The notes under the pieces are model-generated. The model did no database searches. It saw nothing but the letters and a program-made list of their open reading frames with translations, and had not been told where the DNA came from. The position numbers and the translations under genes were made by a program. Shown piece after piece: positions 1 through 64,000 of a stretch of DNA of 64,000 bases; within the stretch, counting starts at the first letter, position 1; each line of letters starts with the position of its first letter. This DNA is from Mobula hypostoma (lineage: Eukaryota): contig NC_086108.1 of assembly GCF_963921235.1 (NCBI RefSeq), forward strand, positions 38,690,001 through 38,754,000, in the 5' to 3' direction.

Positions 1-355
1 TATGCATAATCAGAAAGTAGATTTTAATAAATTGAGAATGACATTTCTAAAAATTGCAACTTCACATATAAAATGTTATGATCACAAGTTAATGTAATGA
101 ATGTTTTCATCTTAGTACTAGATTTGAAGACCAAACAGGTTAATTGAAAACATTCTATCCCAATGACCTGCTTAAAAATTTAATAAAACAATGGAAGAGT
201 GAAATGGTATCACACAGAAACATGGGCGTAGCCATGTTCTAGACTAATTCTTCATCATTATAAAAGATAATTAATCTTCAACTACATGTATTGCTTTAAT
301 ACTTGTTATTAAGAAAGCATATCTATGACAGAAGACATACCTGCCAGCATCTTAC

Positions 356-486
356 CTTAAATTCAGCATCTTTGCAGAAAAGACATGGATCATGATCTAT
401 CATTCTGAATTGTTTGGCACAATCAAGAAACCAAACCAGAAGTAGGAATTTCTTCAGTGTGAATTGTGCCAAAACTTCCTGGTGTT
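356..486 (-). CDS. ASPM: ASPM coding exon 9 (131 nt); gene continues beyond left edge
   Basis: Encodes (E)[43 protein letters not shown], recognisable ASPM; AG acceptor 488-487, GT donor 355-354; phase 1->0. Confidence 0.95.
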
Positions 487-671
487 CTAGAAAAGTCAAA
501 TCACAGAAGCTAGAGTATTTAAATTTATTTTCCAATTCACATTAGTAACAGATTCAAAATTTGGATGTCAAAAGTCATCATTAAAACTATTTTCTTCATT
601 AGTTTGAAGAAGTGACGGGCTTGAAATGCATTACTGATTACAAGCTTCATATTTTAGTTGTAAAATACACC

Positions 672-1320
672 TTCTGGTGCTACTTGGACACGTCATCAGC
701 GATGAACCCAGGGTCATAGGGTGTTTCGGTCTTTAATGATCAGACAACCTCGACTGGCTGACCCAGCCGGGAGTGATCAGCCCCCGACTTGTGTCCAAGT
801 GGCGCACTAATCCACGGATCCCCCCTCCGGATCCACAGCCACCGCAAAGCCTTTGCAGCGGCCTCAAGAATGTTCTCGGTGGTTCTTCTGCACTGCAGTC
901 CTTTAACTTCAAGGAGTTTTAGAGTCCACTGTAATGAATGGCCAGCAAAGCCCCAGCACCCAACTTCGAATGGCTCACAGCGAGCTCAGCAGCCATTGCT
1001 TCAGCATACTGCAACAAGATCTGTGTATCTAGCCCTCTTGCGCTCGTTGGCCTCTTCAATCCGGTCTTCCCAGGGGACAGTAAGTTCCAACAGGATCACT
1101 TGCTTTGTAGACTCCGATATTAACACCATGTACGGGCAGAGCGGAGTGGCTGCGAAGTTCTCTGGGAACTTGAGCTGCCTCCTTAGGTCAACTTGGAGCT
1201 GCCAGTCTCATGCAGCGGCAAGAAGCCCTCCCGAGGAACTAGGCCAATGTTGAGCCTTCTCCCCAGCTCTAATAAAGGTTATGGACTGTTTGGGAGCGTG
1301 CAGATTTTTGCTGTCTTGGA
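672..1320 (-). mobile_element. 5'-truncated HERO-like (R2-group, restriction-like endonuclease) non-LTR retrotransposon, C-terminus plus 3' UTR
   Basis: Minus-strand translation with stops: DWQLQVDLRRQLKFP...MVLISESTKQVILLELTVPWEDRIEEANERKRARY...EPFEVGCWGF...LRWLWIRR, typical RLE domain of HERO-type elements. Confidence 0.8.
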
Positions 1321-2252
1321 TCTTGAACAGTTGGGGCAAAAATTCATCCTTGACTACCAGACGTAAGTGGGTACTAGATTACGGACTGCCCACTATATAA
1401 TAAATACTCCAGTAACCAAAGATGAATTTCTACCTCTTGGTGTTATGTATCAAAACATTCTAGATAACTGCATAAACTGTACACAGAGAAAACACATCCT
1501 CAGCTGATATTATTGCAATTATATAATGCAATTTTAAAAAAAAAACAAACAATCCCTTAGCTGGGATTTATAGCACTCAAACTGGGTCTAGAGGTATTAG
1601 CTTATAAAAGAGCGCCATGAAGTACATGTGACTACAATATCCAACACCAAACTATGTTAGCATAGGGTTCAATCAAATAGAATTTCAACAATAATTTCTT
1701 TTATATATTCCTAAAAGTAATGCATGATACAGATTACTGGCATTTTAAATGTAGTTTTTGGAAATCTGGATGGAACAACATTAAACAAAATTGACCAGCT
1801 TTGTATTCCAAAAATAGTGGTGATGAAAAGGATTTCAAATAAGAAATAAAACTTTTCATGATGTTAAAGAGCTTACAACTTTAAAAAAAATCAGAACATG
1901 GAGGTGTAAGGAAATCATACAATTGCTTCAGGAAGTTCTCCAATAAAGACAAATCACAGATAATATTAGCACAGATAATGGAATTTCACCAAGCTTCTTC
2001 ACTAGTCACTAATAGTTGCATAATCGTTATTGTAACTGGAAGTTGCTAGTTAAAATCCTACTGCTTTGAGATTCAAATTTGCTTATAGTAAATCTGTACA
2101 CTTGTGGTCAAAGCATGTCTTCATGTCTAGTCAAAATTTGCATCCATTTCTCTAAATTCTAATGGAGATCCTTTTATTTGTTTTAACTTTGATTTGCATA
2201 TTCAATTCAAAGCTTGGACTACAATCCATATATTGAAAGTAAAATTGCTTAC

Positions 2253-2394
2253 CATCACCATACAAATGTGGTACTGTTGGATGTCTATACACTGCAGCTA
2301 TGTCAGAATTCCAAAGCAAACGATTTAAAATGAATCTGGCCAATCCATTAACATCGCTGTTGCTTTCCAATGGAATCATCTCACCAAAAACACA
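2253..2394 (-). CDS. ASPM: ASPM coding exon 8 (142 nt)
   Basis: [49 protein letters not shown] 2396-2395, GT 2252-2251; phase 0->1. Confidence 0.95.
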
Positions 2395-3293
2395 CTAAAG
2401 TGTAACAAAAGTTGAAAAATTTAAGCTGTGACGAGAATACACATAAAATTAAGATGTTTGCTGGCCTGGGTTAGCATCAGTGACATCAGCAAGTGGTCTG
2501 CCACCTGCCCTCAGGGGAAGGAGAGATAAGGAACAATGGAGCAGCGTCTGGAGATGTGTAATGAAGGGACGTGGGAGAGAGAGCTGTCTGGAGCGGCTCC
2601 CCCCTTTGAACCTTGAACTGTTTGAAGTGATGGACAGGCGATACCCCAGCAGGGGGATAAAAAGGGACCGGTTCGCTAAGGCAGGACACACACGCCACCC
2701 GAGGTAACGAGACCCTGGAAGCGGTACGCCTCTCACGAGTCGGTGGGAAGTACCAGACAACGGCCAGGGTGGAAAGGTACGATCAGCGGGAACCCGGGGT
2801 GTGTCCGCCCTTGCCTGGGTGCCGGGTTCACTGCAGAGGATCGACCGCATCTGGAGGAGGGGTCACAGTCGGTGACCTCAGGTGACATCACCAAGGACCC
2901 ACCCAAAAGCTGCTTGTGAGCCATATCGCCGGTCTGTGAGTGAAGCCGTGTCTGAATGATCAGTTGTTCCTGTTCCCTCTCTCTCTCCCCCCACGTTGTC
3001 CATCGCCATGGTAATGATTACTGCGAACTGAACTACTAAACTGGACTGAACTTTGAGTCACTTTGAAATTTGGTCATTTACCCCTAGACAACGATAGAGC
3101 TTGATTGATGCTGTTATCTTAATTCTGTGCACATGTGTGTTTATCATCGCTGAACTGTTGCATTTACTATCCTTTCGATTACTGTGTTGCTTGTTTCTTT
3201 AATAAAACTTTCTTAGTTCCAGTAATCCAGACTCCAACTGAGTGATCCATTTCTGCTGGTTTGGCAACCCAGTTACGGGGTACGTAACATAAG

Positions 3294-3311
3294 TGGGGGC
3301 TCGTCCGGGAT
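3294..3311 (+). promoter_or_regulatory. Primer-binding site, tRNA-Pro
   Basis: TGGGGGCTCGTCCGGGAT, 4 nt after the LTR end; same as the canonical tRNA-Pro PBS. Confidence 0.9.
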
Positions 3312-3387
3312 TTTGAACGCTAAATTTGAGACGGAGTAAATTAATTGGGTTAAAATTCCCGAAAGAAAGAAAAGACAAACAGCAGAA

Positions 3388-3990
3388 ATGGAGGCTGAGG
3401 AATTTATAAAGGCGCCGACCTTGGAGGCATTAGAGGATGCCAGGAAATCGGAATTGATAGCTGTGGCCAAACGGTTGAATCTTGCTAAGGTGAAGTCGAC
3501 AATGAGGAGAGAGGAGATACACAGAGCTATTGTAGAGCACTATGTATCTAAAGGTGTGTTTCCCCAAGGTGAGCTGGGGGTGGTGTCTATTGAAAAACCT
3601 GCTGGAGACGCGGTACAGGTACAGCTTGAAAAATTGAGACTCGAGCACGAGTTCCGGGTACGGCAGTTAGAACACGAAGAGAAAGAGAGGGACAGACAGT
3701 TGAAGAGAGAGGAGAAACAGAGGGAAAGGGAAGTTGAGCTGGAGAAGTTAAAGATAAGGGCCGAGCAGGGGCTCGTGCCGAACCAAGGTGGAGGGTTCCG
3801 GGCGACCCAGGAGGTTAGGCTAGTTCCCCCATTTGACAATACCGACGTGGATCGGTACTTTCTCCGCTTCGAAAAAGTGGCTATAAGTCAGGACTGACCG
3901 AGGGATAAGTGGGTTGTCTTACTTCAGAGTGTACTGAAAGGGAAAGCCCAACAAGCTTACTCAGCTTTGTCCGCGGAAGATGCCCAGAGG
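3388..3990 (+). pseudogene. Truncated Gypsy gag (coiled coil plus capsid N-terminal region), stop at 3895-3897
   Basis: ORF 3388-3897 with VRLVPPF..DVDRYFLRFEKVA; continues past the stop as KWVVLLQSVLKGKAQQAYSAL. Confidence 0.8.
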
Positions 3991-4133
3991 TACGTAACAA
4001 AGCAAATACATTAAAATTCTCTACAAACTAACAGAATTGACTATATTACTGTTAGTTTTGCTTACTATATCAAACATTATATTTAAAGAAACAACATAAC
4101 TTTTTTTTTTAGTTGCAGCAAATAAAACCCTAC

Positions 4134-4201
4134 CTCTAATCCAATTCGTAGCCATAGAGGATTATACGACAAAAGCCATTTGAGGATCTTCTGTCGATGT
4201 C
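4134..4201 (-). CDS. ASPM: ASPM coding exon 7 (68 nt)
   Basis: (G)[24 protein letters not shown] 4203-4202, GT 4133-4132; phase 1->0. Confidence 0.95.
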
Positions 4202-5639
4202 CTATTGTGGATAAAAAGAAATTAACAGAACAGCAAATACCCATTCTTCATGTATTCAATACTAAAAATGCAAAGCAGAACTCAGTAGTGACCATGGTGA
4301 ATTTGGTTTGCTACGGCCCTCAGTAAAAAAAATTATGCTCAATGCAAATCGAATATTCAGTTCAGAATAATTGAAATCTAATTAAATCCAAATAGTGGGG
4401 AACTCATGGTGATAAAAGTGCTATCTTTTGTAAACATGCTCAGCCTGTGAAAAAGAATCTGATTTCCATTCAACATTACTAGTGATAAACAAGTGATCTA
4501 CCAACATCAGGTATAATACCCTACTCCGTTTCTATAAATATTGAATAGATTGAGGCATTCTGGAAATTCACGTCTGTCCTTTCAAGTCACACATCGCTGA
4601 GAAACTGAAAATGTCTGGCTTCAGTAAACATCGGAAAAATATTTCAGAATTGTCCGACACTTTGCAAGAGGGACAAGGAGAGAAAATATACCCAAGTACT
4701 TTTGACTGTGAGCAAAAGTTAGAGAACCAGCAAAACGTTAACTAAATGTTTTACAACAGGATCTGCTAAGTTCTTCAATATGGTGTAAATTATGATGAGT
4801 ACCAGATTTTAAATCATTGCATGTGGTAAATCACTTTAAGTGTACTGACACACAGATGTAGATGGAAACTTTCTGAATAAACTATTTGCTTGAAAAGCTT
4901 CTTGTTAATCAAAGCTTCAAAAATCATTTATATCAGTGTACAAAAGGGCATAGAATTTTAACCAAGTGAGTAGTTTCAAAATGAAAGATTTGATTTTTCA
5001 TCTGATTTCATGTGTTCCTCCCACTGTGTATAAATTATACAAGCAGCATTGAATCAGCACTGTAGTGAGGGTCTATGTTTTATGATCGGGCTCAAGCAGT
5101 AATATGTTGGAACTATAGCAAAGGAGGCCGCCATAGGCCCATTAAATGCCAGCTGACAGTAGAGCAACCTGGCCAATTCCCAACTACTTCCACATTGCTC
5201 TGCTACTTGTAGTCCATGTGCTTATTCAAATCCATCTTGAAAGCCTTAAATTCTGTCAATTTATAAATTACCAAGGCGATGCGTGGAAGGGTTAACAGAA
5301 GAATTCAGTGAGGCTGAACAACAGAAAAGCCTAAAACCCAAGTGCCAAAAGGTCAGACCTCAGGCTCTCCAGCAGAAGGCCTCAAAAGATACACTGGAGA
5401 GGTCACATCTGGGTAGGACCGGCCCCAATGTCTCACAAGGGTAAGGGTGCTGCTTGTTTTTAATCAGGGAGAGTTTAGAAACTCTCCAAGATAAAAGCAA
5501 ACTTCAGAAGGAGAAAAATTTTAAGTCAGCAGAGAAAGAAGCAAATTAGAAGAAATAGAATAAAAACAGAGGAAAACAATATAAAGGCAAGTATGAACAC
5601 TGGCACGTAAAGGCGTGACATGGATCTGAACGAGTGCAA

Positions 5640-8110
5640 CTAAAAAACACCAAAGACAGTAAATGTTAGTTGGTTACCTATAGGATCCCAAATAGAGATG
5701 TTGAGGTAGGGAATTGAATTAAACAGATAAATGGAGGTGCATACAATAAGCGTACAATTACAAACATAGGAAAATTCAAACTGAATTTGGAAGGTTGCAT
5801 GTAATTTTTTTTTGAAACATATGTTTAGGGATGAATCAGAAAGTAAGCTATTCCTTACTATGCCTTGTGCAATGAGAAAAGAAAAATTAATTTTATTGTG
5901 TGTTTGTGCATTTAGGGAAGTGTGACAATAATATGACAGAAACCTTCAGTAACACGAGAATGTGAGCTGGTAGAAATTAGGGTCCCAAATCTGAATTTAG
6001 GAAACAAGGTTGCAAAGTGGCATAAACTATGATAAACATGGTATATAACTAAATGGATTAACAGTGATTAGGAATGAATCAAGATGATTTAGTTGTGGCT
6101 TATGAAGGAAATTAGGTATAGTATTTTAACTGAAAAGCAGAAATACAACATTACCAAAACAAAAGCAGCATGCCTGAGGATTGGGAACAGTTCAGAACTC
6201 AGAGACCAAAGAAGAAAGATGATGCAAGAATGAAGCTTACTGGGAAGATAAATGAAGACTGCAAAAGCTTCCTTAAACATGTGGAAAAAAAAGTCCATGA
6301 ACAAAACTGTAGGTTCAAAAGTCAGAAATGGGACAAGTTACTATTGGGAACAAAGAAAGCACACGTGACCATAAAAGAGGGCACAAATAACCTCACAGAT
6401 ATGCTCAAGGATCAAGGGTTAAGTGAAGGAAATCATATATATCCAAGTATTGCAATGGAAACTAATGGACTTAAGGTTAACAAATCCGCAAGCCCTGACA
6501 AACTACAACCTAGAGAACTAAAGAAAGTGGCCGTAGAAATAGTAAATGCATTTGTGGTCATCTTGCACAGTGTACTGAGATACTGGAACTATAGTTACAG
6601 AGGGGGGGGAATGACAATTATTATCCCAGTATTTTAAAAAAAGGAGAGGAAAAAAGGAGAGGCAAAAAGGAATTACAGACTAGCATCCAGTCTCAGGAGG
6701 GTGAAAGGTGCTGGAATCTATTGTAAGAGAAATGCATTAACAAAACAATTGTATCAAATCAATAGGACTGAACAAAACCAGCATCAGCTTTTGAAAGGGA
6801 AACCATGCAAATCCACTGCAGTTTGAGGATATAATTAATAGAAAGGGAGAATTACTAGATGTGGTGCATTCTGATTTTCTGAAAGTCTTTTCTTAAATCT
6901 GTATAAAAGCAGAGCTTGCAAAATTAAATCAAATGAAACAGAGGATAGTAAACCAGCATGAATTGAGAATTGACTGAAGACAGGAAACAATAGGAATAAA
7001 TGGGTCTTTCTCAGGGGGCGGAGAGTAACAGTTCAGCTGAAAGACCTTAACTCAAAGCTTTCATTCTCCAAAGATACTGCCTGTCTTACTGAGTTTCTCC
7101 AGCATGTTGTGTGTTGCTCCAGAGGGCAGCCTTGGTGGCCTCTTGGGTCTGTAAGAGCTAGTGAGGAACTACAGATGTACTGTAAGTGCTCAAATGTCAA
7201 TTGCTTACAATATATAGTGGTAATTTAAGTGCAGTGACTGAACACATCTCTACATTTGCAGATGAACAAAGCCGGGATAAGAAAAGTAAGCTGGGGAAGA
7301 AAACTTTCCGTGATTCTAGCCTTTCTTGTCGTGCTAACAATTTTTATACCCTTATAATCTTCTAAACAGTATAATTCTGTCCTTGGAGCAAAAATGTTCC
7401 AGCACGATTTAGAAAAGTTGATTGCGTGGGAAAATGCTAGGCCATTGCAATTGAAACTTTACTTTAAAAACAAAGATTTCTTAAGTGGTGACAGATTAGG
7501 AAAAGATCAATTGCAATGAGACCCAGCTGTCGTTAACACTAGTTGTTAAAATCAACAGTTAGCAAGCAATTAGAAAGGCAAATGGAATTACTGGGCAATA
7601 CTACAAGACAATCTGAGTACCAGGAACAATAATGTCTTGCAGCAGTTGCACAGGGCTTAAATGAGGGCACAAGGATGTTTTTGCCATGGTACAAAAAAGA
7701 TTTACCAGATTGATTACTGAGATGGAAGGACTGATACAGTTGGAAAAAAAAATCATAGGGTATCTCATAGATTATATAACTTTTTTAACAAGATTAGAAA
7801 AGTTAATTCTCAGAGGATTTTCCCCATGGCTAAATATTCCAAAACCAAGGGTCCCTGCTTCAGGATATGGAGAACACTATTTACAGCAGAGAAAATTTTT
7901 ATCTCTACATTGAGAGGATGGTGATTCTGTGCAATTCCTTTTCATCGAAAGCTGTAAGAGAAAATAAATAAACATATTCGGTATGTAAAAGGAATTAAGT
8001 GATAAAGGGAAAAGCTAAGAAAATGGTACTGATCATTCATGCAATCAATGGTAGAGCAGACACAAAAAGAGCCAAACAATCCTACTTTTATTTTCCATTT
8101 TTCTATGTAA
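5640..8110 (+). mobile_element. Old, heavily degenerate CR1 LINE ORF2 remnant
   Basis: Fragments EDWEQFR, LKVNKSASPDKLQPRELKKVAVEIV, VQKRFTRLI parallel the young CR1 copies; boundaries approximate. Confidence 0.7.
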
Positions 8111-8378
8111 AATAAATAGATATTTTCCGTAGTAAGGGAATCACAAAGTTAGTGCAAGTGGGAGAGGTAATGGTTTGGCTCGGATCTTATCAAATAATAG
8201 ATCAAGCACCAAGGTATGAACGGCTTCCTACTTCTATTTAACCTCCTGCCAATATATTGTTTGTGAACGTAATTCTATATTAATTCAAATAAAGGATTGT
8301 TTTTGTAAAAAATAAACTGCAGAGCATAACAACAGCTATTTGCTGCATTGAATAAGAATTAGATGTTTGCAAGGTTAC

Positions 8379-8627
8379 CAAAGTCTTTCCAGAGACATCG
8401 GTCTTTCCGTACAAGGAGATGTTTTGCTTCAATGGCTGCTTCCAGTTTCTGTATAACTTTGACCATCCTTTCAGATGTAAATAACCTGCAGGCTGCACGG
8501 CGGAGGCGATTGAGTCTACATTTTGCAGTATACGCTCTCAATGACATTTCTTCTTTAGTTGGTGCAGAAGGAACACTAATTTTGTGATGCTGAATCTCAG
8601 AACCAATGAACAATGTAGCAGTATTCA
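8379..8627 (-). CDS. ASPM: ASPM coding exon 6 (249 nt)
   Basis: VNTATLF...[29 protein letters not shown]...LWKDF; AG 8629-8628, GT 8378-8377; phase 1->1. Confidence 0.96.
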
Positions 8628-8881
8628 CTGGAAAGTAGAGCCAAATATTTAGAAGTTAACAGCATGATATGTAAAAGTACAGCAATTTCCTCCCACACTA
8701 TTGTATGCGCTAGTACATTCTATTACTTGCGTTTAATTAATTGATTTTTCAAAACTGATTCAAATCTGAAAATGTCAAGACTGAATGAATTACATGGCAA
8801 TGTCAGTGAGAAAATGTAGCAACTCCAAAATAATATGAGAGAACATACTAAAGATAGTATACAGTAAATGTCGTAACACAC

Positions 8882-9028
8882 CTCTAGAGGACTCTGTGTT
8901 CACTGTAAAGTCATCAGGAGTAAGAATAAAATTTAACCACCATGTGAATCCTCTTTCCTGCTTCTCCTTCCATCGTTCATCATAAAACATATTTTTTGCA
9001 GCAAATGGTAATGGGTGTCTTGGAATAA
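8882..9028 (-). CDS. ASPM: ASPM coding exon 5 (147 nt)
   Basis: [43 protein letters not shown] 9030-9029, GT 8881-8880. Confidence 0.96.
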
Positions 9029-9117
9029 CTGAAAAATACAGATAACCATATTAAACGCTTCCCAAGGAAATTCAAATCAAAATGTTTATGCAATCAATAG
9101 CTTTCAATTTACAACAT

Positions 9118-11594
9118 ATGCAGGTAGACTGGAGGAATCAGGTTGGTGCTGGACCCCAAGAAAGGGTGTTTGTGGAGTCCCTCCAAGATGGATTCTTAGA
9201 ACAGCTTGTACTGGTGCCTACCAGAGAGAACGCAATTCTAGATTTAGTGTTGTGCAATGAACCAGATTTGATCAGGGACCTCGAGGTAAAGGAGCCATTA
9301 GGAGATAGTGACCATAATATGATAAGTTTTAATCTACAATTTGAGAGGGAGAAGGGAAACTCGGAAGTGTCAGTATTACAATTGAACAAAGGGAACTATG
9401 GTGCTATGAGGGAGGAGCTGGCCAAAGTTCAATGGAACAATACCCTAGCAGGGATGACAGTGGAACAACACTGGCAAGTGTTTCTGGGAATAATGCAGAA
9501 GGTGCAGGATCAGTTCATTCCAAAGAGGAAGAAAGATCCTAAGGGGAGCAAGGGGAGTCCGTGGCTGACAAGGGAAGTAATGGACAGTATAAAAATAAAA
9601 GAGAAGAAGTATAACATAGTAAAGATGAGTGGGAAGCCGGAGGATTGGGAAACTTTTAAAGAGCAACAGAAGGTAACTAAAAAGGCAATACGTGGAGAAA
9701 AAATGTGGTACGAAGGTAAACTAGCCAAGAATATAAAGGAGGATCGTAAAAGCTTCTTTAGGTATGTGAAAAGGAAAAAAATAGTTAAGACCAAAATTGG
9801 GCCCTTGAAGACAGAAGCGGATGAATTTATTATGGGGAACGAGGAAATGGCAGACGAGTTGAACAGGTACTTTGGATCTGTCTTCACTAGGGAAGACATA
9901 AACAATCTCCCAGATGTAATAGTGGCCAAAAGACCTAGGGTAATGGACGAATTGAAGGAAATTTATATTAGGCAGGAAATAGTGTTGGATAGGCTGTTGG
10001 GTCTGAAGGCTGATAAGTCCCTGGGACCTGATGGTCTGCATCTCAGGGTACTTAAGGAGGTGGCTTTAGAAATCGTGGATGCATTGGTAATCATTTTCCA
10101 ATGTTCTGTAGATTCCGGATCAGTTCCTGTGGATTGGAGGGTGGCTAATGTTGTCTCTCTCTTCAAGAAGGGAGGAAGAGAGAAAACAGGGAATTACAGA
10201 CCGGTTAGCCTGACGTTGGTGGTGGGAAAGATGCTGGAGTCAATTATAAAAGATGAAATTACGACACATCTGGATAGTAGTAACAGGATTGGTCCGAGTC
10301 AGCATGGATTTACGAAGGGGAAATCATGCTTGACTAACCTTCTGGAATTTTCTGAGGATGTAACTATGAAAATGGACAAGGGAGAGCCAGTAGATGTAGT
10401 GTACCTGGACTTTCAGAAAACCTTTGATAACGTCCCACATAGGAGATTAGTGGGCAAAATTAGGGCACATGGTATTGGGGGCAGAGTACTGACATGGATC
10501 GAAAATTGGCTGGCTGACAGAAAACAAAGAGTAGCGATTAACAGGTCCCTTTCGGAATGGCAGGCGGTGACCAGTGGGGTACCGCTGGGTTCAGTGCTCG
10601 GACCACAGCTATTTACAATATATATTAATGATTTAGATGACGGAATTAAAAGTAACATTAGCAAATTTGCCGATGACACAAAGCTGGAGGCAGTGTGAAA
10701 TGTGAGGAGGATGTTATGAGAATGCAGGGTGACTTGGACAGGCTGGGTGAGTGGGCAGATGCAAGGCAGATGCAGTTTAATGTGGATAAATGTGAGGTTA
10801 TCCACTTTGGTGGTAAGAATGGGAAGGCAGATTATTATCTAAATGGAGTCAAGTTAGGAAAAGGGGAAGCACAACGAGATCTAGGTGTTCTTGTACATTA
10901 GTCACTGAAAGCAAGCATGCAAGTACAGCAGGCAGTGAAAAAAGCTAATGGCATGCTGGCCTTCATAACAGGGGGAATTAAGTACAAGAGCAAAGAGGTC
11001 CTTCTGCAGCTGTACAGGGCCCTGGTGAGACCACACCTGGAGTACTGTGTGCAGTTTTGGTCTCCAAATTTGAGGAAGGATATTCTTGCTATTGAGGGAA
11101 TGCAGCGTAGGTTCACAAGGTTAATTCCCGGGATGGCGGGACTGTCATATGTCGAAAGATTGGAGCGACTGGGCTTGTATACTCTGGAATTTAGAAGGCT
11201 GAGAGGGGATCTTATTGAAACATATAAGATTATTAAGGGATTGGACACGCCGCAGGCAGGAAGCATGTTCCCGCTGATGGGTGAGTCCAGAACCAGATGC
11301 CACAGTTTAAGAATCAGGGATAGGCCATTTAGAATGGAGTTAAGGAAAAACTTTTTCACCCAGAGAGTGGTGGATATATGGAATGCTCTGCCCCAGAAGG
11401 CTGTGGAGGCCAAGTCTCTGGATGCTTTCAAGAAAGTGATGGATAGAGCTCTTAAAGATAGCGGAATCAAAGGTTATGGGGATAAGGCAGGAACTGGATA
11501 CTGATAATGGATGATCAGCCATGATCACAGTGAATGGCGGTGCTGGCTTGAAGGGCCGAATGGCCTACTCCTGCACCTATTGTCTATTGTCTAT
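9118..11594 (+). mobile_element. Young 5'-truncated CR1 LINE (end of endonuclease, RT, 3' UTR)
   Basis: ORFs 9082-10698 and 10917-11504 with YLDFQK, SGVPLGSVLGP, KFADD; (CTATTGT)n tail; frameshift near 10690. Confidence 0.93.
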
Positions 11595-12593
11595 ATGCTT
11601 TAATGCAATATAGTTCAATAAATTGGCCATTAATCACACATCTCAAAGGCATCCCCATGTGGCCAACTAAAGATCTAATCAATAAAAGTGAATTTAGAGT
11701 GACTTTCATATTAATGCATATTACATACATTTGTAATTTAACCTTTTGCATACATTTGCTGATGATATTAGAGCTAACCCTGAGTGTGGCTTCTGATGAT
11801 TTGAATGTTTTGCTTCAACGGGAGTTGTCACTGATGCATTGAAGAAAATATACATGAAGCTCATCTATTCTAATGGAATCATGACATGTAGCAATACAGG
11901 GCCAAACTTGTGAATGTTCAAAAATGTTTTATACTGTAGTTCAGTTAGTAAAGAATATATCCTTCATTTGCTCTGCTTATTGGTGCCACTTTCAAAATTT
12001 TTACTGCATGGCACTAGTGACAGGTGCTCTAAATTAATGTTCCCAGCTTTTAAAAGCAAGCAGCAGACAATTTTCATAGACTCACTAAAACAAAAAATAA
12101 ACTTTGGCTTATCTCCAAATTTTATCAATTGATTTTCTTAAGTTATATTTTTCCATCAACTTTAATATTCCGGGCTCTAATGCCGATAGAAAGCCACTAA
12201 TATGGCCCAAGCTCCAGTGACTTGACAGCTTCAAAGCCAATACTTCACATACAGTACAAACCTACTTGTCAATGCAAGCATATATCCATTTGAACCAAAT
12301 ACTTTCACCACACCAGCCTTTGCAGCAGATCAAAATCAAATTTTCCTCACAATACTTGAAATTCAACATTTCTAAAACTAAACTAATCCTAAGTACAACA
12401 ACCTTAAAAAAGTTAAAAGCTTTTGCATTATTACTTTATAAGAGTAAATTTCAAAAGAATTTAACAACTTTCAAGATAAAACATTTCCCCTGTCAACAAT
12501 CAGAATGCAATAAAGTTTGTGTTCAATTTAAAACCTTATGCAAAATATGGAATAAACAGTTCTGCATATTGCAAGCTTGAACATTTCACTCAC

Positions 12594-12692
12594 CAGTCTT
12601 TAACAATTTTCTAAAAGTTAACTGTGACTGTGCAACTCCAGGCATAAGTTTACCATTGTTCACTCGGACAGAGGAAAACTTGACTTGAGAAA
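12594..12692 (-). CDS. ASPM: ASPM coding exon 4 (99 nt)
   Basis: VSQVKFSSVRVNNGKLMPGVAQSQLTFRKLLKT; AG 12694-12693, GTGAG donor 12593-12589; phase 1->1. Confidence 0.88.
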
Positions 12693-12959
12693 CTGTAGAA
12701 TTCACATAAAAAGATCATATTACTATATAGCCTATTACAATGTGAATTAACCAATAGTGATGGGACAGGTAGATCCATTTCGATATATGGATTTTACTAT
12801 GGAAGCTATCAGAAAGTTAATTTAATGCAGCGTGTGTTACATAATTATATCACCAAATCAGCGTCGTAAATGAATTCAACACTGTCTAATTGGGCTTAAC
12901 TAATAAGTAGCTTGATGTTGTTGAGAATAATATGCTGGATACGGAAGCCCATGAGATCG

Positions 12960-13855
12960 TAGGTGAAGAATCCTACCCAACGTCCCCCACTTTCCACAGA
13001 GATCTCGATACACGACTCCCTTGCCCAATTATCACTCCCTACAGATCTCCATCAAGCAACCGTGCCAATTGCTACACATGCCTCCACATTTCCTCTTTCA
13101 TCACCAGTCAGGTTCCGAGACAGTCCTTCCAGTTGAGTCTGTCGAGGTCACTTATGTTATCTCATGCATCCTCCTACATCAGCAAGACCCAACACATATT
13201 GGGGGGAAAATCGCTTTGTTGAGCTATTTTGCTCTGTCACTTGCAACAACCAGAATCTCCGAGTAACCCAGTGAACACCCATTTCAATTCCACTTCCCAT
13301 TTCCTCCACTACTGGCACAAATGGGCTAGAAGTGGTGAGAGGAGCAACATCCCATATTCTGTCTGGATTGCCTCCAACCTGATGACATGAACATCAATTT
13401 CAATAACTTCCAGTAACCACTCCCTTCTGCTCCTCCCCCCCCCAACATTTTCACTCTCCCCCATTCTGGTGGCCCTCCCACTGCTCTTCTCCTCTCCACC
13501 CCATGACATGCCTATCAAGGCTCTCTACTTCCCCACCTTCTTCCCTTTATTCCACGGTTCAATGTCCTTTCCAAACACATTTCTCCTTCTTCAGTCATTT
13601 TTCTCTTCTACCATCACCTCCCAGCACATCATCCCTTCCGCCATCCACCCAATTTCCCCAACCACCTGATCTCACCTATGACCTGCTACCCTGTCCTCCT
13701 TCCCCTACCTCCACCTTCTTAGTCTGGCTGCTGCACCCTTCCTTTCCAGTCCTGATTAAAAGTTTCAACCAAAATATTGACTTTTGTTTCCTTCCATGGA
13801 TGTTGCCTGACCTGCTGAGTTCTGCCTGCATTTTGTGTTCATTGCTTAAAATTCC
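12960..13855 (+). mobile_element. Old Penelope-like element remnant (GIY-YIG end, pyrimidine-rich 3' UTR, decayed hammerhead near 13749-13782)
   Basis: CYTCLHISS..PRQSFQ and nucleotide similarity (GCCTCCAACCTGATGACATGAACATC) to the young PLE at 40294-41842. Confidence 0.75.
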
Positions 13856-16800
13856 CTCTTGAAAACAGGTTCACCCTCTTGGAAGCAGTCGGGACAGAAG
13901 ACACTGGCAGTCTGAGAGGTGGACAGGTCCGCGAGTCAAAAATTGGCGCTGAAGCAAAGCCGAGGAGACGGACATCAGGCAGAGCCGTGGTAGTAGGGGA
14001 CTCCATAGTGAGAGGTACAGATAGGGGTTTCTGCGGCAACAGGCGGGATTTAAAGATGGTGTGTTGCCTCCCTGGTGCCAGGATCCAGGACGTCATGGAC
14101 CGATAGCAGGGCATCCTCAAGGGTGAAGGGGAACAGCCGGAAGTGGTAGTGCATGTTGGCACAAATGACGTCGGGAGGAAGTGGAAAGAAATTCTGCAGC
14201 GTGACTTCAGAGAACTCGGAAGAAGGCTGAAAAGCAGGACCTCCAGGGTGGTCATCTCTGGTTTGCTTCCAGTTCCTTGTGCTGGAGAGGACAGGAACGG
14301 GGAGATAGGGGATCTGAATGTGTGGCTAAGGAGCTGGTGCAGGTAGCAGGATTTAGATTCTTAGACCACTGGAATCTGTTTTGGGGTAAAGATGAATTGT
14401 ACAAAAGGGACGGGTTGCACCTTAACAGGTGGGGGACCAGCATTCTGGCAGGCAGGTTTGCCACAGCTACACGGGTGTGTTTAAACTAAGTGGGGGGGGG
14501 GGCATGAACTGGAAATATAAGGATGGAGTTAAAGGGAAAGAGAGAATATGAAAAGTTAAGGAAGACAACAGAATTAACGGGGCGGAAGCTCAGGAAGGGA
14601 TCAGAGGTTATGGCCAAGTGCAATAGGAATTGATGTGAAAGGTGAGGGGAGTAATGGATTAAAAGTATTATATATGAATGCACGAAGTATAACAAATAAA
14701 GTGGATGAGCTTGAGGCTCAGTTGGAAATTGGCAAGTATGATGTTGTAGGAATAACAGAGACATGGCTGCAAGAGGACCGGGGCTGGGAAATGAATATTC
14801 AAGGTATACATCCTATCGAAAGGGCAGACGGGTTGGCAGAGGGTGGCTCGGTTGGTGAGGAATGAAATTCAGTCCCTTGCGAGGGGGGACATAGAATCAG
14901 GAGACGTAGAGTCAGTATGGATAGAACTGAGAAATTGTAAGGGCAAAAAGACCCTAATGGGAGTTATCTACAGGCCCCCAAACAGTAGCCTGGATATAGG
15001 GTGCAAGTTGAACCAAGAGTTAAAATTGGCATGTCGCAAAGGTAATGCTACAGTTGTTATGGCGGATTTCAACATGCAGGTAGACTGGGAAAATCAGATT
15101 GGTACTGGACCCCAAGAAAGGGAGTTTGTGGAGTGCCTCCGAGATGGATTCTTAGAGCAGCTTGTACCAGGGAGAAGGCAATTCTGAATCTAGTGTTGTG
15201 TAATGAACCAGATTTGAAAAGGGAAATCCAGGTAAGAGCCACTAGGAGGTAGTGACCACAATATGATAAGTCTTGATCTACAATTTGAGAGGGAGAAGGG
15301 AAAATCAGAAGGGTCAGTATTGCAGTTGAACAAAGGGGACTATAGAGCCATGAGGGAGAAGCTGGCCAAAGTTGACTGCAAAGATACCCTAGCAGGGATA
15401 ACAGTGGAACAACAATGGCAGGTATTTCTGGGAATAATACAGAAGGTGAAGGATCAGTTCATTCCAAAGAGGAAGAAAGATTCTAAGGGGAGTAAGGGGC
15501 GACCGTGGCTGACAAGGGAAGTCAAGGACAGTATAAAAATAAAAGAGAAATATAACATAGCGAAGATGAGCCGGAAGCCAGAGGTTTGGGAAACTTTTAA
15601 AGAGCAACAGAAGATAACTAAAAAGGCAACACGGAGAGAAAAGATGAGGTACGAAGGTAAGCTAGCCAAGAATATAAAGGAGGATAGTAAAAGCTTCTTT
15701 AGGTATGTGAAGAGAAAAAAATTAGTTAAGACCAAAGTTGGGCCCTTGAAAACAGAAACGGGTGAATTTATTATGGGGATCAAGGAAATGGCAGACGAGT
15801 TGAACGGGTACCTTGGATCTGTCTTCACTAGGGAAGACACAAACAATCTCCCAGATGTAATAGTGGCCAGAGGACCTAGGGTAACAGAGGAAATGAAGGA
15901 AATTCGCATTAGGCAGAAAATGGTGTTGGATAGACTGATGGGACTGAAGGCTGATAAATCCCCTAGGCCTGATGGTCTGCATCCCAGGGTACTTAAGGAG
16001 GGGGCTCTAGAAATCATGGACGCAATGGTAATCATTTCCCAATGTTCTATAGACTCAGGATCAGGTCCTGTGGATTGGAGGGTAGCTAATGTTATCCCAC
16101 TTTTTAAGAAAGGAGGGAGAGAGAAAGCAGACCAGTTTAGCCTGACATCAGTGGTGGGGAAGATGCTGGAGTCAATTATAAAAGATGAAAGAGTGGCACA
16201 TTTGGATAGCAGTAACAGGATCAGTCCGAGTCAGCATGGATTTACGAAGGGGAAATTTTTGAGGATGTAACTATGAAAATGGACAAGGGAGAGCCAGTGG
16301 ATGTGGTGTACCTGGACTTTCAGAAAGCCTTTGATAAGGTCACACATAGGAGGTTAGTGGGCAAAATTAGGGCACATGGTATTGGGGGTAGGGTACTGAC
16401 ACTGTTAGAAAATTGGTTGGCAAACAGGAAACAAAGAGTAGGGATTAATGGGTCCCTTTCAGAATGGCAGGCAGTGACTAGTGGGGTACTGCAAGGCTCG
16501 GTGCTGGGACCGCAGCTATTTACAACATACATTAATGATTTAGATGAAGGGATTAAAAGTAACATTAGCAAATTTGCAAATGACACAGAGCTGGGTGGCA
16601 GTGTGAAATGTGAGGAGGATGTAATGAGAATGCAGAGTGACTTGGAGAGGTTGTGTGAGTGGGCAGATGCAGTTTAATGTGGATAAATGTGAGGTTATCC
16701 ACTTTGGTGGCAAGAACAGGAAGGCAGATTACTATCTGAATGGTGTCAAGTTAGGAAAGGGGAAGTACAATGAGATCTAGGTGTCCTTGTTCATCAGTCA

Positions 16801-17487
16801 CTGAAAGTAAGCATGCAGGTACAGCAGGCAGTGAAGAAAGCTAATGGCATGTTGGCCTTCATAACAAGGGGAGTTGAGTATAGGAGCAAAGAGGTCCTTC
16901 TGCAGCTGTACAGGGCCCTGGTGAGACCACACCTGGAGTATTGTGTGCTGTTTTGGTCTCCAAATTTGAGGAAGGACATTCTTGCTATTGAGGGAGTGTA
17001 GCGTAGGTTCATGAAGTTAATCCCTGGGATGGTGGGATTGTCATATGTTGAAAGATTGGAGCGACTGGGCTTGTATACACTGGAATTTAGAAGGATGACA
17101 GGGGATCTGATTGAAACATGTAAGATTATTAAGGGATTGGGACATGCTAGAGGCAGGAAACATGTTCCTGATGTTGGGCAAGTCCAGAACCAGAGGCCAC
17201 AGTTTAAGAATAAGGGGTAGGCTATTTAGAACGGAGTTGAGGAAAAACTTTTTCACCCAGAGAGTTGTGGATCTGTGGAATGCTCTGCCTCAGAAGGCAG
17301 TGGAGGCCAATTCTCTGGATGCTTTCAAGAAAGAGTTAGATAAAGCTCTTAAAGATAGTGGAGTCAAGGGATATGTGGAGAAGGCAGGAACGAGGTACTG
17401 ATTGTGGATGATCAGCCATGATCACAGTGAATGGTGGTGCTAGCTAGAAGGGCCAAATGGCCTACTCCTGCACCTATTGTCTATTGT
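13856..17487 (+). mobile_element. Near-full-length CR1 LINE with SGNH-esterase ORF1 (13879-14489) and disrupted ORF2 (APE endonuclease plus RT)
   Basis: AVVVGDSIVRG / VVVHVGTND / DGLHLN esterase motifs; LYMNARS..GITETWL endonuclease; RT motifs; CTATTGT tail; same family as 9118-11594. Confidence 0.93.
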
Positions 17488-17603
17488 TTCAAACATCAAC
17501 ATCCTCACTATATGCTGGAACAAGCTAGAGTACATAAACTGCTGTTAAATTTATTAATCCATTGAATTCTTCAGATAAAAAAAACAAGTACTTAAGTTCT
17601 TAC

Positions 17604-18831
17604 CACATTTTCTTTTCTGGAGTCGTTTTCCACCTCCATTCAAGCTTCTTGAAGTGGTCTTCTTCACCACATTTAACTTTGGACTCGGTTGTTCAACACA
17701 CTTTGGCTTTCTTTTATTGGTATGAACACCTTTTTCACATGCATTGTTAGACAAATATTCTGAACTTTTTCTCTTTCTGCTTGGTAGGGATGACCTGTTA
17801 GCAAGTTTAGGACTTCTGTTTTCAGCTTTCGTCTCTACATCAATAGTAGACCTTGACCGTAAACGAGAGTTGACCTCAACAGACTGATTGTTTGAAAGTT
17901 TAACTTTGCTCTCTAATCTGCAATAACCTACAGATGTGTTCTTGTTGTCTGTGGTAGTGAACACAGGAAGCAACTTAGTATGAGCAGTGGACTGATGTTC
18001 TTGTCCACAAGCCTGTGAATTCTCTGCAAGATCAGTCGTTTTAGAATATACAAAAAAGGTTAATCTTGACTTAGCTGGTTTCAATTCTTCCACATTTATA
18101 ACAGGTGATCCAAGCTCTGACATAGACCTTGGACTACTTTCTGGCGACAAAGAACTTTCAGATTTCAAATTTTCAATAGAGGAAGCTTCAACAGACTTTG
18201 ACGAAGGCTGATTCATAGACATCTTTGCATCTTTCAGAAATTGTTCTGGTGATAGCACTGCTGACTCAACAATTGATTCAGCATCTTCATCAGGGACATA
18301 ACTGTCATTTACAAAAGAATCGGGGCTTAAAATCCGCCGTTTGTGAATAGGAGTTTGAGGAGCAGAAGCACAAAGAAAACTTAGTGGTGTTTTATTCAGT
18401 CCAGTCTTCAAAACTTCAGATGTACACAATTCATCAGTCTTTTCCTCATTTTCTAGTCTCCCATCTTTCTGTAATGGCATTCCTCTACCTTGATGGATAG
18501 AGAAGGAACCAAATCTTTTAAGTGATCGTGGAGTACAATTTTCAAGTTCTCTTATTTGACCGGTCGGTAATATTGGTGATATGTGCATTATATCAAAGTT
18601 AGCATAGTCCAAAGCATCCACGGGATGAAGGGGAGGAACTCTTTTGCCAACTGGTCTGAGATTTTCACATGGCTGAAGAGGACTTAAAGGTCGACTTCGA
18701 CCCATTTTCATAAACTCCTTCTTCTGTGGTATGATGATCGTCTTGCTGCCAATTGATGCATTCCTTTTTTGTTTCGACCGAACAGTATTTTCCAAAACCT
18801 TCTTGCCTTTAATTGATTCCCAAAGGCTTCG
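17604..18831 (-). CDS. ASPM: ASPM coding exon 3 (1228 nt, S/T-P-rich disordered region)
   Basis: Starts RSLWESIK; contains RPLSPLQPCEN, RRILSPDSFVNDSY, LSPEQFLKD, KRKSSEY; AG 18833-18832, GT 17603-17602; phase 0->1. Confidence 0.93.
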
Positions 18832-19159
18832 CTATAGAAGTAAACTAAATATTTACACCTCAAGCAAGAAAATATGGCTTTAAACTATTTTAGTCAGATA
18901 TATTAAAAATTGATTAGGATTATTGATATTGCACACATAACCAAAGACATTTTAGAATTATGATAAATCTTTTTTGTAGAATATATATGAGCAGCACATG
19001 ACATCCACACCTACCATGATGTCAGTCTACCCCATTGCACCTGCCTGCATGGCATCTGTATCCCTTTATTCCTTGTATGTCTAAATACCTCTCAAATATT
19101 GCTATTGTATCTGCTTCTACCATCTCCCCTGGCAGCACATACCAGGCACCTCCCATCCA

Positions 19160-19623
19160 GGCAGTTCCATCATGGGCAATGGCCTCCCCAGTATCAAGAA
19201 CACCTTCAAAAGATGTTGCCTCAAAAAGGCAGCATTCACTATTTAGGTCACCCATCACCCAAGACATGCCCTTTTCTCATTGCTACCGTCAAGGAGGTGG
19301 TGCAGGTCCTGAAGATACACACTTAACATTTCAGGAACTTCTTCCCTTCTGCTATCAGATTTCTGAATGGACAATGAACCCAACCACAGGAGCATACTTC
19401 ACTCAGCCCAACACAGAATTGATTCCACAATCTATGGGCTCACTTTAAGGGCTCTACAACTCATGCTCGATATTTTTTCTTCTTTTATTTTTGTATTTGC
19501 ACATTGGTTGTCTGTCCGTCTGTTTGTGTGCAGTCTTTCATCGATTCTATTGTTTCCCTCTGTTTACTATGTATGCCCACAAAAAAAATATAGACTGGGA
19601 TAATAAAATTACTTTGAATCTTT
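19160..19623 (+). mobile_element. Degenerate Rex1/Babar-like LINE 3' end
   Basis: Similar to the 3' end of the Rex1 copy at 57288-58673; AATAAAA.TTACTTTGAA tail. Confidence 0.6.
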
Positions 19624-19635
19624 GAAAGTACTTTG

Positions 19636-20042
19636 ATTCAGCATTTTCATTTGATGTAATTTGATCATTTCCAAACGTGTTTTATCTCTCTGTACTGTTG
19701 GTTGAGGGGAATGGAGTCATCGACACTAAGGTTTTCTTCTTTTCCATTTTTAAGTTGTTAGTTTTGCCCAAGTCTTTTAGTTTAGTTGATCAATTTTGTT
19801 TTTCTTTGGGGATGGGGTTTGCTTTTTTTTTTGTTTTTTTTTCTTTTTCATGATTTTTCTTTCCAGTTTTTTTTTGCTTTGTATTATCCGTGGTTAGTCC
19901 TACATGATTGGGAGCTTTATTAATTTACACTATTTGGTTTTGCAATTACTTTTTTAAGTGTAACAATATATCTCCTACTATTTGTATTATTGCTATGTTT
20001 TGTTTCTATATTTTGAAATTAATAAAAAGATTTAAAAAAAAA
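19636..20042 (+). mobile_element. 5'-truncated poly(A)-tailed retroelement 3' end (L1/Tx1-like)
   Basis: T-rich body, AATAAA then A-tract; flanked by 12-bp direct repeat GAAAGTACTTTG (19624-19635, 20043-20054). Confidence 0.55.
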
Positions 20043-21321
20043 GAAAGTACTTTGTTCATCACACTTGTGACATTCCTTTGTAAATTTGGCTAGTCATTTA
20101 CACAAAAGAAAACAGGTCTTTTCAAATCAGTCAATTATGAAGTCTGAAATGTCTGCAGATGTGTGCACTAATACATCCTAACTATTTTTTGGAATTGTTT
20201 CTGGTCCTATCACACAGCCGAAACAATATTCATGCAACAATAAAAACATGCATTTGTGTAATATTAACAAGTCTTAAGAGCATAATCTAACCAAATCTGA
20301 CACCTGACCATGAAGTGAGAGAGCAGGCAAAAGATTGATTCAAAGGTAGGCGAGTTTCAAGTAAGTGCAGAAAACAGAAGCAGAAGTTCCAAGTGAGTAC
20401 AGGGGCTACGAAACAAATGCTAAATCATTAGCACACCCAAATAGTTGGGTAGCTGCTCATTGTTTTTCAATGAACTTCATTCATTTGAAAAATTCTTTGG
20501 GATATACCAAGATTGTAATAAGAATGACAAATGCAAATGTTTCCCTTCCAAGCCAACTTTCAGTTTTTATCGGAAATATTTGGAACTCAGAACTTGTCTA
20601 TCCTTCAGCTCTTTGTTCCTCACAGCAGAATTTAGAATTATTGGCAGCTTACCATCAAAAGGACAATCTCAATTTAATTACCAGTAGCAAGCCCTCAACA
20701 GCAAAAATTGTTCGGGGAAACAACATCTAATTTGAAAGGAAATTCAGAGGACAATGGGTTGTTGATTCACCAGCAGAATGGAAGACAGCAGTGGGTAAGA
20801 TTATTACCAAGGGAATTGTTGGCAAGACCAGAGTTGTTTTGGTTAAAGTGTGCAGGAGGGCACTGACATGAGCCAGAATAAAGCTCTGCTAAATGATAGG
20901 AAACACATACTGTAGATAGAGTTACGATTTTATCTGAAGCATTCAATTTTAAGTTACGGAGGAAGAAATGAACTAATAGAAAATGAACATTCACTTATTT
21001 GGGAGACGTGGGAGAGCCCAGGGAGAAATAAAGTATTGGCAAGAATCTGAAGTGTTAGGTGAAATCCACAGACATATAAATACAAAGGAAGTGCATGCTA
21101 AGACCAACTACAAAGACCCTAAAGTACAGCATGGCACAACATATAGTAATATGGGCTTTGGAAAAAAGATGAACTGTAAGGAAAATCATAGATATTAATA
21201 CTAGATATAAATTAATACAAGACCCCAAAACAATATATTTGAGTCGTAATAAGGAAAAATAATGATGATGTTAAAGAATGCAATATTTTAACTACCTTGA
21301 CTGTGAAAGACAAATTCTGAC

Positions 21322-21462
21322 CTTTTTTTTGGGTGGGTCTTCTGCTTTGCCCAAAAGAATGCAGAGGACCTTCACACAACCAACACTAAACGTCACTGTT
21401 TCTCGGACTCTTCCAGCTTCCACTGGCGCCCAAGTTATGAAAAGATAATACCTCCCTGCTGG
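21322..21462 (-). CDS. ASPM: ASPM coding exon 2 (141 nt, ASH domain)
   Basis: PAGRYYLFITWAPVEAGRVRETVTFSVGCVKVLCILLGKAEDPPKKK; AG 21464-21463, GT 21321-21320; phase 0->0. Confidence 0.92.
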
Positions 21463-22339
21463 CTGTGAAAGTGAGTACACATTTTAAAAGACAAATTAAC
21501 ATTTTTAAAATCTGATTTCTGGCACAGTTTAAACATTTGAGATATCTATATTAATGTCAGTATCTGCAATAATACATAGCGGCCTGGATCTTTCATCAAG
21601 TCTACACTTAATCCAAGATTGGGTGGAAACTTGGACCTTAATGAGATTTGGAAGGGCAAGTCTCTCAGGTCATTCTGCCATTGGATTCCACAAGATTATT
21701 GTAAAGTTGGAGAAGAAACACCTTTTAGATCTAAGCCAAAACCACTCTTTGTTCCCTGTATACTTTCAACTTATTCTTATTAACAAGACCATCAACTCCC
21801 CTGTGATTTTTTTGCAACTTACCTACACACAGTTGTCAATTAACCAATTAACAAAAGGAAATACTTTCTTGAAATTCAAGGTATAAATGGGATTGATCAA
21901 GATTCCCCTCCAGTAGCACCTTCCAACAAGTTTCTACCTTCAGAAGAGCCAAAAATATGATTGGGGAAAAGAAGGATACTTAGAGGGATTAGAAGAACAA
22001 TGAGGGCACATGAAATATCATTAGCTGATAATGTTAATCAAGATCTCAAAGCATTTTACAAAGGAAGGAGAAGGGCTGATTTAGTGGTGTCAAGAGTTGC
22101 ATGCGAGGTCTTACTTCTCAGCAATGTTTACAAAGGAGAAGGGTACTGTGGGAATCAGTGAAATTCTAGAACCTGTGTCTACAACAATTCTAGAACTAAA
22201 CTGGTGATAGAAACCACCTTAAGCTCTGACAGTCCATCCAAGTATTATGGGATGAAGTGTTCCAGAATTTAAATCCAGTCACCAGAGAAGAATGGCAATA
22301 TATCTTGATGGTTTGAGTGTGAGAGCCCTTCCCTCACAC

Positions 22340-22409
22340 CAGGGGTTCCCAAACTTTTTATATGCCATGAACCCCTACCATTAACCAAGGGTTTCGCTGG
22401 GAAACCCTA
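22340..22409. mobile_element. Tiny hAT/Charlie-like MITE remnant
   Basis: CAGGGGTTCCCAA...CTGGGAAACCCTA imperfect terminal inverted repeats. Confidence 0.45.
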
Positions 22410-23415
22410 GTTTACACCCACCACATTTAACCTCCTGTCTTGCCAGGAAAGTGCATGATATTGCACCCTACTTTGTAGATTGGACCACTATTGGTGACGG
22501 AGAGAGTAAACTTTGAGTGGAGGAAAGGACATCAATTAAGTGGCTCCCTTTAAGATCCTTCTCTGGATTACTATCGTACAGATATTGGAAATGCTGTCGT
22601 TAGTAACTTCCACACCATACCTTTAAATGCATAGTTTCATTTAGCATTAAAGGCATTTTACTCGTGGAATATTCAAACAAAGTTTAAACACAGATTACGA
22701 ACTCCAGGCATTACATCCGATTCGACATTTTAATTTAAAGATAATGACAATTATAATGCAAAAAGCTCAAAGAATTATAGATCTGTACAGAGACGGCTGG
22801 AGCCTTGGTTAACCAACTCTTTGATGGATTATCAAACACATAGGTGATGGTGAGTGTGACTTGGTGCCATAGCACGGGCAGACCAATCAGGAACGCAATG
22901 GAGTATTACATTTAGACCAGCAAATAGGGATCTCTAAATCGAGGATGAGCTTGAAACGGCAAAAAATACCGTCGTCGGGATGGCTGGGCAAAGGACATTG
23001 CCAAAGAGGATATATCCAAACTTGATGACAGCCGGGAGATGAAGTCCAGAACCCATCTCAGGGTGGACATGATGTAAACAAGCAGGTCTGTCTGAAGATG
23101 GCCAGGGAGAGTGATGGAGAAGATACTGTAGTTCAGACACATTACATTTTGGAGGTAAAGATAATGTTGGCTTTGGGATTCCCGATTTTCAGATGGAGGA
23201 AATCTCCGCTCTAAATCACAAGTGATTGAATCAGGTACAAGTAAAACGTTTAAAAGACACTAAACTGGTATATGATTGGGAGAGGTTTCGAGAGATATGG
23301 AACAAACACGGGCAAATGGGACAAGTGCAGATGCATGGACCAATTGGATAGATTGCCCCTTTTCCGTGCTGTATGACTGACTCGTGTCCCCAGCCGAAGA
23401 GAGGGCCATCCTTAC

Positions 23416-23685
23416 CTCGATCACAAACTCCCGTTCATTCACTGCAAAGCCCTTGGAGCTAGGGAACTTGTCCACCGTCACCAGGACTGGTACACTCTCA
23501 GGATTTTCCACGGCCAACCGCTCGGTCTTGGCATAACCTGTCCTCACCGTCTTGAAGCAGACGAATGGAGTCCGGGCAAAGTGAGTAAGTGTGAGGACGG
23601 GGACATCGTCCTCCTCCTGGGACCCGCGGTAAGGCTGTCGCCTCGGCCCCCCTGCCGCAACGGGACTTTGAACAAGCGAATCCAT
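23416..23685 (-). CDS. ASPM: ASPM coding exon 1 (ATG at 23685; 270 nt; start of ASH domain)
   Basis: MDSLVQSP...VPVLTLTHFARTPFVCFKTVRTG...LAVENP...KGF; GTAAG donor 23415-23411; lies in CpG-rich island. Confidence 0.92.
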
Positions 23686-23754
23686 CCGATGCGGCTAAAG
23701 CTCCGCCGCCACCGCTCCAAACCACTCGGTCTCACCTCACCGCCGCCCTCCGCT

Positions 23755-24005
23755 CAGTTCAAACTTCCAGCTGCAGCCAATCGCCCGCCGCCATCCGCCA
23801 CGCACGTCTCCAATCAGACGCCGAGAAACAATAGCCAATGGCGACGAGGATCCTCCAAGACGTGCCCACTCCTCCTCTCCCTCCCCAACGCGACCTCCGA
23901 CAGCGTCGCCCAATCGGCACCGCGTATTCCACGGGCGACCAATCGGAGGCGGCACATCCAAAATATTATTTTTCAAAAGCTCAAGGCATCGAGTGGATTT
24001 AAATC
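23755..24005 (-). promoter_or_regulatory. ASPM promoter: CpG island with CHR element and five CCAAT boxes
   Basis: TTTGAA on the gene strand at 23763-23758; CCAAT at 23777, 23810, 23835, 23910, 23939; CpG-rich ~23370-24070. Confidence 0.8.
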
Positions 24006-25599
24006 GTGTTTCTGCGGAACCCTGGCATCCGGCGGTGCAAGGGGGAGGGTCGCCCTGGCGGGTGCATGGAGGACAAAATGATCACTGCTGTGTCAACTCT
24101 AATTGTTGAATTTGGTGGTGTATTATTTTTAAGGGGCGATTGTCCTAATAGGTTAATCATAATCCCCAATAACAAGAACTAGTTTAGCCGAAAACACGCT
24201 ATACTGTTGTGAAATGAAATGCAAACGACAAATGATGTGTGTTAGTTATTTCATTTTCTAAGTACGACGGGCAAAGGTTAAATAAGGCATAACATTGCTG
24301 AAAATGCGCTGCTTCAAGGGGCATCTGTGGAGGGAGGAACGGAGCTCGAATCCATACCAGTTCACGTTTTTATTCGCTGACGTAGGTGTCTCCTGTGATC
24401 GTGCTATACACACTCGGAAATTTTCCTAAACCGCTCCAGTTCATGCGTGTCGGTAATGTCAGCGCTACTGGAAGGGAAGTCCAAGCTGAAGAAATAATAT
24501 ATTTGTATTTAGATGGCGTTGGTAGGTACAATTAACTGCTCCTGTTCCAGAGATATGAGCTGCAATGTTCTACAGTGTAGGATCCTGTGAATACTGCACA
24601 GCGCAGGGAGGGGAAGGTGTAATTTTAAGAGCCTCACAACATGCAAAGGACAAGATTTAACAAATGTAATTGTAATAATCCGGTTTGCAATACGAGTTCA
24701 TCAAAATCCAGTCTTTCAAGCTGGTTGGTTTGGGCTTTTTAAAATTATTACAGTAGCTTCAGCAGATATGCCGGCGCACTCCTTGCTTGGCCTTGTAAGT
24801 AATGGAAAGGGTTCACGAGGGGTGACACTGACTCTGGTCCCTGCGGCACAAGCTTTATGGAGCTGGTTCAGTTCAGTGACATGGAAGGCTCTGGGATGCT
24901 GGTTGTAAGTGGCATAAAGTTCAAAGTAAATCTATTATCAAAGTATATATATGTCACCAGAAACAACCCCAAGATTCATTTTCTTGCGGGCGTACTCAAT
25001 AAATACATAATAGAATAATAACTATAATAGAATCAATGAAAGACCGCACTAAACTGGGCGTTCGATCAGTCTGCAAGAGACACAAACTGTGCAAATACTA
25101 ATTAAATAAATAAATATCGAGAACACGAAAAGCAAAGAACTGGCTAGAGAAAATATCGTGTTGGAGGTATCTTATAATTTTGATTAATCCATGATAATTT
25201 ACTTATTTATGAAAATAAAAAAATGGTAACATATTAAATTCACATGTATGTGGTGAATAAAAACATCTGGAACCAAGTTGAATGAGCCTTAAAACAAAAC
25301 CGACCACAGAAATAAAAGTGCCAACTGGCATTCTGTGGTTTAGTCTATGGATATTTGGTGCTTATTGTACAAAAAGAACTGGTAAATGTTTCTCAAACAA
25401 ATACAAACGATCAGAACATCTAATAAACTTTTTATTGCATCCACTCATGAGAACATGGGCTCAGCTTATATATGTTTTGAGTTCACCAGAAAATTCACTG
25501 TACCATTCAGTGTGTTTTTGAGTTACTGCTCACTGAATGCAGAGAAATAAGCATGAAATGAATTTTTCAGGCAAAATGTCAATTATGGGTTAATAGACA

Positions 25600-26115
25600 T
25601 ATCCTGTCTCACTGCTGCCATCAGGAAGAAAGTACAAGGGCCTTAGTCCCGCACTCCCAGATTCAAGAAACGTTCTGATGAAGCATCTCAGTCTAAAACG
25701 TCAACTGGTTATTCTTTTCCATAGATGCTGCCTGACCAGCTGAGTTCCTCCAGCATTTTGTGTGTGTTACTCTGGATTTCCACCATCTACAGGGTTTCTT
25801 GTCTTCAGAAACAGTTATTACCCTTCAACCATCAGGCTCCTGAACCAGCATGGACGACTTGACTCACCTCAACTCTGAACTTATTCCACAAGCTATGAAT
25901 TCCCTTTCAACAAGTCTACAACTCATGTTCTCAGCATTATTTATTATTTTTATCTGCACATTTTGTCTTATTTTGCGCATTGGTTGTTTATCAGTCCTTA
26001 TGTATTTTTTCATTAATTCTATTGTATTTCTCTGTTCAACTGTGAATGTCTGCAAGAAAACATATCTCAAGCTAATATATGGTGTACTTTGACAAATTTA
26101 TTTTGAACTTTGAAA
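25600..26115 (+). mobile_element. Rex1/Babar-like 3' fragment interrupted by a short PLE 3'-end insert (~25673-25803)
   Basis: CTGCTGCCATCAGGAAGAAAGTAC and TTTGAACTTTGAA tail; insert starts at a decayed hammerhead CTGATGAAGCATCTCAGTCTAAAACGTC. Confidence 0.6.
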
Positions 26116-26814
26116 GGTGATAGTTATTATTGTGCTTTCAAAAGAGTCATGGTGATTTGCACAGAATTGTTCATATTCCCAGGATAAAAGCTTTACACAA
26201 TGAATTACATTAATTAAGTACCTAACTCCTGCAAAAGAAGTTATAGCAATAAAAACTAGTAAATAATGTAACTGCAAAAGTCATTTTCTCAAAGCCTTTA
26301 TCAAAATTAGCTATTTCCTTTCTCAATAACTGTAACCATGGTTTGGTAAGGGTTTTAAATTTCCCATTCCATCAGAACATGAATAAGTACTCCTTATCAG
26401 CCAAACTGAATTTCTGGTCTATACCATAGTGGAGACTTTTTTTGTTATCTGGCCTTCAAGAAACAAGACACCGAGATGCCGATAATGTGGATTACAAACT
26501 AACAGACCCTCTTTTCAGTAATTGCAAGTATATGGTGAGTAATAATTAGAAGAAACACCATTTTATTCCAGATTACAGTGGATCAATGAAATACTTACAT
26601 TAAATGAAATATTACACCGGTGTGAGATACTTGATACAATACTATGCATGCTGACAAAAACTTATTCTCTTTACTTGAGCAATCTCCAGTATTCTCCATA
26701 CTTGTAACATTTTTCCTATCCAAATAATGGTATCACTTAATTTTAAAACTCACCTTTACTTTTCCCAGATAAAGTAGTCCAAAAATTATTGGAAATGTCA
26801 TGTATTAAATGGCT

Positions 26815-27960
26815 CTTAAATCAGAAATGGGTTTATTCTCATTAACATGAAACTTGCTGTAGTGCAGTGCAATACATAAAAATAGTATAAGTTACAAAAG
26901 AAAAAGAAAAATAATATAAAGAGTGCAAAAATAAGACAAAATATTGAGGTAATGTTCATGGTCCATGGTTTATAGTGGAGAAGAAGCTGTTCCTAAAACA
27001 TTGAATGTGCATCCTAAGGCTCTGGTACCTCCGTCTGGTGAGATTGCATCTGCAGTAGGCCTGTTGTGGCTGCAGGCAAGTTATAGCAGGTCATTGCTCA
27101 GGCATGAGTTAAATCCAGCCATGACCAACTTCTCAAATCACTTCATCCCTGTAGGAGTGAGCACTACTGGTTGATAGTTATTGAGGCAGCTCACCCTGTG
27201 GTTTTTGGGCATCAATATGATTAATGCTCTTTTGAAGCAGGTTAGAGCCTTCGACTGCAGCAATGAGAGTTTGAAGACGTTCTTGAACATTTGAGCCAGT
27301 TGCTTCAGACTGGGTTTTCAGTGCCCTGCCACGCATGGGACCTGACACCTTTTGAGGGGTCACCCTCTTTCAAGATATTCTGATGTCAGCTTCTGAGACA
27401 AATTTCATAGGTTTGTCAAATGCTGCAGGAATTCACACTGGCATAGATTTACTCTCTCTTTCAAAGTGTGCATAAAAGGCATTGAGCTCATCTGGGAGTG
27501 AAGTGTTGCAGTCATTTAGGTTTTATCTCATAGGAAATAATGGCATGCAAACCCTGCCACAGCTAATGTCTCTAACTTCACTTGGAATTGCCATTTTCGT
27601 TGTTAGGTCGTACCAGGACTTCCTGTAGAGTTCTGAAACACTGGTCTTGACCCAGAGATCTAGCCCTGAGAGGACAGTGAATTTCCTGGATCACCCAGGG
27701 CTTCTGGTTTAGATGTGTCTGGTATATTCCCAAAGACGCACAATCATCCACACAGGTCTCAGTGACAACTGTGGCATATTTATTCAGATCCGAAGATGAA
27801 TTCCTGAATATGCTCTAGTCCACTGATTCAAAGCAGTCCAGTAAAATGCTCCTCCATGTTCCTCAACCATACATACAGTACATTTGCAGTCCTTAGTCTT
27901 TGCTGTATGCTACGAGTAGTACAGGCCAGGTGATCAGACTTGGCAAAGTACAGTCATGGG
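26815..27960 (-). mobile_element. Degenerate Rex1/Babar-like LINE fragments
   Basis: Nucleotide similarity to the 60850-63650 copy (e.g. AGATCCGAAGATGAAT...ATTCAAAGCAGTCC). Confidence 0.6.
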
Positions 27961-28997
27961 ATTGCAATAAATACTTCCTAACTCTATATCAAATAATTCT
28001 AAGTGATCTAGATCGCTCATTCAGCCAGATTTTTACCTTTACTAACCTTTATTTGGGATGACTGCACTTTTAAGATATGTTAAGTACTGATACCCATATA
28101 TTTTTGTCATGTATATAAAGCTTTGCAATGAATGATAAACAGAAGCAGTAGAGACCGACCCAGCCCACTGAGCCTAACTTATCCTATATCTATCATCTAC
28201 TTTTCCCAACTGATATCAACTTTTTTTTTAGCATCTTAGAACCCTCTTTTACTTCCATCTTGAATATTCTCAATAACTATATTTTCATCCCATTGTGGAA
28301 GAAGAGTCCAAGATTCACAATGCTTTAACTTAAAGAACTTGCCATCTCTTTTAAACGACCAATCTCATTCCTTGAAATTGTGCCCTTTTGTCAAAGGAGC
28401 AGCTTGTCTACATTTACTTTTCAATCCTTCTCAGAATTTTCTATTTTAATGAGGCCATCTCTTATTCTTCCAGTGGTTGATGAATAGAAGCATTACTCAT
28501 TTGCTCTCTCTTCACAGGAAACCCCATAACACCAGGAATGACTCAGTGAACAACTCCAAATCAAATACCTTTCAAGGTACAAAGACCAAAATCACACACA
28601 ATGCTTGTTACTTTCTCAATGCAATAGGCAACAGTAGCAAGGCAAAGTGCACGTTGTATACAAAATAAATCTTCCTCTAAAAATAACCTACAGGCAACTT
28701 TTTGAAAGTTCTGAATGTTCAGGCTTTAATTTTGAGTTTGGCACAATCTTCATTTAAATTTGGCAAATTCTTATGGTAATGAATATCTCTGGTATTCTCT
28801 CAGGTTTCCAGATGAATCAAGAATACAAAACATGCTCAGCTGTGTCAAATGATTTGAAAAGATTTACAAAATAGAAAATAAATGTATTTCCATATCCAAT
28901 CTATCACAATTCAGAAAAGTTAGGAAGAGGAAACAATCTAAGTCAGACAGAACCCATTTTATATTAGGAAGCACTCTCCAAGGCAGTTGTCCAATGT

Positions 28998-29268
28998 GTG
29001 GCATGGTAGTGTATGGTTAGTGCAACGTCATTACAACTGGAGTTGGAGCTCAATCTTGGCATCCTCTGTAAGGAGTTTGTATGTCCTCCCTGCGGAATGT
29101 GTGTGTCTTCTCCAGGAGCTCTGGTTTTCTCCCATAATCAGTTAGCTGGTTAATTGATCATTGTAAATTGTCCCATGATTAGGCTAGGGTTAAATTGGGG
29201 GTTACTGGCAACCCAACTCAAAAGGCAAGGAGGACCTGTTCCATGCTATATCACTAAATAAATAAATA
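28998..29268 (+). mobile_element. tRNA-derived V-SINE-like element
   Basis: A-box-like TGGTAGTGTATGG, central GGAGTTTGTATGT.CTCCC...CTCTGGTTTTCTCCCA core, (TAAA)n tail. Confidence 0.65.
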
Positions 29269-29619
29269 TTTTTAGAAATATATAATTTTTCATGTTGTAT
29301 GACAAGTTTAGTTATCCTACTGAGTTTGCAATTTTTTCAAAATTAGTTGCAGAGAAACTAAACCAAAAGTTAAACCGCAGGATTCATTGTAATATTATTT
29401 ATTCATTGAGAATGAATAAGTAAAATACTAAAATCAGATACTTCAAATTATTAAATATTTAATAACTAATGTTCCTGAAATATTTTTTATCTAATCCGTA
29501 CAAAACAGTCCACTACCTTCCAACTGCCATAAATTCTCAGCTATTCCTTGAAAACAAGAAAATTATATTGATCAACATCACATTTATATGTCTTTCCTTA
29601 GTAGATAATCTAGTAGATT

Positions 29620-30200
29620 AAAAGAAAAACTCCCATGATTGGAATATGTAGACAGCATTGATCAACCAGCGTAGACAAAGTAACTTCTCAAAAGTATTCC
29701 CTGATTGCACTTTAACTGACATCGGTCTGAGTGGTACTTCAGATAGCTTTGTAAACCTAAAAGAGCCAACCATATTTCTGCAGACTGTCAGGACCTTTGA
29801 CTTGTGTGTGATTAACAATGGATTTTCCACATTTGGTATCATAGTTATAAAAATTAAATTTTTTTTAGGAGGAGAGAAAAGTTCATCTTTAGAGTCATCA
29901 CCAGATCAATCTTGTATCACAGTCCAGATCATAGAACTCATCAAATATTTCTCAACTAGTTTTCGACATACTTTATATCCAATGGTTTTGCATGGCAGGT
30001 AACATGATATTTCAATGGATACAAGTTTCCCAAACAAATTCATGTTCAGGATATGGGACTGATATCAATTTTTCAATCAATGGAACCAAAGGGAACCTAT
30101 CTTTTTCCACCTGTCAAAATAATCAAAACATCTACATGAAGCAGGTTGTCTTGGGTCCAAATTTTTTGTTAAAACTAATTTCTTATTGAAATGCTTCTTC
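29620..30200 (-). pseudogene. Probable ancient piggyBac (DDE_Tnp_1_7-like) transposase relic
   Basis: Frameshifted minus-strand peptides in piggyBac order: RCFDYFD, DRF..VPLIEKL, YPEHE, YLPCKTIGYKV, YLMSSMIWT, TVCRNMVG, KLLCLRW; recognised by eye only. Confidence 0.5.
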
Positions 30201-30673
30201 AAGAATCAGACATCCATCAGGTATTTCAAGCTGCCATGGTTAATTTAAAAGCACAAAATATAACCATGTAGGAAAAAAATGACACAACCTAAAGCTCTTT
30301 CCATCTTTTAATAAGCATGGTTATTATGTTCAAACAATAAATATGATTGTTTTAATATTTATCTTTGGATTTAAATAGTTTAAAATCATTCAAGTCATTG
30401 TAAAACTGGAGTTGAGACATGATTTCAGTTATATACAATAGCCATTATCAACTGGATGATAGGCTGAAGGATATAATTAAATACAAAATGACATGTCCAT
30501 TTTTAATCCCTAATTATAGGCATTCCCACAGTATAAAAACATAGATATTGCTGTGAATTATACCAATTGACCAACATGATTCACAATTGATATTAGATTA
30601 ATTTTGAATTAAAAGTTAATGTTCCACTTTCCCACGTAAGACTGTAGTCTTCACAGTGTGCTTTTCCTTACCC

Positions 30674-31326
30674 TTAATGTTCTACATTGGAAATACTTTG
30701 CACAGATGTACCTGTGTCAAGACCAAGTAAAGTTCCAAGATACGATGGCTCTCTAGGATCTAACATTTGATCATCACGAACTGGATGCACAATATTGGCA
30801 GGTTGTGGTGTAAGGGTATATTTCTCCAGAAAAGCAAGGTCTGTAGCTCTTTGAAAATCAGTTTGCTGAGGAGGCTGCTGGGACTGAAGAAGGTTATGAG
30901 GTTGCGAAACCAAAGTTGCTGTATGCTGTGGAGCATCAGATTGTACTGTGGCAGCACCAATCCGTACTGGTACAAGTGTCACATCTCCATGAATGTTCTG
31001 AATTGCTGTTTTGTTCTCAGTTGAGTAAGCCTTATTTTGATGCAAATAGGATTTAGCATCTGTTTGGTACACTTTGCCATCTTGCGCATACAGCAACTCC
31101 TGAGATACTATTTTCACTTCGGAAACCGCCACTATTGGCTGTTCTATAGGCTTATTGCCATGGACATGATCCATATGATACTTCAGTTTGTCTTTCCGTT
31201 TGAATGTTGCATTGCAATGATGACAGTTGAAGGGGCGGGCATCTGAATGAATAACCATGTGTTTCGTTAAAGTCTTCTGAATACGAAATGCTTGATTACA
31301 AACTTGACATTTATAGGGCTTTTCAC
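30674..31326 (-). CDS. ZBTB41: ZBTB41 last coding exon (two C2H2 fingers plus C-terminal tail, stop 30674-30676)
   Basis: GEKPYKCQVCNQAFRIQKTLTKHMVIHSDARPFNCHHCNATFKRKDKLKYHMDHVH...RATDLAFLEKYTLTPQPANIVHPVR...SYLGTLLGLD; AG 31328-31327. Confidence 0.96.
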
Positions 31327-31901
31327 CTGTAGTAAAAAAAACATTTTAGCTAAGTTTCGTTTTGAGCTTAAATAAAGTTATCATATGCTCAGAACAATTT
31401 TCATCACAAATCTTTTCAGCATAATGGTTTCCCAGGAAAGATCTTAGCAATAGCATTACAGGGTACCTGGAATAATTTTGTGTAATCAAGCCCAAATAAC
31501 TTCAACTCAATTTTAAATTTAAAGAATTTACTGTAAATTTTGTGTTACCTTATAAAAATATTACTAATAAATATAATTGAATGAAAACAAAGTTTAAGAC
31601 TTTCTAAAACCAAAAACAAGTATCCCTAAAATTTCCTTCATCTATGTTGCAGGATCTGGGCTTAAAAGCAAAGGGAACTCTGGAATACACAATGAAGATG
31701 AAATACCAATAATTTAGTATTTTTACTGAAATAGCAGCTAACAGCTGCATTTTTCAAATTGCTATGATGCAAAGGGACACTTGGGACTCCATGACTTTTG
31801 AAAATCTGACAAACAATAAAAAAAATTACACACATTCTTAAACCAGTTATCTGTCAGGATCCAATCAGTAACATAAGGTAATTATAAATGCATACCTTGT
31901 A

Positions 31902-32703
31902 CCGTGGATTTCAGTTAAACTGGGACACATCAGAACCTGCACATTTTGGCCCAATTAAGTGGCTGCCTCAATTAACTGAAGTTTCATTGAAACAGTTAAA
32001 AAAGCATAAAAAAGAGAAACTACCATTCAATTGAATAACAAATTATGTACTTAAATGAAATACAAAACAAATTAGAACACTACCAATATTACTACAATAT
32101 ACAAAACTGTGTATTAGTTCCTAATAGTTAGCGACAGAGGAATTCATTCAGTGTATGCTACAAATGAACAAAATCAGCATAGACACCCAGTGGAGATAAG
32201 TGAATACCTTTATACAATTCTTTCGACAATTGCATCTTTCAAATACTAATTTTCATTATGACATTCAAGATGATTGTTGATACCTTCAAATTCAAACTTG
32301 TTGAAGTAGTGAAATTGTTTCACTTTCACTCCCGGCCATTTCTGGCATCTCAAGCTTGAATGCTTGAAACTGCGTTGCGCAAAACAGTTCTGAATTGTCA
32401 TACTGCTTATTTCTTGCCACCTATCAGCAATAAAAATCTACTGCCTTTTCAACACAAACAACTGACACTATTTAAAAACTGTTTGCTCTAAGCATGGTGT
32501 AGTGTCTAAAGGCCACACAAATGCACATGACTAACATTAGTTAGAAACTGTTCAGCATTAGTCTTTTTGTCCCAATTAAACAGCATAGTGTCACAAATAA
32601 ATGAAGGGAACTCTTGACTATTTTCTCAGCTATGTTCTTTAAGTGTTGTCCGAAATAATTGCTGCTCTGATTAACCCGTGGTCCAATTAACCAGAATTCA
32701 CTG
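31902..32703. mobile_element. Non-autonomous Tc1/mariner (Tigger/pogo-like) DNA transposon
   Basis: TA flanks; imperfect TIRs CCGTGGATTTCAGTTAA / TTAACCAGAATTCACTG; repeated subterminal CCCAATTAA motifs. Confidence 0.7.
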
Positions 32704-33049
32704 TATTACTGACTTGGTTTTATAAAATTCAATGATACTCATTCAAATGCCTTTCAGATTTTTAGATTCTCTCAGAATTTGAGTTTTGGATTCAACAAGT
32801 ATGATCCAAGAGGTTCTCAAGCAGGCATGTAGACACTTAGTCCCAGCATCAATATTCTGCTCCACTTGAAAGTATAAGGAATTAATACTGAGAGCCCATA
32901 GGACCCTTGTCAAGACCGCCACAAACAAATGGTCAATGTGTAGATACAGCTCATACATCTTTGACTTGGTCTGGAAAATGGTTCACATGGAGTCCCTGCA
33001 ATGCATCTGCCAAATTGATTAGCCAACATCTGAAATCCTGAGGAATAGT

Positions 33050-33850
33050 GGATTCATGTGGGCAGTTCAGATAGGAGAGAGATAAGAAAAATGTACAATG
33101 AAGTGGCAGATAAAATACAATGCTAAGTAGTGTATGGTCATGCACTTTGGTAGAAGGAATAAAGGTGTAGACTACTTTCTAAACGGAAAGTAAATTCAGA
33201 AATCAGAGGTGCAAAGGAGTGCTCGTGCATGATTCCCAAAAGGTTAACCTATAGGTTGAGTTAGTAGTAAGGAAGACATTCATTTCGAGAGGGCTAGACT
33301 ATAAAAGCAAGAATGTAATGGTGAGGTTTTATAAGGCATTGGTCAGACCATACTTGGAGTATTGAGAGCATTTTGGGGCCTACTCAGGATGTGCTGGCAT
33401 TGGAGAGGGTCCAGAAGAGGTTCATGAGAATGATTGCAGGAAATTAGAAGGTACATATGAGAAGCTCTTGATGATCTGGGCCTGAGCTCACTAGAGTTTA
33501 AAAGAACAAGGGGGTATTCTCATTGAAACCTATCGAATATTGAAAGGTCAAGAATCAGAGGGCACAGCCTCAGAATTAAAAGACAATCCTTTAGAACACA
33601 GATGAATGGGAATTTCTTTACCAGAAGGTGGTGAATCTGTGGAATTCATTGCCACAGATTGCTGTGGAGGCCAAGTCATCGGTTATATTTAAAGCAGAGG
33701 TCAACAGTTTCTTGATTAGTAAGGGCATCAAAGGTTAATGGTAAAGCAGCGGGTAGGGTTAAAAGGGATAATAAATCAATATGATGGAATGGCAAAGCAG
33801 ACTTGATGGGCTGAATAGCCTAAATCTGTTCCTATGTGTTATGGTCTACA
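33050..33850 (+). mobile_element. Degenerate CR1 3' fragment
   Basis: GGTCAGACCATACTTGGAGTATT, GTGGTGAATCTGTGGAATTC and CR1-type 3' UTR. Confidence 0.75.
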
Positions 33851-36480
33851 AATAAGTATACAATCTGGAATCATTTCAGGTTTGCTGATCAATTTGAGGA
33901 CACAATCAGCATGTCCAGAAAATTAAAAAATATCACTATGGTGGGAGAAATTACTGCCACTATCTACAATATCTTATCGTTTTTGCTCAACTCTAAACAT
34001 ATTTAACCTGACAGTTAAACAGAGTTCCCAGGAAACCTATTAACAGTCCACAGTATCCAGATTAAAGAAACCATTATGGGTCTCAGTAAATCCAGAGTTA
34101 AACCTCAACAAGCACTGTATTCCTTTTTGATTTTTGTCTGTGTTGGTTACTCCACATATCAAATTATGATAGCTACCCTCCACAATATGGCCATTAAATA
34201 TAAGATTAACTCCATGTGGACATTAAATGGAACTTTCATTCCAAAAAAAACTGAAATTCCAAACAACGTACTTTCTTTCTGGTTTGCAGCGTGAGTAAAC
34301 AGTGGCTGAAGCATTGTTCACTGATAACTGGGCCTGCCATTTTTTTCCACTGTTTATTTGAGTGAGTGCATGTCCTAGTTTGTTTGAAAAATTGTAAGGA
34401 CATATTAAAATCACCCTTTGAATGAAAAGGGAAAGATAATGTAGATTTCCATAGGAAAACAATCAAAGTCTGTGTTTGTAAGATAAATATTAGGAGCTGA
34501 ATCCCAGAAGAGCAATTGTTTGTTCCTCCAAAAGGCCACACGTTGTGGATGAAACAGGTGTTCAAATCAAATGAAACACCTTATTTTTGGTCAGCTTCAC
34601 ACACCATGAAATCAAACTATGTTCTGCTTGTGCCTGCGATACTGATTTACCCTATTCCACATTACAGGATTATAGAATATGAACAGATCTCAAATTTCGC
34701 AGATTGAACTGTGAAAAATGTCAGTTTAGAGCAATGGTAAAATCACAGCAAATCTATCAGCATCATACTGGCAATGAGAAGCTTTAGCTGGAGGGGGGAA
34801 AGCTAGAGAAGTTAGATCTGTTTATCCTAAATTGGAGACCATGAAGGGGGAAATAAATCAAGGAATTCAAAGTTATGACAAGTTTTGATACTATAAACAA
34901 AAATACATTATTACCACTGTTAGGAGGGTGGTAAGCAGACATTAAGGACTTGGGTAACTGGCAAAGATCCAAAAGGAAAATCCAATTTCATTTTGAAAAT
35001 ATTCAGCAAGTTGTTACAATCTGGAGAATATCTTAAGAGGTTGAGGAAACACACTTAATAATAATTTTCAAAGGTAACATACATCCTATAAACATTTAAC
35101 CATAATGAAGTTAGATGAAAAGTATAGGGAAAATAGGTTAATCTTTATCCTTTTGAGATATAGTCCAAAATAATGAATGAATAGCCTGTTTCTGTTCCAT
35201 ATGCTATCATGAGGAGCAGAAAATATAGCAGCATAATGATACCTATCAAATATTGCTGCAACAAAATTAGATGTCAAACACTCAGTATTAATCATCAACA
35301 CGAAACTGATGAGCAAAAATACAGAAATGGCAAGTTACACTTAATGCAAAAGAGTATGATAATACATTGTGGGAGGGGGAAAAAGTGTGGGGGTAAGCAC
35401 TCAATGAAATTACATCAAAGCCGTAAAGATGCAAATAGATATTGCCCTCTGCTATTAATTTCATGGAATTGCAAACAGACCAAAAGCACTATTTGTAATT
35501 TTGGGCATTAAACAGATGAAGTGCATTAAAATTTCCATTCACCCATCTATTGCTGGAGATGAGATGATGGGATACAAATACAGATTTAAAATTGTAGATG
35601 TATTTCTGTTGCAACAAGGAAACCGAAGTAGAAACAACAGAGATTTTTGGAAAGTTCTGAGATGGCATGTGAGCAAGTAATTGTCTCTCTGACTCATGTT
35701 TAGTGCTACAAAGATATTAAACTGAAATGGTCAAAAATTGATAGAAGAGGATGAAGAAAGCAGTTATGTACATCCTAGTGCATGGAATTCATTTGCTAGA
35801 GAGCAGTTGAAACAGAGCCCAGCTTATTTTGAAAAGTGTATTTAGATTTTTTTGCAATTATGAGGACATTGGGATAGTCCAAAGACATTTTTTTCAGAGT
35901 CATAAGTTTTTCTCATTCTATAAATTCAGCTTACATTGCAGAAGTAGTCTAATTAAAAATGAGATGCATGTGGTTTTTAAGTCATATTATCTCAGCTAGC
36001 TTGTTGGACATGCCTCTTAACAATTTACAGGATTGGGTTTCTTATTTGGTGAGGATAGAGATATATGCTGATCTATGGTTGATTTCCCTTGTCTTCATCT
36101 TGTCCTTAAGATGTCTTTGAAGAATAATATGCAAAAGATTGATTTTCACAGCACTGCTACACCTTTGAGTAGGCTAAAACACAAATTAATTGTGCTTAAA
36201 AACAGATTAATATTTGATATTTCACTATCTGTAACTTTTCAAAAATGCTGATAATTTCATGGTTACCATTAATGGTGCTCGATTCTTAAGTTCAAGTTTA
36301 TTCAATTTATATTTTTCATATGCTGCAACAGAATTTAAACTTGCATTCCTACATCCAGATAATAATTAAGTAATGCAAACACCATGCTACAATGCAAATA
36401 GATATTGAACAACCATTAAAATTTGGCTCTAGTCTCAAATACAGACCAGAGAAATTAATGAGAAGATTCATGAAATCAAT

Positions 36481-36575
36481 AGAGAGAGAGAAAGGGGGTA
36501 GAAAGAAAAGGGGGGGAACAGAGGGAGAAAGAGAGAGGGAGAGAGAGGGAGAGAGAGAAAGAAAAGGAGGGAGAG
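36481..36575. repeat. Imperfect (GA)n purine-rich tract
   Basis: AGAGAGAGAG...GAGAGAGGGA seen directly. Confidence 0.85.
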
Positions 36576-36643
36576 ATATATAGATGTAAAATGAACTACA
36601 GATGCAATTTGTCACAAGCATGTTAAGCATGTTATCAGGATAC

Positions 36644-36732
36644 CTGAATGTGTCCTAAAATGCATGTCCAAGCTTGATTTTCCTTTAAATTCTTTTTTGC
36701 ACACTTCACATTGGTGAAGAGTGGCTTTGTAC
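36644..36732 (-). CDS. ZBTB41: ZBTB41 coding exon (89 nt, C2H2 finger)
   Basis: YKATLHQCEVCKKEFKGKSSLDMHFRTHS; AG 36734-36733, GT 36643-36642; phase 2->1. Confidence 0.95.
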
Positions 36733-36949
36733 CTATAATTGGTAAGGAAAAATGTTAGAAGTTTTTGTTGCCATTATTCATACTGCAAAACTTAAGTCAA
36801 AGTTTAATCCAAATAAACTCCTAATTTTAATATTTACCCACTGTAATACAGACTATTGAAATGGTTTTCATAACAGTATCAATGCTGCAGAGTTATTGAT
36901 CTTGCATGTTATTTTCTTCCTCCACTGACAGAAACCAGAAAAACACTCA

Positions 36950-38000
36950 ACACAAGTGTCATCCCAGTGCCAAAGCAAAAGGCGATAACATGCCTTCATG
37001 ACCACTGCCCAGTGCTTTGAGAGGCATACATCAACTCCAGCCTCCCAGACAACATCAGCCTATAGTGGAATTCACCCACTATCAAAACAAATCCATGATA
37101 GATGCAAATTCCCTGGCCCCACATTCAACTCTAGAATATCTGGATAACAAAGACACCAATGTCAGACTCCTATTTATTTTGTCTATAATGTCACCTTCAT
37201 ACATAATTGAAAACAAACTCATTTCTAAATTCTTCGATGTAGGACAGCACCTCCTTCTGCAGCTGGATCCTTGACTTCCTGACCAACAAACCTGAATCAG
37301 CACGATTATACTCAACACCTATGTCCCACAGGGCTGCATCCTCAGCTCCCTGTATTCCCGACTGTGGCCAAATTCTGCTCTAGTTTCATATACACGTTTG
37401 CAAATTACACTACTGCAGGGGCCGTACTTCAAACAACGACCAAACAGAACACGGAACAGAGATGGGAGGCCTGGTAGCATGGTATCAAAACAATCATCTT
37501 TTCCTTAATGTCAGCAAAACAACAGAGCTGGTCATTGCACAGGAAGTGCTTCCCTTTGTATCAGTAGTACTGAAGTAAAATCAGTTGAGAGCTTCAAGTT
37601 CCCAGGTGTAAATATCACCAACTATTTGTCCTAATCCAACCACATTGTCACTATTGCCAAAACAGTACAGCAGCACCTCTACTTCCTGAAGGCTAATGAA
37701 GCTCGGCATACACTGATGACCCTCACTAATGCACCAGAAAAGGTATCCTATCCTAATTTGTTGTGGCAACCGCTCTACCCAAAACAGCAAGTAATTGCAG
37801 AGTTGTGAACATAGCCCAGTCTATCATAAAACCAGACTCTCTTCCATTTACTCTCTACACTTCCCACTGCGTCAGTGAAAGCAGCTAACGTAATCAATGA
37901 CTCCTCCCACCCCAATCATTTTCTCCTCTTTCCCTTCCAATGATAGAAGATACAAAAGTTAAAAACCTGTTTCACAGGCTCAAGGACAGTTTCTATCCGA
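36950..38000 (+). mobile_element. Degenerate Rex1/Babar-like RT fragment
   Basis: LEYLDNKDTNVRLLFI, CCACAGGGCTGCATCCTCAG; similar to 57288-58673. Confidence 0.65.
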
Positions 38001-38670
38001 GTCAATATTGGGAAGTTAAAATCTGCTGACCAAATCATCCTAATTTTTTTGCAGTTTAAAGCATTTCTCCTCAATGTCACTTTCTCTGCTAGTTTGTATT
38101 ACCTACAAACTTCTTTAACATGTTCCCTTCATTTAACACAAATTATTACTTTGTAACAGAGATAACAGACTAAGCACTGAACATTATGCAGCTCCACTGG
38201 TAATAACTTTCAGACACAGAAGTATCATTTACTCATGCTTTTGGCCATTAAACCAATTTCACATTCAATTTGTCACTCTCCTTTAGTTTTCTCCTTCCCA
38301 ACCTGCCATGTGTAACCTTGTCAAAAACGTGTAATGAAATCCTGAAAGACTACATCAAACATTACACCATCATTGATCTTGTTTGTTACCTCTTCAAAGA
38401 ATTCTGCCCAATTTGGCAGCACGGCCTGATATCTTTAATTCATCTGTGTCACTCTGAACAGTGGCTTATATGACCCTTAGATTTGACACCATTAATCTAA
38501 CCAACACAAGTTAAACTAATTGGCTTGTATTTAATATATCTCTTCCTGCTTTTTAACATTACACCATTTAACAGTGCTACAATCTTTGAGAACTACAGTA
38601 ATTTTAAGTAACATACATCAAAGTTGCTGGTGAACGCAGCAGGCCAGGCAGCATCTATAGGAAGAGGCGC

Positions 38671-38706
38671 AGTCGACGTTTCAGGCCGAGACCCTTCGTC
38701 AGGACT
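38671..38706 (-). ncRNA. Minimal type I hammerhead ribozyme (PLE)
   Basis: Reverse complement AGTC-CTGACGA-AGG(GTCTCGG)CCT-GAAA-CGTC-GACT. Confidence 0.88.
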
Positions 38707-39001
38707 AACTGAAGGAAGAGTGAGTAAGGGATTTGAAAGCTGGAGGGGGAGGGGGAGATGCAAAATGATAGGAGAAGACAGGAGGGGGAGGGATGGAGCC
38801 GAGAGCTGGACAGGTGATAGGCAGAAGGGGATACGAGAGGATCATGGGACAGGAGGTCCGGGAAGAAAGACGGCGGGGGGGGGTGACCCAGAGGATGGGC
38901 AAGAGGTATATTCAGAGGGACAGAGGGAGAAAAAGAAGAGTGAGAGAAAGAATGTGTGCATTAAAAAGAGTAACAGATGGGGTACGAGGGGGAGGTGGGG
39001 C

Positions 39002-40290
39002 CTAGCGGAAGTTAGAGAAGTCAATGTTCATGCCATCAGGTTGGAGGCTACCCAGACGGAATATAAGGTGTTGTTCCTCCAACCTGAGTGTGGCTTCATC
39101 TTTACAGTAGAGGAGGCCGTGGATAGACATGTCAGAATGGGAATGGGATGTGGAATTAAAATGTGTGGCCACTGGGAGATCCTGCTTTCTCTGGCGGACA
39201 GAGCGTAGATGTTCAGCAAAGCGGTCTCCCAGTCTGTGTCGGGTCTCACCAATATATAAAAGGCCACATCGGGAGCACCGGACGCAGTATATCACCCCAG
39301 TCGACTCACAGGTGAAGTGATGCCTCACCTGGAAGGACTGTTTGGGGCCCTGAATGGTGGTAAGGGAGGAAGTGTAAGGGCATGTGTAGCACTTGTTCCG
39401 CTTACACGGATAAGTGCCAGCAGGGAGATCAGTGGGGAGGGATGGGGGGGACGAATGGACAAGGAAGTTGTGTAGGGAGCGATCCCTGCGGAATGCAGAG
39501 AGAGGCGGGGAGGGAAAGATATGCTTAGTGGTGGGATCCCGTTGGAGGTGGCGGAAGTTACGGAGAATAATATGTTGGACCCGGAGGCTGGTGGGGTGGT
39601 AGGTGAGGACCAGGGGAACCCTATTCCTAGTGGGGTGGTGGGAGGATGGAGTGAGAGCAGATGTACGTGAAATGGGGGAGATGCGTTTAAGAGCAGAGTT
39701 GATAGTGGAGGAAGGGAAGCCCCTTTCTTTAAAAAATGAAGACATCTCCCTCGTCCTAGAATGAAAAGCCTCATCCTGAGAGCAGATGCGGCGGAGACGG
39801 AGGAATTGCGAGAAGGAGATGGCGTTTTTGCAAGAGACAGGGTGAGAAGAGGAATAGTCCAGATAGTTGTGAGAGTCAGTAGGCTTATAGTAGACATCAG
39901 TGGATAAGCTGTCTCCAGAGACAGAGACAGAAAGATCTAGAAAGGGGAGGGAGGTGTCAGAAATGGACCAGGTAAACTTGAGGGCAGGGTGAAAGTTGGA
40001 GGCAAAGTTAATAAAGTCAACGAGTTCTGCATGCATGCAGGAAGCAGCGCCAATGCAGTCGTCGATGTAGCGAAGGAAAAGTGGGGGACAGATACCAGAA
40101 TAGGCACGGAACATAGATTGTTCCACAAACCCAACAAAAAGGCAGGCATAGCTAGGACCCATACGGGTGCCCATAGCTACACCTTTAGTTTGGAGGAAAT
40201 GGGAGGAGCAAAAGGAGAAATTATTAAGAGTAAGGACTAATTCTGCTAGACGGAGCAGAGTGGTGGTAGAGGGGAACTGATTAGGTCTGG
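39002..40290 (-). CDS. 5'-truncated PLE ORF: RT C-terminal half plus GIY-YIG endonuclease (open frame)
   Basis: GVAMGTRMGPSYA, LRYIDD, CKRNKCYTC linker (Neptune-like), VIYCVRCSRCGLLYIGET; frame open upstream of the listed Met to the junction. Confidence 0.9.
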
Positions 40291-40298
40291 ATTAATCT

Positions 40299-41411
40299 AT
40301 GTTCCGTGCCTATTCTGGTATCTGTCCCCCACTTTTCCTTCGCTACATCGACGACTGCATTGGCGCTGCTTCCTGCATGCATGCAGAACTCGTTGACTTT
40401 ATTAACTTTGCCTCCAACTTTCACCCTGCCCTCAAGTTTACCTGGTCCATTTCTGACACCTCCCTCCCCTTTCTAGATCTTTCTGTCTCTGTCTCTGGAG
40501 ACAGCTTATCCACTGATGTCTACTATAAGCCTACTGACTCTCACAACTATCTGGACTATTCCTCTTCTCACCCTGTCTCTTGCAAAAACGCCATCCCCTT
40601 CTCGCAATTCCTTCGTCTCCGCCGCATCTGCTCTCAGGATGAGGCTTTTCATTCTAGGACGAGGGAGATGTCTTCATTTTTTAAAGAAAGGGGCTTCCCT
40701 TCCTCCACTATCAACTCTGCTCTTAAACGCATCTCCCCCATTTCACGTACATCTGCTCTCACTCCATCCTCCCACCACCCCACTAGGAATAGGGTTCCCC
40801 TGGTCCTCACCTACCACCCCACCAGCCTCCGGGTCCAACATATTATTCTCCGTAACTTCCGCCACCTCCAACGGGATCCCACCACTAAGCATATCTTTCC
40901 CTCCCCGCCTCTCTCTGCATTCCGCAGGGATCGCTCTCTACACAACTTCCTTGTCCATTCGTCCCCCCCATCCCTCCCCACTGATCTCCCTGCTGGCACT
41001 TACCCGTGTAAGCGGAACAAGTGCTACACATGCCCTTACACTTCCTCCCTTACCACCATTCAGGGCCCCAAACAGTCCTTCCAGGTGAGGCATCACTTCA
41101 CCTGTGAGTCGACTGGGGTGATATACTGCGTCCGGTGCTCCCGATGTGGCCTTTTATATATTGGTGAGACCCGACACAGACTGGGAGACCGCTTTGCTGA
41201 ACATCTACGCTCTGTCCGCCAGAGAAAGCAGGATCTCCCAGTGGCCACACATTTTAATTCCACATCCCATTCCCATTCTGACATGTCTATCCACGGCCTC
41301 CTCTACTGTAAAGATGAAGCCACACTCAGGTTGGAGGAACAACACCTTATATTCCGTCTGGGTAGCCTCCAACCTGATGGCATGAACATTGACTTCTCTA
41401 ACTTCCGCTAG
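40299..41411 (+). CDS. Inverted second copy of the truncated PLE ORF (RT plus GIY-YIG)
   Basis: 370-aa ORF nearly identical to 39002-40174 (NAIPF vs NAISF). Confidence 0.9.
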   Translation: MFRAYSGICPPLFLRYIDDCIGAASCMHAELVDFINFASNFHPALKFTWSISDTSLPFLDLSVSVSGDSLSTDVYYKPTDSHNYLDYSSSHPVSCKNAIPFSQFLRLRRICSQDEAFHSRTREMSSFFKERGFPSSTINSALKRISPISRTSALTPSSHHPTRNRVPLVLTYHPTSLRVQHIILRNFRHLQRDPTTKHIFPSPPLSAFRRDRSLHNFLVHSSPPSLPTDLPAGTYPCKRNKCYTCPYTSSLTTIQGPKQSFQVRHHFTCESTGVIYCVRCSRCGLLYIGETRHRLGDRFAEHLRSVRQRKQDLPVATHFNSTSHSHSDMSIHGLLYCKDEATLRLEEQHLIFRLGSLQPDGMNIDFSNFR

Positions 41412-41706
41412 GCCCCACCTCCCCCTCGTACCCCATCTGTTACTCATTTTTATGCACACATTCTTTCTCTCACTCTTCTTTTTCTCCCTCTGTCCCTCTG
41501 AATATACCTCTTGCCCATCCTCTGGGTCACCCCCCCCCGCCGTCTTTCTTCCCGGACCTCCTGTCCCATGATCCTCTCGTATCCCCTTCTGCCTATCACC
41601 TGTCCAGCTCTCGGCTCCATCTCTCCCCCTCCTGTCTTCTCCTATCATTTTGCATCTCCCCCTCCCCCTCCAGCTTTCAAATCCCTTACTCACTCTTCCT
41701 TCAGTT

Positions 41707-41742
41707 AGTCCTGACGAAGGGTCTCGGCCTGAAACGTCGACT
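41707..41742 (+). ncRNA. Minimal type I hammerhead ribozyme (PLE); predicted cleavage after C41738
   Basis: Stem I AGTC/GACT, CTGACGA box, stem II AGG/CCT, GAAA box, GTC site. Confidence 0.88.
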
Positions 41743-42730
41743 GCGCCTCTTCCTATAGATGCTGCCTGGCCTGCTGCGTTCACCAGCAACTTTGATGTAT
41801 GTTGCTTGAATTTCCAGCATCTGCAGAATTCCTGTTGTTTGCGTAATTTTAAGTATTTTACTTTACTGCTGCCACACACGAAGAAACTAATTTCATGACC
41901 TATGTGAGTGATGATAAACCTGGTAGTAATATGGGTCTCTATTGTGGACTGAGAGTGGGAAGGGGACAGGGAAAGGGGAATGATGTTTGGAAAAGGGGAA
42001 GGGAGAGGGGAGGGAGCGGGAAGCACCAGAGGGACATTCTGTAATGATGAATAAACCAAATGTTTGTAATCAAATGACCCTGCCTGGTGTCTAGGGCTGG
42101 GTATGTCTGCACCTGTGCCACCCTTTGCCCCTGGCACTCCTTCTCTGCCACCTGTCCCACCCACCATTCGTGGCTCTCTACCCTCACCATTCCTAACATC
42201 CTTTGCTCCCTCAACATTTACAAACTCGCTCTCTCCTCCATGTTGACAAAATAATTGTCTGAACCTCAGCATTTTCTTCACTTGCTAACTTTTAATTAGC
42301 TGGGATGCATTTCAATCATGACTGGCAACTTATTCATATTCAAGGATGCTAAAGATCTTAATACTTTTTCTTTAAGAACATTATCCCATTCAATAAATTT
42401 ATTTGCATCCATCTGAATAACCACACTAGTGTCATCATCCAGTTTGGTGAAAACAGCTGTGAAATATTCTTTGAGATCCTTGGGCTCCATACATGGAAGT
42501 CTTTTTGGTCCATAAAATCATCAACCCTTTCCTTTGTTATCCTCTCACTACATTGTACTTGTAAAATATATTTTGATTTTATTTACCAATTTTTTTTCAT
42601 ACTCCCTATTTTCCTAATTTCCTTTTTAAATCCTCACCTAGATTTACTATACATATTTTCCAGTTTCTGCTATACTAAGCCCTCTGTCTTACAAAACGTT
42701 CCCTTTTTGCCTTGCTATGCCCTCTCTGAC

Positions 42731-43040
42731 ACAGTGGCACAGCCAGCAGAGCCACTGCCTCACACAGCCAGATATGCAAGTTCAATCCTGACACTGGGCG
42801 CCATCTATGGAGTTTGCATATTGTCCCTGTGACCATGGGGGTTTCCTCCACATCCACCAAATGTAGTTGGCAAGTTAATAGGCGACTGTAATTATATGAA
42901 GTATTTAGGTGAGTGGTAGAATCTGGGAGTAGTTGATAAAAATGAGTAGAGAATAAAAAAATAGGATTAATGTGAATGGGTGGTTGATAGTCAGTGTGGA
43001 CAGCGGGCCAAAGTGCCTCTTTCTATGCCGCATCTCTCGG
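42731..43040 (+). mobile_element. V-SINE-like element
   Basis: tRNA-like head with GTTCAATCC B-box; GGAGTTTGCAT.TT.TCCCTGTGACC core. Confidence 0.65.
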
Positions 43041-43503
43041 TGACACTACAGCCGACCACAAGTGGGATTCAGCTCCTTCCATTGCTCAAAATAATTTGTT
43101 GGAAGTTTGCAAAATGACCTTCAAGGTGAGTTGCAAAGCTACCTTTTTGGTAAATTAATCTGTTTTTAAATTTCAAGGTATATACAGGCTTGAAGCTTTC
43201 ATCTATGGTCACCGTTCCACTCGGGCCCAACAGGTGAATAAATGTCTAAGATCCAATGAGGGTAAGAACATTAAAAGGTACCATTCAGGCATTTTAGAAA
43301 TTGAAGTTGACAACAGCAGATTGAAAAACAGGATAAAATAAAATGAGGGAAAAGAAACTTAAGGGAAAAGTATGAAAGGAACATGTGATTTTAAAGAAAT
43401 TGCATAATTATTTTAATTTTATTTAAAATATCGCAAGATTTCTTTCCCCATAAACTTCAAATATGATTATTTAAATTTCAAATTCTGCAGGTGTTTTACT
43501 TAC

Positions 43504-43609
43504 TTCTGCCAGACTTTTTCTCCCAAGTGAACACTTCTGTAATGAACACTGAGATGATCCCTACGACCAAAACACTTTCCACATTCTTCACATTGATGAG
43601 CTTTTTCTC
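43504..43609 (-). CDS. ZBTB41: ZBTB41 coding exon (106 nt, C2H2 finger)
   Basis: [38 protein letters not shown] 43611-43610, GT 43503-43502; phase 1->2. Confidence 0.95.
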
Positions 43610-44691
43610 CTTTTGGATAAAACAAAAAAAATGGATTATATAAATTCCAGCTGATTTAAAATGTCTCTTCCAAAGCTGACCAGAGTTAAATGGAAAAACA
43701 ACAAAAACTTGTAAATAAAAAATACATATATTGTGAAATGTAGTCAAGTGACATAAAAATCCTTTACATTAGTATTTACCAGAGAGAACACGGAGGATAA
43801 GGAGATCAGTGCCGAGTGTATTGATATGCTTAGACATTTCGAGGTAAAGGAGGAGGTAGTATAGGATCAATAAGGAGCATTAAGGTGGATAAATCCCCAT
43901 GGCCTGATGGGACATACCCCAGGTTATTGCGAGAGGCAAGGGTTCAGATTACTGAGGCCGTAACCAATATCTTCATGTCCACTCTAGACACATGCGATGT
44001 CCCAGTGGACTATTGAGTAGCTAATATTGTTCAAGTAATCCAAAAGGAAACCAGGGTTAATCATGGAAACTATAGACTGGTGAATCTCATGCCACAGATA
44101 AGGAAGTTAGTGGAGAGAATTCTTAGGTTTAGGATTTATGAGCAATTGGAAAACCATGGCCTAATTAGGGAGAGTCAGCATGGCTTTGTGCGGGACAAGT
44201 CATGTCTTACTAAATTGACTTATTTTTTGGACGAGGTGACAAGGGTGATTGATGAAGTTAGAGCGGTGGATGTTTGCGTGGATTGTACTAAGGTGTTTGA
44301 CTAGGTCCCTCATGAGAGGCTCATCCAGAAGATTAACATGCATAGGATCCATGGTGATTGGCCATTTGGATTCAGTACTGGGTTGCACATAGAAGACAGA
44401 AGGTAGTGGTCAAAGGAACTTATTCCAGCTGTAAGTCTGTGACTAGTGGTGTCCAACAGGGATCTATACTGGAACCTCTGGTGTTTGTAATGTTATATAA
44501 GTGACCTGGATGAACTTGTAGATGGGTGGGTCAGTAAGTCTGTAGATGATACAGAGGTTGGCGGTGTTGTGGATAGCATAGAAGACTAGCAAAGAATATA
44601 GTGGGATACAGACCAGTTACAGATATAAGCAGAGAAATGGCAGATTGAGTTTAACCCGGACAAATGCAGCTTGGTAGGTCAAATGTCGGTA

Positions 44692-46445
44692 CAGGTGTCT
44701 CCCGCTTTTCGAACTTTCGCTTTACGAAACCTCACTGTTACGAAAGACCTACATTAGTACCCTGTTGTCGCTTTCAGAAGGTGTTTTCACTGTTACGATA
44801 AAAAAGCAGCGCGCGCCCCAAGCAGCCGCTCTCCCAAGATTCGGAACTGCGTTCTCACCGGCATTGCTTAAACACGTGCCTGTGAGCAGTCGTTTGCAAG
44901 ATGAGTTCTATGGTATCGATAAAGCCTAAAAGAGCTCGTAAGGGTGTTACACTTAGCGTAAAACTAGACATAATTAAGCATTTCGATCATGGCGAATGAA
45001 GTAAGGAGAAAGTGAGTTTGGCTTGTGGAAGCCGACAAACATGATGGTGAAGAGGTTTTGGCATCCCATGACCAAGATCTGATAGATGAAGAGCTGATGC
45101 AATTGGAAGAAAAAAGGATAACAATCAAAACCAAATGCAGTAGCGAACTGAACGTGAAGCAACTGCATGAGATTTTTGCTGCAATGATAAAGTACAACTT
45201 TAATTTTGAAAGGGTACGTAGGTTTAGGGGATATTTGCAAGATGGTTTGAGTCCTTACAAAGAACTGCGTGATAGAAAAATGCGCAAGGCTCAGCAGTCA
45301 AGCAAGCCTTCCACATCAGCCACAGCAGATGACAAACCTCGACCTTCGACATCGAGGCGGGCAGAGATAGAAGATGACCTGCCTGCCCTAATGGAAACAG
45401 ACGACAAGATGACACCCCAGTGTCCCACCACCCCAACCCCAGGCCACGGACAGATACCAATTCGCAGACAATGCAGCGGTAGCCGGGAGGGACACAGCAC
45501 ATCTTTAAGAAAAAAGCTGAAATAAACATGCTAATTAGTTAGGTGCCACCCGACATGTAATTGTCGGTCCAGATCAGAGACGACGCAATCGGAAGTTGGC
45601 ACTGATCTGGACCGACAACTACATGCCGGGCAGCACCTAATTAATTAAAGTTGCTGGTGAACGCAGCAGGCCAGGCAGCATCTATAGGAAGAGGCGCAGT
45701 CAACGTTTCAGGCCGAGACCCTTCCTATAGATGCTGCCTGGCCTGCTGCGTTCACCAGCAACTTTGATGTATGTTGCTTGAATTTCCAGCATCTGCAGAA
45801 TTCCTGTTGTTTGCACCTAATTAATTAGCATGTTTGTTTCGGCTTTTTTCTTAAAGATGTGCTGTGTGCCTCCCGGCTACCGCTGAACCCCTGCATGCTT
45901 CGCAGATCAGTATCGGTGGGTGGCCCGGAGGGTGGGGGCCACTGCACCACCCCAGCTTGCGACGACTCAGCCTAACACACCATCATCAGTGTGCTCAGCG
46001 CTGTCTTCCGATTCCCGTAAGTGATACTACACTGTACATACGTTATTTCTACTTTATATAGGCTGTGTATTTTTACATGTTATTTGGTATGATTTGGCAG
46101 CTTCATAGCTTAAAGGTTACTGGAGTGCGCTTGCGCTGTGTTTTTGCCAACAGCGCTTGTGTGAGATTTTCGCTACGGAGAACAGTGCAGTAATGATTGT
46201 GGAACAGTATTTCTACTTTATATAGGCTGTGTATTTATCATATCATTCCTGCTTTTACTATATGTTACTGTTGTTTTAGGTTTTATGTGTTATTTGGCAT
46301 GATTTGGTAGGTTATTTTTGGGTCCGCGAACGCTCACAAAATTTTCCCATATAAATAAATGATAATTGCTTTTTCGCTTTACGACATTTCGGCTAAGGAA
46401 CCGTTTCATAGGAACGCTCTACCTTCGGATGGCGGGGCAAACCTG
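44692..46445 (+). mobile_element. Internally deleted Tigger/pogo-like DNA transposon
   Basis: TA flanks; imperfect TIRs CAGGTGTCTCCCGCTTTTCGAA / TTCGGATGGCGGGGCAAACCTG; N-terminal HTH-psq remnant KRARKGVTLSVKLDIIKHFDHGE (from 44901) joined to a C-terminal remnant (ORF 45025-45525). Confidence 0.85.
45647..45814. mobile_element. ~165-bp PLE mini fold-back (perfect 45-bp stem, partial hammerhead)
   Basis: Stem 45647-45691/45721-45765; PLE tail; TSD GCACCTAATTAATTA (45633-45647, 45813-45827). Confidence 0.9.
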
Positions 46446-47673
46446 TACACTATTAAGAGCAAGACCCTTAACAGTATTGATGAGCAGAGAGATTTTGGGT
46501 CCAAGTTCATAGTTTCTTGAAAGTAGCAGCACAGGCTGATGGAGTCGTTAAGAAGGCATATGGCATGCTTGCCTTTATTAGTTGAGACACTGAGTTCAAA
46601 AGGCAGGAAGTTCTATTGTAGCTTTATAAAACTCTAGTCAGGTTGCATCCAGAATTCTGCATACAGTTTAGGTCGCCCCCTTATAGGGAGGATGGTGAGG
46701 CCTTGGAGAGGGTGCAGAAGAGTTTTACCAGGATGCTGCCTGGATTAGAAGGCATGTGCTATCACGAGCCACACTCAGGTTGGAGGAACAACACCTTACA
46801 TTGCATCTGGGTAGCCTTCAACCTGACGGCAAGAACATTGACTTCTCTAACTTCTGTTAATGCCCCTCCTCCCCTTTGAACCCCATCTGTTATTTATTTA
46901 TTTATTTATTTATTCATTCCTTTTTTTCTATCTCTCTTTTTTCTCCCTCTGTCCCTCTCACTATAACTCCTTGCCTGCTCTCCCCCATTCTTTCTCCCTA
47001 GGCTTCCTGTCCCATGATCCTCTCCCTTCTCCAGCCTTGTATTCCTTTTGCCAATCAACTTATACACCTCAGAGGTGATCTCTCTGAGGTAGTATAAGAT
47101 TATGAGAGGCACAGCGAGAATACAGACAGTATTTTTTCCCCCAGAGTTGGAATGTCTCATACCAGAGGACATGCATTTAAGGTGAGAGAGGGTACGTTCA
47201 AAGAAAGTGGGGGCAAGATTTTTTTTTTTTACAGAGAGTGGTGGGTGCCTGGAATATACTGCCCAGGGAGCAGGTGGAGGCAGATACATTAGGGACTTTG
47301 AAGAGACATTTAGATTGGCACATGAATGTGAGGCAAAGGGAAGGATATGGATATAATGTAGACAAAAGGGATTAGTTTAGTTGGTTATTTGATTATTAAT
47401 AAAATTGGTTTAGAACAACATTGTGGGCTGAAGGGCCTGTTCTTGTGTTGGACTGGTCTGTTTTATGTTTTTTATTCATAAAGTTAATTCAGCTACAGAA
47501 GCCAAGAAATTAAAAGCTGTCTTCAAGTGAAATCACGTGAGGCATGTACCGTATAGCCTACATTATAATAAGGGCAAACAACAGGAATTCTGCAGATGCT
47601 GGAAATTCAAGCAACACACATCAAAGTTGCTGGTGAATGCAGCAGGCCAAGCAGCATCTATAGGAAGAGGCGC

Positions 47674-47709
47674 AGTCGACGTTTCAGGCCGAGACCCTTC
47701 GTCAGGACT
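47674..47709 (-). ncRNA. Minimal hammerhead ribozyme (PLE)
   Basis: Identical 36-nt motif on the minus strand. Confidence 0.88.
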
Positions 47710-48675
47710 AACTGAAGGAAGAGTGAGTAAGGGATTTGAAAGCTGGAGGGGGAGGGGGAGATGCAAAATGATAGGAGAAGACAGGAGGGGGAGGGATAGA
47801 GCCGAGAGCTGGACAGGTGATAGGCAAAAGGGGATACGAGAGGATCATGGGACAGGAGGTCCGGGAAGAAAGACGGGGGGGGGGGTGACCCAGAGGATGG
47901 GCAAGAGGTATATTCAGAGGGACAGAGGGAGAAAAAGGAGGGTGAAAGAAAGAATGTGTGCATAAAAATGAGTAACAGATGGGGTACGAGGGGGAGGTGG
48001 GGCCTAGCGGAAGTTAGAGAAGTCAATGTTCATGCCATCAGGTTGGAGGCTACCCAGACGGAGTATAAGGTGTTGTTCCTTCAACCTGAGAGTGGCTTCA
48101 TCTTTACAGTAGAGGAGGCCGTGGATAGACATGTCAGAATGGGAATGGGATGTGGAATTAAAATGTGTGGCCACTGGGAGATCCTGCTTTCTCTGGCGGA
48201 CAGAGCGTAGATGTTCAGCAAAGTGGTCTCCCAGTCTGCGTCGGGTCTCACCAATATATAAAAGGCCACATCGGGAGCACCGGACGCAGTATATCACCCC
48301 AGTCGACTCACAGGTGAAGTGATGCCTCACCTGGAAGGACTGTTTGGGGCCCTGAATGGTGGTAAGGGAGGAAGTGTAAGGGCATGTGTAGCACTTGTTC
48401 CGCTTACACGGATAAGTGCCAGGAGGGAGATCAGTGGGGAGGGATGGGGGGGACGAATGGACAAGGGAGTTGTGTAGGGAGCGATCCCTGCGGAATGCAG
48501 AGAGAGGGGGGGAGGGAAAGATGTGCTTAGTGGTGGGATCCCGTTGGAGGTGGCGGAAGTTACGGCACCTGTCCAGCTCTCGGCTCTATCCCTCCCCCTC
48601 CTGTCTTCTCCTATCATTTTGCATCTCCCCCTCCCCCTCCAGCTTTCAAATCCCTTACTCACTCTTCCTTCAGTT

Positions 48676-48711
48676 AGTCCTGACGAAGGGTCTCGGCCTG
48701 AAACGTCGACT
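48676..48711 (+). ncRNA. Minimal hammerhead ribozyme (PLE)
   Basis: Identical 36-nt motif. Confidence 0.88.
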
Positions 48712-51700
48712 GCGCCTCTTCCTATAGATGCTGCTTGGCCTATTATAATAAGGGTCTACTTTATGTTTTAGTAACACGTCGTTGCATGCGCTATTAAGTG
48801 CGTATTGATCTGTATGTGTGTGCCAAGTTCGGACTCTACCAGTTAAGAACCATGAAACTTAGTTCCCGTCTCCAGCATTTTTATTGATAACATAGTTGTG
48901 TAAACAGGCCACATACCCAACAAATCGGCGACGAGAATTATGAACCCACATCTTATCGGAACACCGTGTTTCAGTTGATAACGAAACTTGGAGAAGAGAG
49001 AGAAGGGAGATGAAAAGGAGCGACTCATGCATCTAGACGGAGTGCGCTCGTTGCACTAGCAAAAAGGACACGTGAGTCAAGTGGAATGTGCAGAGACTGC
49101 AAGGAGCTAGCTAAAAAGAAAACAAGGAAAAAACGGGACTAAATTAACATAACAAAGATGGCGATGATTGGAACCATTACAGCATTTGATAGTGGCATTG
49201 AAAACTGGATAACTTACACTGAAAGAGTGGAGTTATATTGTGATGCTAACGGTGTTAATGATGAAAAGAAAACCAACGTCTTACTCAGTATTATGGGAGC
49301 ACCATAAGGCCTGCTACGGAGCTTGTTAACCCCTGAAAAGCCAGCTGACAAAACGTTCAAGCAAATAGTAGACACTCTCCAACAGCATTTAAACCCCAAA
49401 CCACTGGTCATTGCTGAAAGATTTAAATTTCACTAATGGAAACAGAGCAAAAATGAAAGCATTTCTGAATATTGTGCTGAATTGCGCAAATTATCAGAAC
49501 ATTGTCAATTTGGAGCTGGTCTATCGGACGCATTGAGGGACAGGTTAGTGTGTGGCATGCACTGTGAAGCCACACAGAAGAAGCTCCTATGTGAAAAAGA
49601 CCTTACATTAGAGAAGGCGCTGAACATTGCAATATCATTGGAAACAGCAGCAAGGAGTGCTTCAGAGATACAACAAAAATCTGTGGAATATGCTACAAAT
49701 AAAATGTCACTGAACAGAAATGAAGGAAAGAAATGTTATCGTTGTGGGAACATGTCACATGACCCTGAGGACTGTTGGTTTAAAGACAAAGAATGCAGAA
49801 ACTGTGGCAAACAGGGCCACATTGGCTGAGTATGCAAAGCTAGTAAACAGCAGAAAAAGGACAAAATACAGAGAAACAAGAAACCCCAGAAAGGAAAACA
49901 GAACAATGTACACAAAATGGAAGAAAGCAGTTCTGATGAAAACAACTCAGACAAAAGTAAATTGTCTTGTCTGCAACTTCACAGCATGAAAGAGACAAAT
50001 GATCGAATAGTAATATGGATCACTCCACAAGTGGCAGGCGTGAGACTGAAGATGGAGTTTGACACAGACTCAGCTTTAACAGTAATCTCTGTACACGACT
50101 ACAATTGACTGTTTTCTCACATACCTCTGAAATGAACTAAGCTACTGTTAAAGACTTACACAGGACAGAGAGTGCGTCCCAAAGGTAAAATTAAAGTGAC
50201 AGTGACCTATGGAGACAAAACACAGCAGCTGAACCTCTATGTACTGAAAAATGGAGGACCACCACTGCTGGGACGTGAATGGCTCAGGAAAATCCAGTTG
50301 GACTGGCACACCATCAAGGCACTAGTTGTGTCAGCAAAGGAGGGCAGCAAGGCTACATCTGAGAGACTGTCACAAATACTTGCTGACTCTGAGGGAGTGT
50401 TCATGAAAGGAATAGGAACACTTCAGGGCATGAAGGCAAAGATTGAGATTGAGGAAAATGCATGTCCAAAATTTCACAAAGCCAGACCAGTGCCATATGC
50501 AATCCGTCCTACAGTAGAGGCAGAGCTGAAAAATCTGGAGCAGACCGGGGTCCTGATAAAGGTAGATTGGAATGAATGGGCCGTGCCTATTGTTCCAGTG
50601 ATGAAGAAAACCTCCAGCACAAAACCAAGAAAACCAAGCAAGGTGCGCATATGTGGAGACTTTAAAGTGACTGTTAACCCAGTTCTCCGCACAGTACAGT
50701 ATCCTCTACCTCGTATTGAAGACATCTCTGCTTCCCTGTCAGAAGGGGAACATTTCACAAAAATCGATTTGGCCCAGGCTTATCTCCAAATGGAAATTGA
50801 AGAAGCATCCAAGAAATACCTGACAATAAATGCACACAAAGGACTTTACCAGTACAACAGGTTGGTGTTTGGGATAGCCTCAGCGCCTGCAATCTGGCAA
50901 AGGGCAATGGACCAGGTCCTGCAGGGGATTTCAGGGACTCAGTGTTACCTGGATGACATCATTGTCACCAGCAAAGATGATGACGAACATCTTTCTAACC
51001 TTGAACATGTGCTCACCAGGTTACGAGAATATGGGCTCAGAGCTAATCGACAGAAGTGAGTTTTTCAAAAAGGAAATCTCATACTGTGGACATGTGATCA
51101 ACAAGGATGTCTTACACGTCTCAAGACAAGATAAAAGCGGTAATTAAGGCACCACCACCTGAAAATGTGTCTCAACTGAGAGCATATCTTGGACTAGTGA
51201 ACTACTACCGCAAGTTCTTGCCTAACTGATCCAGTCCTATACTCACTAAATGCACTATTACAGACAGGGACACAATGGAAGTGGACTGAGAGGTGTGATA
51301 AAGCGTTTCAAGAAACTAGAAGACTCATAACTTTGGAAGGGGTGCTCACGCACTTTGACCCCTCCTTACCAACCCGACTGGCTTGTGATGCCTCACCCCA
51401 TGGGATAACAGCTGTGTTTTCACACAGGTTTCCAGATGGTTCAGAAAGACTAACAGCCTTTGCCTCAAGAACACTAACTTCAGCTGAACGCAACTACGCA
51501 CAGATTGACAGAGAGGCCCTAAGCCCCGTGTGGGGAGTCAAGAAATTCAGTCACTACCTGTATGGTCAAAAGCTTACCCTGCTGACTGACCACCAGCCTC
51601 TCGTGTCAATTTCCAATTCAAGAAAAGGCGTTCCAGTGATGACAGCACAAAGGCTGCAGTGATGGTCTCTTTTCTTAGGAGGTCACAGGTACGACATTGA

Positions 51701-53756
51701 ACACAAGGGGACCAAGCAACACGGCAATGCAGATGGTTTGTCACGTTTACCACTGCCAACTTCAGAGATAACTACACAAATGGATTCAGCAAAGGTCTTT
51801 CACACAAGAATAGTTGAACAATTACCAGTGACAAACAGCCCCATTGAAAGGGAAACATGCAATGACCCTATGTTGTCTAAAGTGTATGATACCATGGTGA
51901 AGGGATGGCCAGCGTGTGGTAACACACTGTTTCTAGCCTTCTCTGCAAGGAAGGAGCAGTTGTCAGTGTGTCGAGGAACACCAATGTATGGTTCACGAGT
52001 TGTGATTCCTCCCAAGCTACGCACCAGAATGCTGGAGGAACTGCATAAGGGGCACCTGGGTACCGTGAAAATGAAAAGTCTTGCCCGTGCCTATGTGTGG
52101 TGGCCAGGAATCCATAAACAGATTAAGGACTTGACCAAGAACTGCTCTGGATGTCAAAAGATCCAGAACACACAAGCCCCTCTCCATCCATGGGAGTGGC
52201 CCTCATCACCATGGCAAAAGTGCACATCAACTTTACTGGACCATTAATGGACGTTATCTTTTTAATCGCCATCGATGCACATTCCAAATGGCCAGAGGTC
52301 ATCAAAATGAAAACAACCACATCAGAAAAGACCATTACAGTTCTGAGGACCATGTTTGCCAGGAATGGCATACCAGAACAAATCTGCACAGACAAAGGAC
52401 GAAAATTTGTCTCTGAAGAATTCCAAAGTTTTGTGAAGAACAATGGAATCAAGCACTTTACATCTGCTCTTTACCATCCATCCACAAATGGTTTGGCAGA
52501 AAGATTTGTATAGACATTCAAGAAAGCCATCAAGGCAATGGACAGTGAAAATCGACCACTACAACGCAAGATAGACAACTTCCTCCTTGTCTATCATAAT
52601 GCAGTACATGTAACCACTAATCAGACTCCAGCGATGATGTTTCTGAACAAGAACCTGAAGTCCCGCATGGATCTTCTCAAACCAGATGTACGGCGTGATG
52701 TGGAGAACAGACAGTTCAAACACTTGAATGCTAAGTCAACACGGAGCTTCAGTGTGCGACAGTTAGTTCTTGCACATGATTACTGGACTGAAAAGTGGCA
52801 GCTGGGTACAGTTTCCACCATGGATGGGCCACTGATGTATACAGTGAAGGTGGGAGAGAACTTATGGAGACGTCATGTGGACCAAATCCTGGATGCTTAG
52901 GTGAAAAACACAACAACACCTTGTCGGACTCTCCTGACATAGAAGCAAGCACTCCTGATGTGACCACATCGGCCTCATCTACAGGTAAGCCTGTCATCAG
53001 TGCTGATGACCCACCTGAGGTACCTATGGAGACTCACTCCCCAAAGCAAATGTTTCAGGACAGACGTTACCCAGAGAGGCAGAGAAGACCTGCCCAGAGA
53101 CTTGAGTTATAAATGGGTCTTAGACCAAAAGTTTAAAAAAAAGCTCGTTATAATTTGATATTATTAAGTCACTTTGTTATAATTTGTAAGTAAATGGTAG
53201 GCACTTGTATGTTAAGGGTACACATATTTGTTTAGCATAGTGCCCCAGTAAAAAAAAAGTTGATACACTATTAAAATAAAAGGGGAGGAGTGTACTGTAT
53301 AGCCTACATTATAATAAGGGTCTACTTTATGTTTTAGTAACACATCATTGCATGCGCTATTAGGCGCGTATTGATCTGTATGTGTGTGTCGAGCTCGGAC
53401 TCTAACAGTAAAGAACCATGAAATTTAGTTCACGTCTCCAGCGTTTTTATTAATAACATAGTTGTGTAAACAGGCCACATACACAAGGCAGAAACTAAAA
53501 ATTTCAAAATGTAAAGGCGATAAAGTGAGGAAAAATGTAATTAATATTAGTGATTTAAAGCATTACTAATTTGTAGGTAAAACATTTTTGACAAAGTCCC
53601 ATATGGGAGGCTAATCTGGAAAAGTTGAGTCACATGGCATTCAGGATGAGGTAGTAAATTAGATTCAACTTTGGCTTAGTGGGAGAAGCTAGACAGTAAT
53701 AGTTGATGGCTGTTTCTTTGACCCAGTACCCAGAGTCCTATGCCCAGTGGTAATCA

Positions 53757-54330
53757 AACTTTAAAGTAAATTCATTATCAAAGTACATTCTGTATGTCAT
53801 CCACTTACAACCTTAAGATCCATTTTCTTGTGGGCATTCATAGTAAATGTAGGAAACCCAACAAAATCAACGAAAGACTGCAACAGAATGGATAAACAAC
53901 CAATGCGCAACAAACCGTGCAAATACAAAAAGAATAATAAATAGTAAATAAAAAAAAGCAATAAATATCGGGAGCGTGAGATGAAGAGTCCTTGAAAGTG
54001 AGTTAGTAGGAACAGTTCGCTGATGGAGAGAGTGAAGTTGAGTGCAGTTATCCCCACTGGTTCAAAGGCCTGATATCTGACAGGTATTAACTGATCTTAA
54101 GCCTGGTGATGTGGGTCCTGAGGCTCCTGTACCTTCTTCCTGATGCCAGCAGTGAGAAGAGAGCATGACCTGGATGGTGAGGGTCCATAATCATGGATGC
54201 AGTTTTCCTGTGACAGTGCCATGGGTAGATGTGCTTAATGGTGAGAAGGAATAGACTGTCATAGACTGGACTGTATCCAGTACATTTTGTAGGCTTTTCC
54301 ATTCAAGGGCATTAGTGTTTCCATATCAAT
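53757..54330 (-). mobile_element. Rex1/Babar-like 3' fragment
   Basis: DPHHPGHALFSLLASGRRYRSLRT (ORF 54087-54302) plus 3' UTR. Confidence 0.75.
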
Positions 54331-54385
54331 GTCACAGGAACCGGAGCTGTTGTTTGCCATCTATGTAATAATTTGGATGGTACCT

Positions 54386-55530
54386 AAATGGATTTTAGTA
54401 AGGCATTTGACAAGGTTCCACACGGTAGGCTTATTCAGAAAGTCAGAAGGCATGGGATCCAGGAAGTTCGGCCAGGTGCATTCAGAATTGGCTCGCCTGC
54501 AGCAAGCAGAGGGTCGTGGTGGAGAGAGTACACTCGGATTGGAGGGTTGTGACTAGTGGTGTCCCACAAGGATCGGTTCTGGGACCTCTGCTTTTCGTGA
54601 TTTTTATTAACGACCTGGATGTGGGGGTAGAAGGGTGGGTTGGCAAGTTTGCAGACGACACAAAGGTTGGTGGTGTTGTAGGTAGTGTAGAGGATTGTCA
54701 AAGATTGCAGAGACATTGATTGGATGCAGAAGGGGGCTGAGAAGTGGCAGATGGAGTTCAACCCGGAGAACTGTGAGGTGGTACACTTTGGAAGGACAGA
54801 TTCCAAGGCGGAGTACAAAGTAAATGGCAGGATACTTGGTAGTCTGGAGGAGCAGAGGGATCTGGGGGCACATGTCCATACATCCCTGAAAGTTGCCTCA
54901 CAGGTAGATAGGGTAGTTAAGAAAGCTTATGGGGTGTTAAGCTTTCGTAATTCGAGGGATAGCGTTTAAGAGTCGCGGGGTAATGATGCAGCTCTATAAA
55001 ACTCTGGTTAGGCCACATTTGGAGTACTATGTCCAGTTCTGGTCGCCTCACTATAGGAAGGATGTGGAAGCATTGGAAAGGGTACAGAGGAAATTTACCA
55101 GGATGCTGCCTGGTTTAGAGAGTATGCATTATGATCAGAGATTAAGGGAGCTAGGGCTTTACTCTTTGGAGAGAAGGAGGATGAGAGGAGACATGATAGA
55201 GGTGTACAAGATAATAAGAGGAAAAGATAGAGTGGATAGCCAGTGCCTCTTCCCCAGGGCACCACTGCAAGAGGACATGGCTTTAAGGTAAGGGGTGGGA
55301 AGTTCAAGGGGAATATTAGAGGAAGGTTTTTTACTCAGAGAGTGGTTGGTGCGTGGAATGCACTGCCTGAGTCAGTGGTGAAGGCAGATACACTAGTGAA
55401 ATTTAAGAGACTGTTAGACAGGTATATGGAGGAATTTAAGGTGGGGGGGTGTTATATGAGAGGTAGGGTTCAAGGGTCGGCACAACATTGTGGGCCGAAG
55501 GGCCTGTACCATGCTGCACTATTCTAGGTT
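54386..55530 (+). mobile_element. 5'-truncated CR1 LINE (second subfamily)
   Basis: VTSGVPQGSVLGPLLF..KFADD, LVRPHLEY..WSP, FFTQRVVGAWNALP. Confidence 0.88.
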
Positions 55531-55539
55531 CTATATTGT

Positions 55540-56455
55540 GGTAAATTCGATCAATTTGTGGTTAATACCAAGATTAGAGGTATAATGAACAGCGAGGAAA
55601 GCTATCAAACTACTGCAGAACAATCTAGACCTGTTGGAAAAATAGGATCAAAAATGGCAGAAGGAATTTAACTGTGATGTGTTGCAGTTTTGGAGGACAA
55701 AGCAGTGTAGGACGTACACAATGAACAGCAGGACACTTAGGAGCGAAAGGGGTCTGGAACTACAGAAAGCATCCCTTGGAGGTAGCAGCACAGGTAGGTA
55801 GGGTCGTAAGGAAAGCTTCTGGTACATTGACCTTTATAAATCAAGAGTTCTGAGTACAGGAGTTGGGATGTTATATTTAAGTTGTATAAGATGTTGGTGA
55901 GGCCAAATTTGGAATATTGTTTGCAGTTCTGGTCACCTACCCACAGGAAAGATGTAAATAAGATTGAAATAGTACAGAAAAAAATTACAAGAATGTTGCC
56001 AGGCCCTGAAAACCTGAGTCATAGGGAAAGGTTGAATGGATTAGGACTTTATTTCCTGGAAAGTAAGAGAATGAGGGAAGATTTGATAGAGGTACACAAA
56101 ATTATGAAGAGGTATAAATAGGGTTAATGCAAGCAGGCATTTTGCACTGATGTTTGGTGAAACTTGAACTGGAGTTCATATATTAAGGGTGAAAGGTGAA
56201 AAATTTGAGGGGAATCTGAGGAAAAACTTCGTCGCCCTAGAGTGTGGTGCAAGTGTAGAACAAGCTGCCAGTAGAAGTAGTGGATGCAAGTTCGATTGTA
56301 TAATTTAAGAGAAGTTTAGATAAGTACATGCATGGCAGGGGTATGAAGGCCTATGGTCCAGGAGCAGGTCGAAGGGACTACACAGAATAACTGTATGGTA
56401 GCAACCAGATAGGCTGAAGGGCCTGTTTCTGAGCTGTAGCACTCTATGACTCTAA
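55540..56455 (+). mobile_element. Older CR1 3' fragment (probably continuous with 53585-53725)
   Basis: LVRPNLEYCLQFWSP; CTCTATGACTCTA tail. Confidence 0.75.
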
Positions 56456-56531
56456 TCAGAAATCCAGCTGACAGCTACGAAGGCAAAGAGGGAATCACAA
56501 AGGCATCTGTTTCTCCATCAGAATATGTTAC

Positions 56532-56638
56532 CTGAATGGGTTCTTCTATGTTTGGTGAGATGGTCATGGCGAATAAAAGTTTTCCCACATTCTTCACATT
56601 CATAACGCTTGTCATCATGATGTACACGGAGATGTAAT
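56532..56638 (-). CDS. ZBTB41: ZBTB41 coding exon (107 nt, C2H2 fingers); upstream exons lie beyond the right edge
   Basis: LHLRVHHDDKRYECEECGKTFIRHDHLTKHRRTHS; AG 56640-56639, GT 56531-56530; phase 2->1. Confidence 0.95.
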
Positions 56639-57287
56639 CTAGTAACAAAATATTAATTTATAAAAGTGCTTCAAGCAACATTTCTTGCTACTTTATTATC
56701 AACCATATAAAATGGAAAAATAACTCGCTGATTATATGAATTCATTTTGTTGAGAAAAATTTCAATAACTAGAATAAATTTAAGTAATTTGCATAACCTA
56801 TCTGCTGAAAATACTCCCTAAAAAGTTGCCAATACCACTGAAAGTTTAGAAAGCAATCTTGTGCTTCTACTTAAAAGCAGCAACTAAGAATGTATAAAGA
56901 TGGTGTTTTTGAGCAATAAAATCGTCCCATGACAAAGACACTGAAGAAGACATTGACTATAACTCAGCATTCAACATTATCATCTCCTTGAAACCAACAC
57001 TGTAGTTATGCTTGTTGATGATATCACTGTTACTGGTTGAAACAAAGTCGACAATGAAATGGCATATAAGAGGGAAATTGAAAATCTGTTTGAATGATAC
57101 CAGAACAATACGTCTAACTCAATATCCATGGAACCAAACAGCTAATTATTGATTATAGGAGGAGGAAGTCAGAGGTCCAGGAGCCACTCCTCATTAGGGG
57201 GCATAATCATATCAGAGAATCTGTCCTGGGACCAACACAAGAAGGAATGACAAGCACCACCTCTACTTTTTTAGAAATTTGCAGATT

Positions 57288-58673
57288 CAACATTCCACTG
57301 CCACGGGCCTGAATGACTTCCCTCCAGTTACATTCACCCCCATCATTGCAAAGTGCTTTCAGAGACTGGTTCTATCACATCTGAAATCCTGTCTGCCCAC
57401 TACCCAGGACCCCCATCAATTTGCCAATCACACCAACAGGTCAACAGAGGATGCCATCTCCACAGCACTTCACTCTGCCCTGACCCACCTGCACAGCCCC
57501 AACTCTTACGTCAGAATGCTGTTCATTGACTTTAGTTCGGCATTCAATACTGTGATCGCCTCAAAGCTGATCACCAAACTTCACCAGCTTGGTATCAGCA
57601 TATCCCTCTGCAATTGGACCTTGGACTTTCTGACTAACAGACCCCAATCAGTTCAGTTAGACAACCTCTCCTCCTCCACTCTCACCCTGAACACCGGCGT
57701 GCCTCAAGGCTGTGTGCTGAGCCCTCTTCTATACTCCCTTTTCACCTATGACAGCGGTCCTGTACATGGTTCTAACTCCATAATCAAGTTCGCAGACGAC
57801 ACTACGGTGGTTGGTCTGATCAGAGGGGATGACGAGACAGCCTAGAGAGACAAGGTCCAGCACCTGGCTGCGTGGTGTGCCAACAACAATCTGGCCCTTA
57901 ACACCCAGAAGAACATGGAGATCATTGTGGACTTCAGGCATGCTAGGAGTCACAGTCACGTCTCCATCTACATCAACGGAACTGTAGTAGAGCGTGTATC
58001 AAGCTTCAAATTCCTTGGTGTCCACATTTCTGAGGATCTCACCTGGTCCCTGAACTTCTCCATCCTGATCAAAAAGGCGCAAAAGCGCCTTTATTTCCTG
58101 CAGCGCATGAAGAAAGCTCACCTCTGTTCCAGGATGCTGACGGACTTTTACTGCTGTACCATTGAGAGCATACTCACCAACTGCATCTCAGTGTGGTATG
58201 GCAACTGTCCCCTATCGGACCGCAAAGCACTCCAGCAGGTGGTGAAAACTGCCCAGCGGATTATCGGCACCCAATTGCCCACCATTGAGAACATCTACCA
58301 TAAACGCTGCCTGGGCAGGGCAAAAAGCATTATCAGGGATGCATCTCACCCTAACCATGGACTTTTTACTCTCCTCCCATCAGGTAGGCGCTACAGGAGC
58401 CTCCGCTCCCGCACCAGCAGGCACAGGAAGAGCTTCTTCCCTGAGGCTGTAACACTGCTGAACCTCACATCACAGCGCTAAGCAGTATTGCATCTGTATT
58501 GTACTGTCTCAGTACTTTTATATTTCTGTGCTGTAGCATTTTTTTTATTTGCAGTTATTTTGTAAATAACACTATTCTTTGCACTTCTGGTCAGATGCTA
58601 ACTGCATTTCATTGGCTTTGTATCTGTACTCGGCACAATGACAATAAAGTTGAATCTAACCTAATCTAATCTA
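57288..58673 (+). mobile_element. Young 5'-truncated Rex1/Babar LINE (RT) inside an older Rex1 relic
   Basis: [41 protein letters not shown]; (AATCT)n tail. Confidence 0.9.
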
Positions 58674-60041
58674 ACATGTACGTATTTTGACAATAACTTT
58701 ACTTTCACTTTGATATAACCACATAGACTTATAGAGCTTCACAACGGTGTCACTTTTAAGATACACAAGTTTATTTTAAACAAAGCTAATTTACTGTCAA
58801 TCGATTATTCAGATTTACCATCGCAACATTTCTACTTTGCTAGTTAAAAATTAAAGCTACCAACTATAACTGAAAAATGCCACCACCAACTGCAACGCAC
58901 TGTAAATATTAACTTTACAAATGTGTGAGATCCTAGTAAACAATCAGTGGATGTCAGTTACAAACCTATTTTTAACCATGTGAGGTTTAAAAATCTGCAA
59001 CATTGAACCTTGTTATAGCACTGCGGGGAAATCATCATTCTGGAGGAAGTCAGACAGCATCTCTGGAGGGAAATGTCTCTGACACCCTGCATCAGGACTA
59101 GAAAGAAAGCAGATACCTGGCATAAAAGAGTGTGGGGAGGAGTTAAAGCAAGAAGGATAAGAGAGGTAAGAAGGGGAGGGGATTAAGAATGATGAAAGAG
59201 GGCTCGGTGGTGATAGGCAGAACTGACAAAGGGCTGAAGAAGATGGAATCTGAATGGGGAAGATAGTGGACCATGAATGAAAGAGGAGGAGATGAGGAGG
59301 GGAACCAGAGGGAAGAATGTGTAGGTGATGAGCACATCAAAAGAGTGAGGGAGGGGAAAGGGGTGATGGGACCAGTGGGATAAGGTAGAACAAAAGATGT
59401 AGGTCAGGGAGGGAAGAGAAACAGAGAGGAGTGGTTATTGAAAATTATGTTCTTGCCATCAGGTTAGAGACTGCCAAGGCATAATTCAAGGTCTGTTCCT
59501 CTAATCTGCATCTTGTATCAATTTGGCAGTAGACAAGGCTGTGAGCAGACAAGTCTATGTTATAATAGGAAGTGGAATTAAAATGGTTAGCCACTGGGAG
59601 AGTATGGCCAGTATGGTGAATGGAGCAAAGGTACTTAACAAAGTGATTCCTCCAAACTGCATCAGATCTCGCCAACATCCATTATCCATTACATCATTTC
59701 AAGTTTAGCCCTGGTAGTTTCCAGCCTGATGGCATGAACATCAATTTCTCTAATTTCCACTAACCACTTCTCCATTCCCTGCCCTCCCCAATTACTTTTG
59801 TTTACCTATATCTCACCAGCCCCATCACCCCTTCTCTTTCCCCTCCCTGGCTCTCTCAATCTGCTCATCACCCACAGATTCTTCCTTCCATTTCCCCTCA
59901 TCTCCAACCTTTATTGTATAGTCCAATGTACTCTCCCATCAGATTCCATCTGCCTATAATCCCCAGCTGTTTACATCATTCCCATTCTTCCCCATCCCCA
60001 CTTGCCTATCCTCCCCCAATCACATGGATTCACCCATCATT

Positions 60042-60217
60042 CATAAAAGTTGCTGGTGAACGCAGCAGGCCAGGCAGCATCTCTAGTCCTGACGAAGGGT
60101 CTCGGCCTGAAACGTCGACTGCACCTCTTCCTAGAGATGCTGCCTGGCCTGCTGCGTTCACCAGCAACTTTTATGTGTGTTGCTTGAATTTCCAGCATCT
60201 GCAGAATTCCTGTTGTT
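60042..60217. mobile_element. ~172-bp PLE mini fold-back with an intact hammerhead in the loop
   Basis: Perfect 45-bp stem 60042-60086/60131-60175; TSD TTCACCCATCATTCA (60029-60043, 60216-60230). Confidence 0.9.
60085..60120 (+). ncRNA. Minimal hammerhead ribozyme (PLE)
   Basis: AGTCCTGACGAAGGGTCTCGGCCTGAAACGTCGACT. Confidence 0.88.
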
Positions 60218-60849
60218 CACCCATCATTCACCAGCTCTTGCTTCAGCCCCTCAACTGAGCCTTTTATAACAGCTCTCTACTCTCCTTCTAATCCTGATAA
60301 AGGGGTTTAACCCAAGACATCGGCTGTCCTTTCCCTCCAAAGATGCTTCCCCACCTGTTGAATTAGTTCAGCATTAAATTACCCACCCTGCCACGCCGCC
60401 AACCCCCACTACTTTATCACTACCTGTCAGTCACCTTACGTAGCCACTCCTGCGCCTAGCATCAATTTATGAACGTGCAATCAATGTATATAAGCTATCT
60501 TATGTATTTATATTTATTGTGCTTTTCTATTATCATTGCGTTTTTTTAATCTTATTGTGCTTTTGTGCTGCATCAGATCCAGAGTAACAATTAATTCGTC
60601 TCCTTTAGACACATGTACTGGAAATGACATTGTACAATCTTGAATCTTGAATTTTGAGTGTTGGTCCAGATTTCCAGCATCTACAATCTTTCTTGTTTCT
60701 CCATGACATCATCACTGCTGGTTTACATCATGACCAGTTAATAATCTTCATATCTGGTATATGCTATTCAATGCACTGGGCCACAGCTACATCAGGAATT
60801 TTATTTTGTTTTATTTGCTGATCTAGGCATTCATGGATAGGCTGGATTT

Positions 60850-63650
60850 AAAATCAGAATCAGGTTTATTACCACCGGCATGTGTTGTGAAATTTGTTAA
60901 CTTAGCAGCAGCACTTCAATGCAATATAATACAGAAAGAAAACTAAATAAGTAAATTAATTACAGTAAGTATATGTATATTGAATAGATTAAAAATCATG
61001 CAAAAACAGAAATAATATACTAAAAGATAAGTGAGGTAGTATTCAGGGTTCAATGTCCATTTACGAATCATATGGCAGAGGGGAAGAAGCTGTTCCTAAC
61101 TCACTGAGTGTGTGCCTTCAGGCTTCTGTACTTCCTTCCTGCCTTCCTGACATTAACAATGAGAAGAGGGCATGCCCTGGGTGATGGGGGTCCTTAATAA
61201 TGGACGTCACCCTTCTGAGGCACCGCCCCTTGAAGATGTCTTGGGTACTATAGAGGCTAGTACCAAAGACAGAGCTGACTAATTTTATGACTTCCTGTAG
61301 CTTCTTTTGGTCCTGTGCAGTAGGCCCCCACCCCCAACCCATATCAGACAATAATGCAGCCTGTCAGAATGCTCTCCATGGAACATCAATAGAAGTTTTC
61401 GAATGTTTTATTTGACAAACCAAATCTCTTCAAACTCCTAATGAAATATAGCCACTATCTTACCTTCTTTATAACTGCATCGATATTTTGGACCAGATTA
61501 GAACCTCAGAGACCTTGACACACAGAAATTGCTCATTCTCTTCACTTTGGATTAGTTTGTGTTCCCTCCTCTTGTCCTTCTTGAAGTCAACAATCAGCTT
61601 TTTCTTCTTACTGGCATTGAGTGCAAGGTTGTTGCTGCAATCTCCACTCAACTAGCCGGTCTATCTCGCTCGTGTATGCCCTCTCATTTCCATCTGAGAT
61701 TCTACCAACAATGGTTGTATCATCAGCAAATTTATACATAGTATTTGAGCAATACCTAGACACACAGTTATGAGTATACAGAAAGTAGAGCAGTGGGTTA
61801 AGAGATGTACCAGTTTTGATCATCAGTGAGGAGGAGATATTATTACATGTCCACACAGATTGTAGTTTTCCAGTTAGGAACTCAAGGGCCCAACTGCAGA
61901 GGGAGGTACAGAGGCCCAGGTTCTGGATTGTGGGAATGATCGTGTTAAACACTGAGCTATAGTCAATGAACAGCATCCTGACATAGGTAATTATATTGTT
62001 CAGGTGATCTATGACTGTGTGAAGAGTCATTGAGATTGCATCTGTCGTAGACCTATTGTGATAATAAGCAAATTGCAGTCGGTCCAGATCCTTGCTGAGG
62101 CAGGAGTTCATTCTAACCATGACCAATCTCTCAAAGCACTTCATCACTGTATATGTGGGTGCTACGGGATGATAGTCATTAAGGTAGCTCACACTACTCT
62201 TCTTAGGCACTGGTATAATTGTTGCCTTTTTGAAGCAGGTGGGAATTTCTGACTGGAGCATTGAGAGGTTGAAAATGTTCTTGAATATCCCTGCCAGTTG
62301 GTTGGCACAAGATTCAGAGCCCTACCAGGTACTCCATTGGGGCCTGCCGCCTTGCAAGGGATCATCCTCCTTAAAGACAGCCTAACATCATCCTCCGAGA
62401 CAGAGACACAGGGTCACTGGGTGCAGCATGGATCTGCGCAGCTGTAGTATTCTCCCTTTCAAAGCGAGCATAGAAGGCACTGAGCTCATCTGGTAGTGAA
62501 GCATCACTGCCATTCATGCTATTGAATTTCACTTTGTAGGAAGTAATGCCTTGCAAACCCTGCAGAGTTGATGTGCATCCTATGTCGCCTCCAAACTCGC
62601 TTGCAACTGACTCCTTGCTCTTGAAATTGCCCTCCACAAGTCATACCTGGTTTGCTTGTACAGATCTGGGTCACCAGACTTAAATGCCACACAGCTAGCC
62701 CTCAGGAAATGACGTACCTCCTGGTTCATCCATGGCTTTTAGTTTGAGAATGTACAGCAAGTTTTCATAGGCACACACTCATCCACACAGGTTTTAACGA
62801 AGTCAGTAACAAATGCGGCATACTCATCCAGATTCGAAGATTAATCCCTGAATACAGTCCAGTCCACCAATTCAAAGCAGTCCTGTAAGCACTCCTGTGA
62901 TTCCCTTGTTCATACCTTCTTGCTCCTCACTACCAGCGTTGCAGTCTTCAGTCTCTGCCTATACTCAGGGAGTAGAAGTACAGCCAGGTGATCAGACTTT
63001 CCGAAGTGCAGGCGTACACGGTGGGTATTCTTCATGGTGGTGTAACAGTGAACCAGTGTGTTGTTTCCTCTGGTACTACAAGTTATTTGTTGATGGTAAT
63101 TAGTGATTTTTTTTCAAGCTGGTCTGGTTAAAATCTCCCACAATGACAGTGAATGCTTCAGGGTGTGCTGTTTCATGCCATGTTGACCCCTTTGCTCCGA
63201 TCATCTGACGCCTATTTGACATCAGCCTGAGATGGAATGTACACCACTACCAAAATGATCATAGAAATCTCCCATGGCAGGTAAAATGGACGGTAAAACT
63301 AATTGCAAGATATTCAAGGTCTAGTGAGCAGAACAGGGAAACACTGATAAATTTGTGCACCAAGAGGATTTGATCATGAGGCGTACACCTCCACCTCTGC
63401 TTTTGAGAGATTCAACAGCCCTATCCTGACGGTGTATACTAAACCTGTCAATCTGAATCACTGCATCCGGTACAGAAGGGATTAACCAGGATTCTGTGAA
63501 ACAAAGGATGTACAAGGTCTTAATATCCCTCTGATACTGCACCCTAACTCTGAGAACTTCGATTTTGTTTACCAGAGGCTGTATGTTTGCCAGCAAAATA
63601 ATCGGTATTGGGAATGTAAAACCATTTCCTTAAACACACTTATACCCCTG
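60850..63650 (-). mobile_element. Degenerate near-full ORF2 Rex1/Babar LINE
   Basis: LCFTESWL endonuclease (63321-63596), [18 protein letters not shown] (61608-62261), DPHHPGHALF, short (ATTCTG)n tail. Confidence 0.85.
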
Positions 63651-64000
63651 ACCTGCAGCCACTTTTCCTACATGGAATCCAGCAAGAAGTACTGCCACAA
63701 TCACCATTGTTTCCACTGGTTTTAAGCAGTGAGTTTATTAACCATCCCCAAAAGCCCTTGAGGATGGCAGTAAGCTACTTTTGCGAAATACTATTCCTCC
63801 ATGTGAAAGTACAACTGTTATGAACATAAAACTAATCAAAAGTAAAACTTGTGTATGTTTTTACTTTAGTGAATCCTGCACTTTAAATTGTCCCACTAAG
63901 GCCTGAAGATTTAATCCTGTGGAAGATTTCTTACTCTTGTGGGATAATGTCTTTCCTGACAAGGTTGGGGGGGAGGCAGTCACTCTTATTGGCAGATAAG

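Follow-up and report, generated by a model that had tools for sequence, protein, structure and literature searches.

Fold-back insertions of a young Penelope-like family in Mobula hypostoma combine one tailed and one tail-less arm and suggest coupled priming at two internal sites

Introduction

The canonical insertion unit of EN+ Penelope-like elements (PLEs) is described as 5'-truncated, with a partial tandem that forms pLTRs and an adjacent inverted, 5'-truncated copy; a tail of 30-40 nt is often found at just one end, a TSD is present, and the pLTR contains a hammerhead (PMC3846280, PMC8557442). In Pen2a_Av, the inverted pLTR is shorter by 37 bp, and the tail has a length of 31 bp (Arkhipova et al. 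2013, PMC3846280; Craig et al. 2021, PMC8557442). In the sections of these two papers that deal with this shape, it is given without counts and is explained by self-priming of an antisense template or by EN-mediated resolution. The origin of tandem and inverted PLE insertions has been named as an open question (PMC8557442, PMC11167929).

An in vitro system exists for PAc, the Poseidon of Anolis carolinensis (Frangieh et al. 2024, PMC11167929). Both strands were nicked and extended, reverse transcription (RT) started at two internal sites bounding the tail, the uncleaved hammerhead RNA served as template, and AT-rich targets were used. The choice of start site did not differ between the strands, no homology to the target was reported, and the text searched contained no discussion of inverted products (PMC11167929). 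The insertion architecture as well as two-strand, two-site initiation are, therefore, already published (PMC3846280, PMC8557442, PMC11167929). In the twin priming of L1 (Ostertag and Kazazian 2001, as cited in PMC2246262), cDNA synthesis on one RNA is primed from both ends of the target, which leads to a head-to-head inversion within the TSD.

Results

Self-BLAST of the window, i.e., the whole analyzed stretch of 64,000 nt from Mobula hypostoma, revealed four copies of one young family, and all of them are fold-backs (Table 1). They belong to a GIY-YIG Penelope-like family that is very abundant, with at least 31,000 tail copies, and are unexceptional members of it. The initial annotation had described four separate insertions with TSDs of their own, and indeed the TSD sequences all differ (13, 15, 13, and 15 bp for A to D). 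It had also noted one tail per insertion and a shortened inverted arm, which was confirmed, as the TSD follows the inverted arm at offsets -39, -49, -70, and -46 in A to D (offset 0 is the last base of the tail). The TSD of insertion C is present once in an empty paralogous repeat at 53285-53340. An assembly artefact was rejected on account of the differing TSDs, the unequal arms, the empty paralogous site, and thousands of similar structures.

Table 1. Features of the four fold-back insertions, with positions in the window and element offsets
Feature	Position	Strand	Remarks
A, left TSD copy	38598..38610	.	13 bp, right copy 41843..41855
A, tail-less inverted arm	38611..40291	-	about -1717 to -40
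A, open frame in tail-less arm	39002-40291		429 aa: C-terminal part of RT, CX4CxxC linker, GIY-YIG
A, tail-bearing arm	40294..41842	+	about -1548 to 0
A, open frame in tail-bearing arm	40296-41411		371 aa with GIY-YIG
Predicted type I hammerhead-type motif	41706..41743	+	in tail-bearing arm of A
Putative second priming zone	41796..41808	+	-35 to -47, where the majority of tail-less arms end
"Tail" between the two putative priming zones	41804..41842	+	tail end = putative first priming zone
B, left TSD copy	45633..45647	.	15 bp, right copy 45813-45827
B, tail-less inverted arm	45648..45724	-	-126 to -50
B, tail-bearing arm	45721..45814	+	-93 to 0
C, left TSD copy	47562..47574	.	13 bp, right copy 48742-48754
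C, tail-bearing arm	47574..48565	-	-992 to 0
C, tail-less arm	48566..48741	+	-245 to -70
D, left TSD copy	60029..60043	.	15 bp, right copy 60216-60230
D, tail-less inverted arm	60044..60086	-	-89 to -47
D, tail-bearing arm	60084..60217	+	-136 to -3

The proposed identity, a Penelope-like element with a Neptune-type linker, was supported: RT is followed by a C-terminal GIY-YIG in one ORF, with CKRNKCYTC as the linker. The translations carry the DKG, SLYT, and YIDD motifs. The matches to RVT_1 (E=2.4e-4, copy L123) and GIY-YIG (E=3.9e-4, an arm in the window) were both slightly short of the Pfam cut-off. The CCHH motif of EN+ elements, with two Cys between GIY and YIG, is represented by GVIYCVRCSRCGLLYIG followed by His residues, and the insertion hallmarks of EN+ PLEs (partial tandem forming pLTRs, tail of 30-40 nt, inverted truncated copy) were all found. 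A CX2-5CxxC linker is described for Neptune and Nematis, and as lacking in Penelope/Poseidon (PMC3846280/PMC8557442). CKRNKCYTC fits this motif, which the first two clades share.

The family had also been described as hammerhead-bearing. A motif that conforms to the type I definition (PMC4209133) is intact in both arms of A, in both arms of C, and in the tail arm of D, but B lacks the core, and the Rfam search yielded chance matches to microRNA hairpins and no hammerhead. The motif consists of a 5-bp helix I, a CUGACGA core, a 3-bp helix II, GAAA, and a palindromic ACGU loop, and cleavage would be predicted after 41738 (-104). Core and helices match in 123 copies without covariation, the family being too young. 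Hammerhead cleavage as the cause of the 5' stop was rejected, because none of the 44 simple tail arms ends at -103/-104, and most short ones end at -126 to -154. A cap-derived extra G was looked for at -134/-135, and none was seen. Likewise, four runs inspected for expression consisted of contigs, and RNA ends were not visible in them.

The tail had been regarded as the 3' end of the element, and priming had been placed near the RNA 3' end. Both views had to be revised. In a natural tandem (L137) with a unit of 3,510 bp, the tail continues into the next unit, which stops at -25 without a tail. The end of the tail is thus an internal site of the tandem unit, and both putative priming sites are internal and lie immediately before the next ORF start.

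Classing by hand covered the initial 8 Mb of contig C1 and, for internal-anchored hits, the first 64 of 100, and genome-wide counts were made for mini fold-backs. Fold-backs accounted for 54 of 99 tail-anchored insertions and for about 38% when tail-less simple copies were counted, i.e., for about 38-55% of the sampled copies. The claim that every insertion is a fold-back thus applies to the window and not to the sample, and fold-back as the default product is not supported. Rather, it is one of three common outcomes, beside simple tailed and simple tail-less insertions. At a share of 0.38-0.55, four fold-backs out of four have a probability of 0.02-0.09, and therefore reflect local luck. Tail-less simple arms numbered 20 of 64, and a credible TSD was found for only 7 of these 20. 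Judged by eye, the 44 tailed and 20 tail-less simple insertions included one likely remnant of a lost arm.

Genome-wide, only 30 of 7,530 mini fold-backs were two-tailed, whereas independent arm choice predicts 1,513, given the total of 6,751 tail arms. This 50-fold deficit reveals that the two arms are almost strictly asymmetric with regard to the tail. When deeper anchors were used, 5,619 mini fold-backs contained 4,908 tail arms, so that forms with two tail-less arms are also rare, in spite of the high fraction of tail-less simple arms.

The lengths of the two arms are correlated (rho 0.78, n=54 fold-backs). All 17 tail arms of more than 200 nt were paired with a partner of more than 200 nt (6 expected), and in 19 of 54 pairs, against an expectation of 7.4, the two arm ends differed by 10 nt at most, for example at -631/-631 and -1899/-1897. 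The initial annotation had listed two observations that would speak against it, namely mostly simple copies, and arms no more alike within than between insertions. About half of this was found: simple copies are common, but arms are more alike within insertions, as 280 of 319 informative sites agree compared with 52% in 300 permutations. The variants thought to be private turned out to be common polymorphisms in tail arms (-76 T, 37/96; -224 T, 17/36; -86 G, 39/94; -48 T, 11/100). In five of 17 long fold-backs, the number of discordant lineage sites exceeded what mutation would produce (p<0.01), which could reflect a second template, jumping between templates, or subsequent conversion. When the TSDs were compared with the RNA beyond the end of the second arm, positions 4-8 matched at 0.43 versus 0.31 (0 of 2,000 permutations, n=65), which suggests a weak or partial pairing between target overhang and RNA.

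Discussion

The reading that we favor, with a probability of roughly 58%, is coupled double priming. The PLE enzyme would nick each of the two target strands, with a spacing of 13-15 bp, and would load the two DNA ends on a single RNA molecule, at internal start zones that are separated by about 40 nt; one arm with and one arm without the tail would result. Both cDNAs would extend in the same direction as far as a common stop, often near -135, where the 5' edge of the hammerhead lies, and probably the 5' end of the RNA. End joining would then connect them head to head. If one cDNA were kept, a simple tailed or a simple tail-less insertion would result. Priming from both target strands with overlapping arms had already been suggested in the initial annotation, and it is consistent with the two end zones (0; -35 to -47), the tail asymmetry, and the correlated lengths; together with TSD length, shared alleles, and the overhang match, these features argue for coupling on one RNA. 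The nicking and extension of both strands by PAc in vitro and its two internal start sites also speak for this reading (PMC11167929). The discordant long fold-backs, the few credible TSDs of tail-less simple arms, and, for PAc, the lack of a strand difference in start site and of target homology stand against it. In addition, unequal arms could also stem from later deletion at palindrome centers. At somewhat less than even odds, the two internal sites on a single RNA would be mutually exclusive, with the second tuned by overhang pairing, and a single intermediate would give rise to the tail, to the inverted pLTR, and to the hammerhead mini-elements of 135 nt, which would be run-offs that reach the transcript 5' end.

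It is rather unlikely that two RNAs are used, bound by an asymmetric protein dimer and usually transcribed from the same source locus, perhaps paired via the palindromic hammerhead loop, with one subunit starting at the tail end and the other about 40 nt upstream. Discordant arms would be explained, a dimer is predicted for PAc (PMC11167929), and PLE hammerheads have been proposed to act as dimers (PMC4209133). However, the scarcity of two-tailed forms would require an extra asymmetry, 90 of 96 informative sites are concordant between the arms of short fold-backs, and arm ends differing by no more than 10 nt are more frequent than expected.

Slightly less probable still is a snap-back, in which a single cDNA folds back on itself to serve as the template for the second arm, or antisense RNA self-primes, as proposed in PMC3846280, with unequal arms arising by later deletion at the palindrome center. 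Shared alleles, correlated lengths, and the single tail would be accounted for together, and many junctions show overlaps or fillers of 1-6 nt. However, in 23 of 54 fold-backs, the 5' reach of the inverted arm exceeds that of the tail arm by more than 10 nt, and sometimes by more than 800 nt (46 versus 902), so that the inverted arm is not simply a copy of the tail-arm cDNA. Discordant arms cannot be mutual copies, and arms that diverge more are not clearly more asymmetric (rho 0.19, p=0.22, n=44). Moreover, tail-less first strands are common, yet none of the 20 tail-less simple arms had a shorter tail-less partner, and the tail probe was missing from at most 13% of the mini fold-backs. Inheritance of whole fold-backs from palindromic source copies, or homogenization of the arms by gene conversion after insertion, is very improbable, because the junction -928/-2749, although recurring at two C1 loci, has only 2 exact copies genome-wide, which led us to reject palindromic master copies, the 53 resolved junctions mostly differ from one another, and the arms of one insertion diverge by 2.2%.

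The two-tail deficit, the arm-length correlation, and the allele sharing within insertions were not found in the literature searched. The deficit, the correlation, and the overhang match constrain the mechanism in ways that are directly testable in the existing in vitro system, and in the M. hypostoma family, young copies are available by the tens of thousands for studying PLE integration.

The family can be compared with three described systems. It shares 5' truncation, pLTR tandem, inverted copy, one-end tail, and TSD with the canonical EN+ unit as described, but its TSDs are 13-15 bp long in contrast to 8-10 bp in the A. vaga examples. Two-zone tail boundaries and AT-rich target sites, with 68% AT in the TSDs, resemble PAc, which belongs to another clade without the CX2-5CxxC linker. 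The start sites are inside the ORF in PAc, whereas they would lie before the first ATG in the M. hypostoma family, and the starts reported in vitro, without a strand difference or target homology, differ from the coupling and weak pairing suggested here. Two-end priming on one RNA and a head-to-head inversion inside the TSD would be common to the family and L1 twin priming. The segments of L1 twin priming barely overlap, and its second site is variable. In contrast, the starts in the M. hypostoma family would be no more than about 40 nt apart, and the overlap of the arms is almost complete, from -40 inwards.

Fold-back insertions in the window and in the genome

In a self-comparison of the window, all four copies of the young family (A to D) were fold-backs, in which a tail-bearing arm and an inverted, tail-less arm meet at their 5'-truncated ends, and each copy had a separate TSD. 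These insertions are real and well formed, and the offsets at which the inverted arms had initially been annotated to end were borne out (table). The tail-less arm extends further 5' than the tail arm in A and B.

Positions of the features discussed (plain numbers, window; C1, one contig of the source genome; offsets count from the last tail base, 0, and are negative 5' into the element; identities and the self-inverted percentage from the window self-comparison)
Feature	Position	Observation
A	38598-41855	TSD 13 bp; TSD/inverted-arm border at -39
B	45633-45827	TSD 15 bp; border at -49
C	47562-48754	TSD 13 bp; border at -70
D	60029-60230	TSD 15 bp; border at -46
Target of C	53285-53340	Present once in an empty paralogous repeat
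Imperfect palindrome	45474-45885	66% self-inverted; contains B; within a longer repeat of DNA transposon-like or MITE-like appearance, which itself lies in decayed LINE-like sequence
Older relatives	13066-13445, 25672-25792, 46767-47024, 59447-59791	72-82% identity; no evident inverted partners
Direct repeat, 2.4 kb	9118-11590, 15074-17487	87% identity
L137	C1:7978500-7988400, minus	Natural partial tandem
X1-run contig	L137:4303-4900	Connects -734 to -137
L099	C1:397077-400759	Inversion junction -928/-2749
L139	C1:1823810-1827400	Same junction, 1.4 Mb apart
L041	C1:2768215	5' stop at -1467
L219	C1:3245274	Same stop

Genome-wide, the claim that every insertion is a fold-back proved wrong. The first 100 tail matches all fall within the first 8.1 Mb of C1. 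Of these, 55 had an adjacent inverted arm, corresponding to 54 fold-back insertions. A TSD of at least 9 bp was present in 34 of the other 45, which included one tandem, one complex fold-back and one copy with an inverted arm 389 nt off. When TSDs shorter than 11 bp and two 25-bp candidates were excluded, 40 of the 49 remaining fold-backs had a TSD of 13-15 bp, as did 21 of the 30 remaining simple copies. A second sample, chosen independently of the tail, consisted of the first 64 entries among 100 listed matches to internal sequence. It comprised 35 arms belonging to fold-backs or complex inversions, 9 partnerless tailed arms (one cut by the locus edge) and 20 simple arms lacking the tail, of which 7 had a credible TSD; by our own arithmetic, halving the 35 arms, fold-backs make up about 38% of insertions. 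The chance of four fold-backs out of four in the window was 0.02-0.09.

Element structure and 5' stops

The arms of A code for the end of an RT, for a linker with the sequence CKRNKCYTC and for a GIY-YIG domain in which the CCHH cysteines are present. A longer element copy yielded an RVT_1 match, and both Pfam matches (RVT_1 and GIY-YIG) were slightly under the cut-off. A CX2-5CxxC linker is a mark of Neptune and Nematis, according to an excerpt of PMC8557442. The tail is an internal site of the element, because in L137 (unit 3,510 bp) the upstream tail continues into the next unit and the first in-frame ATG, read by eye, lies 34 nt beyond the tail; the downstream unit ends at -25 without a tail. 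The reading frame was translated from +43. Over the 965 bp that they have in common, the two units of L137 are 3.4% divergent, and therefore one read-through RNA could carry two pseudo-LTR haplotypes. Exact genome counts were 31,306 for a tail 32-mer, 58,714 for an internal 32-mer, 5,836 for a 28-mer at about -1720, and 4 for a 25-mer directly past the tail, taken from one haplotype only. The median divergence of tail arms from the majority base at each alignment column was 1.3% (n=97).

A type I hammerhead-type motif at -136 to -99 appears, by sequence, to agree with the PLE hammerhead as described in part of PMC4209133; in the window, Rfam called no hammerhead at this motif. Among 148 arms with the -118 to -105 anchor, a set that takes in 20 loci chosen as mini fold-backs and is blind to stops at the cut site, 61 extend beyond -190, and 35 of the remaining 87 end between -133 and -138, on the 5' strand of helix I. 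We infer that an RNA 5' end lies at about -133 to -138. TTAGTCC at -137 agrees with the initiator consensus, and CAG/TAG acceptors are also located around this position. The X1-run contig, which we guess to be RNA-derived, connects GTGAGT, a sequence resembling a splice donor, to a CAG acceptor directly before the hammerhead. In Penelope of D. virilis, an intron end lies on the 5' side of helix I (PMC4209133, in part).

One tail in most fold-backs and the origin of the arms

A genome-wide pattern search yielded 7,530 mini fold-backs with 6,751 tail arms. Both arms were tailed in 30, versus 1,513 predicted if the arms choose independently, and 809 lacked the 6-nt tail probe, which we estimate to be about the expected yield of mutation. 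With deeper anchors, 4,908 tail arms were found in 5,619 mini fold-backs.

We favor, with a probability of roughly 0.6, a mechanism in which both nicked target strands would prime on a single RNA at two internal, mutually exclusive sites; both cDNAs would proceed to the same 5' end and then be joined head to head, and loss of one would leave a simple copy. In the 54 fold-backs, arm lengths were correlated (rho 0.78) and lay within 10 nt of each other in 19 cases versus 7.4 expected. Past the end of the second arm, TSD and element matched at positions 4-8 with a frequency of 0.43 versus 0.31 (0 of 2,000 permutations, n=65), and at positions 1-3 with 0.60 versus 0.29, a value inflated by TSD calling; the tail side showed a weaker excess at positions 4-8 (0.38 versus 0.32, p=0.005, n=79).

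Arms within insertions differed at 278 of 12,451 sites. The variants initially annotated as private to single insertions turned out to be common alleles. Minor alleles of the tail arm recurred in the partner arm in 90 of 212 cases versus 16 expected, and at non-CpG lineage sites the arms agreed in 280 of 319 cases (300 permutations: mean 0.52, maximum 0.64), with 90/96 in short and 190/223 in long fold-backs. Five of 17 long fold-backs were discordant above what background divergence allows. Such discordant arms would be accounted for by two RNAs in an asymmetric dimer, which we consider unlikely. Snap-back followed by a later deletion, a somewhat less probable route, would account for the shared alleles, but not for the inverted arms that are longer than the tail arm by more than 10 nt (23 of 54; shorter in 12), nor for the scarcity of fully tail-less fold-backs. 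Inheritance of ready-made palindromes is highly improbable, as the single recurrent junction, -928/-2749, has 2 exact copies in the whole genome (L099 and L139).

Of these two loci, whose alleles differ, one is two-tailed without a TSD and the other one-tailed with a 14-bp TSD. L041 and L219, one tailed and the other tail-less, share an identical 14-nt flank before their common stop, possibly through 5' transduction or conversion.

Comparison with known elements

The literature searched, with older subscription papers and the supplementary figures on Poseidon of Anolis carolinensis (PAc) outside its scope, contained no count of one-tail asymmetry. The lasting value of the present data lies in the near-strict one-tail rule, which puts the mechanism of PLE inversion within reach of testing. 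Twin priming is described in a passage of PMC2246262, and PMC12910113 contributed no further information. An inverted truncated copy with a one-sided tail is typical of PLEs, as stated in passages of PMC3846280 and PMC8557442, and PAc nicks both strands and extends each of them; the tail lies between the two internal sites at which extension starts (PMC11167929).

Follow-up and report, generated by a model that had tools for sequence, protein, structure and literature searches.

The 172-bp insertion near position 60,100 of the window (the whole stretch of DNA analyzed here, 64 kb) carries a hammerhead ribozyme motif in the loop of a long perfect hairpin, which raises the question of whether it belongs to a ribozyme element that spreads by itself or is a truncated end of a larger retroelement. 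Its structure, its parentage and three siblings of the same build can all be read from the window, and together with contigs from sequencing runs they lead us to a reading that we hold with considerable confidence: the 172-bp unit is a very short 5′-truncated head-to-head insertion of an abundant Penelope-like element (PLE) with a Neptune-type linker, likely formed in one event and likely immobile, whose hammerhead is predicted to be a silent passenger.

The insertion is built on a stem of 45 perfect pairs (60042–60086 with 60131–60175) that encloses a 44-nt loop, and the whole unit lies between two copies of a 15-bp direct repeat (TSD) separated by 172 bp. As a control, 300 mononucleotide shuffles of the surrounding 1.3 kb (59500–60800) gave a longest perfect inverted match of 26 and a longest direct match of 13, and a direct repeat of at least 15 bp appeared in 0 of the 300; the RNA fold of the hairpin element had a z score of −12.9, with 0 of 200 shuffles folding equally well. 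The hairpin, the TSD and the length of the unit, which the original prediction had described from the sequence, are thus confirmed at every coordinate and supported by the shuffles, as is the claim of a TAG microhomology at the inversion junction, where the two arms overlap by 3 nt. The outer 2 bp of the stem fall inside the left TSD copy, and the element's own inverted arm therefore measures 43 nt. The arm ends are 42 nt apart, and a 40-nt tail follows the right arm of the stem (Table 1).

Table 1. Positions of the 172-bp insertion, its parts, its siblings and its surroundings in the window.
Feature	Position	Strand	Details
Left TSD copy, 15 bp	60029..60043	+	last 2 nt match the PLE too
Inverted tail-less PLE arm	60044..60086	−	parent +57 to +15 from the predicted cut site; 0/43 differences from the forward arm
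TAG microhomology, 3 nt, at the head-to-head junction	60084..60086	+	
Forward tail-bearing arm	60084..60215	+	last 132 nt of the PLE 3′ end (pLTR)
Minimal type I hammerhead	60084..60121	+	helix I 60084-88/60117-21; core CUGACGA 60089-95; bulged A 60096
Hammerhead, continued			helix II 60097-100/60105-108 (G10.1-U11.1); GAAA 60109-12; loop 3 absent (ACGU self-complementary); cut predicted after C60116
One-sided tail	60176..60215	+	not in the inverted arm; family modal ends at 60183/60184 (+67/+68) and 60211/60217 (+95/+101)
Right TSD copy, 15 bp	60216..60230	+	first 2 nt match the PLE too
Host site, older decayed PLE 3′ end	59708..60347	+	66-72% like the old inverted arm 59056-59480
Sibling A	38598..41855		3232 bp; 1.5-kb inverted arms; 13-bp TSD; RT C-terminal part, CX4CXXC linker, GIY-YIG
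Sibling B	45633..45827		165 bp; 15-bp TSD; 4-nt junction microhomology; hammerhead core lost
Sibling C	47562..48754		1167 bp; 13-bp TSD; minus-strand tail arm; junction microhomology 0 nt
C2H2 zinc-finger exons of one gene	30674-31345, 36615-36773, 43503-43655, 56521-56652	−	
Long exon-like ORF	17554-18831	−	

The parent is an RT/GIY-YIG retroelement. The forward arm matches the 3′ end of sibling A, the longest copy, at 97% identity and the corresponding stretch of the RT/GIY-YIG-coding copies in the window at 96–97%. The ORF of sibling A contains YIDD and GVIY...YIG and gives a Pfam GIY-YIG match of E 4e-4 and 21.1 bits, just below the 22.6 cut-off. Upstream of GIY-YIG the linker reads CKRNKCYTC, which fits the CX2-5CxxC motif that Craig et al. 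2021 (PMC8557442) name as characteristic of both Neptune and Nematis, and judged by this motif the parent PLE carries a Neptune/Nematis-type linker. The parent hammerhead sits 300 nt downstream of the stop codon. A PDB sequence search with the parent ORF as query returned 0 matches, and patterns of the PLE family had 0 matches in viral_contigs and metagenome_contigs. A MITE would have terminal inverted repeats at both ends, a TSD of fixed length and a DNA-transposon parent. The 172-bp insertion resembles such an element in being short and non-coding with an inverted repeat and a TSD, but on the right its inverted repeat stops short of the end, with the 40-nt tail beyond it, the TSD varies in length within the family (13, 15, 13 and 15 bp in A, B, C and the 172-bp insertion), and every base derives from the 3′ end of the RT/GIY-YIG element. 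This retroelement parentage refutes descent from a DNA transposon, to which we assign next to no probability, and it bears out the proposal that the unit looks like a MITE but is retro-derived from a PLE end.

All four family insertions in the window pair an inverted arm that lacks the tail with an arm that has it, inside a single TSD of 13–15 bp, at lengths of 165, 172, 1167 and 3232 bp and with four different junctions. Counted from the predicted cut site, the tail arms end at +99 to +104 and the tail-less arms at +34 to +64, and 6 of the 7 testable outer ends share 1–2 nt with the TSD. Over the span shared by the two arms of an insertion, no differences were found in B (0/44), C (0/176) or the 172-bp insertion (0/43). 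The inverted arm of the last differs from sibling A at 2 of 43 positions, and since its arms are identical to each other, both came from the same source variant. A second source subfamily, as first proposed, is supported by three positions at which the 172-bp insertion differs from both A and C; its letters at 60134 and 60172 are common among aligned parent-family contigs, so the seemingly ‘private’ variants are those of an ordinary subfamily. Smaller even than the 172-bp insertion, sibling B has lost the CUGACGA core, which means that small hairpin insertions form without an intact ribozyme and that neither the small size nor the hairpin needs one. The original prediction had left the choice between a truncation product and a self-propagating ribozyme family; siblings of the same build from 165 to 3232 bp, with different junctions and one lacking the core, speak for truncation, whereas self-propagation gained no positive support.

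To account for this build, we propose that the PLE RT-endonuclease would nick both target strands 15 bp apart and that each nick would prime cDNA on the element RNA, starting near +100 (the tail end) for one cDNA and near +58 (an internal site) for the other, with the 2-nt matches to the target helping the priming. The two short antisense cDNAs would then meet and join via the 3-nt TAG match, such that the hairpin would exist because the same 43 nt were copied by both cDNAs, and the hammerhead would lie in the loop because the longer cDNA halted just beyond it. In vitro, the PLE protein PAc was shown to cut both strands of the target and to extend both (Frangieh et al. 2024, PMC11167929), and in the same report reverse transcription starts at two sites bounding a 30–40-nt tail and hammerhead cleavage is dispensable. 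An inverted 5′-truncated copy with a one-sided tail is described as typical of PLEs (Craig et al. 2021, PMC8557442), and a curation guide too lists inverted truncated copies and tails among the standard PLE features (PMC8969392).

The run contigs place the ends of the family where two such start sites would put them. Contigs of 4 runs, out of 23 listed, were aligned to 59850–60449, with 58,702 from run X1 alone, and their summed depth, which is not a copy number, reached millions over the element vs 12–42 on the unique flanks; the parent PLE family is clearly very abundant. The loose ends listed in the DNA runs X1 and X5 pile up at the two modal positions given in Table 1 and define two 3′-end classes of the family 27–34 nt apart, a spacing that matches the 30–40-nt tail between the two RT start sites. 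The tail-less arm of the 172-bp insertion stops 8–10 nt short of the modal end, and loose ends upstream of 60084 read as normal parent pLTR. Two further runs, presumed to be RNA, contained the parent family and gave no cover of the unique flanks, which speaks neither for nor against expression.

The same evidence bears on a snap-back route, in which a single tail-primed cDNA would stop just past the hammerhead, pair its 3′ CTA with its own TAG and extend itself into the inverted arm, still yielding a one-off PLE truncation. Self-priming has been proposed for palindromic junctions (Arkhipova et al. 2013, PMC3846280), and the identity of the arms within each short insertion, private variants included, fits it as well as it fits two primers. 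The junction microhomologies of the 172-bp insertion (3 nt) and of B (4 nt) also agree with it, but C has 0 nt; moreover, snap-back by itself leaves unexplained why the inverted arm stops 27–34 nt before the tail end family-wide, and it is two RT start sites with both-strand extension that have been shown in vitro (PMC11167929). Two primers are favored by the constancy of the tail-less end class and by C, whose junction has 0 nt of microhomology, and we regard snap-back as a possible but doubtful origin. By either route, the 172-bp insertion would be a one-off product.

Whether the hairpin is real at all can be addressed with organism B, the source of run X5. At the left border its contigs continue from the flank into 23 nt of the inverted arm, with 5 differences in 217 letters and below a 31-letter bridging rule; at the right border they link tail and flank, with 1 difference in 242 letters. 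This match suggests that the 172-bp insertion occupies the same site in a second organism and predates the split of organisms A and B; no empty-site joint occurred among the 15 joints listed of 81. One could suspect a misassembly, or a plain PLE copy that was later rearranged, from the facts that perfect palindromes can be assembly errors, that assembly problems at such structures have been noted (Craig et al. 2021, PMC8557442) and that no listed contig spans the whole element. Against this, contigs of two organisms cross both borders of the unit, between unique left flank and inverted arm as well as between tail and right flank, and a single clean 15-bp TSD surrounds both arms; we consider such an explanation very improbable.

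Fourteen of the 15 joints (again the 15 listed of 81) connect an inverted arm to a forward arm, at differing places and in 1–2 contigs per run each. Six of these 14 fold-back-like joints were found in both X1 and X5, although the sides of the joints are only 20–26 nt, short-sided joints often stem from repeats and the intervening letters are known for 1 of the 14. Some joints are deeper than a single copy would be (about 48–51 vs 12 in X1; 43, 46 and 174 vs 6 in X5), which means that repeated junctions, or inflated contig depths, occur; among the contigs listed, none crosses the junction of the 172-bp insertion itself. The deepest is an X5 joint from 60082 to 60135, a fold-back with 5 extra letters that has a depth of 174 vs about 6 on the flank and is absent from the X1 listing; either organism B may have several copies of this junction or the contig depth may be inflated.

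We then turn to the ribozyme motif itself. The core of a minimal type I hammerhead is complete (C3 U4 G5 A6 N7 G8 A9 / G12 A13 A14 A15.1 / U16.1 H17), helices I and II are present and positions 15.2–16.2 are palindromic. The motif had been placed at 60085–60120 with a 2-nt overlap with the stem; it is real, but helix I can be 5 bp, which makes the overlap 3 nt. The G10.1-C11.1 pair is missing, as position 11.1 is U and forms a G-U pair; G10.1-C11.1 is described as highly conserved, not absolute (Cervera and De la Pena 2014, PMC4209133). Complete cores in the window lie at 38702, 41711, 47705, 48680 and 60089, the first four in two insertions and accompanied by a partial core at 45.7 kb, so that the three other copies first reported become four other complete cores and one partial core. 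In each of the five complete cores, position 11.1 is U (G-U) and position 7 is C. This permits mispairing of the core with the cut-site strand, at a modeled probability of 0.98–0.99 in the 38-nt motif, and this mispairing may be an off state common to the family. Rfam gave no match of any kind at the gathering score in the window and no hammerhead match at E up to 10 over 59900–60400. The 6 matches it did give there at E up to 10, all far below gathering, were rejected: one is to an lncRNA model, and the other five are to microRNA-precursor models of the sort that match any long hairpin. ‘Intact’, the word used for this hammerhead at the outset, is therefore correct for the core bases, all of which are present, but not for a motif that lacks loop 3, has U at 11.1 and goes unmatched by Rfam.

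Folding models predict that the active fold of this motif is disfavored in the 172-nt RNA. Without a loop, A15.1-C-G-U16.1 makes helix III possible only between two molecules, and the long stem occupies 3 of the 5 helix I bases, with pairing probabilities of at most 0.002 for helix I and at most 0.005 for helix II. The open hammerhead fold costs 8–9 kcal/mol in the 172-nt RNA vs 4–5 in the forward arm alone. A hand-built double-hammerhead dimer with exchanged arms came to −178 to −179 kcal/mol vs −197.6 for two monomers treated alike, that is, about 18–20 kcal/mol above them. The parent pLTR fails hammerhead folding equally badly in the same model, so the low folding is not particular to the 172-bp copy, and these models leave out tertiary contacts and protein help. 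Single minimal hammerheads are reported not to cleave and multimers to cleave at low levels (Cervera and De la Pena 2014, PMC4209133), and in Anolis the PLE hammerhead requires addition of its protein to cut (Frangieh et al. 2024, PMC11167929). The hammerhead of the 172-bp insertion is predicted to be silent and unable to cut alone. Among the run contigs, some end a copy at 60116–60122, at or just past the predicted cut, and restart at 60084–60086, a head-to-tail doubling of the ~35-nt hammerhead core, with the 60119 to 60085 joint seen in 3 contigs in X1 and 2 in X5. Such doubled cores are candidates for the smallest dimers of the minimal ribozyme to occur naturally.

For the unit to found a self-propagating non-autonomous fold-back family, it would need to be transcribed, have its RNA processed by the ribozyme and be inserted anew by the PLE enzyme. 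The insertion does keep both RT start regions and all hammerhead core bases, a few other junctions have above-single-copy depth, pLTR sequences alone have been mobilized in trans in a rotifer (PMC3846280), and tandem retrozymes reportedly derive from pLTRs (bioRxiv 10.64898/2026.07.22.740005). However, a search of the 64-kb window that allowed up to 3 mismatches matched its junction once, the siblings differ in junction and grade in size, and both outer ends match the target by 2 nt, as expected from priming at this site. There is also only one hammerhead, of a dimer-dependent type, and cleavage would strip the inverted arm of its partner context and could not regenerate the unit, while the apparent sharing of the insertion with a second organism means that it is not fresh. 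We thus judge self-propagation improbable. About as improbable, if not slightly more so, is a specific version in which this junction founded a mini-element family copied in trans by the Penelope enzyme, with paired transcripts swapping their 43-bp arms so that two minimal hammerheads face each other and cut as a dimer. Our literature search found no report of a self-propagating fold-back PLE mini-family, nor of this PLE family in cartilaginous fishes, in a corpus that leaves most subscription papers outside and whose supplements could hold examples this short. A 19-nt junction pattern had 4 matches in metagenome_contigs, none of which continued into the remaining element, and these were taken as chance.

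The 172-bp element is nested in an older, decayed head-to-head PLE pair (59056–59601 and 59708–60347), ~65 nt before a decayed hammerhead-like remnant near 60294–60330, and is thus a PLE inserted into a PLE end. When compared with the old mirror arm by local BLAST, the host site gave a spacing of 98 vs 88 nt after subtraction of 187 nt. Siblings A, B and C lie between zinc-finger exons, and B sits in the AT-rich end of another element (45474–45885) that has its own inverted repeats with 73-nt and 53-nt arms and is possibly a non-autonomous DNA transposon. Judged by eye, ORF fragments at 50136–52247 look like the decayed pol of a Gypsy-type LTR retrotransposon, with RT-, RNase H- and integrase-like parts. 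The window looks vertebrate, with C2H2 zinc-finger exons on the minus strand at 30.7–31.3, 36.6–36.8, 43.5–43.7 and 56.5–56.7 kb; these and the long exon-like ORF presumably correspond to genes resembling ZBTB41 and ASPM. If the zinc-finger gene extends beyond 60 kb, its pre-mRNA would hold the hammerhead in antisense.

The 172-bp hairpin is therefore a real feature and likely an ordinary dead insertion of an already known PLE build, not a new self-spreading element. As a single locus it is of little importance; what it offers is a small, clean record of PLE integration, with two target-matching ends, a one-sided tail and a microhomology junction, and a census of fold-back units of this kind could separate two-sided priming from snap-back, a step left open in the available portion of the PAc study (PMC11167929). 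Its significance would rise if the junction proved multi-copy, as it would then be a non-tandem fold-back ribozyme element spreading by itself, and if the arm-swapping dimer were true it would be a head-to-head counterpart of the tandem retrozymes.

Among known systems, non-LTR retrozymes (Li et al. bioRxiv 10.64898/2026.07.22.740005; review PMC7761336) share with the 172-bp element a non-coding, pLTR-derived sequence, a type I hammerhead and a size range of 150–300 nt. They are described as head-to-tail tandem repeats with at least two hammerheads and circular RNAs, whereas this element is a single head-to-head unit with one minimal hammerhead; the head-to-tail tandem with at least two hammerheads by which retrozymes are recognized is absent here. 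The label ‘retrozyme-like’ accordingly gains no positive support from an insertion that has one minimal hammerhead, no tandem units and a motif that is not predicted to fold. The motif is closer to the min-HHRs of metazoan PLEs (PMC4209133), with which it shares the conserved core, a 4–5-bp helix I, a bulged base after A9, palindromic 15.2–16.2 and no loop 3, and from which it differs, in all five complete window cores, by a short helix II (4 bp) and a G-U instead of a G-C pair at 10.1–11.1. Min-HHRs are reported to occur mostly as single dispersed motifs of truncated PLEs (PMC4209133).

With PAc (Poseidon of Anolis carolinensis, PMC11167929), the proposed route has in common that both strands are cut and extended, that two RT start sites bound the tail and that the upstream hammerhead is not needed for insertion. 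PAc belongs to the Poseidon clade and has its hammerhead at the ORF start, whereas the parent here has a CX4CXXC linker of the Neptune/Nematis type and a hammerhead well past the stop codon; the available part of the PAc study gives no model for the joining of the inverted unit. A further likeness is to the insertion units of endonuclease-bearing (EN+) PLEs, which have an inverted 5′-truncated copy and a one-sided 30–40-bp tail (PMC8557442; Pen2a_Av, PMC3846280). The 172-bp insertion departs from these in its TSD, 15 bp against 8–10 bp in the rotifer examples, and in arms of only 43 and 132 nt, which leave it without coding sequence, but it shares their head-to-head arms, one-arm tail, single TSD around the unit, strong 5′ truncation and junction overlap.
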